Of a stretch of DNA of 64,000 nt, positions 1 to 64,000 are shown piece by piece. Positions within the stretch are counted from its first letter, which is position 1. Every line of letters begins with the position of its first letter. The stretch lies in contig CAWCRS010000001.1 of the NCBI GenBank assembly GCA_963798085.1, positions 288,001 to 352,000 on the forward strand, in the 5' to 3' direction. Both the position numbers and the translations under genes were made by a program. This DNA is from an uncultured Gemmatimonadales bacterium. GTDB taxonomy: Bacteria; Gemmatimonadota; Gemmatimonadetes; Longimicrobiales; RSA9. Below the pieces are notes generated by a model. It saw nothing but the letters and a program-made list of their open reading frames with translations, ran no database searches and was not told where the DNA came from.

Positions 1-1
1 G

Positions 2-304
2 ATGGCAGTGCAGCCGCGTCTGCCTTGCACCAAGCTCAACCTGCGCTTCCGCCGTGACGACATGATCGATCGCTTCCTCGCCAGCGGCCGCACCGGTGTC
101 TACTTCAAGGTCATCGAAGAAGGTGTGCTGCAGGCTGGTGACATCGTCGAGCGAACCATCGCTAACGCGTCCGGCATCACGATTGCGCAGGCAACGCAAC
201 TGTACACGGGTGCCAGCGACGACCCGGCACTGCTTCGCCAGGCCGTTGCGACGCCGGCGCTGCCCGAGGCGTGGCAGCGGCGATTCGGCCGGAAGCTCGG
301 GTAA
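2..304 (+). CDS. MOSC-domain protein (YiiM-like), 5'-truncated by the window edge
   Basis: QPRLPCTKL...GRTGVYFKVIEEG..AGD motif plus C-terminal 3-alpha-like tail. Confidence 0.85.
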   Translation: MAVQPRLPCTKLNLRFRRDDMIDRFLASGRTGVYFKVIEEGVLQAGDIVERTIANASGITIAQATQLYTGASDDPALLRQAVATPALPEAWQRRFGRKLG

Positions 305-345
305 GACTGCGAAGGCATTGCCGGGGCCGGGCCTGGTTGCTGAGG

Positions 346-506
346 GAACGGATTTACGGCAGGTTGGGGCTGGGAACTACGGCATCCCTGGAGTCTCGCG
401 CTTCCCAGCGTCGGCGATTCGTGCCCACCGGACGCCCTCGCGTTTCCAGCCGCACCCCTCCGTGCCCACTGTGTCCGCTGTGTGATAATGATCCGTTAAT
501 CCGTTC
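346..506. repeat. Inverted-repeat-bounded intergenic element between convergent genes
   Basis: GAACGGATTTACGG (346-359) vs CCGTTAATCCGTTC (493-506), 13/14 inverted match. Confidence 0.55.
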
Positions 507-531
507 GTCCGGCACTGCGTAGAGGTTGCGC

Positions 532-3236
532 CTACCGCTTTGCCGCACCGCCTCCGCCCGCCACCGTGTCCGCCTTCACCCAGAAGCCCGGACTGCCCGC
601 TGCCTTCGCCGCGACTTCACCCCCGAAGAGCGCGGCGTTGAACACGATGCGGAACGTGCCCAAGGGCTGTCCCCGCCACTGCGGCCGGAACCCGATGAGG
701 ATGACGTGGCCATTGCCCTGCTTCACATCGAGCGCGGCCGCCTGGCCGTGCAGGCTCTTCTCGCCCAGCAGATAACCGGACATCAGGGGCGAGCCTGACT
801 TCTGGTACTTCGCCAGCACTTCGCCCTTGAAGCCATCGAGCGTCGTGAACACGGGGCTGTTGTCGAAGAACACCGGCGCGCGTCCCGGCATGCCTGCCAT
901 CACCGGGTGCGCGGGATCGGTGAGGATCTCGAGAATCGAGCCACTGGCGAAGAACTCGCGCCGACTCACGCCTGCCAGCGCGTTCTTCACCGGCAGATGC
1001 AGCTGCTTGATGGCGAAGTCGGTGGCGCTGTTCAGGCAGACGAGCGGTGCCGCCATCACGCACGAAGGCGTCCAGCGCGCGCACGCCCTCGTCGCCAATG
1101 CCGCCTTCGTAGCGCGGCGGTACCGTGCCTTTCGCGTACCCTTCGAGCATGCCCGCGCGTGTTGTCGGAGGGCAGCAGGATGCCGTGAAGCGATCACCCA
1201 GATCGCCGGCACGGAAGTCGGCGTTGCTTATGACAGTGTAGGCGAAGCCGTACTGATCGAGCAGCCACTCGGTCCAGCCTTCGTCCATGCTCGCCCGCCA
1301 TGACTTGTACAGCGCGATGCGCGGCCGCACCGCCGCTTCGCCCGTCGCATTCGTGCGCTCCGCGTGAATGGCCAGCGAATCCACCAGGTGCTGAGCGTTG
1401 CCTGCGGACACGCCGTCAATGATGTACCGCCCGCTCTCGCCGCCCTCGCCGTCCTTGCCCGGCTTTCCCGCCGCGAAGCGCACGGTGCCGCCCGCGCCAG
1501 GGCGCGGTTGATCAGCGGAACGCATTGTTCTCCGCCGCGTCCACGGCCAGGTGTGCGCCGGTTCCGGTGATGCGGCCGGCGGCGGCACGATGGCGGCGGC
1601 CACACCGTTCGACGCGAAAGGTGCGTCCGGCGCATTGGCCGCGGCACCCGGGTCCGCCTGCAGCATCGTCATGGCCGCGCGGAAATCGTCGGGCAGTGGC
1701 GCGGCCGCGGTGATCACATGCACGTCCATCTGGAACGGCAGCGTCCAGCCCGCCGCGTCGTAGGGCTGCTCGGGTGGACCATCCGGATACTCGCGCAGAT
1801 CCGGGTAGTCCTGCACATCGAACAGCTGGCGCACCAGCTCGGCAAACTCCTGATTCATGGGAATCACCCACGTGCCCTTCGCGTAGCTCACGCCATCGTA
1901 CGTCTGCATCGCGGGTCAGCTGCGCGATCCGGATACCGTTGAACGCCAGCCGGCGCAGCAGGTCGGCGGCGACGCCGGGATCGCGCTGCGCCTGCGGGAC
2001 TATGTAGGCGTACGGCGGCTCCTTCTCGTAGCGATGGATGGCGTCACGACCCGCCTGATAGCGGTTGTAGAGCAGCTGGTCCTTGTACTTGGCCGCGTAG
2101 TCGAGCACGGAGATGGATGCGGTGACCATGTAGTCGACCGCATCACGCAGGCGCCACCAGCCGCCCGGCCAGGGACTCGAGTAGAGCGCACCGGGCCGCA
2201 GGTCGCGCATGTTCTGCGGGAAGTCGCTCATCGTGTAGAAATGCGGTGTTGCGTAGTTGTACAGCGCCGTCTCCGTCCAGAACGCGGCAATGTTCTGCAT
2301 CATGGGCATGTAGTCAATGTAGCCCGGGTACCACGCGTCGTAGCCCGTGCCCATGTGCGTGGCGCCGGGCTGGCCGTTGGACTCGAGACCCTGCGCGATC
2401 AGCATGCCAATGGCGTTCACTTCGCGCGACATGAGCGGCGGCACGCGCGGCGCGATGGGCTCGGCGAAGGGCGGCAGCCAGATGCGCGTGGGAAAAGGCG
2501 ACGACTGGTGCTGCACGTAGATGATCTGCGGCTCCCACTGCCGCCATGTTCTGGCTACTACACGCGACTCCTGCACGTTCAGCATGTAGGCATCGCGGTT
2601 GTTGTCGTGGCCAATGTACTTCTGATACAGCTCGTGCAGGGGCGCGCCCTCGTAGGACGTGCCCACGTTTTCGCGGTACCAGTCGGCGACAATGTCCTGG
2701 CCGTCGGGATTGATCGACGGCCACAGGAATAGCACGACGTTATCGAGTATTGCGCGCAGCTTCGGATCGGCCGTACCGGCGATCAGGTCGTGCGCCAGCT
2801 GGATGGTGTGCTGCGCGCCGGCGACTTCGGAAGCGTGCAGGCCGCCACTGATGTCGACGAACGCTTTCGTCTGCTGCACCAGCTGCCTCGCCTCGGCGTC
2901 GCTCAGGCCGGCCGGATGCGCCAGCCGCTGCGCGATTTCGCGGTAGTGGTCGAGGTTCCGCAGATTCTCCGGCGACGAGATGATGGCCAGCGTCCAGGGC
3001 CGGCCCAGCGAGGTCCGGCCCACTTCCACGAGCCGGATGTAATCGGATGATGCGGCCAGCCGCCTGAAGTAGTCGATCGACTCCTCGTACCGTGCCAGCC
3101 TGTAGTCTGCCCCGGGCTGGAACCCGAGCACGGATTCGGGTGTGGGAACAGCCTGTTGCGCGGCGAGGCGCGCGGCCGGGCCGCCTGCGAGGATCGTGGC
3201 AACGCACAACAGCGTGGACAGGGCACGTGGCTTCAT
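532..3236 (-). pseudogene. Secreted M14-family zinc carboxypeptidase, broken by about 6 or more frameshifts at 1045-1915 (pseudogene or assembly error)
   Basis: Signal peptide MKPRALSTLL; GLHASE, HDNNRD and QHQ zinc/substrate motifs; C-terminal SMDEGW and GFRPQWRGQ segments lie in different frames; paralog of 48881-51853. Confidence 0.85.
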
Positions 3237-3456
3237 CGCTGGCTCCGTGTGGTGATTCGCGGCTCCTCGACCGGCTGCGCAGCAGGACCGTAGGTGGCAG
3301 GGACATGCGGGGCAAGTGGCGGCCGGCGGGCCCGGGGCCGGCGCACACGTCAGGCGACAGCCTCGCGAGTCGTTCTCCCATGCGAGCGCGCCGCCCTGAG
3401 CGACAGTCGCCAGGTGGCGGGCAGCAGCTCGCAGGTGCAACCGTGAATGCAGGTCA

Positions 3457-4521
3457 ATGAATCGTCCCCCAGGGATCGTGCGCTGGCCGGCCCGGTGGCT
3501 GCTGCCCGCGCTGCTGGCTCTCGCCTGTCACGGCGGCGAGCCGGCGGGCCCCGGCTACGGCGGGTCGACACCTTCCGTGCGCTTCGGCAATCCCCTGCCC
3601 GGACCCTTGCTGACACTCGAGTTCTACGGCGCCTACATCGATCACAATGCGACCAGCGGCATCAGCGACTACACGTGCGGTCTCAAGACCTACGACGGCC
3701 ACACCGGCGTCGACATCCTGCTGCGCAATTTCCAGGTGCAGGATTCCGGCGTGGTGGTGGTGGCCGCCGCCAATGGCACGGTGCAGTCGACGCATGATGG
3801 CGAGTTCGATCGCAGCACGACAAACGGCGCGGGCGGCTTCGGCAACAACGTCGTGATCGCGCACGGCGAGGGCGTCACCAGCATTTACGGCCACATGCGG
3901 CGAAGCTCGATCGCTGTAACACCGGGTCAGGTCGTGACCGCGGGCACGATGCTGGGCCTGGTCGGCTCTTCCGGCAACTCGAACTGGCCGCACCTGCACT
4001 TCGAGGTGCAGCTCAACAATGCACCGCGCGACCCCTTCCACGGTTCATGCAACGCGCTGACCGGCCTGTGGTCCAGCCAATTGGCCTATCAGGACACGTT
4101 CCTGCTGGCGGATGCGGGTATCGTGCGCAACGACATCTCCTTCGCGCAGCTGCTCGAGAAGCCGCCGCCCGTCAGTCTCATCACGTCAAATGACGCCTCC
4201 CTCACGTACTGGCTGGAGTTCTTCAACATCCAGAACGTCAGTGCCCGCTTCAATGTTTACGATCCGCGCGATTCACTGTACCTGTCGCAGCCCGTGAACG
4301 TGGGCCGCACCTTCTCCATGCGTTTCCTCACTTTGAACCTGCCCGTTGCCGGCCAGCTCTCGCGGCCCGGCACGTGGCGCATCGAGTACTTCCAGAACGG
4401 CCAGCGCCTGGACACGCGCTCCTTCGTGCTGGCCCTGGTTGCGAGCGCCTCGCCTGCCACGCCCCCACGCGCGCGCGCGCCACGCGTTCTGTTGTCGGAG
4501 CAGGGCGGCGACGGGCGCTAG
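3457..4521 (+). CDS. M23-family metallopeptidase, probable lipoprotein
   Basis: HTGVD (HxxxD), GFGNNVVIAH, YGHM and PHLHFEV (HxH) motifs; LALAC lipobox-like. Confidence 0.9.
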   Translation: MNRPPGIVRWPARWLLPALLALACHGGEPAGPGYGGSTPSVRFGNPLPGPLLTLEFYGAYIDHNATSGISDYTCGLKTYDGHTGVDILLRNFQVQDSGVVVVAAANGTVQSTHDGEFDRSTTNGAGGFGNNVVIAHGEGVTSIYGHMRRSSIAVTPGQVVTAGTMLGLVGSSGNSNWPHLHFEVQLNNAPRDPFHGSCNALTGLWSSQLAYQDTFLLADAGIVRNDISFAQLLEKPPPVSLITSNDASLTYWLEFFNIQNVSARFNVYDPRDSLYLSQPVNVGRTFSMRFLTLNLPVAGQLSRPGTWRIEYFQNGQRLDTRSFVLALVASASPATPPRARAPRVLLSEQGGDGR

Positions 4522-4602
4522 CGCTGGCGCTTGCCCTGCCTGCCAGCCCGGCCTCACCTTGCAGCCCGGTATCACAGTCGCACCAAACGCATGGAGGGGT
4601 TC

Positions 4603-4794
4603 ATGGGTCTCTTCTGGGATCTGTTGCAGCAGAGTCAGATCAGCCGTCAGGGTGAACGGACGGCGTCTGTGGAGACACGCCTCAGCTATCTGGAGTCCGA
4701 GCTGCGCCGCACGCAGGAGCTGATGCGGGACGTGATCCAGCGGCTGGAGCAGAAGGTGGGCGCCGACCTGGATCGTGACGGTCGCATCGGCTGA
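4603..4794 (+). CDS. Small hypothetical coiled-coil protein (63 aa)
   Basis: GGAGG RBS before ATG 4603; MGLFWDLLQQSQI...DLDRDGRIG. Confidence 0.7.
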   Translation: MGLFWDLLQQSQISRQGERTASVETRLSYLESELRRTQELMRDVIQRLEQKVGADLDRDGRIG

Positions 4795-4860
4795 AGACGG
4801 AACGAGCCGGGTCGCTGTAATCCGCCGTTAGAGCGGCTCGCGCATGATGCAGGCGACGAC

Positions 4861-5652
4861 GTGACCTCCACGCTTCTCCTGGCCGGCCACCACCTCGAGT
4901 ACCGCTGGATCGACGGCGCTCCCGATCGCGCCGCGCGTGCCCCTGCCATTGTGTTCCTGCACGAGGGGCTGGGCAGTGTGTCCGCGTGGCGTGATTTTCC
5001 CGACCGCGTGGCCGGCGACACCGGCCTCGCCGCACTGCTCTACAGCCGGCTCGGATACGGCGCATCGGACCCGGTCGCCGGGCCGCGCGCGGTTTCCTTC
5101 ATGCACGAGGAAGCACTCAGCGTCCTGCCTGCCCTACTGCGTCATTTCGAGCTCGACAATGTGATCCTGTTCGGGCACAGTGACGGCGCATCCATCGCGC
5201 TGATCTACGCGGGTGCCGCGGCGGGTCCCGTGCGCGCGCTCGTGCTGGAAGCGCCCCACGTTTTCGTCGAGCCCATCTGCGTGCAGAGCATCAGCCGCCT
5301 GGCCGCGAGCTTCGAGAGCAGCGGACTGCACGAGCGGCTGGCGCGGCATCACGGTCCTAACACGGAGTCAATGTTCCGCAGCTGGACGGGTGTCTGGCTG
5401 GATCCGGAGTTCCGCGGCTGGAACATCGAGGCGTACCTGCCGGGTGTGGTCGATCCGGTGCTGGTCGTGCAGGGCGAGCGCGACGAGTACGGCACACTGT
5501 CGCAGGTGGACGCGATCATGGCGAGGGTGCGCGGTCCGGTGACGTCACTGGTGCTGCCGGACGGCGGTCACGCGCCGCACCGCGACCAGCCGGAGCGTGT
5601 GCTGGCGGCGGTCACGCGCTTCATTCGCGACACGCTCGAGGGCGGCGGCTGA
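4861..5652 (+). CDS. Alpha/beta fold hydrolase
   Basis: FLHEGLGS, GHSDGA nucleophile elbow, QGERDEYG, GHAPH. Confidence 0.9.
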   Translation: MTSTLLLAGHHLEYRWIDGAPDRAARAPAIVFLHEGLGSVSAWRDFPDRVAGDTGLAALLYSRLGYGASDPVAGPRAVSFMHEEALSVLPALLRHFELDNVILFGHSDGASIALIYAGAAAGPVRALVLEAPHVFVEPICVQSISRLAASFESSGLHERLARHHGPNTESMFRSWTGVWLDPEFRGWNIEAYLPGVVDPVLVVQGERDEYGTLSQVDAIMARVRGPVTSLVLPDGGHAPHRDQPERVLAAVTRFIRDTLEGGG

Positions 5653-5870
5653 ACCGCATCTCAACGCTGACGCCGGGCGAGGCGTCAGTTCCCCGTTGCG
5701 CGCGCAACGCTGGCCGCCGGCATGCGCGGGCTGGCGTGTGCTGGCGCGGGCCGCCGCAGGTGTGCTAAGGTTGTGCCGCCGGCCGCGCCGCGTCGCCCCC
5801 GGTCAACGCGCATGGATCGCGGGCGGACCTCCACCAGCCACACATCCTGACGCCGGAGTCGTTGCCTCCT

Positions 5871-8315
5871 ATGACCCGACCAGAATCGCCGTCGGTACAA
5901 GTCGCCGTGTCGCGGCAGGTGCTGCCACTGCTGCTCCTGCTGTTCGTGGGCAGTGGCTGCGCCGCGCTGATCTACGAAATCGTGTGGTTCCAGCTGCTCT
6001 CGCTGATCGTGGGCTCATCCGCGATCTCGATGGGCGTGCTGCTGGCCACGTTCATGGGCGGCATGTGCCTCGGCAGTCTCGCGCTCGCCCGCTACATCTC
6101 ACCACGCCGGCATCCGCTGCGCGTGTATGCGCTGATCGAGCTGGGCATAGGCGTCTTCGGCCTGCTGGTTCTGTTCGGCCTGCCCTGGGTGGGCGGACTG
6201 TACACGGCCATTGGCGGGCCCGGCTTCACGGGTCTGCTGTTCCGCGGCCTGTTCTGCGCGCTGTTCCTGCTCGGTCCCACACTGCTGATGGGCGCGACAC
6301 TGCCCGCCGTGGCGCGCTGGGTCGAGGGCACACCACAGGGCGTTTCCTGGCTGGGCTTCCTCTACGGTGCTAACACCGTGGGCGCGGTGGGCGGCTGCCT
6401 GCTCGCGGGATTCTATCTGCTGCGCGTGCACGACATGCAGACGGCCACGTACGTCGCGGTGCTGATCAACGTGATCGTCGCCGCGGGCGGCTACGGCCTG
6501 TCACGCGTGCTGCCGCACCATCCACCCGCGGAAAGCGCACAACCCGTGATCGCGCGCGTGCCTGCCGGCTCGTGGCCCGTGTTAGTCACGATCGGCCTCT
6601 CCGGACTCACCGCGCTGGGCGCGGAAGTGGTGTGGACCCGCCTGCTCTCCCTGACACTGGGCGCAACCACCTACACGTTCTCGCTCATTCTGGCCGCGTT
6701 CCTCGTCGGCATTGGCCTGGGCAGCTGGGCGGGCTCGATGATCGCGCGCACCAGCACGAACGCACGCGTCGCGCTCGGCCTCTGCCAGCTGCTGCTGATG
6801 CTGGGCATTGCGTGGGCCGCGTATTCGATTTCCGAGGCGCTGCCCTACTGGCCCATCAATCCTTCTCTCTCGCCAGCGCCGCGCTTCACGTTCGAGATCG
6901 ACATGGTGCGCTGCCTCTGGGTCGTGCTGCCTTCCGCCATTCTCTGGGGCGCCAGTTTCCCGCTCGCGCTCGCCGGCATTGCCACACGCGAGCAGGACAC
7001 AGGCCGCATGGTGGGCGTCGTCTACGCAGCGAATACTGTGGGCGCCATCATTGGCGCGCTGGTTTCGTCGCTGCTGCTCATCGCATGGATCGGGACGCAG
7101 CAGTCACAGCGTCTGCTGATCGTGATTGCCGGCCTCAGCGCACTGCTGCTGCTGGTGCCCGCGGTCGCCGCTTCGGGCAGGCTGATCCTGCGCTCGCAGA
7201 GCGTGGCGTGGCTCGTGGTCACCATCGTGCTGGGGGGCTGGCTGGTCGCCGACGTCCACGCCATTCCGCCGCTGCTCGTCGCGTACGGCCGCTACATGGT
7301 CACGTGGCTCGACAACCACGGCGACATCATCTACTGGGGCGAGGGCATGAACTCGTCCATGGCCGTCTCGCGTCTGTCCAATGGCGTGCTCAACTACCAC
7401 AACGCGGGCAAGGTGCAGGCCTCGAGCGAGCCGCAGGACATGCGGCTGCAGCGTATGCTCGGTCATCTCACCACCCTGGTGCCCGAACACGCGCGCTCCG
7501 TTCTCGTGATCGGCTGCGGCGCCGGCGTCACGGCGGGCGCGGTGAGCATCGACCCGGTCGTCGAGACCGAGACGATTGCGGAAATCGAACCGCTGGTTCC
7601 CTTCGTGGTGTCGAAGTACTTCAGCGAGCACAATTTCTCCGTCGTGTCGAATCCCAAGGTGCACGTGAAGATCAATGACGCGCGCCATTTCCTGCTGACT
7701 TCGCATCAGAAGTTCGACGCGGTCACGTCCGATCCCTTCGATCCGTGGGTCAAGGGCGCGGCGACACTGTACACGAAGGAATTCTTCGAGGTGGTGAAGC
7801 AGCACCTGAATCCGGGCGGCATCATGACGGTGTTCGTGCAGCTCTACGAGAGCAACACGGAAGCCGTGAAGAGCGAGGTCGCCACCTTCTTCGCCGCGTT
7901 CCCGAATGGCGTCGTCTTCGGCAACACCAACAACGGCAGCGGCTATGATGTCGTGCTGATGGGTCAGGTCGAGCCCCGCCAGATCAACATTGATGCCATG
8001 GAAGAGAAACTGGCCAGCCCGCAGTACGCGCAGGTGGCGGAGTCGCTGCGCCAGATCGGCTTCTATTCCGCTAAGGACCTGTTTGCCACGTACGCGGCGC
8101 AGGGGCCGGACCTCAAGGAATGGCTGGCGGACGCGCAGATCAACCGTGACCGCAACCTGCGACTGCAGTACCTGGCCGGGCTGGGACTCAACCTCTACGA
8201 ACAGGACCAGATCTATCGCGGCATGCTGCAGTACCGGAAGTTCCCCGAGAACCTGTTCACGGGCTCGCCCGAACGGCTGTCGGCGCTGCGCGCCGCCATC
8301 CTCTGGGGACAATAG
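5871..8315 (+). CDS. Fused MFS-like membrane domain / spermidine-synthase-like SAM-binding protein
   Basis: SGCAALIYEIVW, multiple TM helices, VLVIGCGAGVT, EIEP, DARHFL, FDAVTSDPFDPW, LYTKEFF. Confidence 0.88.
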   Translation: MTRPESPSVQVAVSRQVLPLLLLLFVGSGCAALIYEIVWFQLLSLIVGSSAISMGVLLATFMGGMCLGSLALARYISPRRHPLRVYALIELGIGVFGLLVLFGLPWVGGLYTAIGGPGFTGLLFRGLFCALFLLGPTLLMGATLPAVARWVEGTPQGVSWLGFLYGANTVGAVGGCLLAGFYLLRVHDMQTATYVAVLINVIVAAGGYGLSRVLPHHPPAESAQPVIARVPAGSWPVLVTIGLSGLTALGAEVVWTRLLSLTLGATTYTFSLILAAFLVGIGLGSWAGSMIARTSTNARVALGLCQLLLMLGIAWAAYSISEALPYWPINPSLSPAPRFTFEIDMVRCLWVVLPSAILWGASFPLALAGIATREQDTGRMVGVVYAANTVGAIIGALVSSLLLIAWIGTQQSQRLLIVIAGLSALLLLVPAVAASGRLILRSQSVAWLVVTIVLGGWLVADVHAIPPLLVAYGRYMVTWLDNHGDIIYWGEGMNSSMAVSRLSNGVLNYHNAGKVQASSEPQDMRLQRMLGHLTTLVPEHARSVLVIGCGAGVTAGAVSIDPVVETETIAEIEPLVPFVVSKYFSEHNFSVVSNPKVHVKINDARHFLLTSHQKFDAVTSDPFDPWVKGAATLYTKEFFEVVKQHLNPGGIMTVFVQLYESNTEAVKSEVATFFAAFPNGVVFGNTNNGSGYDVVLMGQVEPRQINIDAMEEKLASPQYAQVAESLRQIGFYSAKDLFATYAAQGPDLKEWLADAQINRDRNLRLQYLAGLGLNLYEQDQIYRGMLQYRKFPENLFTGSPERLSALRAAILWGQ

Positions 8316-8320
8316 GCGAC

Positions 8321-9820
8321 GTGACGCACTTCTCCTGGCTGGACGGCTCCATCGTCGGGCTGTACCTGCTGGCCACCATGGTGATCGGCATCATGGTGCG
8401 GAAATACGTGGGCAGGGTCGAGGACTTCCTGGTGGCAGGCCGCGAGATGAATCTCTATCTCGGCATTGCCTCCCTCGCCGCCACCGAGTTCGGCATTGTC
8501 ACGTGCATGTACACGGCGCAGGCGGGCTACAAGTACGGCTTCGCCGGCGCCACACCCGGCATTGCCAATGCTATCGCCATGTTTGTCGTGGGCTGGACCG
8601 GCTTCGGCATCAAGCCGCTGCGCGATGCCGGAGTCATGACCATTCCCGAGCTGTTCGAGCAGCGCTTCGGAACCTGGATCCGCTGGGCATCCGGCATTGT
8701 CATTGTGTTGGGCGGCCTGCTCAACATGGGCGTGTTCCTGCGCGTGGGTGGCGAATTCCTCATGCTCGTCACGGGCGTGGACATGCGCTACCTCGAGCTG
8801 ACCATGACCGCGCTGCTGGTGCTCGTCGCCGTCTACACCATCCTGGGCGGCATGCTCTCCGTGCTGGTCACGGATTTCCTGCAGTTCATTGTCATGAGCG
8901 CCGGCCTGCTGGCCGTGACGTTTCTGATCCTCTCGCACATCGGCTGGAACGCGCTGCAGAGCGCGGTGAGCACACACATCGGCGCGGGCGGCTTCAATCC
9001 CTTCGTGCACCCGGAGCTGGGCCCCTCCTACGTGCTGTTCAATCTGGTCGCGCAGTTCGCCGTGGTGCTCACGTGGCAGACGACGATTGCGCGCGTGCTG
9101 TCCGCGAAAGACACGAAGACCGGAAGACAGGTCTACACGCGCACCGCCTTCTTCTTTGTCGCGCGCTTCGTCATTCCCGGACTCTGGGGCATTGCCGCAC
9201 TCGCCACGCTCGCGCCCGGTGTCGTGGGCAGCAACGACCTGCACGCCATGCCCATTCTGCTCAGCGGCCTGCTGCCCGCGGGCCTGCTGGGTCTGGTGAT
9301 CGCCGCCATGCTCGCGGCCGACATGTCCACCGACTCGTCGTACATGCTGACGTGGGGCGGCATCATCTACAATGACATCCTCGCGCCTTTCCGGCGCACG
9401 CGCTGGAGTGAGCGGCGAGGCCTGCTGTGGAACCGCATGATCGTCGCCTGCATCGGCATCTTTCTGCTGTTCTACGGCCTCTGGTATCCACTGCAGGGCG
9501 ACCTCTGGAGCTACCTGCTGGTCACGGGCTCCATCTACCTGTCCAGCATGTCCGTGCTCCTGATTGCATGCTGTTACTGGAAACGCGCCAACAGCTGGGG
9601 CGCCACCGCCGCCATCATCGTGGGCGCCATCATTCCCATCGCGTCACTGGTGCTCGAGCAGGTGCCGGCCACCGCCGCGTTCGCGCAGAGCGTAGGCCGC
9701 AATCGTTTCGGCCTCGCCGCCTACGTCGGCACCGCGCTGGCCATGATCATCGGCTCGCTGCTGAAGCCGGGCGGCGGTGCCCGGCCTTTCACAGCGCAGG
9801 CGACGACGTTCGTCACCTGA
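8321..9820 (+). CDS. Sodium:solute symporter (SSS) family protein
   Basis: DFLVAGR, TIPELFEQRFG, YTILGGMLSVLVTDFLQF, MLAADMST; about 13 TM; GTG start. Confidence 0.92.
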   Translation: MTHFSWLDGSIVGLYLLATMVIGIMVRKYVGRVEDFLVAGREMNLYLGIASLAATEFGIVTCMYTAQAGYKYGFAGATPGIANAIAMFVVGWTGFGIKPLRDAGVMTIPELFEQRFGTWIRWASGIVIVLGGLLNMGVFLRVGGEFLMLVTGVDMRYLELTMTALLVLVAVYTILGGMLSVLVTDFLQFIVMSAGLLAVTFLILSHIGWNALQSAVSTHIGAGGFNPFVHPELGPSYVLFNLVAQFAVVLTWQTTIARVLSAKDTKTGRQVYTRTAFFFVARFVIPGLWGIAALATLAPGVVGSNDLHAMPILLSGLLPAGLLGLVIAAMLAADMSTDSSYMLTWGGIIYNDILAPFRRTRWSERRGLLWNRMIVACIGIFLLFYGLWYPLQGDLWSYLLVTGSIYLSSMSVLLIACCYWKRANSWGATAAIIVGAIIPIASLVLEQVPATAAFAQSVGRNRFGLAAYVGTALAMIIGSLLKPGGGARPFTAQATTFVT

Positions 9821-9852
9821 TCGTCGCGAGGAAAAGCGAAGGAGGTCCACGC

Positions 9853-10002
9853 ATGCCGCAACACTTCCTCTGGTGGCTGCTGGTCGTCGCCTGCGTCGTC
9901 TGGTACTCGACCATCACCATCTACGTCGGCATCCGCGGTTTTCGGGATATTCGAGGCATGCTCGATCGGCTGGAACGCGGGCGAGGGGGTGGGGACCACT
10001 GA
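9853..10002 (+). CDS. Small single-TM protein, possible SSS accessory subunit
   Basis: AAGGAGG RBS; MPQHFLWWLLVVACVVWYSTITIYVGIRGFRDIRGML directly after the SSS gene. Confidence 0.7.
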   Translation: MPQHFLWWLLVVACVVWYSTITIYVGIRGFRDIRGMLDRLERGRGGGDH

Positions 10003-10205
10003 TCGGGAGTGCCGATTGCTGCGGTTGTGGCGGCTGCCGTGCATGGTCGCTGCTCCAACCGTTGTTTATCACGCGGAGCCGCGGAGCCGCGCGGACTGAT
10101 TTCAGCGCGGCACCACGCGACAAGATGTCGGCCGCATGGAGCCACTGATCACTGAAGGAAACATCGGAGCCCTCTTGTTACCAGCCCTCTCTCCCGCCAA
10201 CTGAA

Positions 10206-12152
10206 ATGGCCAACGAGGAACGGGAATCGCCTCCTCCTTCTGCCTCCAGCCCGATTACCCGCAAGGACTTCCTCAATAACACGCTGTTGGGCGTGGGCGC
10301 GGCGCTGCTGGGTGCGGGGTCGCCGCTCGAGCAGCTGCGGCGGGGCGCCGGTAGCAGGGGCCTCCCGCGAAGTGCGTCCGGCAGCGAGGTGGCCGACCCG
10401 TGGACAGGGTATGGCGGCGTGGGTGACTACGCGCAGGCGAACGGCAACACCTGGCCCGTGCTCGAGGCTGCCCACCGCATTCGCGATGGCAAGTATGTCG
10501 CGCTGCCTTCCAGTACGCGGGACACCGGCGAGCTGTATGACCTCGTCATTGTGGGTGGTGGCATTTCCGGGCTCACGGCGGCGTGGACTTTCCTCAAGGC
10601 GACCGGCGGCGCGAAGACCTGCCTGATCGTCGAGAACCACCCCATCTTCGGCGGTGAAGCGAAGCAGAACGAATTCGACGTGGATGGCGTGCGACTGGTT
10701 GCGCCGCAGGGCTCGAACCAGTTCGGTGCGCCGCGCGCGGGTTCTGGTGGCCTGAGCGATGAGATCTGGACGGACCTCGAGCTGCCTCGCCAGTTCGCGT
10801 ACGAGGAACTCGATCCCACGCTGGACGGACTCCGCATTCCGCTCGACAACTACGCCCACATGGATGGCGTCAACGAGACGCAGGTCGATGTCGGCTACTT
10901 CTTTGACGCGCAGAGCGGCGCCGCCGGTCCGAAATGGATGCGCAACATCTGGGGCAACGATCTGGCGGGGACGCCATTCCCTGATGACGTGCGCCGGGAC
11001 CTGCTCCGGTGGCGCAACACCAGCGGGCAGGGTTCGGACGCGTTCCGCCGAACACTTGATGGCATGACCTACGCGCAGTACCTCGAGGGCCAGCTGGGAC
11101 TCCGACCCGAGGTCACGAAGTACATCGCGCCCGTCATCGGCCTGATCAATGGCGCATCGCCTGACGCTGTGAGCGCGTTTGCCGCGCAGCAGATCGGCAT
11201 GCCCGGCGTGAGTCGCGTGCGTTCGCGCACGGGCCCGCTGCCGCAGTCGTTTCCGGGCGGCAATGCCACGGTCGCGCGGCATTTCGTGAAGTACCTGGTG
11301 CCGGGCGCCATTTCCGGCGGGAAGAGCTTCGACGGCGTGTACGACGGGCGCGTGGATTTCGCCGCGCTGGACCGCGCGAATCAGCCCACGCGCATTCGGC
11401 ACGGCGCCATTGTCGTGCGTGTGGAGCACGCCCGCGACACGGGCGGCGATCACGTTGTGGTTGCCTACGAGAAGGGCGGGCACGTGTACCGCGTGCGTGC
11501 ACGCAATGTGGTGATGGCCTCGGGCGGCTGGATCAACCGCCACATCATCGCGGACCTGCCCGCGGAGCTGCACGATGCGTACGGGGAATTCCTGTACTCG
11601 CCTGCAATGGTCGTGAACGTGGCGCTGCACAACTGGCGCTTCCTCTACAAACTCGGAATTTCCTGCGCGCGCTGGTTCGATGATGCGTTCGGCTTCTCCT
11701 GCAACATCCGCCGGCCCATGCGTGTGGGCCGCGTGGTGCCGCCGCTGCACCCCGACCGGCCGACCGTGCTCACCTTCTACATGGGCCTGTACGCTTCGGG
11801 CCGGCCGCTGGCCGAGCAGGGCGCGCTGGGCCGCAACATGCTGTTATCGACGACGTTCGCCGATCATGAACGCCGGCTGCGTGCGCACCTGTCGCGTCTG
11901 TTCGAGGACAGCGGCTTCGACGCGCGTCGTGACCTGGCCGGCATCATCCTGAACCGCTGGGGCCACGCCCGCCTGGTGCAACCGCCCGGCTTCTACTACG
12001 GCCGCGATGGCAAGCCGGCCGCGCGCGAGATCATCCAGCGCGGCTTCGGCCGCATCGCCATCGGTCACTCCGAGCTGAACGGCCACCAGAGCATGACCGG
12101 CGCCATGGCGCAGGGACACCGTGCCGCGGAGCAGACGCTCGGCCTCGGATGA
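10206..12152 (+). CDS. FAD-dependent oxidoreductase, spermidine-dehydrogenase-like, Tat-like leader
   Basis: ITRKDFLN leader; DLVIVGGGISGL; ENHPIFGGEAKQNEF; ILNRWGHA; FGRIAIGHSEL. Confidence 0.8.
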   Translation: MANEERESPPPSASSPITRKDFLNNTLLGVGAALLGAGSPLEQLRRGAGSRGLPRSASGSEVADPWTGYGGVGDYAQANGNTWPVLEAAHRIRDGKYVALPSSTRDTGELYDLVIVGGGISGLTAAWTFLKATGGAKTCLIVENHPIFGGEAKQNEFDVDGVRLVAPQGSNQFGAPRAGSGGLSDEIWTDLELPRQFAYEELDPTLDGLRIPLDNYAHMDGVNETQVDVGYFFDAQSGAAGPKWMRNIWGNDLAGTPFPDDVRRDLLRWRNTSGQGSDAFRRTLDGMTYAQYLEGQLGLRPEVTKYIAPVIGLINGASPDAVSAFAAQQIGMPGVSRVRSRTGPLPQSFPGGNATVARHFVKYLVPGAISGGKSFDGVYDGRVDFAALDRANQPTRIRHGAIVVRVEHARDTGGDHVVVAYEKGGHVYRVRARNVVMASGGWINRHIIADLPAELHDAYGEFLYSPAMVVNVALHNWRFLYKLGISCARWFDDAFGFSCNIRRPMRVGRVVPPLHPDRPTVLTFYMGLYASGRPLAEQGALGRNMLLSTTFADHERRLRAHLSRLFEDSGFDARRDLAGIILNRWGHARLVQPPGFYYGRDGKPAAREIIQRGFGRIAIGHSELNGHQSMTGAMAQGHRAAEQTLGLG

Positions 12153-12274
12153 GCTGAAAAGGCGAGGCGGAATCGTCGCCTGAATCGAATGCGCTGAAGA
12201 GGCGAGGCGGAATCGTCGCCCTGAACAGAATGCGCTGAAGAGGCGAGGCGGAATCGTCGCCTGAAATGAAGTGC
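12153..12274. repeat. Three tandem 40-41-bp hairpin units
   Basis: GCTGAA(G/A)AGGCGAGGCGGAATCGTCGCC(C)TGAA..GAA(G)TGC starting at 12153, 12193, 12234. Confidence 0.9.
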
Positions 12275-12636
12275 ATCGGATTCAGCGTATCGTGGGCTCA
12301 CCCGCCAGCCACACGGTGCGTAGCGACGTTGCCTTGCCGTGCCGTTCGGCAATTCCTCGATCCGGGGCTACGGTCGGTTGTAGCCGGTCGGGTGCACCGT
12401 GGGGGCGCCCTGCAGGACGATGGCGGCGGGCTCTGCCTCGTTCAGGATGGCGTCTGTCAGGATCGGAGTGCGGGCCGCGGTCTGGCCGGCCCTGTTCCTC
12501 GCCTCGCCCGGCGCCGGTCCGGCCCGGTTCCCGATCCGGGGACTTGCGCGACCATTGGTGGATTCGGCAACCTGCCAGTCGTCGGATGCCTCCGCGCCGC
12601 CCGGCCGTGCAGCCCTTCGCTGAAGGAGCGATTGCC

Positions 12637-14232
12637 ATGTCCGATCACCACGTGTCACGCCGTGATTTCGTCGCCGACAGCTCGCGACTCGCTTTCGGCG
12701 CCATGGTTGTTCCGCGCCACGTGCTGGGCGGGCCCGGCCACAAGGCGCCCAGCGACACGCTCAACATTGCCATTGTCGGGATGGGCGGACAGGGCACGCA
12801 GAACAGCCTCGAGCTGGTGGGCGAGAACATTGTGGCCGTCTGCGATGTCGATCTCGACTTCACTGCGAAGCAGATCGGCGATCAGCAGAAGGACAACAAG
12901 GGCAATCCGCGCGAGAACGGCGTCAAGCTGCTCGAGCAATTCACCAGAGCAGCGAAGTATTCCGACTTTCGCGAGATGCTGGACAAACAGAAGGATATCG
13001 ACGCCGTCGTCGTCGCCACACCGGACCATCTGCACGCGACCATTGCCAAGTCTGCCATGCAGATGGGCAAGCACGTGTACGTGCAGAAGCCGCTCACGTA
13101 CTCGGTGCACGAGGCGAGAGTGCTGCGGCGCACGGCGCAGGAGACGGGCGTTGTTACACAGATGGGGAATCAGGGACACTCGAGCGACGACGCACGCCTC
13201 ATCAACGAGTGGGTACAGGCGGGCGTGATCGGCGCCGTCCGCGAAGTGCACGTCTGGACCAACCGGCCCATCTGGCCGCAGGGCGTACCCAGGCCCGCGA
13301 GTGAGCAGATGCTCGCGGATGCGCAGCGCCGGGCCTTCGAGCAGCGCGCAGCCCAGCAACTGCGCTCCAGCGCGTCGCTGCAGAAGCCGCCGGCCGGCGC
13401 GCCCCAACAGCGGAGTCAGCCGTTCAAGTATCAGCCACCCGAATGGGATCGGCGCGGCGTCAGTGACCGCCTGGCAACCGCAATGTGGGGCGACTACAAG
13501 CCGTCGAAGAACCTGCACTGGGATCTTTATCTCGGCCCGGTCGCGGAGGAAATCCGCTACCACCCGATCTATCACCCGTTCAACTGGCGAGGCTGGGTCA
13601 GCTTCGGCGTGGGCGCGCTGGGCGACATGGGCGCGCACCTCATCGATCATCCCTTCTGGGCGCTGGGCCTCACGTACCCGACCAGCATTGAGGCCACATC
13701 GACGACATGGGGCGGGCCCCGCGACAATCCGGTGTCCTACCCGCTCTCCATGACCGTCCATTACCAGTTCCCTCGCCGGGGCCTGCAGCCGCCCGTCAAG
13801 CTGTCCTGGTACGATGGCGGACTGTACGCACCGCGGCCCGACGCGTTGCCCGATAACATCGAGTTGCTGGGAGAGGGCGGCGTGATCTTCGTGGGCGAAC
13901 GTGGCATCCTCCTGCACGAAACCTACGGCCGCAACCCCCGCATCTTCCCGGAGTCACTGATGGAAGAGGCGAAGGCGGTGCCGCAGACGTACCCGCGCAT
14001 CAAGGAGAAGCACGAGATCAACTGGGTAATGGCGTGCAAGGGACAGGGCAAGGCGACATCGCCCTTCGAGTACGCGGCGCAGCTCACCGAGACCATGCTG
14101 CTCGGCATTGTCGCGCTGCGCACGGGCCAGGGGAAGAAGCTGCTGTACGATGGCGAGAACATGAGAGTCACCAACCTGCCCGACGCGAATCAGTACCTCA
14201 CACGCGAGTATCGCGAGGGCTGGGCCGTCTGA
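12637..14232 (+). CDS. Gfo/Idh/MocA-family oxidoreductase, Tat-exported
   Basis: SRRDFV leader; [51 protein letters not shown]. Confidence 0.92.
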
Positions 14233-14254
14233 CATCCACGAATTCGAGGAAGCC

Positions 14255-15031
14255 ATGAAGCACCGCGTGCAGGGAACCATCGCTCTGATCGGCGGCGTCA
14301 TCGCTTTCGCGCCGCTCATTGTCACGGCGCAGGACCTGACTTTCCAGCAATCGGATGCGGAGGCGAGGCTGCTGGCGTCGCAACAGGGTGTTCCCAACAC
14401 GCTCTCGGCTGCCGAGCAGAAGGCCGGCTGGCGCCTGCTCTTCGACGGCCACACCACAAAGGGCTGGCGAGGCTACATGAAGCAGGAGATGCCCGCCGGC
14501 TGGAAGGTCGTGGACGGCGCACTGACACGCGTCGCGCCGGCCGGCGACATCATCACCAACGAACAGTTCACCAACTTCGAGCTGTCCATTGACTGGAAGG
14601 TCGAGCCCGGCAGCAACAGCGGCATCTTCTATCGCGCGGTGGAGGGCCCCGAGGAGATCTACTTCGGCGCCCCCGAAATGCAGGTGCTGGATGACGCGAA
14701 GCATCCTGACGGCAAGTCCGAACTCACCTCGGCCGGCTCTGACTACGGCCTCTATCCCGCGCCGCGCGGCGCCGTACACCCGGCAGGCGAGTGGAACACC
14801 GCCCGCATTGTCGTGAACGGCACCCACGTCGAGCACTGGCTCAACGGCCGCAAGCTGCTCGAGTACGAGCTGGGCAGCGCCGACTGGAAGCAGCGTGTCG
14901 CTAACAGCAAATTCAAGGAGTGGCCCGAGTACGGCAAGGCAGCCACCGGCCATATCGGATTGCAGGAACACGGCGGCGGTGTGGCGTACCGCAATATCAA
15001 GATCCGCGTGATTTCTGCGGGGGGAGGGTGA
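14255..15031 (+). CDS. DUF1080 (3-keto-glycoside hydratase/lyase-like) protein
   Basis: GWRLLFDG, NSGIFY, PEMQVLDD, GEWN, VEHWLNG, GHIGLQEHG, YRNIKIR; signal peptide. Confidence 0.92.
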   Translation: MKHRVQGTIALIGGVIAFAPLIVTAQDLTFQQSDAEARLLASQQGVPNTLSAAEQKAGWRLLFDGHTTKGWRGYMKQEMPAGWKVVDGALTRVAPAGDIITNEQFTNFELSIDWKVEPGSNSGIFYRAVEGPEEIYFGAPEMQVLDDAKHPDGKSELTSAGSDYGLYPAPRGAVHPAGEWNTARIVVNGTHVEHWLNGRKLLEYELGSADWKQRVANSKFKEWPEYGKAATGHIGLQEHGGGVAYRNIKIRVISAGGG

Positions 15032-15050
15032 GGGAGGGGGTCGGGGCTCA

Positions 15051-15349
15051 GGGGTCGGACGCGGGCGCGGGCAGGGGTTGAGAGGTGGGGCTGAGGGGTC
15101 CTTATTTCTGCCCTGCCCATTCCCGTAGACACTCCCCCTTCTCATCCTCGGCCCCATCTTCCATTCCCTTCTCCATTTCCCGACCCCGACGCCAACAGAC
15201 TCGGATGACGGCCGGGCAGGGAGAAGGAGATGGGCAGGGAGACGGGTCGGAGGCGGAGGAGCGGGAGGGTTCAGGGGAAAGGGAACGGGATGTTTGTTGC
15301 AATCCCCTCCCCCTCCCCTCAACGCTTGCCCTTGCCCGCGTCCGACGCC
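15051..15349. repeat. Repeat family B: inverted pair (15051-15085 minus, 15315-15349 plus) around a pyrimidine-then-purine interior
   Basis: Consensus CCCCTCAACGGGTGCCCTTGCCCGCGTCCGACCCC, also at 18785, 19141, 20784. Confidence 0.8.
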
Positions 15350-15403
15350 TGAACCTCGACCTTTCCCTCACCGGTCCCCGACTCGAGAAACGGGAAACGA
15401 GCG

Positions 15404-16291
15404 ATGAGCGACGCTGATTCAGCAGCAGACAGCAACGGAGCCCCCGGCCTCGACCGCCGTGACTTCCTGCGTACCCTTCCCGCGGTGGGTGCCGCACTCT
15501 ACGCAAGCGACGCATTCCGCACCCCGGCCCAGGCCGGCACCCAGGTCCGTTCAATCGGCATCCAGGCGTACACAATGCGCTCCGTACTGAGCAAGGACCT
15601 CGAAGGCACGCTCGCGGCGATTGCAAAGATCGGGTATCGCGAGATCGAGTTCGCAGGACTGTACGGCAAGTCGCCGGCAGAGATGCGCGCCATCCTCGAC
15701 CGCGTGGGACTGACCGCGGTTTCCAGCCATCACTCGACGGAGGACATCCGTGGGGACTGGCAGAAGACGCTCGACGGCGCGCGCACGCTGGGCCAGAGTT
15801 ACGTGGTGGTCGCATCCGTTGGCGGGAATGACCGCACTGCAGAGGGCCTGCGCGCTGTGGCCGACGACTTCAACAAGGCAGGCGAAGCGGCCAACAAGGC
15901 GGGCCTGCGCTTCGGCTATCACAACCACGACTTCGAGTTCAAGCCCGTGGATGGCCTGCTACCCTACGACGTGCTGCTCGAGCGCTGCGACCCGTCGCTC
16001 GTAATCATGGAGATGGACCTGTTCTGGATCGTGAACGGCGGGCAGGATCCGCTCAGGTACTTCGCGAAATACCCGGGCCGCTTCCCCCTCGTGCACGCGA
16101 AGGATCGCACGGCCGGCGGCGAGATGGTCAATGTGGGCAAGGGCGTGATTGATTTCCGTGACATCTTCGCGCATGCAACGCAGGCGGGCATCCGCCACGT
16201 CTTCGTCGAGCACGACAACCCGCCGTCGCCGGTCGACGACGCACGCGTCAGCTTCCAGGCGCTGCGCCGGCTGGGGCTCGGCGGCGGCTGA
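15404..16291 (+). CDS. Sugar phosphate isomerase/epimerase (IolE/xylose-isomerase-like TIM barrel), Tat-exported
   Basis: DRRDFL leader; GIQAYTMR; GYHNHDFEF; EMDLFW; HAKD; VEHD. Confidence 0.9.
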   Translation: MSDADSAADSNGAPGLDRRDFLRTLPAVGAALYASDAFRTPAQAGTQVRSIGIQAYTMRSVLSKDLEGTLAAIAKIGYREIEFAGLYGKSPAEMRAILDRVGLTAVSSHHSTEDIRGDWQKTLDGARTLGQSYVVVASVGGNDRTAEGLRAVADDFNKAGEAANKAGLRFGYHNHDFEFKPVDGLLPYDVLLERCDPSLVIMEMDLFWIVNGGQDPLRYFAKYPGRFPLVHAKDRTAGGEMVNVGKGVIDFRDIFAHATQAGIRHVFVEHDNPPSPVDDARVSFQALRRLGLGGG

Positions 16292-16294
16292 GAC

Positions 16295-16930
16295 TCAGTC
16301 GTCGCCTTTCCTCGCCTTGTCCCACTCCTCGTAACTAACCCCGAGTTTCTGGAGTGCAGCAGGCGGACAGCCCTTCCATTCCAGCACGGGCACATTGCCC
16401 ATGTACTGCAGGTCCGCAACACCCATTTTGCTGGAGAAGAAGCCCGACGCTGTCAGGTCGCGGAACATGTTGAAGAAGCGCACGCCATCGCCCACCTCCG
16501 GCTTCGCCTTCGCCGGCCATGCGATGTCATTGAGGATGGCTTTCTGCTGATCGGCAGTGGCGCCTGCGAAAGGCTGCTGGAAACGGCGCCGGCTCTCGCG
16601 ATCGAGCCACGCGAGCCCAGTCCGCATGCCCGTCTGACTGTCCGGCCGGTCCGTCATGACGAAGTCCATGAACTCCGGCACGCCGGCATCCGTTGCACTT
16701 CCCGAGCGTGCATCACGCGGTATGATGAGGTCCACGAGCAGTCGCACCGCGCGCCATTCCGCGGGCGTGAAGAATTTCGGCGCGTACTGCTGACCCGTGC
16801 GCTCGCGCTCGCGCACCGCGTCTTCGGCCGCGCGCACGGCGCGCTCGACAATGGAGGGGCCATCCAGCACACTGGCCAGCGGGATGGTGGCCACGAGGCC
16901 CAGCAGATCGCGACGTGACAGCTCGCTCAT
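16295..16930 (-). CDS. Gluconate 2-dehydrogenase subunit-3 family (Tat 'hitchhiker' subunit)
   Basis: SRRDLL; FFTPAEW; LIIPRD..SGSATDAGVPEFMDF; GFFSSKMG..LQYMGN; ATGA overlap with the GMC gene. Confidence 0.9.
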   Translation of the reverse strand: MSELSRRDLLGLVATIPLASVLDGPSIVERAVRAAEDAVRERERTGQQYAPKFFTPAEWRAVRLLVDLIIPRDARSGSATDAGVPEFMDFVMTDRPDSQTGMRTGLAWLDRESRRRFQQPFAGATADQQKAILNDIAWPAKAKPEVGDGVRFFNMFRDLTASGFFSSKMGVADLQYMGNVPVLEWKGCPPAALQKLGVSYEEWDKARKGDD

Positions 16931-18618
16931 AGCGCTCCTGCCTTTCGCTGCCTTGCAATGTAGTCCGATGTGCGCATGGAGAGTGCGAGGATGGTCCAGG
17001 TCGGATTCTTGTCCGCCTGCGAGACGAAGGGCGAACCGTCGGCCACGAACAGGTTCTTCACGTCGTGCGCCTGGCAGTTGCCGTTGACCACCGACGTCTT
17101 CGGGTCCGCGCCCATGCGCGCGCCACCCAGCTCGTGGATGATGCTGCCGCCCGTGGCAATGCCGTAGCCGCGTTCCGCGGTGGGCATCGGCGACCAGATT
17201 TCGCCGCCCATCTCGGTGATGATGCTGCGGAAGGTCTCCTGCATGTGCTTTACCTGCTTGTACTCGTAATCCGTGAACTCCCAGTGGAAGCGCAGCACGG
17301 GAATGCCGTAGCGGTCCTTCACAGCGGGGTCGATCTCGCAATACGACTTATCGTTGGGGATCATCTCACCACGGCCGTCGAAGCCGACCGTCGTGCCGTA
17401 GTAGCGGCGATAGTCGTTCTTCAGAGCCGCACCATAACCGCCGCCCGCTGGGTAGCGCTGGATGCCGCCCATGAACCCGGAGGAGGGCACGCCCAGCCCG
17501 CCCCACACCTCGATGTGGTAGCCGCGCGGGAAATCCAACTTCTTGTTATCCAGCCACCACGGCATGTAGACGTGCATGCCGCCCACGCCATCCTCGTTGT
17601 GCGGCACGTGGTCCACCAGCTTCGGAATGAAACCGCCCACGCCCGTTCCCGTCGTGTCGGTGAGGTACTTGCCCACCGCACCGCTCGAGTTCGCCAGGCC
17701 GTTGGGGAATTTCGACGACTTCGAGTTGAGCAGGATCCTCGCCGTCTCGCAGGCACTCGCCGCGAGCACCACGATCCTCGCCTGCACATGCTCATCACGA
17801 CCGGTGCGCTTGTCGATGTACGACACGCCGTCCGCCAGACCCTGCGGATTCAGCGTCACCTCGCGCGCCATGGCCTCCGTGATGAGCGTCAGTTTGCCCG
17901 TCTTGAGTGCCGGCGCAATCAGCACGGCCGGGCTCGAGAAATTCGAGTTGGTGCCACAGCCGCGGCCGCACTGGCCGCAGTAGTGACACGCGGGCCGGTT
18001 GTTGATGGACTGCGTGATGATGGAGAGACGCGATGGGATGCACGTGATGTTGAGCCGGTCGCAGGCCTGCTTCACCATCAGCTCGTAGCAGCGCGGCCTC
18101 GGCGGCGGCTGGAAAAGACCATCAGGCTCGTTGTGCAGATTCTCGTGGCTGCCGAACAGACCAATGAGCTTGTCGACCTCATCGTAGAACGGTTTCACAT
18201 TATCGTAGCGAATGGGCCAGTTGGGGCTGAGTCCATCGAGATCACCGCGGCGGAAATCGTCCGGTCCGAAGCGAAGCGAGATGCGACCCCAGTGGTTGGT
18301 GCGTCCGCCCAGCATGCGCGCGCGCCACCAGCGGAAGCGCGTGCCCGGCGCCGTCGTGAACGGCTCGCCCTCGAGATCCCAGCCGCCGATGCAGCCATCG
18401 AATTCGCCGAACGGCTTGTCCTGCGTCGACGCACCCCGCCGCTGCGTCTCGTACGGCCACTTCAGCATCGCGCTGTCGCGCGTCGAGTACCACTCCGGCC
18501 CCGCCTCGAGCAGCGCCACGTCCGCGCCCGCCCGCGACAGCATGTACGCCGCCATGCCGCCACCCGCGCCCGAGCCGACAATGCACACGTCGTACGTCTT
18601 GCGCTGGGGCTGGATCAT
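16927..18618 (-). CDS. GMC-family FAD oxidoreductase (glycoside 3-dehydrogenase-like)
   Basis: IVGSGAGGG; LGGRTNHWGR; CHYCGQCGRGC; HELGGARMG; NPTWTILALSMR. Confidence 0.92.
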   Translation of the reverse strand: MIQPQRKTYDVCIVGSGAGGGMAAYMLSRAGADVALLEAGPEWYSTRDSAMLKWPYETQRRGASTQDKPFGEFDGCIGGWDLEGEPFTTAPGTRFRWWRARMLGGRTNHWGRISLRFGPDDFRRGDLDGLSPNWPIRYDNVKPFYDEVDKLIGLFGSHENLHNEPDGLFQPPPRPRCYELMVKQACDRLNITCIPSRLSIITQSINNRPACHYCGQCGRGCGTNSNFSSPAVLIAPALKTGKLTLITEAMAREVTLNPQGLADGVSYIDKRTGRDEHVQARIVVLAASACETARILLNSKSSKFPNGLANSSGAVGKYLTDTTGTGVGGFIPKLVDHVPHNEDGVGGMHVYMPWWLDNKKLDFPRGYHIEVWGGLGVPSSGFMGGIQRYPAGGGYGAALKNDYRRYYGTTVGFDGRGEMIPNDKSYCEIDPAVKDRYGIPVLRFHWEFTDYEYKQVKHMQETFRSIITEMGGEIWSPMPTAERGYGIATGGSIIHELGGARMGADPKTSVVNGNCQAHDVKNLFVADGSPFVSQADKNPTWTILALSMRTSDYIARQRKAGAL

Positions 18619-18784
18619 TCTGCGGCTCCGCGTTTCGAGGGATCGCCTGACCTGCCTCATCTAGCGCCGGGCCCCCGTGGAGGGCAAGTGCATTCCGCAG
18701 CGCGGCGCTCACACTGCACCTCTCCTCGCTCATGGCCCGGAAACCACGCGTGCTGGAAAGGGTGAGGGGAAGGGTCTGGTTCTG

Positions 18785-19175
18785 ACGGCGGACGCGGGCA
18801 AGGGCACCCGTTGAGGGACAGGGAAGGGGTCCAGTCAGCCCTGCGCCGCCGTCAGCCCACCCCCTTCTTCTGCCACCCGCTCTGAACCGCAACCTGTCCC
18901 TGACGCTGTGTTAGAGCGGGACACTCGCCGGCTCTGAGCCAGTTACGCGGTGGTCGCTTGCCGGGAGAGAGGGAAGCGTTGCGTGCTTCCCCCTCACTCC
19001 TGTTTCCGGGGCCAATCGTAACCAGTCGTCAGAAGCGGAAAGCAACGGAGAGGGGAGTGGCGACGGAGAGAGGTCGGGGAGGAGGTGGGGCAGCGTTGAG
19101 GGCAGGAACAGGATGGCCACTTCAGCTCTCCCTAACCCCTCCCCTCAACGGGTGCCCGTGTCCGCGTCCGACCCC
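18785..19175. repeat. Repeat family B: inverted pair (18785-18817 minus, 19141-19175 plus)
   Basis: CGGACGCGGGCAAGGGCACCCGTTGAGGG ... CCCCTCAACGGGTGCCCGTGTCCGCGTCCGACCCC. Confidence 0.8.
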
Positions 19176-19295
19176 GCAACCAGACCTTTCGCCTCGCCCT
19201 TCCGCGCATCCTGATGCGCTGGCCGACCGCTGCGCCAGGTGATGCGCAGGCCGGGCGCGCGACGGATTGCCGGTCGGCCGCTGTGGTCGTCTAAC

Positions 19296-20498
19296 TCATT
19301 GTTGAAGTGCGCGCGCGCAGCGGAAGCCGCGCTCGTCCGAGATGTCCTGGGGATCGACATAGAAGCGACGCGCCGCCGCCAGCGCCGGATCGTACCAGCC
19401 GCCGCCGCGCTCGATCTTCTTGCTGCCGGATTCGGGGCCCCTCGGATTCATGAGCGCGTCCACCGGAAAGTCCTCGGCATACCAGTCGGCCACCCACTCC
19501 GCGGCATTGCCGATCATGTCGTACATGCCGTAGGGACTGCGGCCCGCTGCGTGACTGGACACGGCGGCGAGTCCTTCGGTGAGGGACAGGTCAGAGTCGC
19601 GCGCGGAATTGCTGAGGCTGTCGTCGGGACTGGTCTCGCCCCATGGATACGTCCGGCCATCGGTGCCGCGCGCGGCCTTCTCCCATTCTGCATCGGTGGG
19701 CAGCCGCCGGCCGGCCCAGTGACAGTATGCGTCCGCCGCACGCCAGCTCACGCCCACCACCGGCAGGTTCCCCAACCGCTTCAGGTCCACGCTGTCCCAG
19801 TACTCGGGCCTCAGCAGGGAGCCGGTCGCCTCGAGGAACTTCGCGTACTGCGCCATGCTGACTTCGTAACGGTCCATGTAGAAGGCATCGAGGTAGACCT
19901 CGTGGACCGGATAGAACTGGTCGTCTCCCATCGTGAATTTCCCGGCCGGAATCAGCAGCGAGACCGCACCGTCGCGGCTCGTGATCTCCGGGACCCCGCC
20001 TGAGCGTGCGCGCAGGCCGGTCCGGAGCGCCAGAGCGCCCGCAGCGAGCGCGAGGAAAACAGCGGCGCCGATCAGGCCCAGGTTGCGGCGCCCTCGCCAG
20101 CGCAACCGCGCAATGCGATGCACGGCGTCCGCCACATCGGCCTGCAGGTTGCCGCTGGGTTCGAGTACCGTGACCGCACGCAACCAGGGTGGCAGCTGGC
20201 TGTAGTCGGTGGGATGCAGCAGCACGGGCAGCACATGGCCGCTCGGACGCGGCCAGCGTTCTTCGGCGATAGCCAGTTCGCTGAGTGTATAGCTGCCCGC
20301 ATCGATGGCCTGCGGGCTCACCAGGAAGATGAAGAGTTCCGCACTCTCAATGCCGCGGCGGATGCGCATGTCGTACTCCTCGCCCGCGGGCAGATCCTCG
20401 CGGTCGAAGAAGACGTCGTGACGGGCCGCGCCCAGCGCGAGCGCAATCGCCTCGGCGGGCTGGCTGTCCGTGCGCGAATAGCTCAGGAAGATCTTCAT
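19296..20498 (-). CDS. TIR domain - TM helix - FGE-sulfatase (SUMF1/FGS) domain protein
   Basis: IFLSYSRTD, VFFDREDLPAGE, FLVSP, YTLSEL (TIR); LGLIGAAVFLALAAGAL (TM); RLPTDAEWEKAARG, YPWG, YDMIGNAAEWVADWY, RGGGW, GFRCAR (FGS). Confidence 0.9.
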   Translation of the reverse strand: MKIFLSYSRTDSQPAEAIALALGAARHDVFFDREDLPAGEEYDMRIRRGIESAELFIFLVSPQAIDAGSYTLSELAIAEERWPRPSGHVLPVLLHPTDYSQLPPWLRAVTVLEPSGNLQADVADAVHRIARLRWRGRRNLGLIGAAVFLALAAGALALRTGLRARSGGVPEITSRDGAVSLLIPAGKFTMGDDQFYPVHEVYLDAFYMDRYEVSMAQYAKFLEATGSLLRPEYWDSVDLKRLGNLPVVGVSWRAADAYCHWAGRRLPTDAEWEKAARGTDGRTYPWGETSPDDSLSNSARDSDLSLTEGLAAVSSHAAGRSPYGMYDMIGNAAEWVADWYAEDFPVDALMNPRGPESGSKKIERGGGWYDPALAAARRFYVDPQDISDERGFRCARALQQ

Positions 20499-20695
20499 TG
20501 GCGTGCGTACCCCGATCGTGGCCGGGCGGCCAGGTTCGAGCAGGGCAATGGGCTCGCAGAGACGCGGCAGCGGTGCCGGTCCGCCCCCGCAAAATCGCCG
20601 CTGCGCGACGCTGCGTCAGTCGTTCGGCTGTCTCTGCCGGCTACTTCTCCCGCCATGCTTCCGCCTCCCCGGGCCATTGATCCCTCCGGGCGCCT

Positions 20696-20714
20696 TTCTA
20701 ACTGAACGTTAGAA
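20696..20714. promoter_or_regulatory. AT-rich palindrome between divergent genes, candidate operator
   Basis: TTCTAAC-TGAAC-GTTAGAA with perfect 7-bp arms. Confidence 0.35.
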
Positions 20715-20783
20715 GTGGATGGCAGGTCGGCTCCGGGTCTCGCAGGACCGGAGGACCAGCCGCCGCCGTTCCCCGTTTCCCCT

Positions 20784-20817
20784 CCCCTCAACGGGTGCCC
20801 TTGCCCGCGTCCGACCC
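20784..20817 (+). repeat. Repeat family B single copy
   Basis: CCCCTCAACGGGTGCCCTTGCCCGCGTCCGACCC. Confidence 0.85.
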
Positions 20818-21020
20818 ATGAACCCGACCCCTCCTCCAGCCTTTCCCCGACATTCCCGGTGCCATCCGCGCAATTCAGGTGGTACCCGCAGAGTCGAGCG
20901 AAAGAAGCGAAATCATGGCACGCCGGGCATGGCTGCTGCGACGGTGTGCAGAAGCTTGCGCCCTGCCGCCGCGTACGTCATGGTGAACCGGAGCGGACCC
21001 TGAGACGGGAGGAACTGCCA

Positions 21021-21425
21021 ATGAAGGGCGCGGGCGGCACGCCGGGCGGACTGGGCGCATTCTTCGTGGGCGCGGGCATGATGATCGCGGGCGGATACCT
21101 GCTGCTCACGCGCGTGACCGTGGCCAGCGGCGTCTGGCAGATCTGGGGCTACAATGCCTTCGGTCTTTCGCTGCTGCCCTTGCTGGGCGGTGTTGGCGTG
21201 CTCTTCTTCAACGGGCGCGCGCCCCTGGGCTGGTTCCTCACCGCGGCCGGCGCGATCATCATACTCGTGGGCATCATCGGCAATCTCGGTATCTATTTCC
21301 GTCCCACCTCGCTGTTCGACACACTGATCATCCTGGGACTGATCGCGGGCGGCCTCGGGCTCGTGGCCAGATCACTGCGCCCATCGGGACCCGCGTCGTC
21401 GCCTCCCTTCAACAGTCCCGGCTGA
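21021..21425 (+). CDS. Four-TM hypothetical membrane protein
   Basis: GGAGGA RBS; MKGAGGTPGGLGAFFVG...; four hydrophobic segments. Confidence 0.8.
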   Translation: MKGAGGTPGGLGAFFVGAGMMIAGGYLLLTRVTVASGVWQIWGYNAFGLSLLPLLGGVGVLFFNGRAPLGWFLTAAGAIIILVGIIGNLGIYFRPTSLFDTLIILGLIAGGLGLVARSLRPSGPASSPPFNSPG

Positions 21426-21448
21426 ACCCCGACGCTGCGGAGGACAGC

Positions 21449-23638
21449 ATGACCCTGCACATCCGGTCGGCCGGCGCGGCCGCGACCAGGACACTGCTGT
21501 CAGCGTGCGTCGTACTCGCCGTGTGGCAGACGATGCCCGCGCATGCCCAGGACCGACTGCGCGGCATGCCCGGCTACGAGCGCTATCAGCGCATTAACAG
21601 CCAGCTCAATGGCGCGGTAGTGAGCGGTGCGCTCCCCGTCGTCTGGCTCGATGGCGGGCGGGCTTTTTCCTATGAACGGGACGGGAAGTCGTACCGCTAT
21701 GACGTCGCCGCGCGCAAAGCCGTCGAGACGCCAGGCTTCGAAGCGTCGGCGGAAGGTGGCCGCGGCGGACGCGGCGGTCGGGGCGGCGGCCCGGCGCGCG
21801 GCCGTCAGTTCGATGTCGCCGTCTCACCGGACAGCACGCACCGCGCCTTCTATCGCGACCGCAATATCTGGCTCAGCAACGCCAATGGCAGTGACGCGCA
21901 ACAGCTGACAGCAGATGGCGATGAGCGCGCGCGTATCAAGTACGGTACGGCCAGCTGGGTATACGGCGAGGAACTGGGCCAGACGACGGCGATGTGGTGG
22001 TCGCCGGACGGGAAGAAGCTCGCCTTCTATCGCTTCGATGAGAGCGGCATCCCCGACTACTACCTGCAGCTGCGCCAGACTCAGGTCCAGGACACGATCG
22101 ATGTGGAAGCCTATCCCAAGCCGGGCGTGCCCAATCCGGTGGTCGATCTCTTCGTCTACGATCTGGCCACGCACAGGACCGTGCGCATCGACGTGCGCGA
22201 TGGCCAGCCGTTCACTAACGACGTGCAAGGCCACTACGTCTACAGCGTCGCCTGGTCACCGGATGGACGGGAGCTGACGTTCAACCGGACGAATCGCCGG
22301 CAGAACAGCCTCGACTTCGTCGCCTGCAATCCGGACTCGACCACCGAACTGGTGCCTGCCTCGACCAGCAGCCTGCGGGCTGCCGCAGCGTCGAAGTGCC
22401 GCGTGATCGTGCACGAGTCGTGGCCCACCGGCTGGGTGCAGAACCACCCGCCCATGCAGTACCTCGCCGATGGCCGCCGCTTCCTGTGGACGTCCGAGCG
22501 CAGCGGCTTCCGCAACCTGTACCTCTATGATCTGAGCGGACGGCTGCTGGCCACGCTCACCAAACACCCGTTCGAAGTGGCCAACGTCGTGCAGGTCAAT
22601 GAAAAGGCAGGCGTCGTCTGGTACATGGCGCGTGATGGCGACAACTTCATGAAGCTGCAGCTGCATCGCGTCGGTCTGGATGGCAAGGGCGACCGGCGAC
22701 TCACCGATCCGGCGTTCAATCACAACGTGTCGCTGGCGCCCAATGGCAGGCATTTCGTCGACATCGCGCAAACCCATGATCAGCCGCCCGTCACCCGCCT
22801 CATCGATGCGGACGGCCGCGTGATCACGGAGCTGGCGAAAAGTGACCTTTCGCGTTTCGAGCAGCTCGGCCTGCGCAAGGTCGAAATGTTCACGTACATG
22901 GCGGCCGACGGAAAGACCGAACTGCACGGCATGATCAGCTTCCCGTCGGACTTCGATCCGCAGCGCAGGTATCCCGTGCTCGTGCCGGTCTATGGCGGGC
23001 CCGCATCCGCCAGCAACACCGCGCGGGAGACCTTCGCCATGCCCAATCCGCTCACGGAATACGGTTTCCTCGTGGTGAACCTCGACTCGCGCGCCGTGCC
23101 CGGGATGGGCAAGCGCACGCTCAATGACCTGTACCTGAAGCTCGGCCAGACCGAGATCAATGACATGGCCGGAGGCGTGAAGGCGCTGTGGGATCGACCC
23201 TGGGTCGACAGGAATCGTGTCGGCATCTACGGCACGTCGTACGGCGGCTACAGCTCGGTCATGGCGATCCTGCGCTACCCGGATGTGTTCGCGGCCGCGG
23301 CCGCGTCGTCGCCGCCCACCGACTGGCGCAACTACGACACCATCTATACCGAGCGATACATGTGGATCCCGCAGGAGAACGCGCAGGGCTACGACGCGGG
23401 TTCCGCCATGACGTACGCGAAGGACCTGCGCGGCCGGTTGCTGCTGTACTGGGGCACCGCCGACAACAATGTGCACCCGTCCAACATGATGCAGCTCATT
23501 CAGGCGCTGCAGCGCGCGGGCAGGAGCTTCGACCTCCAGGTCGGTCCCGATCAGGGGCACTCCGGCGTGAACCAGCAGCGCATGATGGAGTTCTTCATCG
23601 AGAACCTCATCCTGCACGCCCCGACCGCCACTAACTGA
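21449..23638 (+). CDS. S9 family dipeptidyl peptidase IV-like protein
   Basis: WVYGEEL, WWSPDG, YPKPG, VYGGP, GTSYGG, YDTIYTERYM, GTADNNVH, DQGH. Confidence 0.93.
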   Translation: MTLHIRSAGAAATRTLLSACVVLAVWQTMPAHAQDRLRGMPGYERYQRINSQLNGAVVSGALPVVWLDGGRAFSYERDGKSYRYDVAARKAVETPGFEASAEGGRGGRGGRGGGPARGRQFDVAVSPDSTHRAFYRDRNIWLSNANGSDAQQLTADGDERARIKYGTASWVYGEELGQTTAMWWSPDGKKLAFYRFDESGIPDYYLQLRQTQVQDTIDVEAYPKPGVPNPVVDLFVYDLATHRTVRIDVRDGQPFTNDVQGHYVYSVAWSPDGRELTFNRTNRRQNSLDFVACNPDSTTELVPASTSSLRAAAASKCRVIVHESWPTGWVQNHPPMQYLADGRRFLWTSERSGFRNLYLYDLSGRLLATLTKHPFEVANVVQVNEKAGVVWYMARDGDNFMKLQLHRVGLDGKGDRRLTDPAFNHNVSLAPNGRHFVDIAQTHDQPPVTRLIDADGRVITELAKSDLSRFEQLGLRKVEMFTYMAADGKTELHGMISFPSDFDPQRRYPVLVPVYGGPASASNTARETFAMPNPLTEYGFLVVNLDSRAVPGMGKRTLNDLYLKLGQTEINDMAGGVKALWDRPWVDRNRVGIYGTSYGGYSSVMAILRYPDVFAAAAASSPPTDWRNYDTIYTERYMWIPQENAQGYDAGSAMTYAKDLRGRLLLYWGTADNNVHPSNMMQLIQALQRAGRSFDLQVGPDQGHSGVNQQRMMEFFIENLILHAPTATN

Positions 23639-23841
23639 TCGTTACGCCAGGCGTCATGCGCTCGACCGGAGTGGTTCGTCCTGCCGCCCTCGCCTCGCCG
23701 GGCAATGCACGCCCGGCCTGGGCGTGGGACGGCATGCGGCCGGCCCATGAACGAACAGGATCGTCGACACTGCCAGTGGCCGGACAGGTCAGCCCGGCCC
23801 TGCGGCCTGCACCGGCCCTTCTCCTTTCCCCGGGACCCGAC

Positions 23842-25038
23842 ATGCGCCTCCTGACGATACTTCTGCTGGTCCTCCTGACGCCCCGACTCGGCCTGGCGCA
23901 GGGACGCTTCGCGAGCGTGACAACCATCGGACGTGTCGATTCCGTCCATTCCGCGACGCTCGGCGAAACACGGCCGTACCTCGTCTACACGCCGCCTTCC
24001 TACGGTGATACCACGGCCTCGCCGCAGCGCTACCCGGTCCTCTACCTGCTCGACGGCGACGCGCACTTCCAATCGGTAACGGGATTGATCCAGATCCTCG
24101 GCACGGGTGTGAACGGAACGTACGTCGTGCCCGAGATGATCGTGGTCGCCATCCCTAACACGGACCGAACGCGCGATCTCACGCCAACGCACACGGAAAC
24201 CGGCTTCGATGGTCAGCCCAATCCGGGATTCAGGACGAGCGGCGGGATGCTGAAGTTCTTCACCTTCATTCGCACCGAGCTCATTCCGCGCATCGAAGCG
24301 CAGTACCGCACGATGCCATTCCGCGTCTTTGTGGGACACTCGCTCGGTGGAATCACGACGATCAACGCACTCTACGAGATACCGCAGACCTTCAACGCGT
24401 ACGTGGCCATCGACCCGAGCCTCTGGTGGGACAACCAGACGCTGCTGCGCAAGGCGAAGAACTACTTCGAGACCGCGCGGCTCGAGGGCAAGGTGTTGTA
24501 CGTGGCGCAGGCCAACACACTGAACCCGGGAGATACCAGTCGCAACCTGCATTTCGAGTCGATCCTGCAGTTCAACGCGCTCATGCAGGCGTATGACAGG
24601 AGCGGCATCCGCTATGCGTACCGGTACTACGATCGCGACGATCACGGCTCCGTCCCAATGATCGCCGAGTACGATGCGCTCCGCTTCATCTTCGACGGAT
24701 ACAAGCTGCCGCTGCTGCAGGTACTCGACCGGCCGAGTCTGCTGGTGGAGCATTTCCGCAAGGTGTCGGAGCGTCTCGGTGCGACGTTCACACCGTCCGA
24801 GGGAATGGTGCGACAGCTCGCGGAGATCGAGCTGTCGCGTGACACCGCCAACGCGATCGAACTGGCTGAGACCCGCGTGCGATTGTATCCGGAGAGCTTC
24901 CGCGCGTACGAATTCCTGGGCGACGTCTGGGCCGCGCGCGGTGACCGGCCGAAGGCCCGCTCGTACTACGAGCAGGCGCTCGCGAAGAGCTCGAACAGCG
25001 TGGCCATCCGCGAGAAGATCGCCAGGCTCGGGCGCTGA
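23842..25038 (+). CDS. Secreted IroE/Fes-like alpha/beta esterase with C-terminal TPR
   Basis: YPVLYLLDG, RTRDLTP, GHSLGG, DPSLWW, DHGSVP; TPR-like AYEFLGDVW..ARSYYEQAL. Confidence 0.85.
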   Translation: MRLLTILLLVLLTPRLGLAQGRFASVTTIGRVDSVHSATLGETRPYLVYTPPSYGDTTASPQRYPVLYLLDGDAHFQSVTGLIQILGTGVNGTYVVPEMIVVAIPNTDRTRDLTPTHTETGFDGQPNPGFRTSGGMLKFFTFIRTELIPRIEAQYRTMPFRVFVGHSLGGITTINALYEIPQTFNAYVAIDPSLWWDNQTLLRKAKNYFETARLEGKVLYVAQANTLNPGDTSRNLHFESILQFNALMQAYDRSGIRYAYRYYDRDDHGSVPMIAEYDALRFIFDGYKLPLLQVLDRPSLLVEHFRKVSERLGATFTPSEGMVRQLAEIELSRDTANAIELAETRVRLYPESFRAYEFLGDVWAARGDRPKARSYYEQALAKSSNSVAIREKIARLGR

Positions 25039-25117
25039 AGTCGGTCAGCTGCTGGCATGCTGTCGGACCATTCACTGCCGGCATCCTGGAGCACCATTCC
25101 AGCTGGTTGGCATGCTT

Positions 25118-25260
25118 TCGGACCAGCTTGGCGTTCTTGCGTTCCGCCACGCTGAGACGTGCGTGCGACCCCCGCGCACATGATTGCCCCGTTTTCATGC
25201 CGTCCTGAGCCGCGCTGATCGTCCAGTCGGCCGGAAGTAAAGAATGCCATGCTGGTCCGA
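25118..25260 (+). repeat. 143-bp palindromic element, copy A1
   Basis: TCGGACCAGCTTGGCGTTCTT ... TGCCCCGTTTT (25185) ... AAGAATGCCATGCTGGTCCGA. Confidence 0.9.
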
Positions 25261-25340
25261 CAGGGCCTGGCCAGCCCTGGGCCTGGGCTGCCGCGTCTGC
25301 GTCAGCGCAGTTGATCGGCCTTGCCGTCGGCCACGGTCTG

Positions 25341-25565
25341 TCAGCCGTGCTCGAGCTGCTCCGCGAGTTGCATCAGCTCGTTCGCACGCTGGCGGGCCAG
25401 GTCGGCCACCGTTGAACGCCAGCGCTCCGGAAGCAGCTCCCGCTCGCGCTCTGTGTACGCGCGCGCCGACTGGATTGCGGTGAGCGGCACGCTCAGCTGG
25501 CTGGCAATGTCATCGAGTGTGTAGACGTCGACGGTGAGGGTATCAATCGCAGCTGCGAAATTCAT
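25341..25565 (-). CDS. 74-aa hypothetical protein with an HTH-like segment
   Basis: GAGGGGGAGAA RBS; TLDDIASQLSVPLTAIQSAR resembles an HTH; helical C-terminus. Confidence 0.7.
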   Translation of the reverse strand: MNFAAAIDTLTVDVYTLDDIASQLSVPLTAIQSARAYTERERELLPERWRSTVADLARQRANELMQLAEQLEHG

Positions 25566-25639
25566 TTCTCCCCCTCATGAATAATGGGGTCGCCCAGTCC
25601 AAATGTACGGCGCTCCAGGGCAGCGCGCCCCATTTCTTT

Positions 25640-25782
25640 TCGGACCGTCCTGGCATTCTTGCGTTCTGCTCCACTGTCGCATGGCCGGGACCCGCGCTGA
25701 CATTTCTGCCCCGTTTTCATGTAGGTCGCGGTCGCATCGATAGCCAGAGCGGCCGGAAGGAAAGAATGCCAAGACGGTCCGA
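25640..25782 (+). repeat. 143-bp palindromic element, copy A2
   Basis: TCGGACCGTCCTGGCATTCTT ... TGCCCCGTTTT (25707) ... AAGAATGCCAAGACGGTCCGA. Confidence 0.9.
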
Positions 25783-26024
25783 CATCCAACAGGCCTGCAC
25801 TCCGCGCGCCGCGCAGTAGCGCATCCAGCCGCTCCGGGTCGAGCCGCCGCCCACGCCCGAACTCACGCGGGTCCGTGTCGCTCCCTTGCCCCGGTCCGAC
25901 AAGAACCCGCGCAAACAGAACCATGCAACGACGGTCTGACAGTCGCGGGGGCCGGCCATGGGAAACCGCTCACCGGGACCGTCGGCAGTGCAGCAACCTG
26001 TCGTGCCACCCCTCCGCCCTTGCG

Positions 26025-26055
26025 GCCAAATAGATATGCCATTTATATATTTGGC
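26025..26055. promoter_or_regulatory. AT-rich palindrome upstream of class-II PadR, candidate operator/promoter
   Basis: GCCAAATAGATA-TGCCATT-TATATATTTGGC, 11/12 inverted match in a GC-rich background. Confidence 0.55.
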
Positions 26056-26134
26056 GCTTAGTCTTTCGACCGGCCGGATGCGCCGGCGCCAGCTGCAAGG
26101 TTCGCACGTCCACTCGACGCACACAGGAATCGCA

Positions 26135-26542
26135 ATGCCCAGAAACTCGCCGAAGCCCACGCAGCCGCCGGCTCCGCTGACGCCGCTCACACCGTTGACG
26201 TACCACATCCTGCTCGCGCTCGCGGATGGCGATCGTCATGGCTACGGCATCATTCGCGAGATCGAGGAGAAACTGGGCGAGGCGGCGTCACCGAGCACGG
26301 GTGCGCTGTATCTCGCGCTGCAGCGCATGGAGGATACGGGCCTGGTCGAGGAGTCGAGCCACCGGCCGGAGCCCGAGGAAGATGACGCGCGTCGTCGCTA
26401 CTACCGCATGACGGCGATCGGGCGGGCGGCCGCGCGCGCGGAGAGCGAGAGGCTGGCGTCGCTTGTGGGTGTGGCCGCTGCGAAGCGGCTGGTGACCGGC
26501 GCCACCGTTGCGGCATCACTGCGGGGGCCGGGTCGCTCATGA
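26135..26542 (+). CDS. PadR-family regulator (class II here)
   Basis: LTPLTYHILLALADGDRHGYGII, STGALYLALQRM, DDARRRYYRMT; ATGA overlap with the permease. Confidence 0.92.
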   Translation: MPRNSPKPTQPPAPLTPLTPLTYHILLALADGDRHGYGIIREIEEKLGEAASPSTGALYLALQRMEDTGLVEESSHRPEPEEDDARRRYYRMTAIGRAAARAESERLASLVGVAAAKRLVTGATVAASLRGPGRS

Positions 26543-29241
26543 ACGGCGCGAGCGAGCGCGTGTCGCTGTGGCGCGCGGCGCTGATGCTTCTGTTCCACGT
26601 CGGGCTGCGCATCTATCCGCCGCGGTTCCGCGAGCGTCATGGCGGGCAGATGCTGGACACATTCAGGCAACGGCTGCGCGCGCGAACAGGGATGTTCGCA
26701 ACCGCTGGATTCAGTGGACGGGAACTGATTGGACTCACGGTTCACGGAGTGCTGGCACGCATGCGCCAGCCCGCCGGCCCGGAACCGCACAGGAAGCGGA
26801 GAAGAATGGGAATGGCGACACTGCTGCAGGATCTCAGGTTCGCGCTGCGCACGATCAGTCGCAATCCGGGCTGGGTGGTGATCGCGGTCACCGTGCTGGC
26901 ACTGGGCATTGGCGCCAACACGGCGATCTTCTCCGCGATCGATACCATCATGCTGCGTCCGCTGCCGCTGCATGATCAGGGGCGCATCGTGATGGTCTGG
27001 GAGAAGAATCCGGAGAAGAACTGGTACAAGGCGGTAGCGGCGCCCGCGAACATGTACGACTGGCGCGAACAGGTGAAGGCGTTCCAGGACGTTGCGGCGT
27101 ACACGGAGTTTGGCGCTGGCACGCTGACCGGGCATGGGGACCCGGCCATTCTGGTCGGCTCGCGCGTGACCGGCAACTTCTTCAATGTGGCGGGCGTGCG
27201 CCCGGCGCTCGGTCGCACCTTCCGCGAAGAGGAGACGTGGTCGGACGCGGCGCCTGTGGTGGTCCTGAGCGATGCCCTCTGGCGCGGTAGATTCGGCGCC
27301 GACCCGGCCATCGTAGGCTCGACCATCACGCTCAATGGCAAGGACTGCCAGGTCATCGGCGTGATGCCGGCCAGCTTCGATTTTCCTCGCCAGCACATGG
27401 ATATCTGGGGCCCCATGGGGTGGGATCGCAAACAGCTCGCGGACATTTCCTTCCGCCGCGCGCACTGGCTGCGTGTCATTGCGCGGCTGCGACCCGGCGT
27501 CACGCTGAAGCAGGCGGACGAGCAGCTGCAGGTGGTGGTGAATCGACTGGCGCACGACTATCCGGAGACCAACCGCGTCATGGGCGCGGGGATCACGCCG
27601 TTGCACGAGTTCCTGGTGGGTGACACGCGCACCCGCCTGTTCATTCTCATGGGCGCGGTCGGCATGCTGCTGCTGCTGGCGTGCGCCAATGTCGGCAATC
27701 TCGCGCTCGTGCGCGCATCTGCCCGCCGTCGCGAGATGGCGCTGCGCACGGCGCTGGGCGCAGGCCGGCTCCGCATTCTGCGCCAGGTACTCACGGAGAG
27801 CCTGATCATCTCGCTGACGGGTGGCGTGCTGGGGCTGGGCCTGGGCGTGATCGGTCTGCGGCTGATCATCCGGGTACGCCCCGGGGAGCTTGCCACGCTC
27901 GACACCCTGACACTCGATTATCGCGTGCTGGCCTTCACCTTCGCCGCGGCGCTTGCCGCCGGCCTGCTGTTCGGCATGTTGCCTGCTCTGCGCAGTGCGC
28001 GCTCGGATCCGGGCGACACACTGAAGGACGGCTCTCGCACCGGGACCATGGGCCGCAGGAGCCTGCGCGCCAGCAACGTCCTCGTAGTATCGGAAGTCGC
28101 ACTCGCCATGCTGCTGGTGACCGGCGCGGGCCTGCTGGTACGCAGCTTCACCGCGCTGCGCCACGTCGACCCCGGCTTCCAGACGCAGAATCGCCTGCTC
28201 GTCGATATCGCCCCATCGGGCGCATCGTACAAGACCGCAGCCAGTGTGCTCACATTGTACGACGGACTGCAGCAGCGGCTGGCGGCGCAGCCCGGCGTCG
28301 TGTCGGTCGCGATCACCAGTGCCGTACCGCTCGGGAACTCCAGCTACACGAGCGACTACGTCGCGGAGGGTCGTCCCGCTGAAGGTTATGGCACCGAAGT
28401 GCTGCACCGCAGCGTGTCGCCTGATTATTTCGAGTCCATGGGTGTTCCCATTCTCTCCGGCCGCGGTCTGGCCGACACGGACCGCGAGGGCACAGAGCCG
28501 GTACTCGTCATCAACAATGCGCTGGCGAAGAAGTACTTCCCCAATGAGGATCCCATCGGCAAGCGGCTGGCATTCGACAAGCATCCCAACGCCCAGACGC
28601 AGTGGTATCGCATCGTCGGCGTAACCGGAAGCGAGCTGCAGAACGGCGTCGGCCTGCCACCGCAGGTGGAGGTCTACCGAACACTGCGTCAGGAGGCCGC
28701 GGGCTTTGTCACGTTCATCGTGCACACACGTACGGACCCGCTCGGGCTGGTGCCGGTCGTGCGGCGCGAGCTGCGAGCCATCGACCCCGCGCTTCCGGTC
28801 TTCTCGGTGAACACTCTCGACGACGTGTATCGAGCATCACTCGCGCGCGACCGCTTTCTGCTGCTGCTGCTGAGCGCGTTCGCCGCAACAGCACTCGTGC
28901 TCGCGGCCGTCGGCATCTACGGCGTTGCATCGCAGGCGACGAAGCGGCGCACACAGGAGATCGGCATTCGCGTGGCGCTGGGCGCACGTACCGGTCAGGT
29001 GATGCGCATGATCCTCGGACAGGGCGCCGTTCTCGCCGGCGCCGGCATCATCACCGGCGTGGTGTTGTCGCTCGCGCTCTCGCAGGTCCTGCGGGGTGTG
29101 CTCTTCGGCATCGGCCCGCGCGATCCGCTCACCTTCGTCGCCGTGCCCGCCGTACTGGCGCTCGCGGCACTGCTCGCGTGCTGGATCCCGGCTCGCCGGG
29201 CTACGCGCATCGATCCGGTGGCGGCGCTGCGCATCGAGTAG
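26539..29241 (+). CDS. ADOP-like duplicated MacB/FtsX ABC permease 1 (class-II prefix)
   Basis: QDLRFALR, LALGIGANTAIFS, LLLACANVGNL, RRREMALRTALGAGR, RTQEIGIRVALGA, IPARRATRIDPVAALR. Confidence 0.93.
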   Translation: MNGASERVSLWRAALMLLFHVGLRIYPPRFRERHGGQMLDTFRQRLRARTGMFATAGFSGRELIGLTVHGVLARMRQPAGPEPHRKRRRMGMATLLQDLRFALRTISRNPGWVVIAVTVLALGIGANTAIFSAIDTIMLRPLPLHDQGRIVMVWEKNPEKNWYKAVAAPANMYDWREQVKAFQDVAAYTEFGAGTLTGHGDPAILVGSRVTGNFFNVAGVRPALGRTFREEETWSDAAPVVVLSDALWRGRFGADPAIVGSTITLNGKDCQVIGVMPASFDFPRQHMDIWGPMGWDRKQLADISFRRAHWLRVIARLRPGVTLKQADEQLQVVVNRLAHDYPETNRVMGAGITPLHEFLVGDTRTRLFILMGAVGMLLLLACANVGNLALVRASARRREMALRTALGAGRLRILRQVLTESLIISLTGGVLGLGLGVIGLRLIIRVRPGELATLDTLTLDYRVLAFTFAAALAAGLLFGMLPALRSARSDPGDTLKDGSRTGTMGRRSLRASNVLVVSEVALAMLLVTGAGLLVRSFTALRHVDPGFQTQNRLLVDIAPSGASYKTAASVLTLYDGLQQRLAAQPGVVSVAITSAVPLGNSSYTSDYVAEGRPAEGYGTEVLHRSVSPDYFESMGVPILSGRGLADTDREGTEPVLVINNALAKKYFPNEDPIGKRLAFDKHPNAQTQWYRIVGVTGSELQNGVGLPPQVEVYRTLRQEAAGFVTFIVHTRTDPLGLVPVVRRELRAIDPALPVFSVNTLDDVYRASLARDRFLLLLLSAFAATALVLAAVGIYGVASQATKRRTQEIGIRVALGARTGQVMRMILGQGAVLAGAGIITGVVLSLALSQVLRGVLFGIGPRDPLTFVAVPAVLALAALLACWIPARRATRIDPVAALRIE

Positions 29242-29329
29242 GCGAGGCCCGCGCGCGGCCGCCGCCGGACTGCGGCCCGGTATCCTGAGTCACGGCGCCT
29301 CGAGGCCGTGCTGGCGGAGGTCGCAGGCC

Positions 29330-31840
29330 TCACTCCGCGCGCAGCGCCGTCAGCGGGTGCAGGCGGGCCGCGCGCAGGGCGGGCGGCATGCCGGCGGCAG
29401 ACGCCACAGCGAGCATGGCCAGGGCCGCCGCCGCAATCGCCAATACGTCGTTAGCGGAGACCCCGAACAGCAGACTGCTCACGATGGGTCCCGCCGCAAT
29501 GGCTGCCGGAACTCCCACCACCAGGCCCGCCAGCGCCAGCAGCGCAACCTGTCGCAGGATCAGCCACAACACCGACAGAGGCTGTGCGCCCAGCGCGATG
29601 CGCACACCGATCTCCGACGTGCGGCGCGAGACCGAGTACGCGGTCACGCCGTGCAGCCCGATGCTCGCCAGCAGCAGCGCGAACAGGCCGAAGGCGGCCA
29701 GCAGCTGTGTGAACACACGCTCCTTGCCCGTGGTCCGCGCCATCTGCTCGAGCTGTGTGCGAATCTGCACCACGGGCAGATCTCGGTTCGCGTCCGCCAC
29801 GGCCCGCCTGATCCCGGGCTCGATGCGCGCGAGCGGCGCGTCTGTCCGCAACACAATGTGGTGACCGCCGTAGCCGTCGCGCTGCAGCGCCGCGTCGTAC
29901 ATGGTCGGCCGGACCGCGGACCGTTGCCTGTCGTAGCGACTGTCGCTGACCACGCCGATGATCTGCACTTCGCGTTTCCCGACCCGCAGCACGCGGCCCA
30001 GCGGCGAGACGCCGCCGAACAGCTGTTGCACGGCAGTCTCGTTCAATGCCGCGACGGACGGGCGTTCGGGTGTGTCCTGGGGCCCGGGCATGCGCCCCGA
30101 CAACAGATGCATGCCCATGGTCTCGACGAAGTCCGGGCCCACCGCGTTCATGTAGAGGTCCTGCTCACGCCCGTCAATCGTGATGCTGGTGTTGGAGGTG
30201 AGCCCGCTCAGCAGCGCGTTCTCCACCAGCGTGGCCGAGCGCACGCCCGGAACCAGACGCAGGCGCTGCAGCAGGTCCGCGTACAGCGCGGGGTATTGCT
30301 CGTGCGGCCGGCCCGTGTATCCGGGATCCACCTGGAACATGACCAGGCCGCGTGGATCGAAGCCCAGGTCGACAGCGTTCAGGTTGGCGACCGTGCGCAG
30401 CAGCAGCGCCGCGCCCACGAGCAGCGGCACCGTCAGCGCGATCTGGAACGCGATGAGTGACCGGCCCAGCATCAGCTTCGGCCCGGCGCCGCCCATAACA
30501 CGGTGTTTGAGAAACGCTCCGGGGTCCACAGCGGCCAGGCGCAGCGCGGGCAGGAGCCCGAACAGCATCGTCGCCCCGCCGCAGAGTGCCGCACACAGCG
30601 CCACCACTCTGGCATCCACCGCGGGACGGAGCGCAATCGAGCCGAAGGCCGACGAACCCAGACCGTCAGTCAGCAGTGATGCAAGCGCGCCGCGCGTCCA
30701 GAACAGGATCAGGATCCCGCACAATGTACCGCACACGGCGAGCACGAAACCCTCCAGCAGCGTCTGCCGTATCAGTCGCGTCCGTCCGCTGCCCAGCGCC
30801 CGCCGCACCGCCATCTCACGCTCGCGTGCCACACCGCGCGCCAGCATCAGCGTGGCCAGATTCACGCACGCGATCAGCAGCACCGCGCCGACAACGCCCA
30901 TCAGGATCCACAGCTGACGGCTGGTGTCGGCGCCTACGGGCTGAGGTCCGCGCGCGCCCGGCGCCAGCAGCAGAACCGGCGGCGCGCTGGCCCCTGCGTT
31001 GGCCGGCGAAGGCGCAGAACGGAACGCAGCAGTCAGGTTGCGCATCGCAGCGGGCAGGGCGCCGTGGTCTGGAACCCGCGCCATTACGCGCAACCAGAAG
31101 ATGTCGTCTGCCGTCAGCAGCGACTCGCCGTGAAGGCTCCACTGCGCCTTGACGCGCGGTTGCGCCATCAGGGGAATCGTGATGTCCGTCAGCGCGAAGA
31201 AGCCGCCATGCGACAGCCCTTCGAAGCCCTTGCCCGTCACGCCCACGACTTCCGCCGGCACGCCGTTCACGCGGATCGTGCGACCCAGCACCGCGCGATC
31301 GCCGCCGAACGCTCGCATCCAGAATGAGTAGCCCAGCACCGCGGCCAGTGGCGCATTGACATCGTTGTCCGCTTCCGTCAACCCGCGGCCGAACGCCATG
31401 GGCGGCTGCAGCACCGTGAAGTAGCGACCATCCGCGAACGCGCCACCCGCCACCACCGCCGGCTGATCGCCCGCGGCCACACTGAGTGCGTTCACGAAAT
31501 TGAACGCGAACAGCTGCGCGCCCGGAGCCGCATCACGCATGGATCGATAGAGCGGGTAGCTGAAATTGCTGCGGTACGACTCGCCGCTCGCCGGATCGCG
31601 ATAGGAGCTGGATGCCACCTGGCTGATCTTCAGGTCGCCGGAACGCGCCCAGTACGCGATCACCAGCTGCTCCGGCCGCTGCACCGGCAGCGGATCCCGC
31701 AGCATGTTCGTGATCGTGCCGAATAACGCGCCGTTAGTCCCGATCCCGAGCGCCAGCGACAGCACCGCGACCAGCGTGAACCCCGGACTGCGCGCCAGTA
31801 CGCGCAACACGTACCGCAGATCCGTTACCAGGCCTGCCAT
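29330..31840 (-). CDS. ADOP-like ABC permease 2 (no N-terminal prefix)
   Basis: TDLRYVLR, LALGIGTNGALF, LLIACVNLATL, RRTSEIGVRIALGA, PLTALRAE; GAGGTG RBS. Confidence 0.92.
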   Translation of the reverse strand: MAGLVTDLRYVLRVLARSPGFTLVAVLSLALGIGTNGALFGTITNMLRDPLPVQRPEQLVIAYWARSGDLKISQVASSSYRDPASGESYRSNFSYPLYRSMRDAAPGAQLFAFNFVNALSVAAGDQPAVVAGGAFADGRYFTVLQPPMAFGRGLTEADNDVNAPLAAVLGYSFWMRAFGGDRAVLGRTIRVNGVPAEVVGVTGKGFEGLSHGGFFALTDITIPLMAQPRVKAQWSLHGESLLTADDIFWLRVMARVPDHGALPAAMRNLTAAFRSAPSPANAGASAPPVLLLAPGARGPQPVGADTSRQLWILMGVVGAVLLIACVNLATLMLARGVAREREMAVRRALGSGRTRLIRQTLLEGFVLAVCGTLCGILILFWTRGALASLLTDGLGSSAFGSIALRPAVDARVVALCAALCGGATMLFGLLPALRLAAVDPGAFLKHRVMGGAGPKLMLGRSLIAFQIALTVPLLVGAALLLRTVANLNAVDLGFDPRGLVMFQVDPGYTGRPHEQYPALYADLLQRLRLVPGVRSATLVENALLSGLTSNTSITIDGREQDLYMNAVGPDFVETMGMHLLSGRMPGPQDTPERPSVAALNETAVQQLFGGVSPLGRVLRVGKREVQIIGVVSDSRYDRQRSAVRPTMYDAALQRDGYGGHHIVLRTDAPLARIEPGIRRAVADANRDLPVVQIRTQLEQMARTTGKERVFTQLLAAFGLFALLLASIGLHGVTAYSVSRRTSEIGVRIALGAQPLSVLWLILRQVALLALAGLVVGVPAAIAAGPIVSSLLFGVSANDVLAIAAAALAMLAVASAAGMPPALRAARLHPLTALRAE

Positions 31841-31933
31841 GTTCACCTCGGTTGTGCGTTCCTCTCATTGGACATGGCGGTGAGCCCGAATGGTTGCCAC
31901 ACCGCCTCCGGGATGCATCCGCCGAGGCAGCCA

Positions 31934-32122
31934 TCGGACCGGCCTCTCCGTTCCCCTCGCGGCCGCCACGCCCATCGACATGATCCATGGCGGCCTCCCG
32001 GTCGAACCGTCCTGGCGTTCTTTTCTTGCGACCGCTACGGCTATCGACCTGACTCAAGGCAACCTCCTGTCGGACCGTCTTGGCGTTCTTTCCTTGCGGC
32101 GTCCACGGCTATCGATGTGACC
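31934..32122. repeat. Three 68-bp-period copies of the end of element A, decaying outward
   Basis: Units start at 31934 (TCGGACCGGCC..), 32002 (TCGAACCGTCCTGGCGTTCTT..) and 32070 (TCGGACCGTCTTGGCGTTCTT..); they share ACG..ATCGA..GA and GGC..CCTCC. Confidence 0.75.
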
Positions 32123-32212
32123 CGGCGCGACTGCAAAACGGGGCAGGAATGACGGCGTGAGTCATGACCCTGCGCATATGGCGCGCAATGCAAGAATGCC
32201 AAGACGGTCCGA
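32070..32212 (-). repeat. 143-bp palindromic element, copy A3 (inverted relative to A1/A2)
   Basis: TCGGACCGTCTTGGCGTTCTT ... AAAACGGGGCA (32135-32145) ... AAGAATGCCAAGACGGTCCGA. Confidence 0.9.
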
Positions 32213-32216
32213 ATAC

Positions 32217-32237
32217 TCCCCTTGCGTCGCGATGGGA
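32217..32237. promoter_or_regulatory. 21-bp palindrome, candidate class-I PadR operator
   Basis: TCCCCTTGCG-T-CGCGATGGGA (8/10 paired), 40 bp upstream of the PadR ATG. Confidence 0.5.
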
Positions 32238-32276
32238 AGAGGACCATCTTCTCCGCTGCAAACCACGGAGGCACAC

Positions 32277-32624
32277 ATGGACGATCTCGATGGCAAGCTG
32301 CTGCGCGGCACGCTCGAGCTGCTCATCCTGAAGTCGCTCAGCTGGGGCGCGCAGCACGGCTATGGCATTGCGGAATGGATCGAGGCGACGACGGGTGCGA
32401 CCGTGCTCGTCGGCGAGGGCACGCTCTATCCGGCGCTGCACCGTCTGGAGCGCAACGGACTGATCGAAGCGGAGTGGGGCATCTCGGACAACAACCGCAA
32501 GGCCAAGTTCTACACGCTGGCGCGGGCGGGCCGGAAGCGGCTGGAGTCAGGCACCACGTCGTGGCAGCGGTTCGTGGAGGCGACCGGCCGGGCGCTGCTC
32601 TCGACGCGGCCGAAGGCGGGCTGA
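32277..32624 (+). CDS. PadR-family regulator, acidobacterial type (class I here)
   Basis: LLRGTLELLILKSL, HGYGI, EGTLYPALHRLE, AEWGISDNNRKAKFY; TGATG coupling to the permease. Confidence 0.95.
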   Translation: MDDLDGKLLRGTLELLILKSLSWGAQHGYGIAEWIEATTGATVLVGEGTLYPALHRLERNGLIEAEWGISDNNRKAKFYTLARAGRKRLESGTTSWQRFVEATGRALLSTRPKAG

Positions 32625-35386
32625 TGCGGCCGCCGGGCTGGCGCCGTCTGCTGCGCCTGGATGTGGGCGCCCGACATGTGGAGCGCGAAGTGGATGATGA
32701 GCTGGCGTTTCACATCGAGATGCGCACGCGCAAGCTCGTGGCGAAGGGCATGGATGCCGCTTCCGCGCGGGCGGAAGCGATGCGGCAATTCGGCGACATC
32801 GCCGTGGTACGCAATGCGCTGCTGGGCCTCGAAGGCGGCCGGCAGCGCGGGGCCCGGCGGGCGCGTCGCTGGCGCGAGCTGAAGCAGGATCTCGGCTACG
32901 CGGTGCGCACGCTGCGGCGGCAACCCGTGTTTGCCGGAGTGCTGCTCGTCTCGCTGGCGCTGGGCATGGGTGCGAACACGGCTGTTTTCACGCTGGTCGA
33001 TGCCATCCTGCTGCGGCCGCTGCCCGTGCCGCATCCCGAACAGCTGGTCGCCATGGGCAATGTCGGGCGTGTGAACAGCCTGTCCACGGGAGGCCCGCGC
33101 ACCGATCTCCTGTCCGTACCGATCTATCGCGATGTGCAGGATGCGAGCCCTCTGCTGACCGGGCTGCTGGCGTCGGGCCGCACGGGCGGACTCGATGTCG
33201 TCATCGACAGCGGCAGCACGCCAGGGTCCGGGCGGGCGGAGCATCCGCGAGGTCGGCTGGTGTCGGGCAACTACTTCAGCGTGCTGGGCGTGTCCGCCCT
33301 TCTGGGTCGCACCTTCACGGTCGCGGATGATCGCGTGCCGGATGGATCGCCTGTCGTGGTGCTCAGTCAGGCCTGGTGGAAGGCGAGGTTTGGTGGCGAC
33401 CGCAGCGTGATCGGGCGCGTGCTCCGTGTCAACGGACGCGACTACACGATCATAGGCGTGGCAATGCCGGGTTATGGCGGCGAAATCGTGGGGCAGCCGA
33501 CTGACCTCTGGATTCCCTTGAGCATGCAGCCGGCAATCGAGCAGGGGTCGAACCGGCTCGAGGATCGCGCCTCCAGCTGGCTTCTGCTCATGGGCCGCAT
33601 GACGGAGCACGGCACGGTGGCGCAGGTGCGCACGAGCTTCCGCGCACTGATCACACGCTCGATCGATGCCCATGCTTCAGCGGCCGAGCTGGCGCCCGAA
33701 CGCGTGGCTGCGCGGGAGCCGCTGCGCGTGCAGCCGGGCGGGCGCGGCTTCTCCTGGGTGCGCGGCCACTACGCGCGGCCGCTGCTGACACTGATGGTGG
33801 CAGTGGCGCTGGTGCTGCTCGTGGTGTGTGCCAACGTCGCTAACCTGCTGTTCGCGCGCGGCGTTTCCCGCAGCCGCGAGCTGGGACTGCGGGTGGCGCT
33901 CGGCGCGGGCCGCGACCGGCTGCTGCGCCAGTTGCTCACCGAAACCGTGCTGCTGGCGGCTGCCGGCGGGGGGCTGGGCCTGCTAATGGCCTGGTGGGGC
34001 AGCACCGCGTTAGTCAGGCTTGCAGCACTGGGGCCGGCAGTGCTGGCGGAAGGCTGGCGCCTGGACTGGCGCATCTTCGGGTTCGCGGGCGGCCTCGCGC
34101 TGCTCACGGTGCTGCTCTGCGGACTGGCGCCGGCGTTGCGCGCCACGCGGGCGCAGCCTGCTGCGGTGCTGCGCGAGCAGGGTCGCGGCGTGACCGGCGG
34201 CGCCGCGCACTCGGCCGGCCGCTTCGCGATGGGCCGGGTGCTGGTCGGCGCTCAGGTGGCACTGTCGCTGATGCTGCTCGTCGGCACGAGCCTGCTGGTG
34301 CGGAGCATCCACAAACTGCAGTCACAGGATCCGGGGCTGGCGCAGGAGCAGCTGTTGCTCGTGGACGTGGACGTCGCGCCCACTGGTCTGCAGCACCCGG
34401 CACTGCAGGCGCTGGCCGTCTCAGTTGCCGACCATCTGCGCCAGATGCCGGGTGTTGCCGCCGCCACGTTCTCGGAGAACGGCATCTTCAGCGGCACGGA
34501 ATCCGCCACGAGTCTCACCGTTCCCGGATTTGTCGCGCGCACAATGGACGATACGGTCGTGAATTACGACCGTGTGGGTCCGGGCTACTTTCGCGCGATC
34601 GGCGCGCGACTGCTGCTCGGCCGGGATATCGAGGACAGCGACCGCGCGGGTGCGCCGGGTGCGGCCGTGATCAATCAGACAATGGCGAGGTTCTATTATC
34701 CGGGCGGCGCTGCGGCAGGCCAGCACATCACGGTGGACAGCGTCGACTACCAGATCGTCGGCGTCGTCGCGGATACGCGGGATCACACGCTGCGTGGCGA
34801 CGCGGTGCGCCGCCTGTATCTGCCGCTGGCGCAGTCGCGCGAGGGCATCGGGGAACTGCATTTCGAAGTGCGCGCCGCAGCTCCGCTCGAGGTCGCGCAT
34901 GCCGTTCGAGCCGCCGTTCTCGCGGTGCATCCACAGCTGCGCCTGCTGTCGATCGATCCGTTGACTCGCCTGATGCGCGACTCGATCGGTCAGGATCTGC
35001 TGCTCGCGAGGCTCGTCAGTTTCTTCGGGGTGCTGGCGCTCGTGCTCGCAGCGCTCGGCCTGTACGGCGTACTGAGCTACCTGACCGCACAGCGAACCAG
35101 CGAATTCGGACTGCGCATGGCGCTGGGCGCCGCGCCCCGCACCGTGAGTCGCATGGTGCTGGGTGAAGCGCTGCTGCTGGTGGCTGCCGGCGCCGCAGCC
35201 GGCCTGCCCATGTCGCTGGGCGTAGCGTGGCTCATGCGTAATCAGCTGTTTGGGGTATCGCCGGCCGATCCGGTGTCCGTGGGCATTGCGCTGCTCGTGC
35301 TGGCTGGCAGTGCGACCTGCGCGGGCTGGCTGCCCGCCGCACGCGCCGCACGCGTGGGCCCGCTCACTGCGCTGCGGTCGGACTGA
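32624..35386 (+). CDS. ADOP-like ABC permease 3 (class-I prefix)
   Basis: EVDDELAFHIEMR..GM..ARAEAMRQFGD prefix; QDLGYAVR; LALGMGANTAVF; CANVANL; RTSEFGLRMALGA. Confidence 0.93.
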   Translation: MRPPGWRRLLRLDVGARHVEREVDDELAFHIEMRTRKLVAKGMDAASARAEAMRQFGDIAVVRNALLGLEGGRQRGARRARRWRELKQDLGYAVRTLRRQPVFAGVLLVSLALGMGANTAVFTLVDAILLRPLPVPHPEQLVAMGNVGRVNSLSTGGPRTDLLSVPIYRDVQDASPLLTGLLASGRTGGLDVVIDSGSTPGSGRAEHPRGRLVSGNYFSVLGVSALLGRTFTVADDRVPDGSPVVVLSQAWWKARFGGDRSVIGRVLRVNGRDYTIIGVAMPGYGGEIVGQPTDLWIPLSMQPAIEQGSNRLEDRASSWLLLMGRMTEHGTVAQVRTSFRALITRSIDAHASAAELAPERVAAREPLRVQPGGRGFSWVRGHYARPLLTLMVAVALVLLVVCANVANLLFARGVSRSRELGLRVALGAGRDRLLRQLLTETVLLAAAGGGLGLLMAWWGSTALVRLAALGPAVLAEGWRLDWRIFGFAGGLALLTVLLCGLAPALRATRAQPAAVLREQGRGVTGGAAHSAGRFAMGRVLVGAQVALSLMLLVGTSLLVRSIHKLQSQDPGLAQEQLLLVDVDVAPTGLQHPALQALAVSVADHLRQMPGVAAATFSENGIFSGTESATSLTVPGFVARTMDDTVVNYDRVGPGYFRAIGARLLLGRDIEDSDRAGAPGAAVINQTMARFYYPGGAAAGQHITVDSVDYQIVGVVADTRDHTLRGDAVRRLYLPLAQSREGIGELHFEVRAAAPLEVAHAVRAAVLAVHPQLRLLSIDPLTRLMRDSIGQDLLLARLVSFFGVLALVLAALGLYGVLSYLTAQRTSEFGLRMALGAAPRTVSRMVLGEALLLVAAGAAAGLPMSLGVAWLMRNQLFGVSPADPVSVGIALLVLAGSATCAGWLPAARAARVGPLTALRSD

Positions 35387-35399
35387 TCCGCCGGCTGCG

Positions 35400-38105
35400 C
35401 TACTCCGCGCGCAGAACGATGCAGGGATCGACGCGTGCGGCGCGGCGCGCGGGCAGCAGTGCGGCGATCATGCCGATGCCCGGCAGCAGCGTCGCGACGG
35501 CAGCGTAGACCAGCGGGTCGCGTGGCGAAACGCGGAACAGCAGCTGCCGAATGGTGAGCGTGCCCATGGCGGCACCCGCGAGACCGAGCAGCACGCCCAG
35601 TGCCAGCATGCGGGAGGCATCGCGCAGCACCAGTCGCAGCAGTTCCGGCGCGCGCGCACCCAGCGCCATGCGCACACCCATCTCGTGGCGCCTCGCCGTC
35701 ACGTTGTACGCCATCACGCTGTACAGTCCGAGTGCGGCAACCACCAGCGCGAGCGCGCCGAACGCCAGGAAGAGCGTCGCGCCCAGGCGCCAGGGACGCA
35801 CCATGGGTTCCACCACCTGCGCCATCGAGCGAATGCCGGCATAGGGCAGCTGCGGGTCAATGCGCTGCACGATCGTTCGCACATTGTCAATGGCGGCATC
35901 ACTCCCGGCGACCGTGCGGATGAACAGCGCGCGCATGTCCGACGCGTCCTGCGACAGCGGCCGGAAGAACTGCGGCTCGGGAGCACTGGACACGCTGAGG
36001 CGCATCGCATTCCGGGCTACACCCACGACTTCGAAGCAGACACCGTCCGGTGCGTTCCTGAAGCATTTGCCGAGCGCGGATTGCCCTGGCCAGGCGACGC
36101 CGGCGAACGCTTCATCGACGATCGCTACCGGTGTCGTCCCGGTGCGGTCCGCGGCCGTGAACGAGCGCCCCTCGACAATGCGCGTGCCCATGGTCCGGAA
36201 ATAGCCGGTATCGACCTGTGTCACGTAGGGCCCGCCCGGCAGCGCGAGTGCGGAATCACGACCGGGCAGCCACAGGGTTACGGATGTGCTGCTCAGGAAC
36301 GGAATCGTGGCGGCGACGGACGTCGACACCACGCCGGGCAGCTGTTGCACCTGCGCCGCCGCCTGTTCGTACAGGTTCGACCATTCCTGCGGCGAGCGAT
36401 CCAGTGCCCGGCGATCCCATGTGAGCACAAGCACGTGATCGGCATCGAAGCCGAGGTCCACCGCGCGCACATTGCGCAGGCTGCGCACGAACAGGCCCGC
36501 GCCCACGAGCAGCATCACGCTCAGCGTCGCCTGCGCCACGACGAGAGCGCGGCGCAGCACATGTCGCCTGACATCACCTTCGTACGCGCCTGCCTTGAGT
36601 ATCGCGTGCAGGTCGGCGCGCTGGATCTGCCATGCGGGCACCACGCCGACCAGGATCGTGCAGAGCGCGAGCAGGCCGCCCATGAAGAGCAGGACGTGGC
36701 CGTCGACGGTCGCACCGGACCAGTCGACATCGGGCAGCATGAGTACGCGCACACTGCGCCCGATCCAGCCCGCCAGCCCGAGACCCAGCACACTGCCCGC
36801 GACGCACAGCAGCAGCGCTTCCGTCATCACCAGCGTGAGCAGACGACGCCTCGAGACCCCGAGCGCCACGCGGATTCCCAGCTCGCGGCTGCGGCGCAGT
36901 GCCTTCGCGAGCAGCAGATTCGCCACGTTGGCACACGCGATCAGCAGCACGATGATGGCCACCGCCAGCAGCACGAGCGACGTGGTGCTGGTCTGGTCTT
37001 CCGCGCCACCGCGCAGGATCTCCGGCACCTTCAGCGGATCAATGGAGACCAGCATGGCGTGATTCAGGGCGTTGTCGCCATAGCTCCGGTCCACATTGCG
37101 ACGCACGGTGGTCGCCTGCGCCATGGCCGCTGCCGCATCGGCCGGGTCGCGCAGCCTGGCCACGATGCTGAGCCAGCTCCAGCCGCGTGTCTGGTACCAG
37201 TCCGGCCCGCGCTCCGTCTGCGCGTACGCGCTCACGGGCACGATCAGATCCACGGGCTGCAGCTCCAGTCCGCGAAAGCCGCGCGGCGCCACGCCAATGA
37301 TGCGGTAGCGCTCCCGGCCGATGTCGATCGACTGCCCTAACACGCTGCCAGAGCCACCATACGCCCGGCGCCAGTAGCCGTAGGCGAGCACAGCGACGTG
37401 CTCGGCCCGGCCGGGCGAGTCTTCGGCCTCGGTGTAAAAGCGGCCGCGCAACGGTTGCACGCCCAATAGCGGAAAGAAGTTCGCCGTGGCCACCAGCATG
37501 CTGGCGTGCCGCGCCGTCTCGCCTCGCCCGATCGATGCGCCGGCAGTCGTGTAGGCGGCGACATTGTCCAGCTTCGTCACGCCCTCGCGCAGCGCCGCGT
37601 AATCGAAATAGGAATAGCCAATGACAACCACCGGCTCGGCCCGCTGCGGCAGCGCCAGCTGATGGTAGATGTGCACCACCTGCTGCGGATCGCGCACCTG
37701 CGGCGGCGGCCGCAGCAGCAGATGGTCGGCAATGCCGAACATCGCGGCATTCGCTCCCAGCGCCAGCGCCAGTGTCAGAACCACGGGAATCGCGAAACGT
37801 GGATCCTTGCGCACCGATCGCCACGCCGAGCGCAGATCCTGGCCCGCTGCGTCGTACCACGCCGCACGGCGCTCGCGGCGCACACGTCGCAGTTCCAGTG
37901 CCGACAACTCTGCCTGCGCCTCGGCGACGTTGCCGAACTCGCGTTCCGCCTGCGCCCGCGCTTCGCCCTCCGTCATGCCGGCCGCCTGCAGAGCCTGCGT
38001 ACGACTCTCAATGTGAAACGCGATCTCCTCCGCCACCACGCGCGGCGTTTCCGCCGCCGCTGCGGGCAGGCGCAACAGCCGTCGTACGCGTTTCGCTCGG
38101 CTCAT
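35400..38105 (-). CDS. ADOP-like ABC permease 4 (class-I prefix)
   Basis: VAEEIAFHIE..GM..ARAQAEREFGN; LALALGANAAMF; LIACANVANL; RRHEMGVRMALGA; GGAGG RBS. Confidence 0.93.
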   Translation of the reverse strand: MSRAKRVRRLLRLPAAAAETPRVVAEEIAFHIESRTQALQAAGMTEGEARAQAEREFGNVAEAQAELSALELRRVRRERRAAWYDAAGQDLRSAWRSVRKDPRFAIPVVLTLALALGANAAMFGIADHLLLRPPPQVRDPQQVVHIYHQLALPQRAEPVVVIGYSYFDYAALREGVTKLDNVAAYTTAGASIGRGETARHASMLVATANFFPLLGVQPLRGRFYTEAEDSPGRAEHVAVLAYGYWRRAYGGSGSVLGQSIDIGRERYRIIGVAPRGFRGLELQPVDLIVPVSAYAQTERGPDWYQTRGWSWLSIVARLRDPADAAAAMAQATTVRRNVDRSYGDNALNHAMLVSIDPLKVPEILRGGAEDQTSTTSLVLLAVAIIVLLIACANVANLLLAKALRRSRELGIRVALGVSRRRLLTLVMTEALLLCVAGSVLGLGLAGWIGRSVRVLMLPDVDWSGATVDGHVLLFMGGLLALCTILVGVVPAWQIQRADLHAILKAGAYEGDVRRHVLRRALVVAQATLSVMLLVGAGLFVRSLRNVRAVDLGFDADHVLVLTWDRRALDRSPQEWSNLYEQAAAQVQQLPGVVSTSVAATIPFLSSTSVTLWLPGRDSALALPGGPYVTQVDTGYFRTMGTRIVEGRSFTAADRTGTTPVAIVDEAFAGVAWPGQSALGKCFRNAPDGVCFEVVGVARNAMRLSVSSAPEPQFFRPLSQDASDMRALFIRTVAGSDAAIDNVRTIVQRIDPQLPYAGIRSMAQVVEPMVRPWRLGATLFLAFGALALVVAALGLYSVMAYNVTARRHEMGVRMALGARAPELLRLVLRDASRMLALGVLLGLAGAAMGTLTIRQLLFRVSPRDPLVYAAVATLLPGIGMIAALLPARRAARVDPCIVLRAE

Positions 38106-38128
38106 GCTGGCTCGGCCTCCGCGGTGCT

Positions 38129-38149
38129 TCACCGGAAACGTTCCGGGGA
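38129..38149. promoter_or_regulatory. 21-bp palindrome, candidate class-I PadR operator
   Basis: TCACCGGAAA-C-GTTCCGGGGA (8/10 paired), 24 bp upstream of the permease-4 ATG. Confidence 0.5.
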
Positions 38150-38227
38150 AGGAAGGATACGGTAATGCCGGTCGCGAGCGGGGGCAAGCGCCATGCCTGG
38201 CGCTGCCGCGAACCGATTCCGCGCGCC

Positions 38228-38261
38228 GAGCCGCGAAGGTACGGCCTGTCCTTCGCGGCTC
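38228..38261 (-). terminator. GC-rich hairpin after permease 5 (terminator/stabiliser; no clear U-tract)
   Basis: GAGCCGCGAAGG-N10-CCTTCGCGGCTC, perfect 12-bp stem. Confidence 0.5.
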
Positions 38262-38275
38262 CGCGTGGGGAACGA

Positions 38276-40927
38276 TCAGTCGGCGCGCATGGCCGTAACC
38301 GGATCAATGCGGGTGGCGCGATACGCGGGCGCGAGGGCGGCCAGCAGCGTGACAAGGACGAGCAGCAGCAGTACGCCGGCGATCGTCCAGGGATCGTGCG
38401 GCGACACGTCGACCAGCATCGACTTCATGGCATCACCCAGCCAGCGTGCGCCCACGACGCCGACCAGTGCGCCGGCGGCCACAACGCGCAGGGCGCGCGT
38501 CAGGACGAGTCGGAGGATGCCGGACTGGCGTGCGCCGAGGGCCGCGCGGATGCCGATTTCGCGGGTACGGCGAGTGACGGAGAATGCCAGCAGCCCGTGC
38601 AGTCCGAGCGCGGCGAGGAACGCGCCGAATGCGGCGAACGCCGTGAGCAGGCTCATGAGGAAGCGGCGTGATCGCAGCAGCTCGCTCAGGCGATCGGTAA
38701 GCAGGCTCACGTCGACGGCGACGTCCGGGTCGAGCTGTTGTCCCGTCTGCGCGATGCGTGCCGCGGTGGCGGCGGGATGCGTGCCGGCCGCGCGCACCAC
38801 GATGCTCATGCTCTGCCACCAGATCGGTACCTGGCGATAGAGCACGTATATCTCGGGCGCGGTGGCGTCCTCGTAGCCGGCGTGGCGGATGTCGCCCACG
38901 ACGCCGATAACTGTGAGTTGCGGCGCCGGCTGCGGATACGGCTCCATGCTGGTTGCGATCACGGTGTGGCCCAGCGGGTTCTCACCGGGCCAGTACTGAC
39001 TCGCCATCTTTTCGTTCACCAGCACCACGCGCTGTGTGCCCTGGTCGTCGCGCGCATCGAAGAAGCGCCCGGCGCGCAGCGGTATGCCCAGTACGGTGAA
39101 GTAGTCGTCGCTCACCACGCGATAGCCGGCGCCCGTATTGGCGCCGGTGAAGCCGGGCACTTCGATGAAGCTGTTGCCGCCATTGCCGGTGGGAATCCAG
39201 TTGGCCATGGCGACGCCGGTGAGGCCGGGCAGCTGGCGCAGTCGCCCCAGCAGTTCTTCCCAGTACTGCAGCTGGCGGGGTATTCCCTCGAGGCCCTGGT
39301 AACGCGGTGTTCGCAGCACCACATTGGCGGTGATGACGCCGGCCGGCGAGAAGCCCAGATCATGGCGCAGTGTGTTGCGGAAGCTGCGCAGCAGCAACCC
39401 GCCCGCCAGCAGCAGCAGCACGGCCGCCGCTACCTCGCCGGCCACCAGCAGGGCGCCCGTGCGGTTGCGTTCGCGGCTCGCGGTGGTACGCGTACCGCTC
39501 ACCACATTGCGCGTTGTCGTGCCCGAGGCCCGCCCTGCGGGCAGCGCCCCTGCGCCCAGGCCAGCGAGCAGGGAAATGGCAATACCGAACGCCAGTACGC
39601 GGCCGTCCAGGCCGATTTCGCCCACGCGCGGCAGCATGGAAGCGGCGTGCTGCTGCACGAGTCGCGTGGCCGCCCAGGCCGTCACGATGCCGGCGGCGCC
39701 GCCCACCACGCCCAGCAGGGCGTGCTCGGTGAGCAGCTGGCGGACCAGGCTGGCGCGTCCGGCGCCGAGCGCCGCGCGCACCACGAACTCCGGACTGCGT
39801 GCGTGCACGCGGGCCAGACTCTGTCCGGCAATGTTGCTGCAGGCAATGAGCAGAACGGCAATCACGGCGGCTAACAGCATGTTCAGATAGTGGCCCGTGT
39901 CGCCGATCACGGCGTCACGCAGCGGCACGACGCCCACGCCCCAGGAGTAGATGCCTTCAGGAAACTGCCGCCGGATGTTGTCGGCCACGGCGCTCAGGTC
40001 GGCGCGTGCGGCTGCGGGCGTGACGCCCGGTCGCAGCCGCGCCAGTGCCTGGAAATTGATCCGGTTGCGGCCCAGGTCGTTGCGTGATCTGTAGGCCCAC
40101 GGCAGCCAGATGTCCGTGCCTGGCGGGAACGCCTGGCTGGCGGGCATGACGCCAATGACCTGCGACGCTTCGCCGTCAATGACCAGCTCCTGCGGCAGGG
40201 TCGCGGTTGCTCCCAGGCGGGTGCGCCAGAATCCCTCGCTCACGACGGCCAGGCGCTGCTCCGCCTGCGCTTCCTGTTCCGTGAAGACGCGCCCCCGCAG
40301 TGGCGTTGCCGCGAGTGCGGCGAAGAATCCGCCGCCCGCATCGGCGGCGACCACCGTGTGCGTGCCACTGGCTTCGCCTGCGGATACCTGCTTCTGGCGG
40401 AAAAGACCGATGGCGGCAAGCGTGTGGTTCTGCTGCGCCCAGTCGTTCCAGTTGTCGGCGGAGACCAGGGCGTACTCGCTGTGCTGTTCGGTCACGGACA
40501 GGAGTGCGACCAGCTGCGCCGGCTGCGGGAACGGCAGCGGCCGGTCGATCACCCGCTCCACCACGGTGAACACGGCTGTGGTCAGGCCTATGCCCAGCGC
40601 CAGCGTGATGAGCGCCATGATGCTGAACCCGGGCGAGCGGATGGCGTTGCGTGCCGCGAGCCGCAGGTCCCGCTGAAAGCCATCCAGCCACAGGGCGCGC
40701 CGGCGGCGCCGTTCGCGCGCGTGGGCGGCGCGCTGCAAACGCCGTGTTGCGTCGTCCATGTTGCCGAAGCGCTCCTGCGCGCGGCGCCTCGCCTCGGCTT
40801 CCGGCACGCCGCGCCGCACAAGGTCGCTGACCACCAGCTCGATGTGCGTGCGCATTTCCTCGCTGACATTGGCGTCGACGTCCTGATTGCGCCCGAGCGG
40901 CGATCGCCTGCCGGGATGTTCGCGCAT
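38276..40927 (-). CDS. ADOP-like ABC permease 5 (class-I prefix)
   Basis: VSEEMRTHIE..GV..ARRRAQERFGN; LALGIGLTTAVF; LIACSNIAG; RTREIGIRAALGA. Confidence 0.93.
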   Translation of the reverse strand: MREHPGRRSPLGRNQDVDANVSEEMRTHIELVVSDLVRRGVPEAEARRRAQERFGNMDDATRRLQRAAHARERRRRRALWLDGFQRDLRLAARNAIRSPGFSIMALITLALGIGLTTAVFTVVERVIDRPLPFPQPAQLVALLSVTEQHSEYALVSADNWNDWAQQNHTLAAIGLFRQKQVSAGEASGTHTVVAADAGGGFFAALAATPLRGRVFTEQEAQAEQRLAVVSEGFWRTRLGATATLPQELVIDGEASQVIGVMPASQAFPPGTDIWLPWAYRSRNDLGRNRINFQALARLRPGVTPAAARADLSAVADNIRRQFPEGIYSWGVGVVPLRDAVIGDTGHYLNMLLAAVIAVLLIACSNIAGQSLARVHARSPEFVVRAALGAGRASLVRQLLTEHALLGVVGGAAGIVTAWAATRLVQQHAASMLPRVGEIGLDGRVLAFGIAISLLAGLGAGALPAGRASGTTTRNVVSGTRTTASRERNRTGALLVAGEVAAAVLLLLAGGLLLRSFRNTLRHDLGFSPAGVITANVVLRTPRYQGLEGIPRQLQYWEELLGRLRQLPGLTGVAMANWIPTGNGGNSFIEVPGFTGANTGAGYRVVSDDYFTVLGIPLRAGRFFDARDDQGTQRVVLVNEKMASQYWPGENPLGHTVIATSMEPYPQPAPQLTVIGVVGDIRHAGYEDATAPEIYVLYRQVPIWWQSMSIVVRAAGTHPAATAARIAQTGQQLDPDVAVDVSLLTDRLSELLRSRRFLMSLLTAFAAFGAFLAALGLHGLLAFSVTRRTREIGIRAALGARQSGILRLVLTRALRVVAAGALVGVVGARWLGDAMKSMLVDVSPHDPWTIAGVLLLLVLVTLLAALAPAYRATRIDPVTAMRAD

Positions 40928-40938
40928 GTTCCTGCCGC

Positions 40939-43629
40939 CTACTCGATGCGCAGCGCCGCGGCCGGATCCGTGCGCCCGGCTCTGGCTGCAGGAATCAGAC
41001 TGGCCAGCACCGAAACCAGGAAGAGCGTCGTCGCCACCACGGCGTACGTCAGCGCATCGTGCGCCGAAGTGTCGAACAGCAGCGGCTCGATCAGGCGCCC
41101 GCTGGCAAAGGCCAGCACCGTGCCGATCACCACGCCCACGGCAACGAGCCCGGTTCCCGTGCGCAGGACCATCAGCACGATGTCACGTACGCCCGCGCCC
41201 AGCGCCATGCGAATGCCCAGCTCGGCTCGCCGCTGCAATACGCCGTAGGCGATCACGCTGTACAGGCCGACAGCGGCGATGAGCAGGGCGAGGGCGCCGA
41301 ACAGGCCGAACATGCTGGCGCCCAGACGCCAGGGGCGGATCTGCGGGTCGAGGGCCTGCTGCAGGGTCTCGAGTTCCACATAACCGAGTGTTGGATCCAG
41401 GCGACGAAGCTGCGCTTCGATCGACGCCGCCAGCGCAGGCATGCGCACGCCGCGCGGCCGCACGGCCAGCAGCGGTCCGGATATGCCGGACTGCTGGGCG
41501 ATGGGCATGTAGAACTGCATGGCCTTGAGTTCGCGCAGCGCCAGCCGGCGCGCGTCTTCCACGACGCCCACAATGCGCGCGCAGGGCGAGTCGGGCTTGT
41601 CGATGATGATGCACTTGCCGAGCGCGTCTTCGCCCGGCCACAGCGTGCCGGCCATGGTCTGATTCACGATTGCGACCGGCTCGCTCCCGGCGCGGTCGGC
41701 GGGCGTGAATTCGCGACCCGCGAGCAGCTTCGTTCCCACGGTCGCGAAGTAGCCATCGGAAACCGCGCTCGCGTACGGCCCGCCGCCCGGCATGTCGGGA
41801 ATCGAATCGCGCCCGGGCACACGCAGATCGAGACCAAGCATGGCGTGGAATGGCGTGCCGACGGACAGCGCGGCGTCCGCCACCTCGGGAAGCGCGCGCA
41901 CCTGCTCCAGTGCCTGCACGAAGAACGCGCTGCGATGCTGCTCGCCGGCGGGCGTGTCGGGCGTGCCCGGCCACTGGGGCTGCACCGCCAGGACGCGTTC
42001 CGGCTCGATACCCAGGTGCAGTGCGCGAACGCGCGCGAGACTGCGCAGGAACAGGCCACCCGCCACCAGCAGCACCAGCGAGAGCGTGGCCTGCAGGATG
42101 GTGAGTGCATGACGGGTGCGCGCGGCCGACACACCGGCACCGCCCTCGCGCCGCCCGGCCTTGAGCGAATCGTTCAGGTTGCTGCGCAGCGCCTTCACAC
42201 AGGGCACGAGGCCGGTGAGCACGCCGCAGAACAGTGTCAGCACTGCGCCGAACACGACAACGCGCGTGTTCACAGGCGCCGCATCCCAGTGCACATCGGG
42301 CAGGAGCAGCCCGCGCACGATCCTGCCACCCCAGTTGGCGACCGCCAGTGCCGCGGCACCGCCGCCGAGCGCGAGCAGCACGCTCTCGGTCAGCAGCAGT
42401 CGCACTACGCGCAGGCGGCTGGCGCCCAGCGCCACACGCACGCCCACTTCGCGCTGTCGCCGAATGGCCCGCGTCAACAGCAGGTTCGTGATGTTCGCAC
42501 AGGCGATGAGCAGTACCACCAGCGACACGCCCATCAGCCAGCGCGCCACGGCCACTTCGGGCGGCTCCGCGCCGAACATGTCATGGACCAGCGGGCGCAC
42601 ACTCATGCGCGCCGCTTTTTCCGCCGCGGCCGTGCCGCCGTAGCCCGCCTGGTAGAGGCTCGTCGCTTCGCGACCCGCCTGCTGCGCGCTCACGCCCGGA
42701 TGCAAACGTACCACGATCGTGAGCCACTTCGCGCGCCACGTCGAAGCCCAGTCGGACCGCGGCTGTTCCAGCGCCGACACGGGTATCCACAGTTTCACGG
42801 GCGCCAGTTCCGGACCCGTGAGGCCGCGCGGCGCCACGCCGATCACAGTGAACGGCCGTTCCCCGATGACGACCTGCCTGCCGATTACATTCGGGTCGCC
42901 GCTGAATTCAGACTGCCACCAGTCGTGATCGAGCACTACCACATCGTTACCACGGGGCGGGCGATCTTCCTCCGCATTGAAGAAGCGGCCCAGTTCGGGG
43001 CGCACACCCAGCAGAGGCAGCAGGTCCCACGATGCCGCTGCCACCGGCAGTTTTCTCGCCTGGGCACCGCGACCCACGAGCATGTCCCGCGACTTGAAGA
43101 TGCCGGCGTCGAAGGAATGCGCCTGTTGCTTCAACAGCGTGTACGTCGCGTAACCCATGGGGCTGATGGTGCGCTCCGGCTGTCCGGGAAAGGTGATGGT
43201 TTCGTACAGTCGCAGCACGGCGGCCGGCTCGCGCACATGGTCGGGTCCACGCAGCAGCAGCCGGTCGATCACGCCGAACATGATGGCATTCGCACCCACG
43301 CCCAGCGCCAGTGTGACCAGCACGACACCCGCCAGCATGCGATCGCCCCACAGGCTGCGCAGGGATTGACGGACGTCCCGGGTCCACGACGACAGCACCT
43401 CGCGCACCCGCATGCGACCCTCCTTTGCATTCGCCAGGCGATAGAGCCGACGGCGCGCCCGCGCCATTGATCCGAAATTTGCGGCCGCCTGCTGCCAGGC
43501 CCGCGCCGGTTCCACGCCGTCCTGCATCAGCCGGCGCGCGCGCAGTTCCACGTGCAGGTCGATCTCCTCATCCACCTGGCGCGCGATCTCGTCACGCCGG
43601 CGAGCCCGCAAACGGAAATACCGCTTCAA
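40939..43629 (-). CDS. ADOP-like ABC permease 6 (class-I prefix), TTG start
   Basis: VDEEIDLHVELR..GV..AWQQAAANFGS; LALGVGANAIMF; LIACANITNL; RRAELGIRMALGA. Confidence 0.92.
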   Translation of the reverse strand: MKRYFRLRARRRDEIARQVDEEIDLHVELRARRLMQDGVEPARAWQQAAANFGSMARARRRLYRLANAKEGRMRVREVLSSWTRDVRQSLRSLWGDRMLAGVVLVTLALGVGANAIMFGVIDRLLLRGPDHVREPAAVLRLYETITFPGQPERTISPMGYATYTLLKQQAHSFDAGIFKSRDMLVGRGAQARKLPVAAASWDLLPLLGVRPELGRFFNAEEDRPPRGNDVVVLDHDWWQSEFSGDPNVIGRQVVIGERPFTVIGVAPRGLTGPELAPVKLWIPVSALEQPRSDWASTWRAKWLTIVVRLHPGVSAQQAGREATSLYQAGYGGTAAAEKAARMSVRPLVHDMFGAEPPEVAVARWLMGVSLVVLLIACANITNLLLTRAIRRQREVGVRVALGASRLRVVRLLLTESVLLALGGGAAALAVANWGGRIVRGLLLPDVHWDAAPVNTRVVVFGAVLTLFCGVLTGLVPCVKALRSNLNDSLKAGRREGGAGVSAARTRHALTILQATLSLVLLVAGGLFLRSLARVRALHLGIEPERVLAVQPQWPGTPDTPAGEQHRSAFFVQALEQVRALPEVADAALSVGTPFHAMLGLDLRVPGRDSIPDMPGGGPYASAVSDGYFATVGTKLLAGREFTPADRAGSEPVAIVNQTMAGTLWPGEDALGKCIIIDKPDSPCARIVGVVEDARRLALRELKAMQFYMPIAQQSGISGPLLAVRPRGVRMPALAASIEAQLRRLDPTLGYVELETLQQALDPQIRPWRLGASMFGLFGALALLIAAVGLYSVIAYGVLQRRAELGIRMALGAGVRDIVLMVLRTGTGLVAVGVVIGTVLAFASGRLIEPLLFDTSAHDALTYAVVATTLFLVSVLASLIPAARAGRTDPAAALRIE

Positions 43630-43699
43630 GGGACCCTGCTCCGTCCTGACACGGCGTTAGATGCCGCTCGCCGCAGCCGCCGGCGCACGCTGGTCACGC

Positions 43700-44044
43700 T
43701 CAGCTCCGGCGGGGCTGGACATTGAGGATCGTCGTCAGCGTCTCCGCATAGCGCATGAGCCGCTCACTCTCCCGCTTCAGATGCGCACGCCCCTCACGGG
43801 TGATCCTGTAATAGCGCGCGCGCCGGTTGTTTTCCGTCACGCCCCACTCCGCCTCCACCAGCGCCCGACCCTCCAGCCGGTAGAGCGCCTGGTAGAGCGC
43901 GGAATCATCCACATCCAGCGCACCCGCCGAGTTCCGCTCCAGCCACACGGTGATCTCGAAACCGTGCAGCGGCCCATCACTCAGGGCCTTCAGCACCAGC
44001 ACGTCCAGCGTCCCCTTCACCACGCTCAGCGATTGCTTCACCAT
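43700..44044 (-). CDS. PadR-family regulator, acidobacterial type (class I here)
   Basis: VVKGTLDVLVLKAL, HGFEI, DSALYQALYRLE, AEWGVTENNRRARYY; GGAGGGA RBS. Confidence 0.95.
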   Translation of the reverse strand: MVKQSLSVVKGTLDVLVLKALSDGPLHGFEITVWLERNSAGALDVDDSALYQALYRLEGRALVEAEWGVTENNRRARYYRITREGRAHLKRESERLMRYAETLTTILNVQPRRS

Positions 44045-44065
44045 TCCCTCCAGAGTCTGGATGGA
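44045..44065. promoter_or_regulatory. 21-bp palindrome over the RBS of class-I PadR, candidate operator
   Basis: TCCCTCCAGA-G-TCTGGATGGA (9/10 paired); overlapping TCCAGAGTCT..AGACTCTGGA repeat. Confidence 0.6.
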
Positions 44066-44247
44066 GACTCTGGATGGATGCGGCCGGCGCCGCGGCCTGT
44101 CAACACTCGCGATGCGTTTGCCGGCTCGGGCCCGGCTCGCGCCACGGCACGACGACACGGTTCCCCGTCACTTCGGCCCTTGGCACGGCCCATCCGTCCC
44201 CGGCCGCGCGTGAGTGGCAACGGCGAGGTGGTCGGACGCCCTTACTG

Positions 44248-44262
44248 TCTCCATGATGGAGA
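44248..44262. promoter_or_regulatory. Perfect 15-bp palindrome upstream of class-II PadR
   Basis: TCTCCAT-G-ATGGAGA, 27 bp before ATG 44289. Confidence 0.4.
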
Positions 44263-44288
44263 GAGACAGGCACACGGAGATCACGGAC

Positions 44289-44636
44289 ATGGCTGATGCA
44301 ACACGATTCCTGCCCCTCACTCATCTCGGGTTTCACGTGCTGCTCACGCTGGCCGAGGGGCCGGGGCACGGCTACGCGATCATCCGCGAAGTCGAGCGTC
44401 GCTCGGACGGGTTGGTGTCGCCGGGCACGGGCTCGTTCTACGAAGTGATGCGCAAGCTGCGCGCGGACGGTCTGATCGAAGACTCGCCATCGCCGGCCGG
44501 CGATGATGCCCGGCGCAAGCATTACCGGTTGACGCGGCTGGGCGCGGATGTGCTGCGGCTCGAAGCGGCAAGGCTGGAGACGCTGCTGCGCGAGGCGAGG
44601 CGCATCGGTTTCCTGGCGAAGGCGGCGCGCGCATGA
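44289..44636 (+). CDS. PadR-family regulator (class II here)
   Basis: PLTHLGFHVLLTLAEGPGHGYAII, GTGSFYEVMRKL, DDARRKHYRLT; ATGA overlap with the permease. Confidence 0.92.
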   Translation: MADATRFLPLTHLGFHVLLTLAEGPGHGYAIIREVERRSDGLVSPGTGSFYEVMRKLRADGLIEDSPSPAGDDARRKHYRLTRLGADVLRLEAARLETLLREARRIGFLAKAARA

Positions 44637-47434
44637 GCGGCACCGGAACCCGCGTGTTCGCGCTGCTGTTCCGCGCACTGGTTCGGCTGGCCCCGCCGTC
44701 TGGTCGGGGCTGGGCGTCGGAATCGCTTGCGGTATCCCTGGCGCGATTGCGAGATGCGCGGGCGCGCGGGCGTTTCGCCGGTCTGCACTTCGCGCTGGCC
44801 GAGCTGCTCGATGCCGCGGGCGCAGTGTATCGCGAGCGTCGTGTGTGGCGCCGTGAGCGGCGCGCGGCCAGCCGCGCGCACAATGACGCAACCCACTCGA
44901 CCGGAATATCGATCATGGACATGGTTCGTGACGTCCTGCTCGCCGCGCGCGGCCTGCGCCGGCGTCCGCTGCTCTCCCTCGGCGTGATGGCCACGCTGGC
45001 CTTCGGCATCGCGGTGACGACGGTGATGTTCGGCGTGGTCTCGACCGTGTTGTGGCGGCCGCTGCCGTTCGATCATCCGGAGCGGGTGTACGTGATCTGG
45101 GCGCACATGCCGCAGATCGATCTGGGCTATCCCGAGCTGCCCATTCACGGCACGCATTTCACGCGGATCCGCGAGCGCTCCCACACGATCGACGCGGTGG
45201 CGGCGTTCAAGGCGGACGTGTTCAATCTGGAGGATGGCAGCGCGCACGAGCGCATCGACGGCCTGCGCACGACGGGCGGGCTGTTCCGCGCGATCGGTGT
45301 GCGTCCACTGCTGGGCCGCTTCTTCGACGAGCCGGAGGAGACGCCCGGTCGCGATCATGTCGTGGTCCTCAGCTACGACCTGTGGCGCCGGCAGTTCGGC
45401 GCCGATCCGGCGATCATCGGCCGGGCCATTCGCGTGAGTGGCGAGCCTTACACGGTGTTGGGCGTAGCGCCGCAGGGCTTCGCGTTCCCGCGCGGTGGTG
45501 AGATGCCGAAGAACTTCCAGATGCCGAAGCGGACCGAGCTGTGGGTGCCCATGGCGCCCGCGCAGCGGGGTCCATCGGATCTGGCACTGATTGCGCGCGT
45601 CCGCCCCTCCGTCACACTGCCGCAGCTGCAGGCCGACCTGGACCGCATTTCCGTGCTGGCGGGCGAGGAAACGCATGCGAAGGGCTGGTGGGACACGCAG
45701 GCCGTAGCCCTGCGCCAGCAGGTGGTGGGTGGCACTGCGCCCATGCTCATCGTGCTCTTCGCAGCCGTGCTGCTGGTCATGCTCATCGCCTGCGCCAATG
45801 CTGCGCAACTCCTGTTAGCCAGTGCCCTGGCGCGGCAGCGTGAATTTGCCGTACGCAGTGCGCTCGGCGCGCGGCGGGGCCGTCTGGTGCGGCAGGTGTT
45901 CGTGGAGGCGCTGCTGCTGGCCGCGCTCGCCGGAGCTGCCGGCGCGCTGCTCTCGCGCGCGGGCGCCGATCTCGTTCGCGCGTGGGGACCGGAACGACTG
46001 CCGCGGCTCGCCGACATCCGCGTCGACCCGCGTGTCTTCATTTTCGGCCTGCTGCTGACCACGCTCACCGGCATTCTGTTCGGCGTCGTCCCCGCCGTTG
46101 CCGGAACGCGGCTCGAGCCGTGGCCCCGCGGTTTCGGCCGCCGGCGACCGGCGCATCTGCAGTCGGCGAATCTGGCGCGCGTGCTGCGCGCCGGCGGCCG
46201 CGGCGCCACGGGCGGGCCGGGCGCGAGGCTGCGCCAGCTCTTCCTCGTCACCGAGGTGGCCTTGTCACTCGTGTTAGTCGCCGGCGCCGGCCTGCTGCTG
46301 CGCAGCCTCGACCTGCAATACCGCACCGATCTCGGCTTTCAGCCTGCGGGCACGCTGACCTTCGAGGTCACGCTGCCCAACGTGCGCTACCGCGAGGCTC
46401 CCGGCGAGCCGACGTATCTGGTCAATCCCGCAGTGGTCGGTTTCATCAGCACCGCGCTGGAACGCCTGCGCGAATTGCCTGGGGTTCAGGCTGCGTCGAT
46501 GGCGAAGCCACTACCGCTGAGCGGCGCGCAGGAAGCGAGCGTCTACCTGGTCGAGGGGCATCTGCCCAGGACGCCCGACGAGACACCGGTCGCCGAATAC
46601 ACGGTGATTGGTCCGGACTTCTTCCTCGCCATGGGCTCAGCGCTGCTCGAAGGGCGCGAGTTCACCGCAGACGACGATTCCGCCTCGGCCGCCGTCGTCA
46701 TTGTCAACAGGGCGATGGCCTCGAGCGTGTGGCCGGGCGAGGATCCGATCGGCAAGCGCATCAAGCTGCCGCCGCCCAACCGTCCGTGGATGACGGTGGT
46801 GGGCGTGGCGCCCGACATCAAGGAGTTCAGCATCGCCGAGAAGGCCAGGCCGATCCTGTTCGTTCCCTACCGGCAGCGACCCTACCCGCCGCTCGCCACG
46901 AGCACGCTGTTAGTGCGTTCAGCGGGCGATCCGCGCACCCTGCTGGACGGCGTGCGCCGGGAAATTGCGGCGCTGGATCCGGAGCTGCCGCTGGCCAGCA
47001 TCCGCACGGTGAGCGACCTGGTCGATCAGGCAACGGCCGAACCTCGTTTCGCCACGCTGCTGCTCAGCGGTTTCGCGCTCGCAGCCAGTATGCTGGCCGC
47101 GCTCGGCCTGGGCGGTCTGACGGCGTACCTCGTGACGCAGCGGCGCCGCGAACTCGGAATCCGGCTGGCACTCGGCGCGACCCATCGTCGCCTGGTCAGT
47201 GAAGTGCTGTTCGAAGGCCTGCGCGTGACCGCAGCGGGAGTCTGCATCGGCCTGCTGGTGGCTGTGCTGTCGACGCGGCTGCTGCGCACCATGCTCTACG
47301 GCGTGTCGGCGCTCGATCCGGTGACGTTCCTGCTCGCGCCACTCGTGTTGACGGCCGCGGTCGCTGCCGCGTGTGCGCTGCCCGCGTGGCGCGCCGCGCG
47401 CGTCGACCCGCGCACGACGCTGGACGCCGGCTGA
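44633..47434 (+). CDS. ADOP-like ABC permease 7 (class-II prefix)
   Basis: LLFRALVRLAPP prefix; TLAFGIAVTTVMF; LIACANAAQL; RRRELGIRLALGA; PAWRAARVDP. Confidence 0.92.
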   Translation: MSGTGTRVFALLFRALVRLAPPSGRGWASESLAVSLARLRDARARGRFAGLHFALAELLDAAGAVYRERRVWRRERRAASRAHNDATHSTGISIMDMVRDVLLAARGLRRRPLLSLGVMATLAFGIAVTTVMFGVVSTVLWRPLPFDHPERVYVIWAHMPQIDLGYPELPIHGTHFTRIRERSHTIDAVAAFKADVFNLEDGSAHERIDGLRTTGGLFRAIGVRPLLGRFFDEPEETPGRDHVVVLSYDLWRRQFGADPAIIGRAIRVSGEPYTVLGVAPQGFAFPRGGEMPKNFQMPKRTELWVPMAPAQRGPSDLALIARVRPSVTLPQLQADLDRISVLAGEETHAKGWWDTQAVALRQQVVGGTAPMLIVLFAAVLLVMLIACANAAQLLLASALARQREFAVRSALGARRGRLVRQVFVEALLLAALAGAAGALLSRAGADLVRAWGPERLPRLADIRVDPRVFIFGLLLTTLTGILFGVVPAVAGTRLEPWPRGFGRRRPAHLQSANLARVLRAGGRGATGGPGARLRQLFLVTEVALSLVLVAGAGLLLRSLDLQYRTDLGFQPAGTLTFEVTLPNVRYREAPGEPTYLVNPAVVGFISTALERLRELPGVQAASMAKPLPLSGAQEASVYLVEGHLPRTPDETPVAEYTVIGPDFFLAMGSALLEGREFTADDDSASAAVVIVNRAMASSVWPGEDPIGKRIKLPPPNRPWMTVVGVAPDIKEFSIAEKARPILFVPYRQRPYPPLATSTLLVRSAGDPRTLLDGVRREIAALDPELPLASIRTVSDLVDQATAEPRFATLLLSGFALAASMLAALGLGGLTAYLVTQRRRELGIRLALGATHRRLVSEVLFEGLRVTAAGVCIGLLVAVLSTRLLRTMLYGVSALDPVTFLLAPLVLTAAVAAACALPAWRAARVDPRTTLDAG

Positions 47435-47451
47435 ATGAGCGGCGGGGAGTT

Positions 47452-48531
47452 CTAGCTCTCCGGCTCTGCCGTTCGTTTGCGCCGGGTACGGTGCCACCAC
47501 ATCGCGTAGCCGCTCAGCAGCTGCAGGAGCAGTGCGAGGCTGGCCATGGACGCGATGGTCTTGCCGGGAATGCCGAAGATGTCGCCCGTGTGCAGCGCAC
47601 GGTTGGTGATCACCGCGCGGGTTCCGCCCGGCGCATCGCGTGACGACTGCGCGAACAGGATGTTACCGGTGTACGGATCGATCATCATGCGGCTGCGTCC
47701 GCCGGGCGTGAGATCCTCGGGGAAGCGCAGCGAAACGAGCCAGGGCACTGCGGGCCCGGAAGGCACACTGAGGAAGAAGGGCACGGCGCCGGGCAGGGCG
47801 CCTCTCGCGATCTGGAACACCTGATCAGCGGTGAGCGGCGTCGCGCCGGCGGGTGGCTCGATCTTCGGCCGGGGCAGCTGGGCGGGCTCCGAGCTGGTGA
47901 GCCGGTACAGCAGCGGCGTCGTGCTGCGCTCGAAGCCGATCACAATGCCGGTCGCGCCCAGCAGAAACAGGAAGACGAATGCGTAAATACCGGAGGCGCT
48001 GTGCAGATCGAACCAGAAGCGTCGCGCTTTCGCACCCCTGCGGATGCCGAGGCGCTTGAGCGGCCACCACAGGACCAGTCCGGTCAGCAGCAGGAACAGC
48101 AGTGTCACCCCTGCCCAGCTCATGATCTGTTTGCCCGGATCACTGCGTGTGCGGATGAGCAGGCGCAGGTGCAGCTGGTGGACGCGCGCCAGCCAGTCGG
48201 GCGAGTTGGCCAGACTTCCCAGTACCTCGGCTGTAAACGGGTTGACGAAAACTGCGCGGTCGCCGAGCTGCACCTGATCCGCGAGGTTGGGCGCTGTGGC
48301 GACACCGTAGTTCCTGATCTTCGCATCCGGAAATGCGCGGCTCACCGCAGCACCGATCTGCGCCAGCGACATGCGCTGCGCCTGCGGCTTCACGTAGGAC
48401 AGATGCGGGTGCGTGAGGTGTTCCAGCTCCGGTTCGAATGCCATGATGCTGCCGGTCACGCCGAACACCAGCAGGAACGCCCCGCCCAGCAGCGCCACGT
48501 AGCGGTGCAGCACGAAGATGAATTTTCGCAT
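47452..48531 (-). CDS. PepSY-associated TM helix protein
   Basis: LHRYVAL..GVTGSI, VNPFTAEVLG, LHLRLL, TGLVLWWP, DLHSASG, LHTGDIFG. Confidence 0.9.
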   Translation of the reverse strand: MRKFIFVLHRYVALLGGAFLLVFGVTGSIMAFEPELEHLTHPHLSYVKPQAQRMSLAQIGAAVSRAFPDAKIRNYGVATAPNLADQVQLGDRAVFVNPFTAEVLGSLANSPDWLARVHQLHLRLLIRTRSDPGKQIMSWAGVTLLFLLLTGLVLWWPLKRLGIRRGAKARRFWFDLHSASGIYAFVFLFLLGATGIVIGFERSTTPLLYRLTSSEPAQLPRPKIEPPAGATPLTADQVFQIARGALPGAVPFFLSVPSGPAVPWLVSLRFPEDLTPGGRSRMMIDPYTGNILFAQSSRDAPGGTRAVITNRALHTGDIFGIPGKTIASMASLALLLQLLSGYAMWWHRTRRKRTAEPES

Positions 48532-48600
48532 TCGCTATTTCAATTCCGTCGGGAGTTCACCATTTCAGGGACAGCCACCCGGTGCTCCGTGTTACTTCGG

Positions 48601-48817
48601 GTTTCCGGGGCTCGGGCTCGGGCTGGGGCTGGGTTACGGAATGCTGGTTCGCCTTTTGCCTCGTTCGGGGTACGGCTGCGGATTCCTGTGGCCGCCCGAT
48701 TCCGATAATTCGGTGATAGGAACACCCGGCGACCCGATGCTGAAGAAGTTCCGAGCACCCTGGCCCCAACAGCGCGATGTCGTTCCCAGCCCGAGCCCGA
48801 GCCCCAGCCCCAGAAAC
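48601..48817. repeat. Element bounded by inverted hexamer arrays
   Basis: GTTTCCGGGGCTCGGGCTCGGGCTGGGGCTGGG (48601-48633) vs CCCAGCCCGAGCCCGAGCCCCAGCCCCAGAAAC (48785-48817). Confidence 0.75.
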
Positions 48818-48880
48818 GTCCCTCCAGGAACACTGCGGGCGGCCCGGCAGAACAGCCGGACCGCCCGCGCTAACGCTCGG

Positions 48881-51853
48881 TCAGCCGCCCGGCTGATTGC
48901 CGGAAGAAGCAGGCGAGGCGGGCTTTCCGGCATCGAGGTCGTTCCAGTTCAGGATGGCATTGAAGCCGAGCATGAACGTGCCCTGGGTCTGCCAGCGCCA
49001 GAACGGCCGGATCGCGAACATCACGATGTGTCCCTGGCCGAGCGGCTCGTCGATGAGCTGTGCGCGATTCGACAGCACTTCGCCGCCGGCCAATGTGCCC
49101 GACAGTAACATCTCGTCAGGATTGGCCGGGAATTGCATCACGACGCGCGGCCGTTCGCCGGCATTGCCGCCACCGAAGCCACCGCCAAACCCGCCGCCAC
49201 CTCGTCCGCCACGGCCACCTCGCCCGCCCTGGTCGGCACCGGCTTCGCCGCCGCGTCCGCCGCGACCGCGGCCCCCATTGCCGGCCTGCGCCTGCTGGCC
49301 CGCGATTTCCCAGGGAGACAGACGAAGCGGCGTCGCCATCGGTGTGGTGTTCTGCCCGACTCCGGGCGGACCGCCGCCGCCCGCAACGCCGCCGAAACCG
49401 CCGCCCGCGTTCAGCACGGGGTCCTGGTTGAAGTACACCGGCAGCTGGTTGTTCCGGTAGCCGTACGCGAGCGGACTGCGCATGTCGCTGATAATGCCAC
49501 GCAGGATGGTGCCGCGCGCAAACAGGTTGTCAGAGTTCTCGACGGTAATGCCGCTGGTCAGGTTGTACTCGGGAAAGATCGTCGCTGTCGAGCCTTCCAC
49601 GATCAGCGTACCGCCCTCCTGCACGAACCGGTACAGCTCCATCAGTCCTTCGACGCCCATGCCGCCGCGGATGTCGTCGCTCTGATCGTTGGCGCCGAGA
49701 TTCGGCGTTTCCGCAGTCTTGCGGTACGGCAGCGGAATGTCGTTGGTCTTCGGGATGCCGCCCACCTGGGACTGCGCGTTGCCGCCCACGTGCGGGTACA
49801 CGATCACATCGTACTTCGCGCGCAGATTGCCTTCGCGCAGCCGCTGATCGGCGAAATAGGTGTACGGCACGCCGTAGGTGTCGAGCGCGGCGCGCACCCA
49901 GCCTTCGTCCTGTGTGCGCTGCCAGCTGTGCACGTAGCCAATGCGCGGCAGGTCGAGATCGTGCGTCTTCACACCAGGCGCGCTGGCCATGGCCCATGCG
50001 GAGAGGCCCAGCTGCTGCAACGCCGGTTCGAGCTGTGCGCGGTTGCCGCCGGTGATGATGAACGCGCCCGCGCGGAAGTGATGGCCGGCCGCGTCGAAGT
50101 CTTCCTCGGCCGCCTCCATTTTCGTGCTGGCGAACCGGTAGCGGAACGCCATCAGGTTGTTATCCGCTGCATTCTCGACGACGATGACGCTGCCGCTCCC
50201 CGCGATGCCGCCAGCCGCCGTCACGTCCTTCGTCACGGGCGTCATCTTCTGATCGAGAATGCCCTTGTCCGTGATCGGCGTGATGGTGACGTCGCGCATC
50301 AGCGGGAAGGTCCAGCCCGTGTCATCATACGGGCGAGGATTGCCGACCGCGTAGTTCTGCAGCGAGAAGTACATGTCCGCCAGCGTGCGATACGGCTGGT
50401 CGCCGCGCACGACGTAGTCGCCGGGCTTCACTTCCACGCCACCCGCCGAGTACGCACTGTTAGCGGTATGAATCTCGAGACCCTGCGTGCGCAGGTCGTT
50501 GACGGCCTCGGCCGTGTTCTCCTTGCGATACTGCGCCGCCGGAATGAGCCAGGCATAGGTGGGTCCATCCCTGCCCTTCTGCAGCGCCCGCTGGTTCTTC
50601 AGCCAGTAGTTCTCCAGATACAGCTCGCGGTTCTTTCCCACGTGGTTCAGCGCGAACAGGATCGCCGACTCCTGGATGTTCGTGTTGTTGCGCGGACCCC
50701 AGTTGATGCGCGGCAGCGGCGGATTGGGCCGGAACCACTCGCGGCTGGTGGTGGTGGCACCCGCGGTCACCACACCATTGTCAGGGCCGTAGCTCTGCAC
50801 CTCGTAGAAGCGGCCCAGCGAGTTGTGCGAGTGTGCCAGGAAGAACATGTAGTTAGGCACCCAGCCGTCGTAGAAGCCGTAGGTCCAGACGCCGGGCACG
50901 CCGCGCTTGGTCATTTCCATCACATCATTCTCGGCCAGCATCCACCACTCGTCAATGGTGATGGGATCGATCTGTTCATTGTAGGGACCCGTCCCGGTCG
51001 AGGCGTACAGGTACGTCTGCGCCTCGTGCAGGTCGTGCAGGACCGTGGGCGTCCACTCCAGGAACGTGCGGTTAATGTGCTGCGTGAGCTTGAGGAACTG
51101 ACCCATGCCATCGCGATTGTTGTCGTGCGCCACGTACTTGCCCCAGTACATCAGCGGCAGGTTCTGCCGTCCCTCGGGCTTCTTCTTGTTGAAGTAGTAG
51201 GTGTCCACTTCCTTCTCGCGGCCGTCCACCTCGACCACAGGCGTAATGAAGGTGATCACGTTGTTGCGGATCTGCTGGATGAACGGCGTCTCCTCCACCA
51301 CCAGCCGGTATGCCAGTTCCATCAGCATCTCGGGCCCGCCCGTTTCCGGCGAGTGCATGCCGCTGGTGATCCAGTAGATGGGCTTGGCCGTATGGATCAG
51401 CTGTCTCGCCTGCGCTTCCGTGGTCTTGCGCGGGTCCGTCAGCGCGTTCAGCATGCCCCTGTATTTCTGCAGATCGCGGATCGTCGCTTCATCGGCGATG
51501 GCGAGCAGGACCAGATCGCGACCTTCTTCGGTCTTGCCGATCGTCCAGAACGCGGCGCGCCCGGACACCTGGCTGATCGCCTGCAGATAGCGCGCAATGT
51601 CCTTCGCGTACGTCAGCTCGCCCGGCGTCCCGACAATGCGGCCATTGAACTTGAGCGGGGTGGGCACCTTGTCCGACGCGGGCAGGTGGTCCACCAGCTC
51701 CGTCGTGATGCGCGGATCCTGGAGGTACTCCTTGATCTTCGCCGTGTACTCCTGATCGATTTTCTGCTGCGCCTGGATGGCCGCTGGCGAGAGCGCGCTC
51801 GTGCCCACGAGCAACACTCCGGCGAGCCGGCGCGCTGACGCCGTGATACGCAT
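48881..51853 (-). CDS. Secreted M14-family zinc carboxypeptidase with C-terminal GATase-like domain
   Basis: GAGGAGG RBS; signal peptide; GMHSPE, HDNNRD, HDLHE; QDEGWVR; AIRPFWRWQT. Confidence 0.9.
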   Translation of the reverse strand: MRITASARRLAGVLLVGTSALSPAAIQAQQKIDQEYTAKIKEYLQDPRITTELVDHLPASDKVPTPLKFNGRIVGTPGELTYAKDIARYLQAISQVSGRAAFWTIGKTEEGRDLVLLAIADEATIRDLQKYRGMLNALTDPRKTTEAQARQLIHTAKPIYWITSGMHSPETGGPEMLMELAYRLVVEETPFIQQIRNNVITFITPVVEVDGREKEVDTYYFNKKKPEGRQNLPLMYWGKYVAHDNNRDGMGQFLKLTQHINRTFLEWTPTVLHDLHEAQTYLYASTGTGPYNEQIDPITIDEWWMLAENDVMEMTKRGVPGVWTYGFYDGWVPNYMFFLAHSHNSLGRFYEVQSYGPDNGVVTAGATTTSREWFRPNPPLPRINWGPRNNTNIQESAILFALNHVGKNRELYLENYWLKNQRALQKGRDGPTYAWLIPAAQYRKENTAEAVNDLRTQGLEIHTANSAYSAGGVEVKPGDYVVRGDQPYRTLADMYFSLQNYAVGNPRPYDDTGWTFPLMRDVTITPITDKGILDQKMTPVTKDVTAAGGIAGSGSVIVVENAADNNLMAFRYRFASTKMEAAEEDFDAAGHHFRAGAFIITGGNRAQLEPALQQLGLSAWAMASAPGVKTHDLDLPRIGYVHSWQRTQDEGWVRAALDTYGVPYTYFADQRLREGNLRAKYDVIVYPHVGGNAQSQVGGIPKTNDIPLPYRKTAETPNLGANDQSDDIRGGMGVEGLMELYRFVQEGGTLIVEGSTATIFPEYNLTSGITVENSDNLFARGTILRGIISDMRSPLAYGYRNNQLPVYFNQDPVLNAGGGFGGVAGGGGPPGVGQNTTPMATPLRLSPWEIAGQQAQAGNGGRGRGGRGGEAGADQGGRGGRGGRGGGGFGGGFGGGNAGERPRVVMQFPANPDEMLLSGTLAGGEVLSNRAQLIDEPLGQGHIVMFAIRPFWRWQTQGTFMLGFNAILNWNDLDAGKPASPASSGNQPGG

Positions 51854-51974
51854 GATTCCTCCTCGACTGGATAATGAAAGCGGGTATCTGGCCGCTTGCA
51901 GGCTAGTGCGCGGCCATGACGCCCGCAACGTCCCGGACAAATCACAATGCTCGCGCGAAACGATCCCGCCAGTT

Positions 51975-52083
51975 TGGAGGAGCGGGGCTGCTTGCGCGAC
52001 ACGGCGCCGCGTCGTTCCGCGGTGCGGGCGTGTGTCATGGAGGAGCGGGGCTGCTTGCGCGACACGGCACGGCGTCGTTCCGC
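51975..52083. repeat. Two tandem 63-bp-period REP-like units
   Basis: TGGAGGAGCGGGGCTGCTTGCGCGACACGGC.C.GCGTCGTTCCGC at 51975 and 52038. Confidence 0.85.
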
Positions 52084-52171
52084 AGCACGGGGGGGGCGTC
52101 ACGGCAGCGCTTGAGCAGTCGTTGGTGTTTCCTGACATCGCGCTTTGCGGGACAGCCTCAGTCGCGTGTGC

Positions 52172-52666
52172 TCAATGCGTCCGGATGCCGCGCGACGAGG
52201 GCAGCCAGCGGCGCACCCTTGCGCAGTACTGCGTATATTCCTCGCCGAACATGCGCTGCAGCGTTGGCTCTTCGTACAGGCGGACGAGGCCGTGCATGAA
52301 TGCGAGAAAGGCGATCGCGTAGCCCAGCAGTGGCGCCGACATGAAGTGCAGCGCCGCACCGGTCAATGCCAGCGCGGCACCCAGATACATCGGATTGCGC
52401 ACAAAGCGATACGGTCCGCGGATCACCAGCCGGCGAGGCGGATCGAAGGGCAGGGGTGTCCCCTTCCCGACAGCCGCAAACGTCGCAATGCACGTGATGC
52501 AGAGGGCCGCGCCCGCGGACACCAGTGCGAGTCCCGTAACCTGCAGGAGGCCTGTCGCCGCCGGGCGCGTGAAGTGAGCCGCCTGCAGCACGCGCGCCGG
52601 CAGCAGCACGAGTACCACACTGATGAAAGCAGTCGAGTAGACAATCGTCCGGATCAGAAGCGGCAT
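52172..52666 (-). CDS. Isoprenylcysteine carboxyl methyltransferase / PEMT family membrane protein
   Basis: GKGTPLPFDPPRRLVIRGPYRFVRNPMYLG, YEEPTLQRMFGEEY..Y..RVRRW. Confidence 0.92.
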   Translation of the reverse strand: MPLLIRTIVYSTAFISVVLVLLPARVLQAAHFTRPAATGLLQVTGLALVSAGAALCITCIATFAAVGKGTPLPFDPPRRLVIRGPYRFVRNPMYLGAALALTGAALHFMSAPLLGYAIAFLAFMHGLVRLYEEPTLQRMFGEEYTQYCARVRRWLPSSRGIRTH

Positions 52667-53129
52667 ACCGACCTCGCTGGTTCCACCATCCTCGAACTGG
52701 CCGGTCCGAAAACGTGTGTTATCGACGGCTTCGGGCGACGCCACTGCTCGACGTTTCGTGCGTTCTCGAAACTCGAGAGCCGGGCGCCGCCCGCGCTGTC
52801 ATGCTGCAAGCTGTGCGCGGGCGAGGTGCCCGGCAAGCGCCCCCGTGGCCGCGACGCGACTTCGCCGGGGCCGGTCTGGCGGATTGTCGGGCAGCGGTGC
52901 GGTTTGCCGGTTGCGGGCGGCACTGCCAGCCGGTACATAGCGCGCAAGCAGAACATCCGGGTTCGCGTCGGGAGCGCCATGCCCCCGGCGCCGTCCCATC
53001 GCCTGACTCGCCGCATGCACCGCTCGCGCAGCGGGCGGCAAGCAACGCAACCCGGATCCGGGCACGGCCGCGGCGCAGGACGCCGGTAGTCTAGCGCCGT
53101 GTTACTCCGGGTGCGCCACGCGCCGTTGG

Positions 53130-54380
53130 TCAGCCGCTGCACGCACGATGATCGCGTGAAAGGCAGTAGAGCCTGATGTATTCGACATCGAGATCGTCGA
53201 ACCAGGAGCCGAGCACGAAGTCGGTACCGATCTGCAGTGGCGAGAACCGGGGCGGCATGCTGACACGATCGAGAAACTGTCCGTCCGGACTGAATACGCG
53301 CCAGGATTCTGCGGCGGGCGGTGCCAGGGGATCCGGGCATTCCAGCATCCAGTAGTCGCCCTGGCTGTCTACCCGCACGTTCGCGAGGGCCGGCAGCTGC
53401 GCCGGCCGGGGGATTTCCTGCTGCAACCGCTGGTACGCGCGACGCGCGTTCGGCGACAGGCGTGGCCGCAGATTCTCATAGTAGCGACGTACCATCGCGT
53501 CGGTGACCGTTGCGGCTCGATAGTCCAGGCGGATGATGCGGCGCAATGACCCGTGTGCATCGAAACACTGCAGGGAAAAGGTCTCACCGGTCGCGGCGCA
53601 GTAGCCATCGCCGCCGAGCACCAGCTGCCCGCGCGGCGCGAGCGGCACGGGCAGTACGGTGCGCAGGTCGCCAGCTACCTTGCGATAGCGCCAGTTTTCG
53701 GCAAAGCGGCCCAGAGAATCGACGAAAGCGCCGTTGCGGTCGAAGCGCAGGATCAGGGCCGAGTCGACGTTCACGCCCTGGCGCGTCAGCGCGACCATGT
53801 GCGTCCCTTTGAGTGCCAGCAGGACGCCATCCGCGAAAACGCCTGAAGGCACGACGATCGGGTCTATCGCCGCATCGAAGTGGAAGAGGCGAGCGTAACT
53901 GCGGCGCGCATCGAACACGCTCAGGCGTTCCAGTGCGCCATCGAACACGAGCAGCGAGTCCGGTGCCAGTACGAGCAGCTTGTCGATTTCCCGGAATTCG
54001 CCCGGTCCGCTGCCGGCCCGGCCCGCGCTGTGGAGGAACCGGCCGTCGCGTCCGTAGAACTTGAGCTGTGTCGTGCCGGCGTTGGCCACCACGATGCGAC
54101 CGTCAGCGAAGCGCACCGCCGCGACTACGCGGAACAAGCCGGCTGGATCGGAGGAATCCTGTGCGCCGAGCGTCAGCAGTGGCGGCTGCAACAGGCGCCA
54201 GTTTCCCTCCGGCTCGCGGTCGCCGTTGTCCACGATCTGTATGCCGGCACTGTCACGCACAACGGCCTGACCCGCGCCGGTTGCCGCTCCACATGCAGGC
54301 AGCATGCAGGCCAGCGCGATTCCCGCCGCGCAGCGAGCGACTGACTGCCTGACTCTCACCTCGGAGCGTGGATCATTCAC
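53130..54380 (-). CDS. 6-bladed beta-propeller lipoprotein (start uncertain)
   Basis: LPAC lipobox-like; VVRDSAGIQIVDN; GRAGSGPGEFR; VFSPDGQFL; DDLDVEYIRLY. Confidence 0.75.
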   Translation of the reverse strand: MNDPRSEVRVRQSVARCAAGIALACMLPACGAATGAGQAVVRDSAGIQIVDNGDREPEGNWRLLQPPLLTLGAQDSSDPAGLFRVVAAVRFADGRIVVANAGTTQLKFYGRDGRFLHSAGRAGSGPGEFREIDKLLVLAPDSLLVFDGALERLSVFDARRSYARLFHFDAAIDPIVVPSGVFADGVLLALKGTHMVALTRQGVNVDSALILRFDRNGAFVDSLGRFAENWRYRKVAGDLRTVLPVPLAPRGQLVLGGDGYCAATGETFSLQCFDAHGSLRRIIRLDYRAATVTDAMVRRYYENLRPRLSPNARRAYQRLQQEIPRPAQLPALANVRVDSQGDYWMLECPDPLAPPAAESWRVFSPDGQFLDRVSMPPRFSPLQIGTDFVLGSWFDDLDVEYIRLYCLSRDHRACSG

Positions 54381-54444
54381 AGCCTGCTCCCGTGGCTGCT
54401 GGCCGTTGGCGTACGCCAATCGACGGTGGCGGAGTCTGCGCAGG

Positions 54445-55107
54445 TCAATGCGACGACGAACGGTCGGCGCGAGCGTCGCCCAGAACCTGATCCAGTCTGG
54501 GAATGATGTCGTCGTACAATTTCAGCAGACGGGGCTCGATGAGGGTGCAATCACTGAAATAGATGCTCATCGAGGCGAGGAAGGATGGCACGTTATCCGA
54601 CATCGGCTTCGAGTACAACACGCCTGTTATGATGTTGGTGGCGTTGTCGAGCTGCCGCTGCACCGTGTAGACATGCGATATGGCGTGGGCGAGATCAGTG
54701 TCGACCCAGGCCAGGGACTGCGTTGCCAGCGCGAGATCCCAGGCGGTGTACTCGAGGAAGGCAGGGTACGTGCTCTCGAAAGGCTGCGGCAGCTGCAGGC
54801 GGGCCTTCGCGGCGGCCCTGAACCACTGCTGCATTGCCTGCAGCCCCTCCACATGCCGGTCCCTGACTGCGGCGACCGCATCGCGGTTCGTGATGAACTC
54901 GGCGCGGAAATGACGCAGTGCCGCGTCCGCCAGTTGCCGGTGCTGCATGTGCTCGCGCCACTCGTCGCCCATGAGCGCCAGGAACACACCCACCGTGATG
55001 AGCGTCACCTCCAGCGCGATCGTGAGGAGCGACTTGCCGCGCGGAGGTGGCGCGGGCGCATGCGCGGCGGGTGTCGCCGTCTCTTCACGCCTGTCGAGCC
55101 CGGGCAT
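54445..55107 (-). CDS. Hypothetical single-TM protein (DUF6090-like N-terminus)
   Basis: LEVTLITVGVFLALMGDEWRE..LRHFRAEF..NR; GGAG upstream of ATG 55107. Confidence 0.7.
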   Translation of the reverse strand: MPGLDRREETATPAAHAPAPPPRGKSLLTIALEVTLITVGVFLALMGDEWREHMQHRQLADAALRHFRAEFITNRDAVAAVRDRHVEGLQAMQQWFRAAAKARLQLPQPFESTYPAFLEYTAWDLALATQSLAWVDTDLAHAISHVYTVQRQLDNATNIITGVLYSKPMSDNVPSFLASMSIYFSDCTLIEPRLLKLYDDIIPRLDQVLGDARADRSSSH

Positions 55108-55345
55108 GTGATCTCTGCTCCAGTTTCCGGATCGCCAGCGGCTGAACGTCGATGAACGGATCGGCAGCGGCCGCGCGGACTCGCTCTGCAAGGATGGTTG
55201 TCGCAGCCGCTTCGGCGCCGAAATTGTGGCACCGTGAGCCAACACCGCAACGGCTGAAGCCCGTGTCGCTGGCGTGGCAAGCGACCGAGAGGCGGACGGC
55301 CTTCGGCAGCGTCGCTCGCAGGCGAAGAGCGAGCGGCCACGCGCA

Positions 55346-56032
55346 TCAGGGCGAGTCACCGTCGAGTGTGAACGCGGCGACCGTCGCGAAGCCGGCCTCC
55401 CGCCAGAGCACCTCGGGATGGAACCCGGCTTCCCGCAGCCAGTCGACTTCAGCCTCGAGCGGGAAATACACGTCCTCGCCTGCCCACGCCGCGAGATGAT
55501 TCTCGGCTTCGAGCCGCGAGCAGGTCTGCTGCAGATGCGCGAGCCAGGCCTCGCGCTGCACATTCGCGAGTCTGCGCACGCGCGCCGGGAAGCAGTCCGC
55601 AGTGACTAACAGACCGTCAGGACGCAGGGCTTGATGGCACCGTCGATAGAACGCCCGCTTGGCTTCCGCGGTCGGTATGTGATGCAGCGCAATGCACGAC
55701 ACGATGGCAGCGCAGGCCGGCAAGGCGAATGTCTGGAAATCGGCCACCACGAATTCGACATCATGGAAGGCCGAGAGGCGGGTGCGAGCCGCGTCCAGCA
55801 TGGCGGGGTCCTTGTCGATGCCGACGAGATGTGCCTGCGGGTGTGCGTGCAGGCAGGCCTCGGCCAGCGCGCCCGTACCAATCCCGAGATCGACGATGGT
55901 GGGCTCCGCCGCGGTCAACATGCGCAGCGCCCGGGCGGCGGTCGCGATGAGGTTCTCGTATCCGGGCACGAAAGTGCGGATGCGTGCGTCGTACTCAGCG
56001 AGCGCGATGCGCAGGTGTCCAGCCACTCCCAA
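55346..56032 (-). CDS. Class I SAM-dependent methyltransferase (CmoA-like; start uncertain)
   Basis: YDARIRTFVPGY, VDLGIGTG, SCIALHHI, LRPDGLLVTAD, WLREAGF. Confidence 0.88.
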   Translation of the reverse strand: MGVAGHLRIALAEYDARIRTFVPGYENLIATAARALRMLTAAEPTIVDLGIGTGALAEACLHAHPQAHLVGIDKDPAMLDAARTRLSAFHDVEFVVADFQTFALPACAAIVSCIALHHIPTAEAKRAFYRRCHQALRPDGLLVTADCFPARVRRLANVQREAWLAHLQQTCSRLEAENHLAAWAGEDVYFPLEAEVDWLREAGFHPEVLWREAGFATVAAFTLDGDSP

Positions 56033-56145
56033 TTTCGTTTCGTCCCGTTGGTGTATGGGTTTCCGGCGGCCCCAGTGTACCCCGCGCGCCACAATGTTGT
56101 TGTGTGACCGAGCGTTATCGGGGTGGAGGGAGGCGATATAGCGTG

Positions 56146-56322
56146 TCGGACCGTCTTGGCGTTCGTGGGTTGTGACCCGACCAGAAATGGCAACAGGTAC
56201 TTTCAGTGTCCGGCCGGCGTCCAGAAAGGACCAGGTTGCCCGTCCACGCGTGTATTGCGTAGCTGCGCGCGACAGAGGGATACCGGCAGCGGTCCTAAGG
56301 GAACAACGCCAAGACGGTCCGG
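56146..56322. repeat. 177-bp variant of element A (same ends, different interior), copy A4
   Basis: TCGGACCGTCTTGGCGTTCGT ... AACAACGCCAAGACGGTCCGG. Confidence 0.8.
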
Positions 56323-56330
56323 TGCCACTA

Positions 56331-57326
56331 CTACCGCACGTACGTCTTCACCTGCGCGTCGAACGCGGGGGTCTGTGTCGACAGCGGGAACAGCTCCACG
56401 AGCATGCTGGACGCTCCGGTCATGCGCACCAGCAGCTGCAGCGTGGTAAAACCCTGCCCAGTGCCCAGATGGTATGTCACCACGCCGCTCGACGGCGTGA
56501 CCTGCTCGAACGCGGGATCTGCGGTCGCCACGTCGAAGGTGCCGGGATCGCCAATGGTCCCGCCGATCGACACAATGCGGCGCGTCGGCTGGCGCTGGTC
56601 GTAGACGAAGGCCAGCTGTCCGGGCCAGCCCGCCGGGCCGGTGCTGCTCTGGTCCTGCGGCAGGCCTTCGAGGAACCAGTTGCCCACGAGCGCGCCCGGC
56701 TGGTCGTAGTTGATGCGACCGTCCTTGTCCGCGCCCTCGCGCAGCACCCGGCCATAGAGGTTGCTGCGCAGCGAACCGCCGAAGAACGTCAGGGGCTTGC
56801 CCACGTGCAGCGAGTTGTCCGGGTAGCGCTTCGGGCTGATGAACGTCTGCGTCGTGCGGTAATCGATCACGCCCAGGTCCAGGCCGTAGGAGAGACCGCT
56901 CGTGACGCCCACCACATCGCCCGCCTTCACCGGGTCGTTGGTCCTGATGCCGGGCGTCACGATCAGATGGCCGTAGTAGTAACTGATGGAGTTCGAGGCG
57001 CGGACGTAGAGCCCGTCGTCGGCGCCGTGCTGGATGGTGAAGACGCGGCCATCGGCCACCGCGTAAACATTGCGTTTGCGCGCCAGGTCGCAGGGACAGT
57101 GATCGGGATCGGCAATGTAGAAATAGATGTGGTCGCTGGGCAGCGTGTGGCCGGGCGGATTCAGGTTGCCCAGCGCGATGATGAACGCGATCTCCGTGGT
57201 GTCGACCGGTGAGACGCTGAACACCACGGGGCCGTCGCCCGCCGGGCCCGTGGCATCACCGGCACCCTTGCACCCGCTCAGCAAACACCAGGTTAGAAGC
57301 GTCGCACTCCATGCGACCGGGCGCAT
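56331..57326 (-). CDS. Lipoprotein with a divergent M23-like (duplicated hybrid) domain
   Basis: LLSGC lipobox; GHTLPSDHIY; VYAVADGRV; YYYGHL; VKAGDVVG; LDLGVID. Confidence 0.65.
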   Translation of the reverse strand: MRPVAWSATLLTWCLLSGCKGAGDATGPAGDGPVVFSVSPVDTTEIAFIIALGNLNPPGHTLPSDHIYFYIADPDHCPCDLARKRNVYAVADGRVFTIQHGADDGLYVRASNSISYYYGHLIVTPGIRTNDPVKAGDVVGVTSGLSYGLDLGVIDYRTTQTFISPKRYPDNSLHVGKPLTFFGGSLRSNLYGRVLREGADKDGRINYDQPGALVGNWFLEGLPQDQSSTGPAGWPGQLAFVYDQRQPTRRIVSIGGTIGDPGTFDVATADPAFEQVTPSSGVVTYHLGTGQGFTTLQLLVRMTGASSMLVELFPLSTQTPAFDAQVKTYVR

Positions 57327-57385
57327 GCATACCCTCCCGTTGAACGATGGACGCACCCGCTCCGGCAGGGGATTGCCGCATGCGT

Positions 57386-60091
57386 CTATTCTCCGGCCTG
57401 CTTGCGCATCACGGCCAGGCGCAATGCCTCGCGTGTCGGATCGGAGGCGACGAACAGGTCGTCAGGGAACCGGCGATAGCGCAGCATCTCGTCGTAGATC
57501 GTGCCTTCCTGGTACAGATTCAGGCCCATGCCCGCGAGGTACTGCAGCCGCAGATTGCGGTCGGTGTTGATCGCCGCGCCCTTGAGCCACGGCGCCAGGT
57601 CCTGCCCGCGGCCGGCCCAGGTGGAGAGCAGATCGATCGCGGAGTAGAACTGCACATCACCCAGCGACAGCAGCACGGGCATGTAGTCGGGGCGGTGCAG
57701 GCGCTCCTGCATGGCGTCCACATCGATGGGCGACGCATCCAGCTGGCCGGAAACCACCAGATCGTAACCGCGACCGTCAATGTCGTTGCCCCACACGTTG
57801 CCGTGCGGGAAGACATCGAAGAAGGTGGCCATCTCGCTCTTCACCACGTCCGTCGTGCTCTCGTACAGCGGCACCCACTGCGTGATCACGCCGCCCGGAT
57901 TCAGGTGGCGTTTCACCAGATCGAAGTACTCCTTCGTGTACAGTGTGGCGGCGCCCTTGACCCATGGATGGATGGGGTCGGACGTGATGACGTCGAACTT
58001 CTGATCCGTGGTGAGCACGAAGTGGCGCGCATCATCGTAGACCACGGTGACGCGCGGGTCCTTCAGCACATCGTAGTTCTGTTCGCTGAAAAAGCGCGAC
58101 ACGACCTGCGGTATGAGCGGCTCGATTTCGCAGATGACGATGCGCTCGATGTCCGGGTAGCGCACGAACGTGCCCGCCGTAACACCCGCGCCGAAGCCGA
58201 CGATCAGCACCGACTTCGGGTGCGGGTGCAGCAATGCCGAAAGATGACCCAGCATGCGCTGCAGCCGCATGTCCGAGGGCTCCGTGCTCGCCTCGATCTT
58301 GCCGCTGACGTGGAAATTGCGCACGCCGTTGGACAGCTGTGTCACCGCCACGTCCGCATTCATGCCTTCGCCCATGTACAGCACATTGGGCACGAAGTCC
58401 TTGGTCACCAGGTACCGGCCGTACGCGACGAGGCCGCCCGGCAGGGGCGGCATGGTGCGCAGCAGCACGATGGTCACCACGAGTGACACGGCCAGTGCCA
58501 GCGCGTGCCCCGGCCCGTACGCGGGCCGCACGGCATCGCCCTCCGCGACCGGCTTCCCGGCGAACAGTGGCGCCAGCATCAGCAGTCCGGCCGCGGCCGA
58601 AATCGCAGCCAGCAGGCGCTGCGACTGCTGTGTGCCCAGTGTGGGAATGAAGAACATGCTGAAGGCCAGCGATCCGAGGATGGCGCCCACCGTGTTGGCC
58701 GCGTACACGCGGCCCACCATTTGAGCGGGATCCCGTCCCTCCATGTGAGCACGACGCCCGGACGCGGTGTGCGCTTCACCGGCGACCCGGTCCGGAGCCC
58801 GTCCTTCCGTTCGCGCCCCCCGAGAGGCGGGGGCGTGCCTGCCGTCGGCCCCGCCTTCGAAACCGGCCGCGACCGCGAGTGCCAGCGGGAAGCTCGCGCC
58901 CCAGAGCACGGCGGGCGGCAGGATGGCCCAGAGACAGCGCACGAGGTCGAGCTGGAAATTGAACCAGGCGCTCGTCGCCAGCGACGGATTGATGGGCCAC
59001 CACGGCAGCGAGCGGCCGATCATGTTCGCGGTCCAGGCAATGCCCGCGACGAGCAGCATCTGGCACCAGCCTAGTGTGGCCCGCGGGTTGCCCGCCGTGC
59101 GCGCCAGCATGGAGCCCGCGCTGCTGCCGATGCCCAGCCCGATCAGGAACACGGCCAGGATGATGGAGAACGTGTAGACGGAGGCGCCCAGCAGCAGTGA
59201 CAGCTCGCGCGTCCAGATGACTTCGGCGCCCAGCGCGGTCAGGCCCGAGAGTGCGATCGCCACGTAGACCGCCCACGCCTGGCGGCGCTGCGCCGGCGCG
59301 TCGAACAATGGCGTCGCCTTCAAACCGTCTGTTAGAGACTCCTGCATGCCCTGCGCGGCGGGCGCTTCCGTGCTCCGGCCCGCGTGCCCGGGCCGGCGGG
59401 CGGCCAGCGTGAGCCCCAGCGCCGCAATCGCCAGGTTGATGGCAACCGCGACATACGTGGCGAACGCCATGTCGTGCACACGCAGCAGGTAGAAGCCCGC
59501 GAGCAGGCAGCCGAACACGGCGCCGCCGATATTCGCCGTGTAGAACAGGCCCAGCCAGGAAACGCCCGCGGGTGTGGTCTCGATCCAGCGCGAGATGGCG
59601 GGCAGCGTGGCGCCCATCAGCAGCGTGGGCGGCAGCAGGAACAGCGTGCTGACCAGGCCGCGCAGCAGCAGACCAATGAAGCCGTGTCCCGCGTTCGCCG
59701 TGTACAGCCCGCCCACGAGTGGCAGTCCGAACAGCACGAACAGCGCGATCAGGCCGATGCCCAGCTCGAGCAGCGCATAGACGCGCAGCGGATGGTGCCG
59801 CGCGCTGATCAGGCGAGGCAGCAGCAGACTGCCCGCGCACATGCCGCCCATGTATGTGGCCAGCAGGAGCCCCAGCGAGATCCCGGACGAGCCCAGCACC
59901 AGCTCCAGCAGCTGGAACCAGACGATCTCATAGATCAGTGCCGCGCAGCCGCTGCCAATGAAGAGACCGAGCACGAGCGGGTTGAGGCCGCCGGTCTGCC
60001 TGGCGGCGCTGTTCACGGCGGCAGTCGCGGGGCCCGGTGTCACCAGCGGTGCGGCAGTGGCGCGGGGTGTAGGAATGTTGCGTTTGGGCAT
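57386..60091 (-). CDS. Fused MFS-like / spermidine-synthase-like protein, paralog of 5871-8315
   Basis: SGCAALIYEIVWFQLL; GEGMN; GKIEASTEPSDMRLQRMLGHL; VLIVGFGAGVT; FDVITSDPIHPWVKGAATLYTKE. Confidence 0.88.
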   Translation of the reverse strand: MPKRNIPTPRATAAPLVTPGPATAAVNSAARQTGGLNPLVLGLFIGSGCAALIYEIVWFQLLELVLGSSGISLGLLLATYMGGMCAGSLLLPRLISARHHPLRVYALLELGIGLIALFVLFGLPLVGGLYTANAGHGFIGLLLRGLVSTLFLLPPTLLMGATLPAISRWIETTPAGVSWLGLFYTANIGGAVFGCLLAGFYLLRVHDMAFATYVAVAINLAIAALGLTLAARRPGHAGRSTEAPAAQGMQESLTDGLKATPLFDAPAQRRQAWAVYVAIALSGLTALGAEVIWTRELSLLLGASVYTFSIILAVFLIGLGIGSSAGSMLARTAGNPRATLGWCQMLLVAGIAWTANMIGRSLPWWPINPSLATSAWFNFQLDLVRCLWAILPPAVLWGASFPLALAVAAGFEGGADGRHAPASRGARTEGRAPDRVAGEAHTASGRRAHMEGRDPAQMVGRVYAANTVGAILGSLAFSMFFIPTLGTQQSQRLLAAISAAAGLLMLAPLFAGKPVAEGDAVRPAYGPGHALALAVSLVVTIVLLRTMPPLPGGLVAYGRYLVTKDFVPNVLYMGEGMNADVAVTQLSNGVRNFHVSGKIEASTEPSDMRLQRMLGHLSALLHPHPKSVLIVGFGAGVTAGTFVRYPDIERIVICEIEPLIPQVVSRFFSEQNYDVLKDPRVTVVYDDARHFVLTTDQKFDVITSDPIHPWVKGAATLYTKEYFDLVKRHLNPGGVITQWVPLYESTTDVVKSEMATFFDVFPHGNVWGNDIDGRGYDLVVSGQLDASPIDVDAMQERLHRPDYMPVLLSLGDVQFYSAIDLLSTWAGRGQDLAPWLKGAAINTDRNLRLQYLAGMGLNLYQEGTIYDEMLRYRRFPDDLFVASDPTREALRLAVMRKQAGE

Positions 60092-60300
60092 GATGGTGAG
60101 GCGACTCCGTTCGATCATCCTGTGGAGGCAGAACCGGCAAGATGCCGGTGGCCGGAGCATCTCGTCCAGCCGAACGGGACAGTCCGGGCGCCCGCTTCGC
60201 CGTACAGATCCGCTGCCGCCACGACCCGTACCGGACAAGGGGCGTCGTACGGCCGGGGCACGTACCCCGAGCGCGCAGGATCCACTACTTTGCGGCTCTT

Positions 60301-61044
60301 ATGAGCTTCCAGGACCATTTCAGTCGACACGCGTCCGACTACGCCCGTTTCCGGCCGTCCTACCCTGCCGCCTTGTTCGAATGGCTCGCCTCGCTCACCA
60401 GCGCACACGATCTGGCGTGGGACTGCGGCACGGGCAATGGCCAGGCGGCGGTCGGTCTGGCCGCCCACTATGCGCGCGTCCACGCCACGGATCCAAGCGA
60501 GCCGCAGCTGGCCAATGCGACAATGCATGCGCGCGTGCACTACCAGCAGACCCCGGAGCGGGCTTCCGGATTGCTACGCGCGAGCGCCGACCTGGTCGCG
60601 GCGGCGCAGGCCTTTCACTGGTTCGATGCGGACGCGTTCTTCGGCGAAGCACGCCGAGTGCTGCGCCCGGGCGGCGTCGTCGCCATCTGGTGCTACACGG
60701 TGCCCGGGATCGAGCCCGGCCTGGATGCGGTGATCCGGCATTTTCACGACCATGTCGTGGGCCCGGACTGGCCGCTCGGCCGCGAGCAGGTCAACCTCGG
60801 GTATCGTAACGTCGCGTTTCCCTTCCCCGAACTGAAACCTCCGCATCTGGCCATCGAGCGGGCGCTCGATCTGCGCGCGTTCATTGCATACATCGCGACA
60901 TGGTCTGCCGTACAACGCCAGCGCGCGCGCACCGGCAGGGATCCCGTGCCCGCGTTCGAGGCGGACCTGGCCGGCCTGTGGGGCGACGCGGCAGCCGCCC
61001 GCCTGGTGCGCTGGCCCATTGAGATGCGGGTGGGGCGCTGCTGA
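60301..61044 (+). CDS. Class I SAM-dependent methyltransferase
   Basis: FQDHFSRHASDYARFRPSYP, WDCGTGNGQAA, AQAFHWFD, RVLRPGG. Confidence 0.92.
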   Translation: MSFQDHFSRHASDYARFRPSYPAALFEWLASLTSAHDLAWDCGTGNGQAAVGLAAHYARVHATDPSEPQLANATMHARVHYQQTPERASGLLRASADLVAAAQAFHWFDADAFFGEARRVLRPGGVVAIWCYTVPGIEPGLDAVIRHFHDHVVGPDWPLGREQVNLGYRNVAFPFPELKPPHLAIERALDLRAFIAYIATWSAVQRQRARTGRDPVPAFEADLAGLWGDAAAARLVRWPIEMRVGRC

Positions 61045-61097
61045 TGCGCCCAAACACTGTGTTACCCGGTACGTCACCACTGTCAGGAGTGCGGATC

Positions 61098-63188
61098 ATG
61101 AAGCGATCGCTGCTGATTCTGCTGCTGGCGGGCGGCTCGCCGTTGCTGCTCGCGTCACCGGTCCGCGCCCAGCGCGCCGGCCTCGCCCCACGGAACTGGC
61201 CGGAGCGCGCCATCCGCCACGACATCCCCATGACCGACATGATCCGGCGCGCCTTCGCCGCCGGCACCCGCGATTCCACGGGCCGGCCCGGCGCGAAGTA
61301 CTGGCAGCTGTGGCTGGACTACACGATCAATGCGAAGCTCGATCCGGAGAGTTCGACGCTCACGGGTCACGAGACCGTCGTCATTCACAATAACAGCGAC
61401 AGCGCCATGACCTCCATCGTCATGCGCCTCGATCAGAACATTTTCCGCGGCAGTGTGTCCAGGGCCGCGCCAACGGTGCCGTCCGAGATCACGGATGGCA
61501 TGGTACTCACTCGCCTCGCGCTGAACGGCCAGGCTGTGGATCTGGATGCGCAGCCCGCGTTCGGCCGCGGCGGCAGAGGCGGGCGCGGCGGTGGTGGTGG
61601 CCTGACCGAGCCCATGCTGACGGGGGCGACACAGACCTCCGCCCGTCTTCTCCTGCCCTCGCCCGTCGCGGGGAAGTCCAGCGCCATGCTCGATATCGAC
61701 TGGCATTTCAAGCTGGCCGGCGGACCGGGCGGCAGCGGCCATCGCATGACGGCGAGGTGGGCGGACTCACTGTACCAGGTGACGCAGTGGTATCCGCGCA
61801 TTGCCGTGTTCGATGATCTGCGACAGGGCGGCTGGGACACCGATCCGTATCTCGGCCCCTCCGAGTTCTACAACAACTTCGGTCGCTTCGATGTGCGCAT
61901 TGACGTGCCCGCGGGCTGGATCGTGGGTGCGACCGGCGTGCTGCAGAACGCGCAGGACGTGCTGACTCCGGTCGCCCGCGAGCGGCTCTCGCACGTGCTC
62001 GAGTCCAACGACACGCGCATGATCGTCAGCGCGGATGAGGCCGGACCGGGCCGTGCTACGGCTGCTGGCGACCGGCTGGTCTGGCACTTCGTCGCGGATA
62101 CCGTGAACGATTTCGCCTGGGGCACGGCGAAACAGTTCGTGTGGCAGGCGACGCGCGCCACGATTCCCGGCCGTGGTCCCGTGCCCGTGAACATGTATTT
62201 CCTGCCGGGCAATGCGTCGCGCTACGAGAACGCACCGGAAGCGGGCCGTCACGCACTCGAGTTCTACTCGAAGCTCTGGATGCCGTATTCGTTCCCGCAG
62301 CTCACCATGCTCGACGGACCGGACACGGGCATGGAGTATCCCATGCTCATCATGTCCAACCAGGGTGCGGCCGATCACGAGACCGGCCATTCCTGGTGGC
62401 CCATGACCGTGAGCAACAACGAGACCTGGTACGGCTGGATGGACGAGGGCTTCAACCAGTACATGAACATCCTGTCAGGCGCCGATGCGCGCGGCCAGCC
62501 GCCCGCGCTCGATGGCCGTGGCCAGAGCTACGGCCAGCGCAGCGGCAACGAGCAGGAGGGCGCGCTCATGTGGGACGCCAACTACGGCGGCCCGGGCTAC
62601 TCCTACCAGGCGTACAGCAAGACGCCGCTCATGCTGTCCATGCTGGGCGGCATTGTGGGCGACTCGGCGGTCTGGCGGGCGCACAGCGACTATGCGAAGG
62701 CCTGGCGCTTCAAGCACCCCTCGCCCTGGGACTACATGTTCTTCATGAGCCGCGCGCTGCGGCAGGACCTGGGCTGGTTCTGGTATTACTGGCTGTTCAC
62801 CACGGAAGCGGTGGACGGCTCCATCCAGAATGTGGCCACCAGCGGCACGCACACCGTGATAACCGTGCGTCAGGATGGCCCGATGCCTTCGCCCGTGGTG
62901 CTCCGCCTGCAGCTGGCCGGCAGCGGCGCACTGCCCGCCATCCCTAACAGCGTGCAAGTGGACGCCGGCACGGTGGACGTGACCTGGCCGGTGGCTGTCT
63001 GGTTCAACGGCAGTCGCACGTTCCAGGCGACCGTGGACCTGGGCGCCCGCCGCCTCGAGAAGGTCACGCTGGATCCGCACGGTCGCTTCCCTGACAGCGA
63101 CGTGAGCGACAACACCTGGCCCCGCGATCCCAACGCGACGCCCGCGCGCGGCCGGGGCCGCGGCCGCGGCGGCGCACTTCCCGACTGA
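61098..63188 (+). CDS. Secreted M1-family metallopeptidase
   Basis: AGGAG RBS; signal peptide; GRPGAKYWQ; QWYPRIAVFDD; GMEYPM; HETGHSWW..WMDEG (HExxH + E). Confidence 0.92.
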   Translation: MKRSLLILLLAGGSPLLLASPVRAQRAGLAPRNWPERAIRHDIPMTDMIRRAFAAGTRDSTGRPGAKYWQLWLDYTINAKLDPESSTLTGHETVVIHNNSDSAMTSIVMRLDQNIFRGSVSRAAPTVPSEITDGMVLTRLALNGQAVDLDAQPAFGRGGRGGRGGGGGLTEPMLTGATQTSARLLLPSPVAGKSSAMLDIDWHFKLAGGPGGSGHRMTARWADSLYQVTQWYPRIAVFDDLRQGGWDTDPYLGPSEFYNNFGRFDVRIDVPAGWIVGATGVLQNAQDVLTPVARERLSHVLESNDTRMIVSADEAGPGRATAAGDRLVWHFVADTVNDFAWGTAKQFVWQATRATIPGRGPVPVNMYFLPGNASRYENAPEAGRHALEFYSKLWMPYSFPQLTMLDGPDTGMEYPMLIMSNQGAADHETGHSWWPMTVSNNETWYGWMDEGFNQYMNILSGADARGQPPALDGRGQSYGQRSGNEQEGALMWDANYGGPGYSYQAYSKTPLMLSMLGGIVGDSAVWRAHSDYAKAWRFKHPSPWDYMFFMSRALRQDLGWFWYYWLFTTEAVDGSIQNVATSGTHTVITVRQDGPMPSPVVLRLQLAGSGALPAIPNSVQVDAGTVDVTWPVAVWFNGSRTFQATVDLGARRLEKVTLDPHGRFPDSDVSDNTWPRDPNATPARGRGRGRGGALPD

Positions 63189-63213
63189 AAACGGCGACTG
63201 TACGCGTGAACAG

Positions 63214-63249
63214 GCGCCCCGTGGAACTTCCACGGGGCGCGCCGTTTTT
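63214..63249 (+). terminator. Rho-independent terminator
   Basis: GCGCCCCGTGGAA-C-TTCCACGGGGCGC followed by GCCGTTTTT, after the M1 stop. Confidence 0.7.
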
Positions 63250-63408
63250 CTGCTCGCCGCCTGCTGACGACACTTTAACAGATCCGGGCGGTGCTGCATC
63301 CATCGGACAGGACGATGACAACGTCCTGTCGCAAGGATGGATCCTGTGTATTCGATCAGCGGTACCGCAGGGGCACCGCGTTCGATGCAGCATGGAGAAG
63401 GAGGCACC

Positions 63409-63969
63409 ATGAGACTCGATCGTCCGTTCGTATCGCGAACGCTGGCAGTGCTGCTGGCCGTTCCTCTGGCCGCCGCCCTCATGGCGGGCCCCGCCAGCGC
63501 GCAGGGCCGGGGGCGGGGCAACAAGGGCCGTGACGATCACGATCGTGACCGCGGCCGCGACGCGCACGTCGTGGCGCACCTGCCGCCCGGACATGCCCGT
63601 GTCATGGTGGGCAGCAACGCATACTTCTTCAACGGCGGCCTGTTTTACCGCGAAGTACCGCACGGCTATTCCGTGGTGCGCGCCCCGCGTGGCGCCGTGG
63701 TGACTGCACTGCCCCGCGGCTTCGCCAATGTATTCCTCGGACCCCGGCACTTCGCGTTCTATCTCGGCGTCTTCTACGAGTGGCGCCCCGATCACCGCAA
63801 CTACGTCGTGGTCGATGCGCCCTACGGCGCCGAGATCCGCGTGCTGCCGCGTGGCTACACGACCCGCCAGGTGAGAGGCGAGGTCTACTACGTCTACGAT
63901 GACGTCTACTACCGCCCTGTGCGCCGCAACGGCGTCACCATGTATGTGGTCACGCGTGTCACCTTCTGA
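63409..63969 (+). CDS. Secreted hypothetical protein (DUF6515-like repeats)
   Basis: AAGGAGG RBS; signal peptide; repeated LPxG...Y.Y..G.FY...YxVVxAPxGA units. Confidence 0.8.
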   Translation: MRLDRPFVSRTLAVLLAVPLAAALMAGPASAQGRGRGNKGRDDHDRDRGRDAHVVAHLPPGHARVMVGSNAYFFNGGLFYREVPHGYSVVRAPRGAVVTALPRGFANVFLGPRHFAFYLGVFYEWRPDHRNYVVVDAPYGAEIRVLPRGYTTRQVRGEVYYVYDDVYYRPVRRNGVTMYVVTRVTF

Positions 63970-64000
63970 GCCGCGAGGCCACCGCTTCCACCGCGGAGAG

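Follow-up and report, generated by a model that had tools for sequence, protein, structure and literature searches.

PadR regulators and the class-matched N-terminal heads of ADOP permeases: a candidate membrane-tethered antirepressor system in an uncultured Gemmatimonadales bacterium

BceAB-type transporter-sensors are membrane systems comparable to the one described here. Closer to it is the ‘HAAS-PadR dyad’ (for example, ACO32024.1), which the accessible part of its description proposes as a two-protein signal from membrane to DNA, acting through factor release or reconfiguration, and as an alternative to two-component signalling, put forward there without a tested mechanism (Ravi 2024, PMC11237479). 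The class I heads discussed below (perm_prefix_1, which are HAAS-like), together with the signalling hypothesis, are thus already published. In Listeria, the accessible accounts of the LftR-LftS pair (a PadR protein with a DUF1048 partner) and of the LltR/LstR operons describe LftS as needed to relieve repression by LftR (PMC4517056, PMC6624303, 10.1101/2023.07.27.550809). In the literature searched, outside which subscription journals largely lay, no papers were found on class pairing, operators or the interface.

A sequence-only reading of the present DNA (‘the window’, a stretch of 64,000 nucleotides) had listed seven ADOP-like permeases and four PadR genes, the latter in two classes with correspondingly different permease prefixes, and no ATPase or adaptor gene. 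That inventory is borne out (Table 1): all seven permeases exceed the TIGR03434 (ADOP) cut-off (713-970 bits vs 622), PF03551 is found in all four PadRs, and none of the genome’s 51 LolD/MacB-type ATPase matches or 26 RND adaptor matches falls in the window. The class I PadRs lie above the TIGR03433 (padR_acidobact) cut-off of 101.8 bits, and those of the second class, here termed IIa, below it (26135, 55.4 bits; 44289, 53.6 bits). The NF038403 (perm_prefix_1) cut-off of 30 bits is passed by three of the four class I heads, and the prefixes of permeases 1 and 7 have no match to that model. The motifs originally quoted are present in the translations, apart from one small slip (the PadR at 44044 reads GTLDVLV). 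The ATGA overlaps described for the class II PadRs are both real (26539-26542 and 44633-44636), but coupling is not peculiar to that class, because the class I PadR at 32277 also overlaps its permease, as TGATG (32622-32626). Finally, two classes suffice as a description of the window, but the genome, with approximately 146 ADOP permeases, holds at least five PadR/prefix classes.

Table 1. Permeases, PadR genes and candidate operators in the window.
Feature	Coordinates	Strand	Evidence
Candidate class IIa operator, 21-bp imperfect palindrome with TATA-type arms	26030..26050		17.6 bits, the highest for the IIa motif anywhere in the 64 kb
PadR1, class IIa	26135..26542	+	PF03551, fails TIGR03433; chain 1 of complex model
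Class IIa prefix of permease 1, predicted three-helix cytoplasmic head without curated model	26539..26820	+	No Pfam/NCBIfam family; complex-model partner
ADOP permease 1	26539..29241	+	TIGR03434 969.8 bits; ATGA overlap with PadR1
ADOP permease 2, without prefix or PadR	29330..31840	-	TIGR03434 713.5 bits from ORF residue 6
Candidate class I operator	32217..32237		14.4 bits, the highest for the class I motif in the window; also passes the threshold with motif from other genomes
PadR2, class I	32277..32624	+	TIGR03433 123.5 bits
ADOP permease 3, class I prefix 32624-32878	32624..35386	+	TIGR03434; NF038403 43.5 bits; TGATG overlap
ADOP permease 4, class I prefix, third in array	35400..38105	-	TIGR03434; NF038403 42.6 bits
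ADOP permease 5, class I prefix, second in array	38276..40927	-	TIGR03434; NF038403 46.1 bits
ADOP permease 6, class I prefix, first in array, TTG start	40939..43629	-	TIGR03434; NF038403 24.3 bits (below cut-off), aligns with heads of 3, 4 and 5
PadR3, class I	43700..44044	-	TIGR03433 110.7 bits
Possible operator, perfect 10-bp inverted repeat over PadR3 ribosome-binding site	44049..44074		Read from sequence; below class I motif threshold
PadR4, class IIa, divergent from PadR3	44289..44636	+	PF03551, fails TIGR03433; aligned in set A2
ADOP permease 7, class IIa prefix 44633-44920	44633..47434	+	TIGR03434 813 bits; ATGA overlap

Each permease head is matched in class to the PadR gene ahead of it, and this linkage is strict. 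Blind clustering of the genome’s PadR/prefix pairs gives agreement at k=5-8 (ARI 0.70-0.90); a two-class split is not recovered at k=2-4 (ARI -0.03 to 0.09). Within the window’s genome the ARI is 0.90 for PadR against prefix vs 0.04 for PadR against permease body (65/70 pairs). All 91 classifiable pairs in other genomes are class-matched, all 108 metagenome PadRs located ahead of class IIa prefixes are themselves IIa, and no cross-class pair was seen in either collection. Prefix class can be placed on the PadR tree with 4 changes (28.8 when shuffled; n=59) and on the body tree with 24 (28.5 when shuffled; n=59), and the permease body does not track the PadR/prefix class. The random assortment that would have spoken against the original proposal is therefore not what is seen. 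A scan of the genome collection with PadR1 gave three loci, so that phyla beyond the window’s own are sampled solely through unlabelled metagenome contigs.

The class IIa prefix represents an uncurated family of 10,623 clusters, whose heads are also carried by many short or non-ADOP proteins. Two features by which HAAS domains are recognized, three consecutive helices and a standalone PadR as gene neighbour, are respectively predicted for both class I and class IIa heads (three helices, pLDDT 84, in the prefix of permease 3; helices 3-23, 28-48 and 52-76, pLDDT 76, in that of permease 1) and present at these loci. Class I heads have an invariant glycine at a helix break, without a proline, and 2/24 of them match the Pfam HAAS profile PF22564 (best E 0.05), with one ADOP head in genome G021 reaching the cut-off. 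The class IIa consensus is devoid of the GxP kink, and of 24 class IIa heads none matches PF22564, nor NF038403 or NF038404 at E up to 1. A weak likeness connects them (hhalign E 6e-4 to 9e-4, probability 23-30%) to the class IIb heads, 7/9 of which match NF038404 (perm_prefix_2). PDB sequence searches, and fold searches of both prefix models, found no solved relative of the prefix; the latter gave generic helical matches alone (Z <8, including DUF1048, PDB 2O3L), and an Atlas search returned only unnamed clusters, all <0.9.

Modelling of a cognate complex, one of the checks initially proposed, passed its mark for the one class IIa pair modelled: PadR1 with the prefix of permease 1 reached an ipSAE of 0.80, vs 0.02 for the best of three controls, with at least 91% of contacts shared between runs and a partner pLDDT of at least 81. 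That mark is reached by 116/157 solved complexes and 2/215 mismatched pairs (counts that are only rough here, given the use of own alignments), and close cousins may, according to the tool’s notes, pass as well. In the model, helices 2 and 3 of the head contact the PadR DNA-binding face at Y25, T43-A45, Y47 and R74-R76 (numbered from 26171), residues that correspond, by spacing and conservation, to the DNA contacts of Bacillus subtilis PadR (Tyr20, His38-Gln40, Tyr42 and Lys67; PMC5728393). Acidic residues are enriched in the interface columns (D/E 20% vs 6%, p=0.005). Because the head is modelled directly upon DNA-binding residues, the model suggests that, by covering them, it would act as an antirepressor.

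As PadR and prefix adjoin on the DNA, their linkage does not in itself amount to co-evolution. In class IIa, inter-protein mutual information (130 rows, effective 100, from the alignment shared with the complex model) gives the predicted contacts a mean z of 0.65 vs 0.33 when shuffled, but the top z is not above shuffles, the 14 listed contacts rank 152 or worse, and PadR and prefix distances show no correlation (r=0.08, p=0.26). In class I, which played no part in the model, contact 43-45, once mapped across, ranks first of 7,526 by MI-APC, on the basis of some three to four independent changes (with a counter-clade of three), an assumed register between the classes (hhalign E 0.39-0.65) and a z of 5.36, which shuffling can also reach (maxima: mean 4.97, top 5.64).

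Upstream, every class has a palindrome of its own, and 44/65 upstream regions are assigned to their own class; before bare ADOPs the motifs are at background level, and no score above threshold occurs upstream of permease 2. The candidate at 26030..26050 also exceeds the null threshold with a IIa motif trained only on other genomes, although class I and IIb motifs do so as well at this AT-rich site; the motifs cross-react more widely, with 11/30 IIa upstream regions above the IIb threshold. A promoter scan is partly circular for class IIa (the operator arms resemble a -10 box), and in class I it places the best promoters within -25..+20 of the operator in only 11/25 cases, with 10 at +25.

Taken together, the reading that is favoured, with some confidence, is one of autoregulated operons, each composed of a class-specific palindrome, a PadR repressor and an ADOP permease (of the type VII ABC fold) whose N-terminal helical head would serve as a membrane-tethered antirepressor for PadRs of its own class, with an ATPase shared among permeases; binding and interface are modelled for class IIa only. 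As the head would cover the DNA-binding face, a PadR held by it could not occupy the operator, and because the same recognition-helix positions would read both DNA and head, operator, PadR and head would be tied to a common class even as permease bodies are swapped. We infer that PadR represses, that binding is selective for class, and that the head becomes accessible only upon a signal (substrate or the ATPase cycle). The permease, this suggests, may capture the repressor of its own gene and so switch that gene on, while using the shared ATPase.

The sequence-only reading had instead proposed (in terms close to those of Ravi 2024) that the prefix is a class-specific docking domain, so that the permeases may be receptors that hold and release their PadR rather than only transport. 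In its full form, this rival has the resting permease holding PadR and a signal freeing it for DNA, with transport secondary or lost. The docking component has fared well: the prefix behaves as a class-specific partner in its linkage, and the cognate IIa model passed its mark. The direction is probably the opposite, with capture rather than release as the ‘on’ state, because the modelled interface lies over the DNA-binding face and the palindromes are found at promoters; moreover, in Listeria the PadRs of comparable dyads are repressors by default, with LftS required for induction. The notion of an ATPase-free receptor is not supported. A single conserved TolC-adaptor-ATPase locus tracks ADOP presence, its ATPase (G000:C7:516797; at least 71% identity) occurring in 14/15 ADOP-bearing genomes vs 0/26 others, and the TM2-TM3 coupling-helix motifs, among the most conserved body columns, are retained to the same degree whether a body has a prefix (45/76) or is bare (22/39). 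By coupling helix and co-occurring ATPase, the bodies would belong with type VII ABC systems, and a single TolC-adaptor-ATPase set most likely serves them all in trans. Holding and releasing is therefore judged improbable, even if PadR and prefix would be made side by side through translational coupling, the bound state is not identified by the complex model, and some 146 ADOP cores face two ATPases that lack a non-ADOP permease of their own.

Equally hard to favour is an ungated titration, in which the head always binds PadR and expression depends on the ratio of PadR to prefix, or on proteolysis that frees the head, and might behave as a bistable switch. Tight translational coupling, the modelled binding of an isolated head and the many short or non-ADOP carriers of IIa heads are all in its favour; however, arrays with three heads per PadR (35400-44044) would presumably stay on, and in all seven prefix-only ADOPs with a PadR up to 12 kb upstream, the prefix is of that PadR’s class. 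The least credible explanation, and a very improbable one, is that PadR and prefix merely move together as a single stretch of DNA, through recombination at the conserved start of the body, and do not bind each other (the prefix acting in folding or targeting), since their adjacency, four well-supported sister clades of bodies that bear differing classes and the weak residue-level co-evolution are set against the complex score, a pairing that persists when the bodies are unrelated (23 cases in metagenomes, 14 in genomes), a detected prefix on 71/74 PadR-led ADOP cores vs 16/72 others, and the sorting by class of all three parts of PadR (4-6 changes, with labels outside G000 assigned from matched pairs).

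The antirepressor reading might be extended, tentatively and with rather more doubt than belief, to a whole genome: tens to approximately 146 paralogues would draw on one ATPase, about half of them bearing one of at least five insulated heads, and a substrate-engaged permease would expose its head, capture its own PadR and amplify its own gene, in a ‘use-dependent’ selection, while the operator/PadR/head cassette moves from body to body. Capture of this kind would also account for LftS and for HAAS-PadR dyads more widely. If the antirepressor reading is right, the PadR/prefix classes would constitute orthogonal membrane-to-gene switches. One conserved ATPase per genome would explain how ‘orphan’ ADOP permeases could be powered, and the window itself holds natural cognate and non-cognate controls.

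Compared with known systems, the locus has the gene order and domain order of the HAAS-PadR dyad, into which class I fits. The accessible text of that description (Ravi 2024, PMC11237479) places the contact at the GxP groove and names no classes, operators or shared ATPase; the class IIa head, in contrast, has neither GxP nor profile match, and in the model it contacts PadR through helices 2 and 3. What is offered here is a residue-level hypothesis for such dyads, in which the head occludes the PadR DNA-binding face, along with candidate operators and a large unannotated partner family. Of the NCBIfam models, TIGR03434 recognizes the bodies, TIGR03433 the class I PadRs, NF038403 the class I heads and NF038404 the class IIb heads; the class IIa PadR and head fall outside all four. 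Listeria LftR-LftS, as far as the accessible accounts go, likewise combines a PadR repressor with a HAAS-superfamily partner needed for induction, but there LftS is a small free-standing protein, the target ABC transporter is located elsewhere and the mechanism is left open, whereas the head here is fused to the permease. CarS of Myxococcus xanthus is described as an antirepressor that sequesters its repressor’s recognition helix, as the modelled head would (PMC2926617, accessible part), but it is a soluble SH3 fold acting on an unrelated repressor, and the likeness is one of analogy, not membership. The type VII ABC systems MacAB-TolC, LolCDE and FtsEX (PMC5985334) share the membrane fold and TM2-TM3 coupling helix, with the prefix sitting where MacB has its fused ATPase; unlike them, one ATPase gene here stands against tens to some 146 permease paralogues, and, unlike both these and BceAB-type systems, the output would be a repressor rather than a kinase or hydrolase.

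Within the window, the seven ADOP permeases and four PadR regulators described by the sequence-only reading are all present. In class I, two PadRs scoring above the TIGR03433 cut-off each precede permeases whose N-terminal cytoplasmic helical part (the 'prefix' or 'head') is perm_prefix_1; in class IIa, two PadRs below that cut-off overlap permeases 1 and 7 through ATGA, and none of 24 members of the head family matches any Pfam or NCBIfam model. Permease 2 lacks both a head and a PadR. The nearest relatives of PadR1 that were found are Gemmatimonadales records. The table includes the flanking genes and a REP-like repeat, of which the genome holds 183 copies (at most one mismatch), seven of them in the window.

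Coordinates of the features discussed (positions are those of the window unless a contig or locus is named)
Feature	Position	Content
PadR1	26135	class IIa, with permease 1
PadR2	32277	class I, with permease 3
PadR3	44044	class I, with permeases 6, 5 and 4
PadR4	44289	class IIa, with permease 7
Flanks of the cluster	21449-25038 and 47452-52138	S9 dipeptidyl peptidase, esterase with TPR, PepSY_TM protein, M14 peptidase
ORF	19296-20498 (-)	N-terminus presumably TIR-like (by eye)
REP-like short repeat	25660-25780, 32020-32210, 56166-56320	facing pairs, intergenic
TolC-adaptor-ATPase-ADOP run	G000 (this genome), contig C7:513-521 kb	
Orphan ATPase, presumably MacB-type	G000:C2:83750-86950 (L058:1750-4951)	behind what we take to be genes for a BlaI-like regulator and for an M56/TonB-like protein (by eye)
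ADOP with head at the Pfam HAAS cut-off	L323:1033-3108 (G021, another genome)	class I-like PadR ahead

Across this genome, 146 ADOP cores start (71 with prefix and PadR, 56 with neither, 16 with prefix only, three with PadR only); just 115 have an intact frame of 740-900 residues, and the others may be assembly errors or pseudogenes. From the 70 cores with a PadR directly upstream, 65 were usable (five were dropped for a broken PadR or short prefix), and their PadRs, prefixes and permease 'bodies' were clustered each on their own. At k=6 the PadR partition agrees closely with that of the prefixes (ARI 0.90) and hardly at all with that of the bodies (ARI 0.04), with Mantel r values of 0.49 (p=0.0005) and 0.00, respectively. 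Five matched classes take in 62 of the 65 pairs, the remaining three prefixes appearing frameshifted. The two classes originally proposed are both seen in the window, but because agreement is absent at k=2-4 the natural count genome-wide is five: I, IIa, IIb (perm_prefix_2, matched by seven of nine heads) and the small IIc (3 pairs) and IId (2 pairs), which have motifs of their own (loci L050-L054). Class profiles matched 89 PadRs here, and all 76 with a classifiable prefix agreed with it in class (76/76), a result that is mostly circular because the profiles were trained on those same genes.

Random assortment of the two partners finds no support in other genomes of the phylum, where profiles built from this genome were applied to 104 loci chosen by PadR searches: 91 of 91 PadRs with a classifiable prefix match it in class (38 I, 43 IIa, 10 IIb), and 14 of the 105 PadRs are without one. 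A metagenome scan built around only the IIa prefix yielded at least 121 loci; among those listed, a PadR lies upstream in 108, of class IIa in 108/108 (68 ADOP bodies, 23 other bodies, 17 contig ends), and the rest comprise four with room yet no PadR, eight cut off and one without a prefix match. These figures are counts rather than p-values, because kin are not independent. The IIa head matched 10,623 clusters at 50% identity; among the best 150, 36 run on into an ADOP core, and many others have unrelated bodies or are themselves fragments (judged by eye). Fusions of the IIa head to bodies resembling a PP2C phosphatase, Clp N-domain, sugar transferase, EF-hand protein or membrane glycosyltransferase were recognized by eye (non-ADOP examples: P0125, P0132, P0135, P0140, P0114, L142, L144, L158). 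The class IIa PadRs of four loci (L130, L132, L134, L138) form a clade with no prefix gene downstream, an aldehyde-dehydrogenase-like ORF (by eye) following in two. The L323 head links PF22564 with perm_prefix_1.

Head and body are decoupled. For 59 intact triplets, the PadR tree requires only the minimum of four changes of prefix class (28.8 when shuffled) and the body tree 24 (28.5 when shuffled); the tree of all 76 prefixed bodies requires 30, versus 35.8 when shuffled. Classes are mixed within four small body clades (support at least 0.98); resolution of the deep branches is poor. Inside a single class, the distances among PadRs track those among prefixes for I (r=0.34, p=0.002, n=22) and for IIb (r=0.46, p=0.004, n=9), with no correlation in IIa (r=0.08, n=23). 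Since DNA adjacency can yield all of these results, they indicate a 'cassette', not contact.

A complex model of two PadR1 copies with the permease 1 head supports binding in class IIa (ipSAE 0.80; best control 0.02). Of 157 solved complexes 116 pass the modelling mark, as do 2 of 215 mismatched pairs, although with our own alignments these figures are only rough; at least 91% of contacts agree between runs, with partner pLDDT of at least 81. Sequence and fold searches found no solved relative of the IIa head, which makes it unlikely that the model reproduces a similar complex already solved. In the model a single head rests on a single PadR subunit and touches its residues 23-25, 28, 42-48, 50-51, 72 and 74-76 (numbered from 26171). 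Operator contacts of B. subtilis PadR include Tyr20, His38, Ser39, Gln40, Tyr42 and Lys67 (PMC5728393, in part), and the two tyrosines serve in LftR as well (PMC6457526, in part); judged by conservation and spacing (22 residues, tyrosine to tyrosine), the putative PadR1 counterparts are Y25, T43, G44, A45, Y47 and R75, all six of which fall in the modelled interface. In the head, acid residues are enriched at the interface columns (20% vs 6%, p=0.005), which are not significantly more conserved (p=0.12).

For class I, the IIa helix was placed through a shared acid-hydrophobic pair (hhalign gives the same register without significance), and two contacts picked beforehand from the IIa model were tested in 64 pairs. 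In this assumed register, PadR Pro43 pairs with head Tyr41 (4/4) and other residues with His41 (60/60), while Glu/Asp43 occurs with Arg/Lys45 in 25/34 and Gln43 with Glu45 in 16/24. Pairs 43-45, 47-41 and 43-41 rank 1, 9 and 31 among 7,526 by MI-APC, the other 11 listed contact pairs ranking 292 or worse. The covariation, which on the tree comes down to about 3-4 independent events and is contradicted by one clade, is only suggestive of a class I head on the same PadR face.

Candidate operators, each a 21-bp palindrome, precede class I (Tccc-T...A-gggA), IIa (TATAtcc-N5-ggaTATA) and IIb (ttCTAC-N3-GTAGaa). Motifs trained on 12, 70 and 10 sequences, respectively, from other genomes put 44 of 65 upstream regions of this genome in their own class (I 18/25, IIa 20/30, IIb 6/10), although cross-hits occur; before bare (headless) ADOPs the threshold is passed in only 2/56 (I), 1/56 (IIa) and 4/56 (IIb). 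Within the window, the top IIa site is upstream of PadR1 and the top class I site upstream of PadR2, and the PadR3/PadR4 gap has no clear motif match. The sites fall at or near promoter-like boxes (in a partly circular scan), a placement that would suit autorepression.

The claim that these permeases lack an ATPase stands for the window, where neither ATPase nor adaptor gene was matched, but not for the genome, which encodes about 11 LolD/MacB-type ATPases (two frameshifted): by eye, nine come with non-ADOP permeases of their own, another is an orphan (possibly a second ADOP ATPase) and a further one lies in the C7 run. Of 15 genomes with ADOPs, 14 carry an orthologue of this last ATPase (at least 71% identity), against none of 26 other genomes, whose best match is at most 57%; the lone exception has two ADOPs and 360 contigs. 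An adaptor lies upstream at 13 of the 14 orthologous loci and an ADOP directly downstream at 10. The TM2-TM3 loop, the major coupling helix of MacB (PMC5985334, in part), ranks with the best-conserved regions of the 115 intact ADOP bodies, prefixed and bare alike. Co-occurrence and the kept loop together argue that the permeases are orphan only locally.

The best reading is that the head would act as an antirepressor tethered to an ATPase-driven permease. Because DNA and head would then be rivals for a single PadR surface, capture of PadR would bring derepression. One rival reading, hold-and-release, makes the permease a receptor that holds and releases its PadR; it would draw on the same predicted contact. 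Ungated titration would use that contact too, but arrays hold three heads per PadR and ungated operons would stay on, which favours gating. Hitchhiking of neighbouring genes would fit the tree and distance results, and contact is instead what the complex model supports.

The tethered-antirepressor reading has a parallel in Listeria, where relief of LftR repression requires LftS (10.1101/2023.07.27.550809, in part), a DUF1048 protein (PMC4517056, in part). A literature search with incomplete journal coverage found no publication on the five-class lock, class operators, interface or shared ATPase. Ravi et al. 2024 (PMC11237479, in part) already give this architecture and propose the signalling; to that proposal the present analysis adds the five-class lock and its out-of-sample counts, candidate class operators, an interface model and a single, probably shared ATPase.
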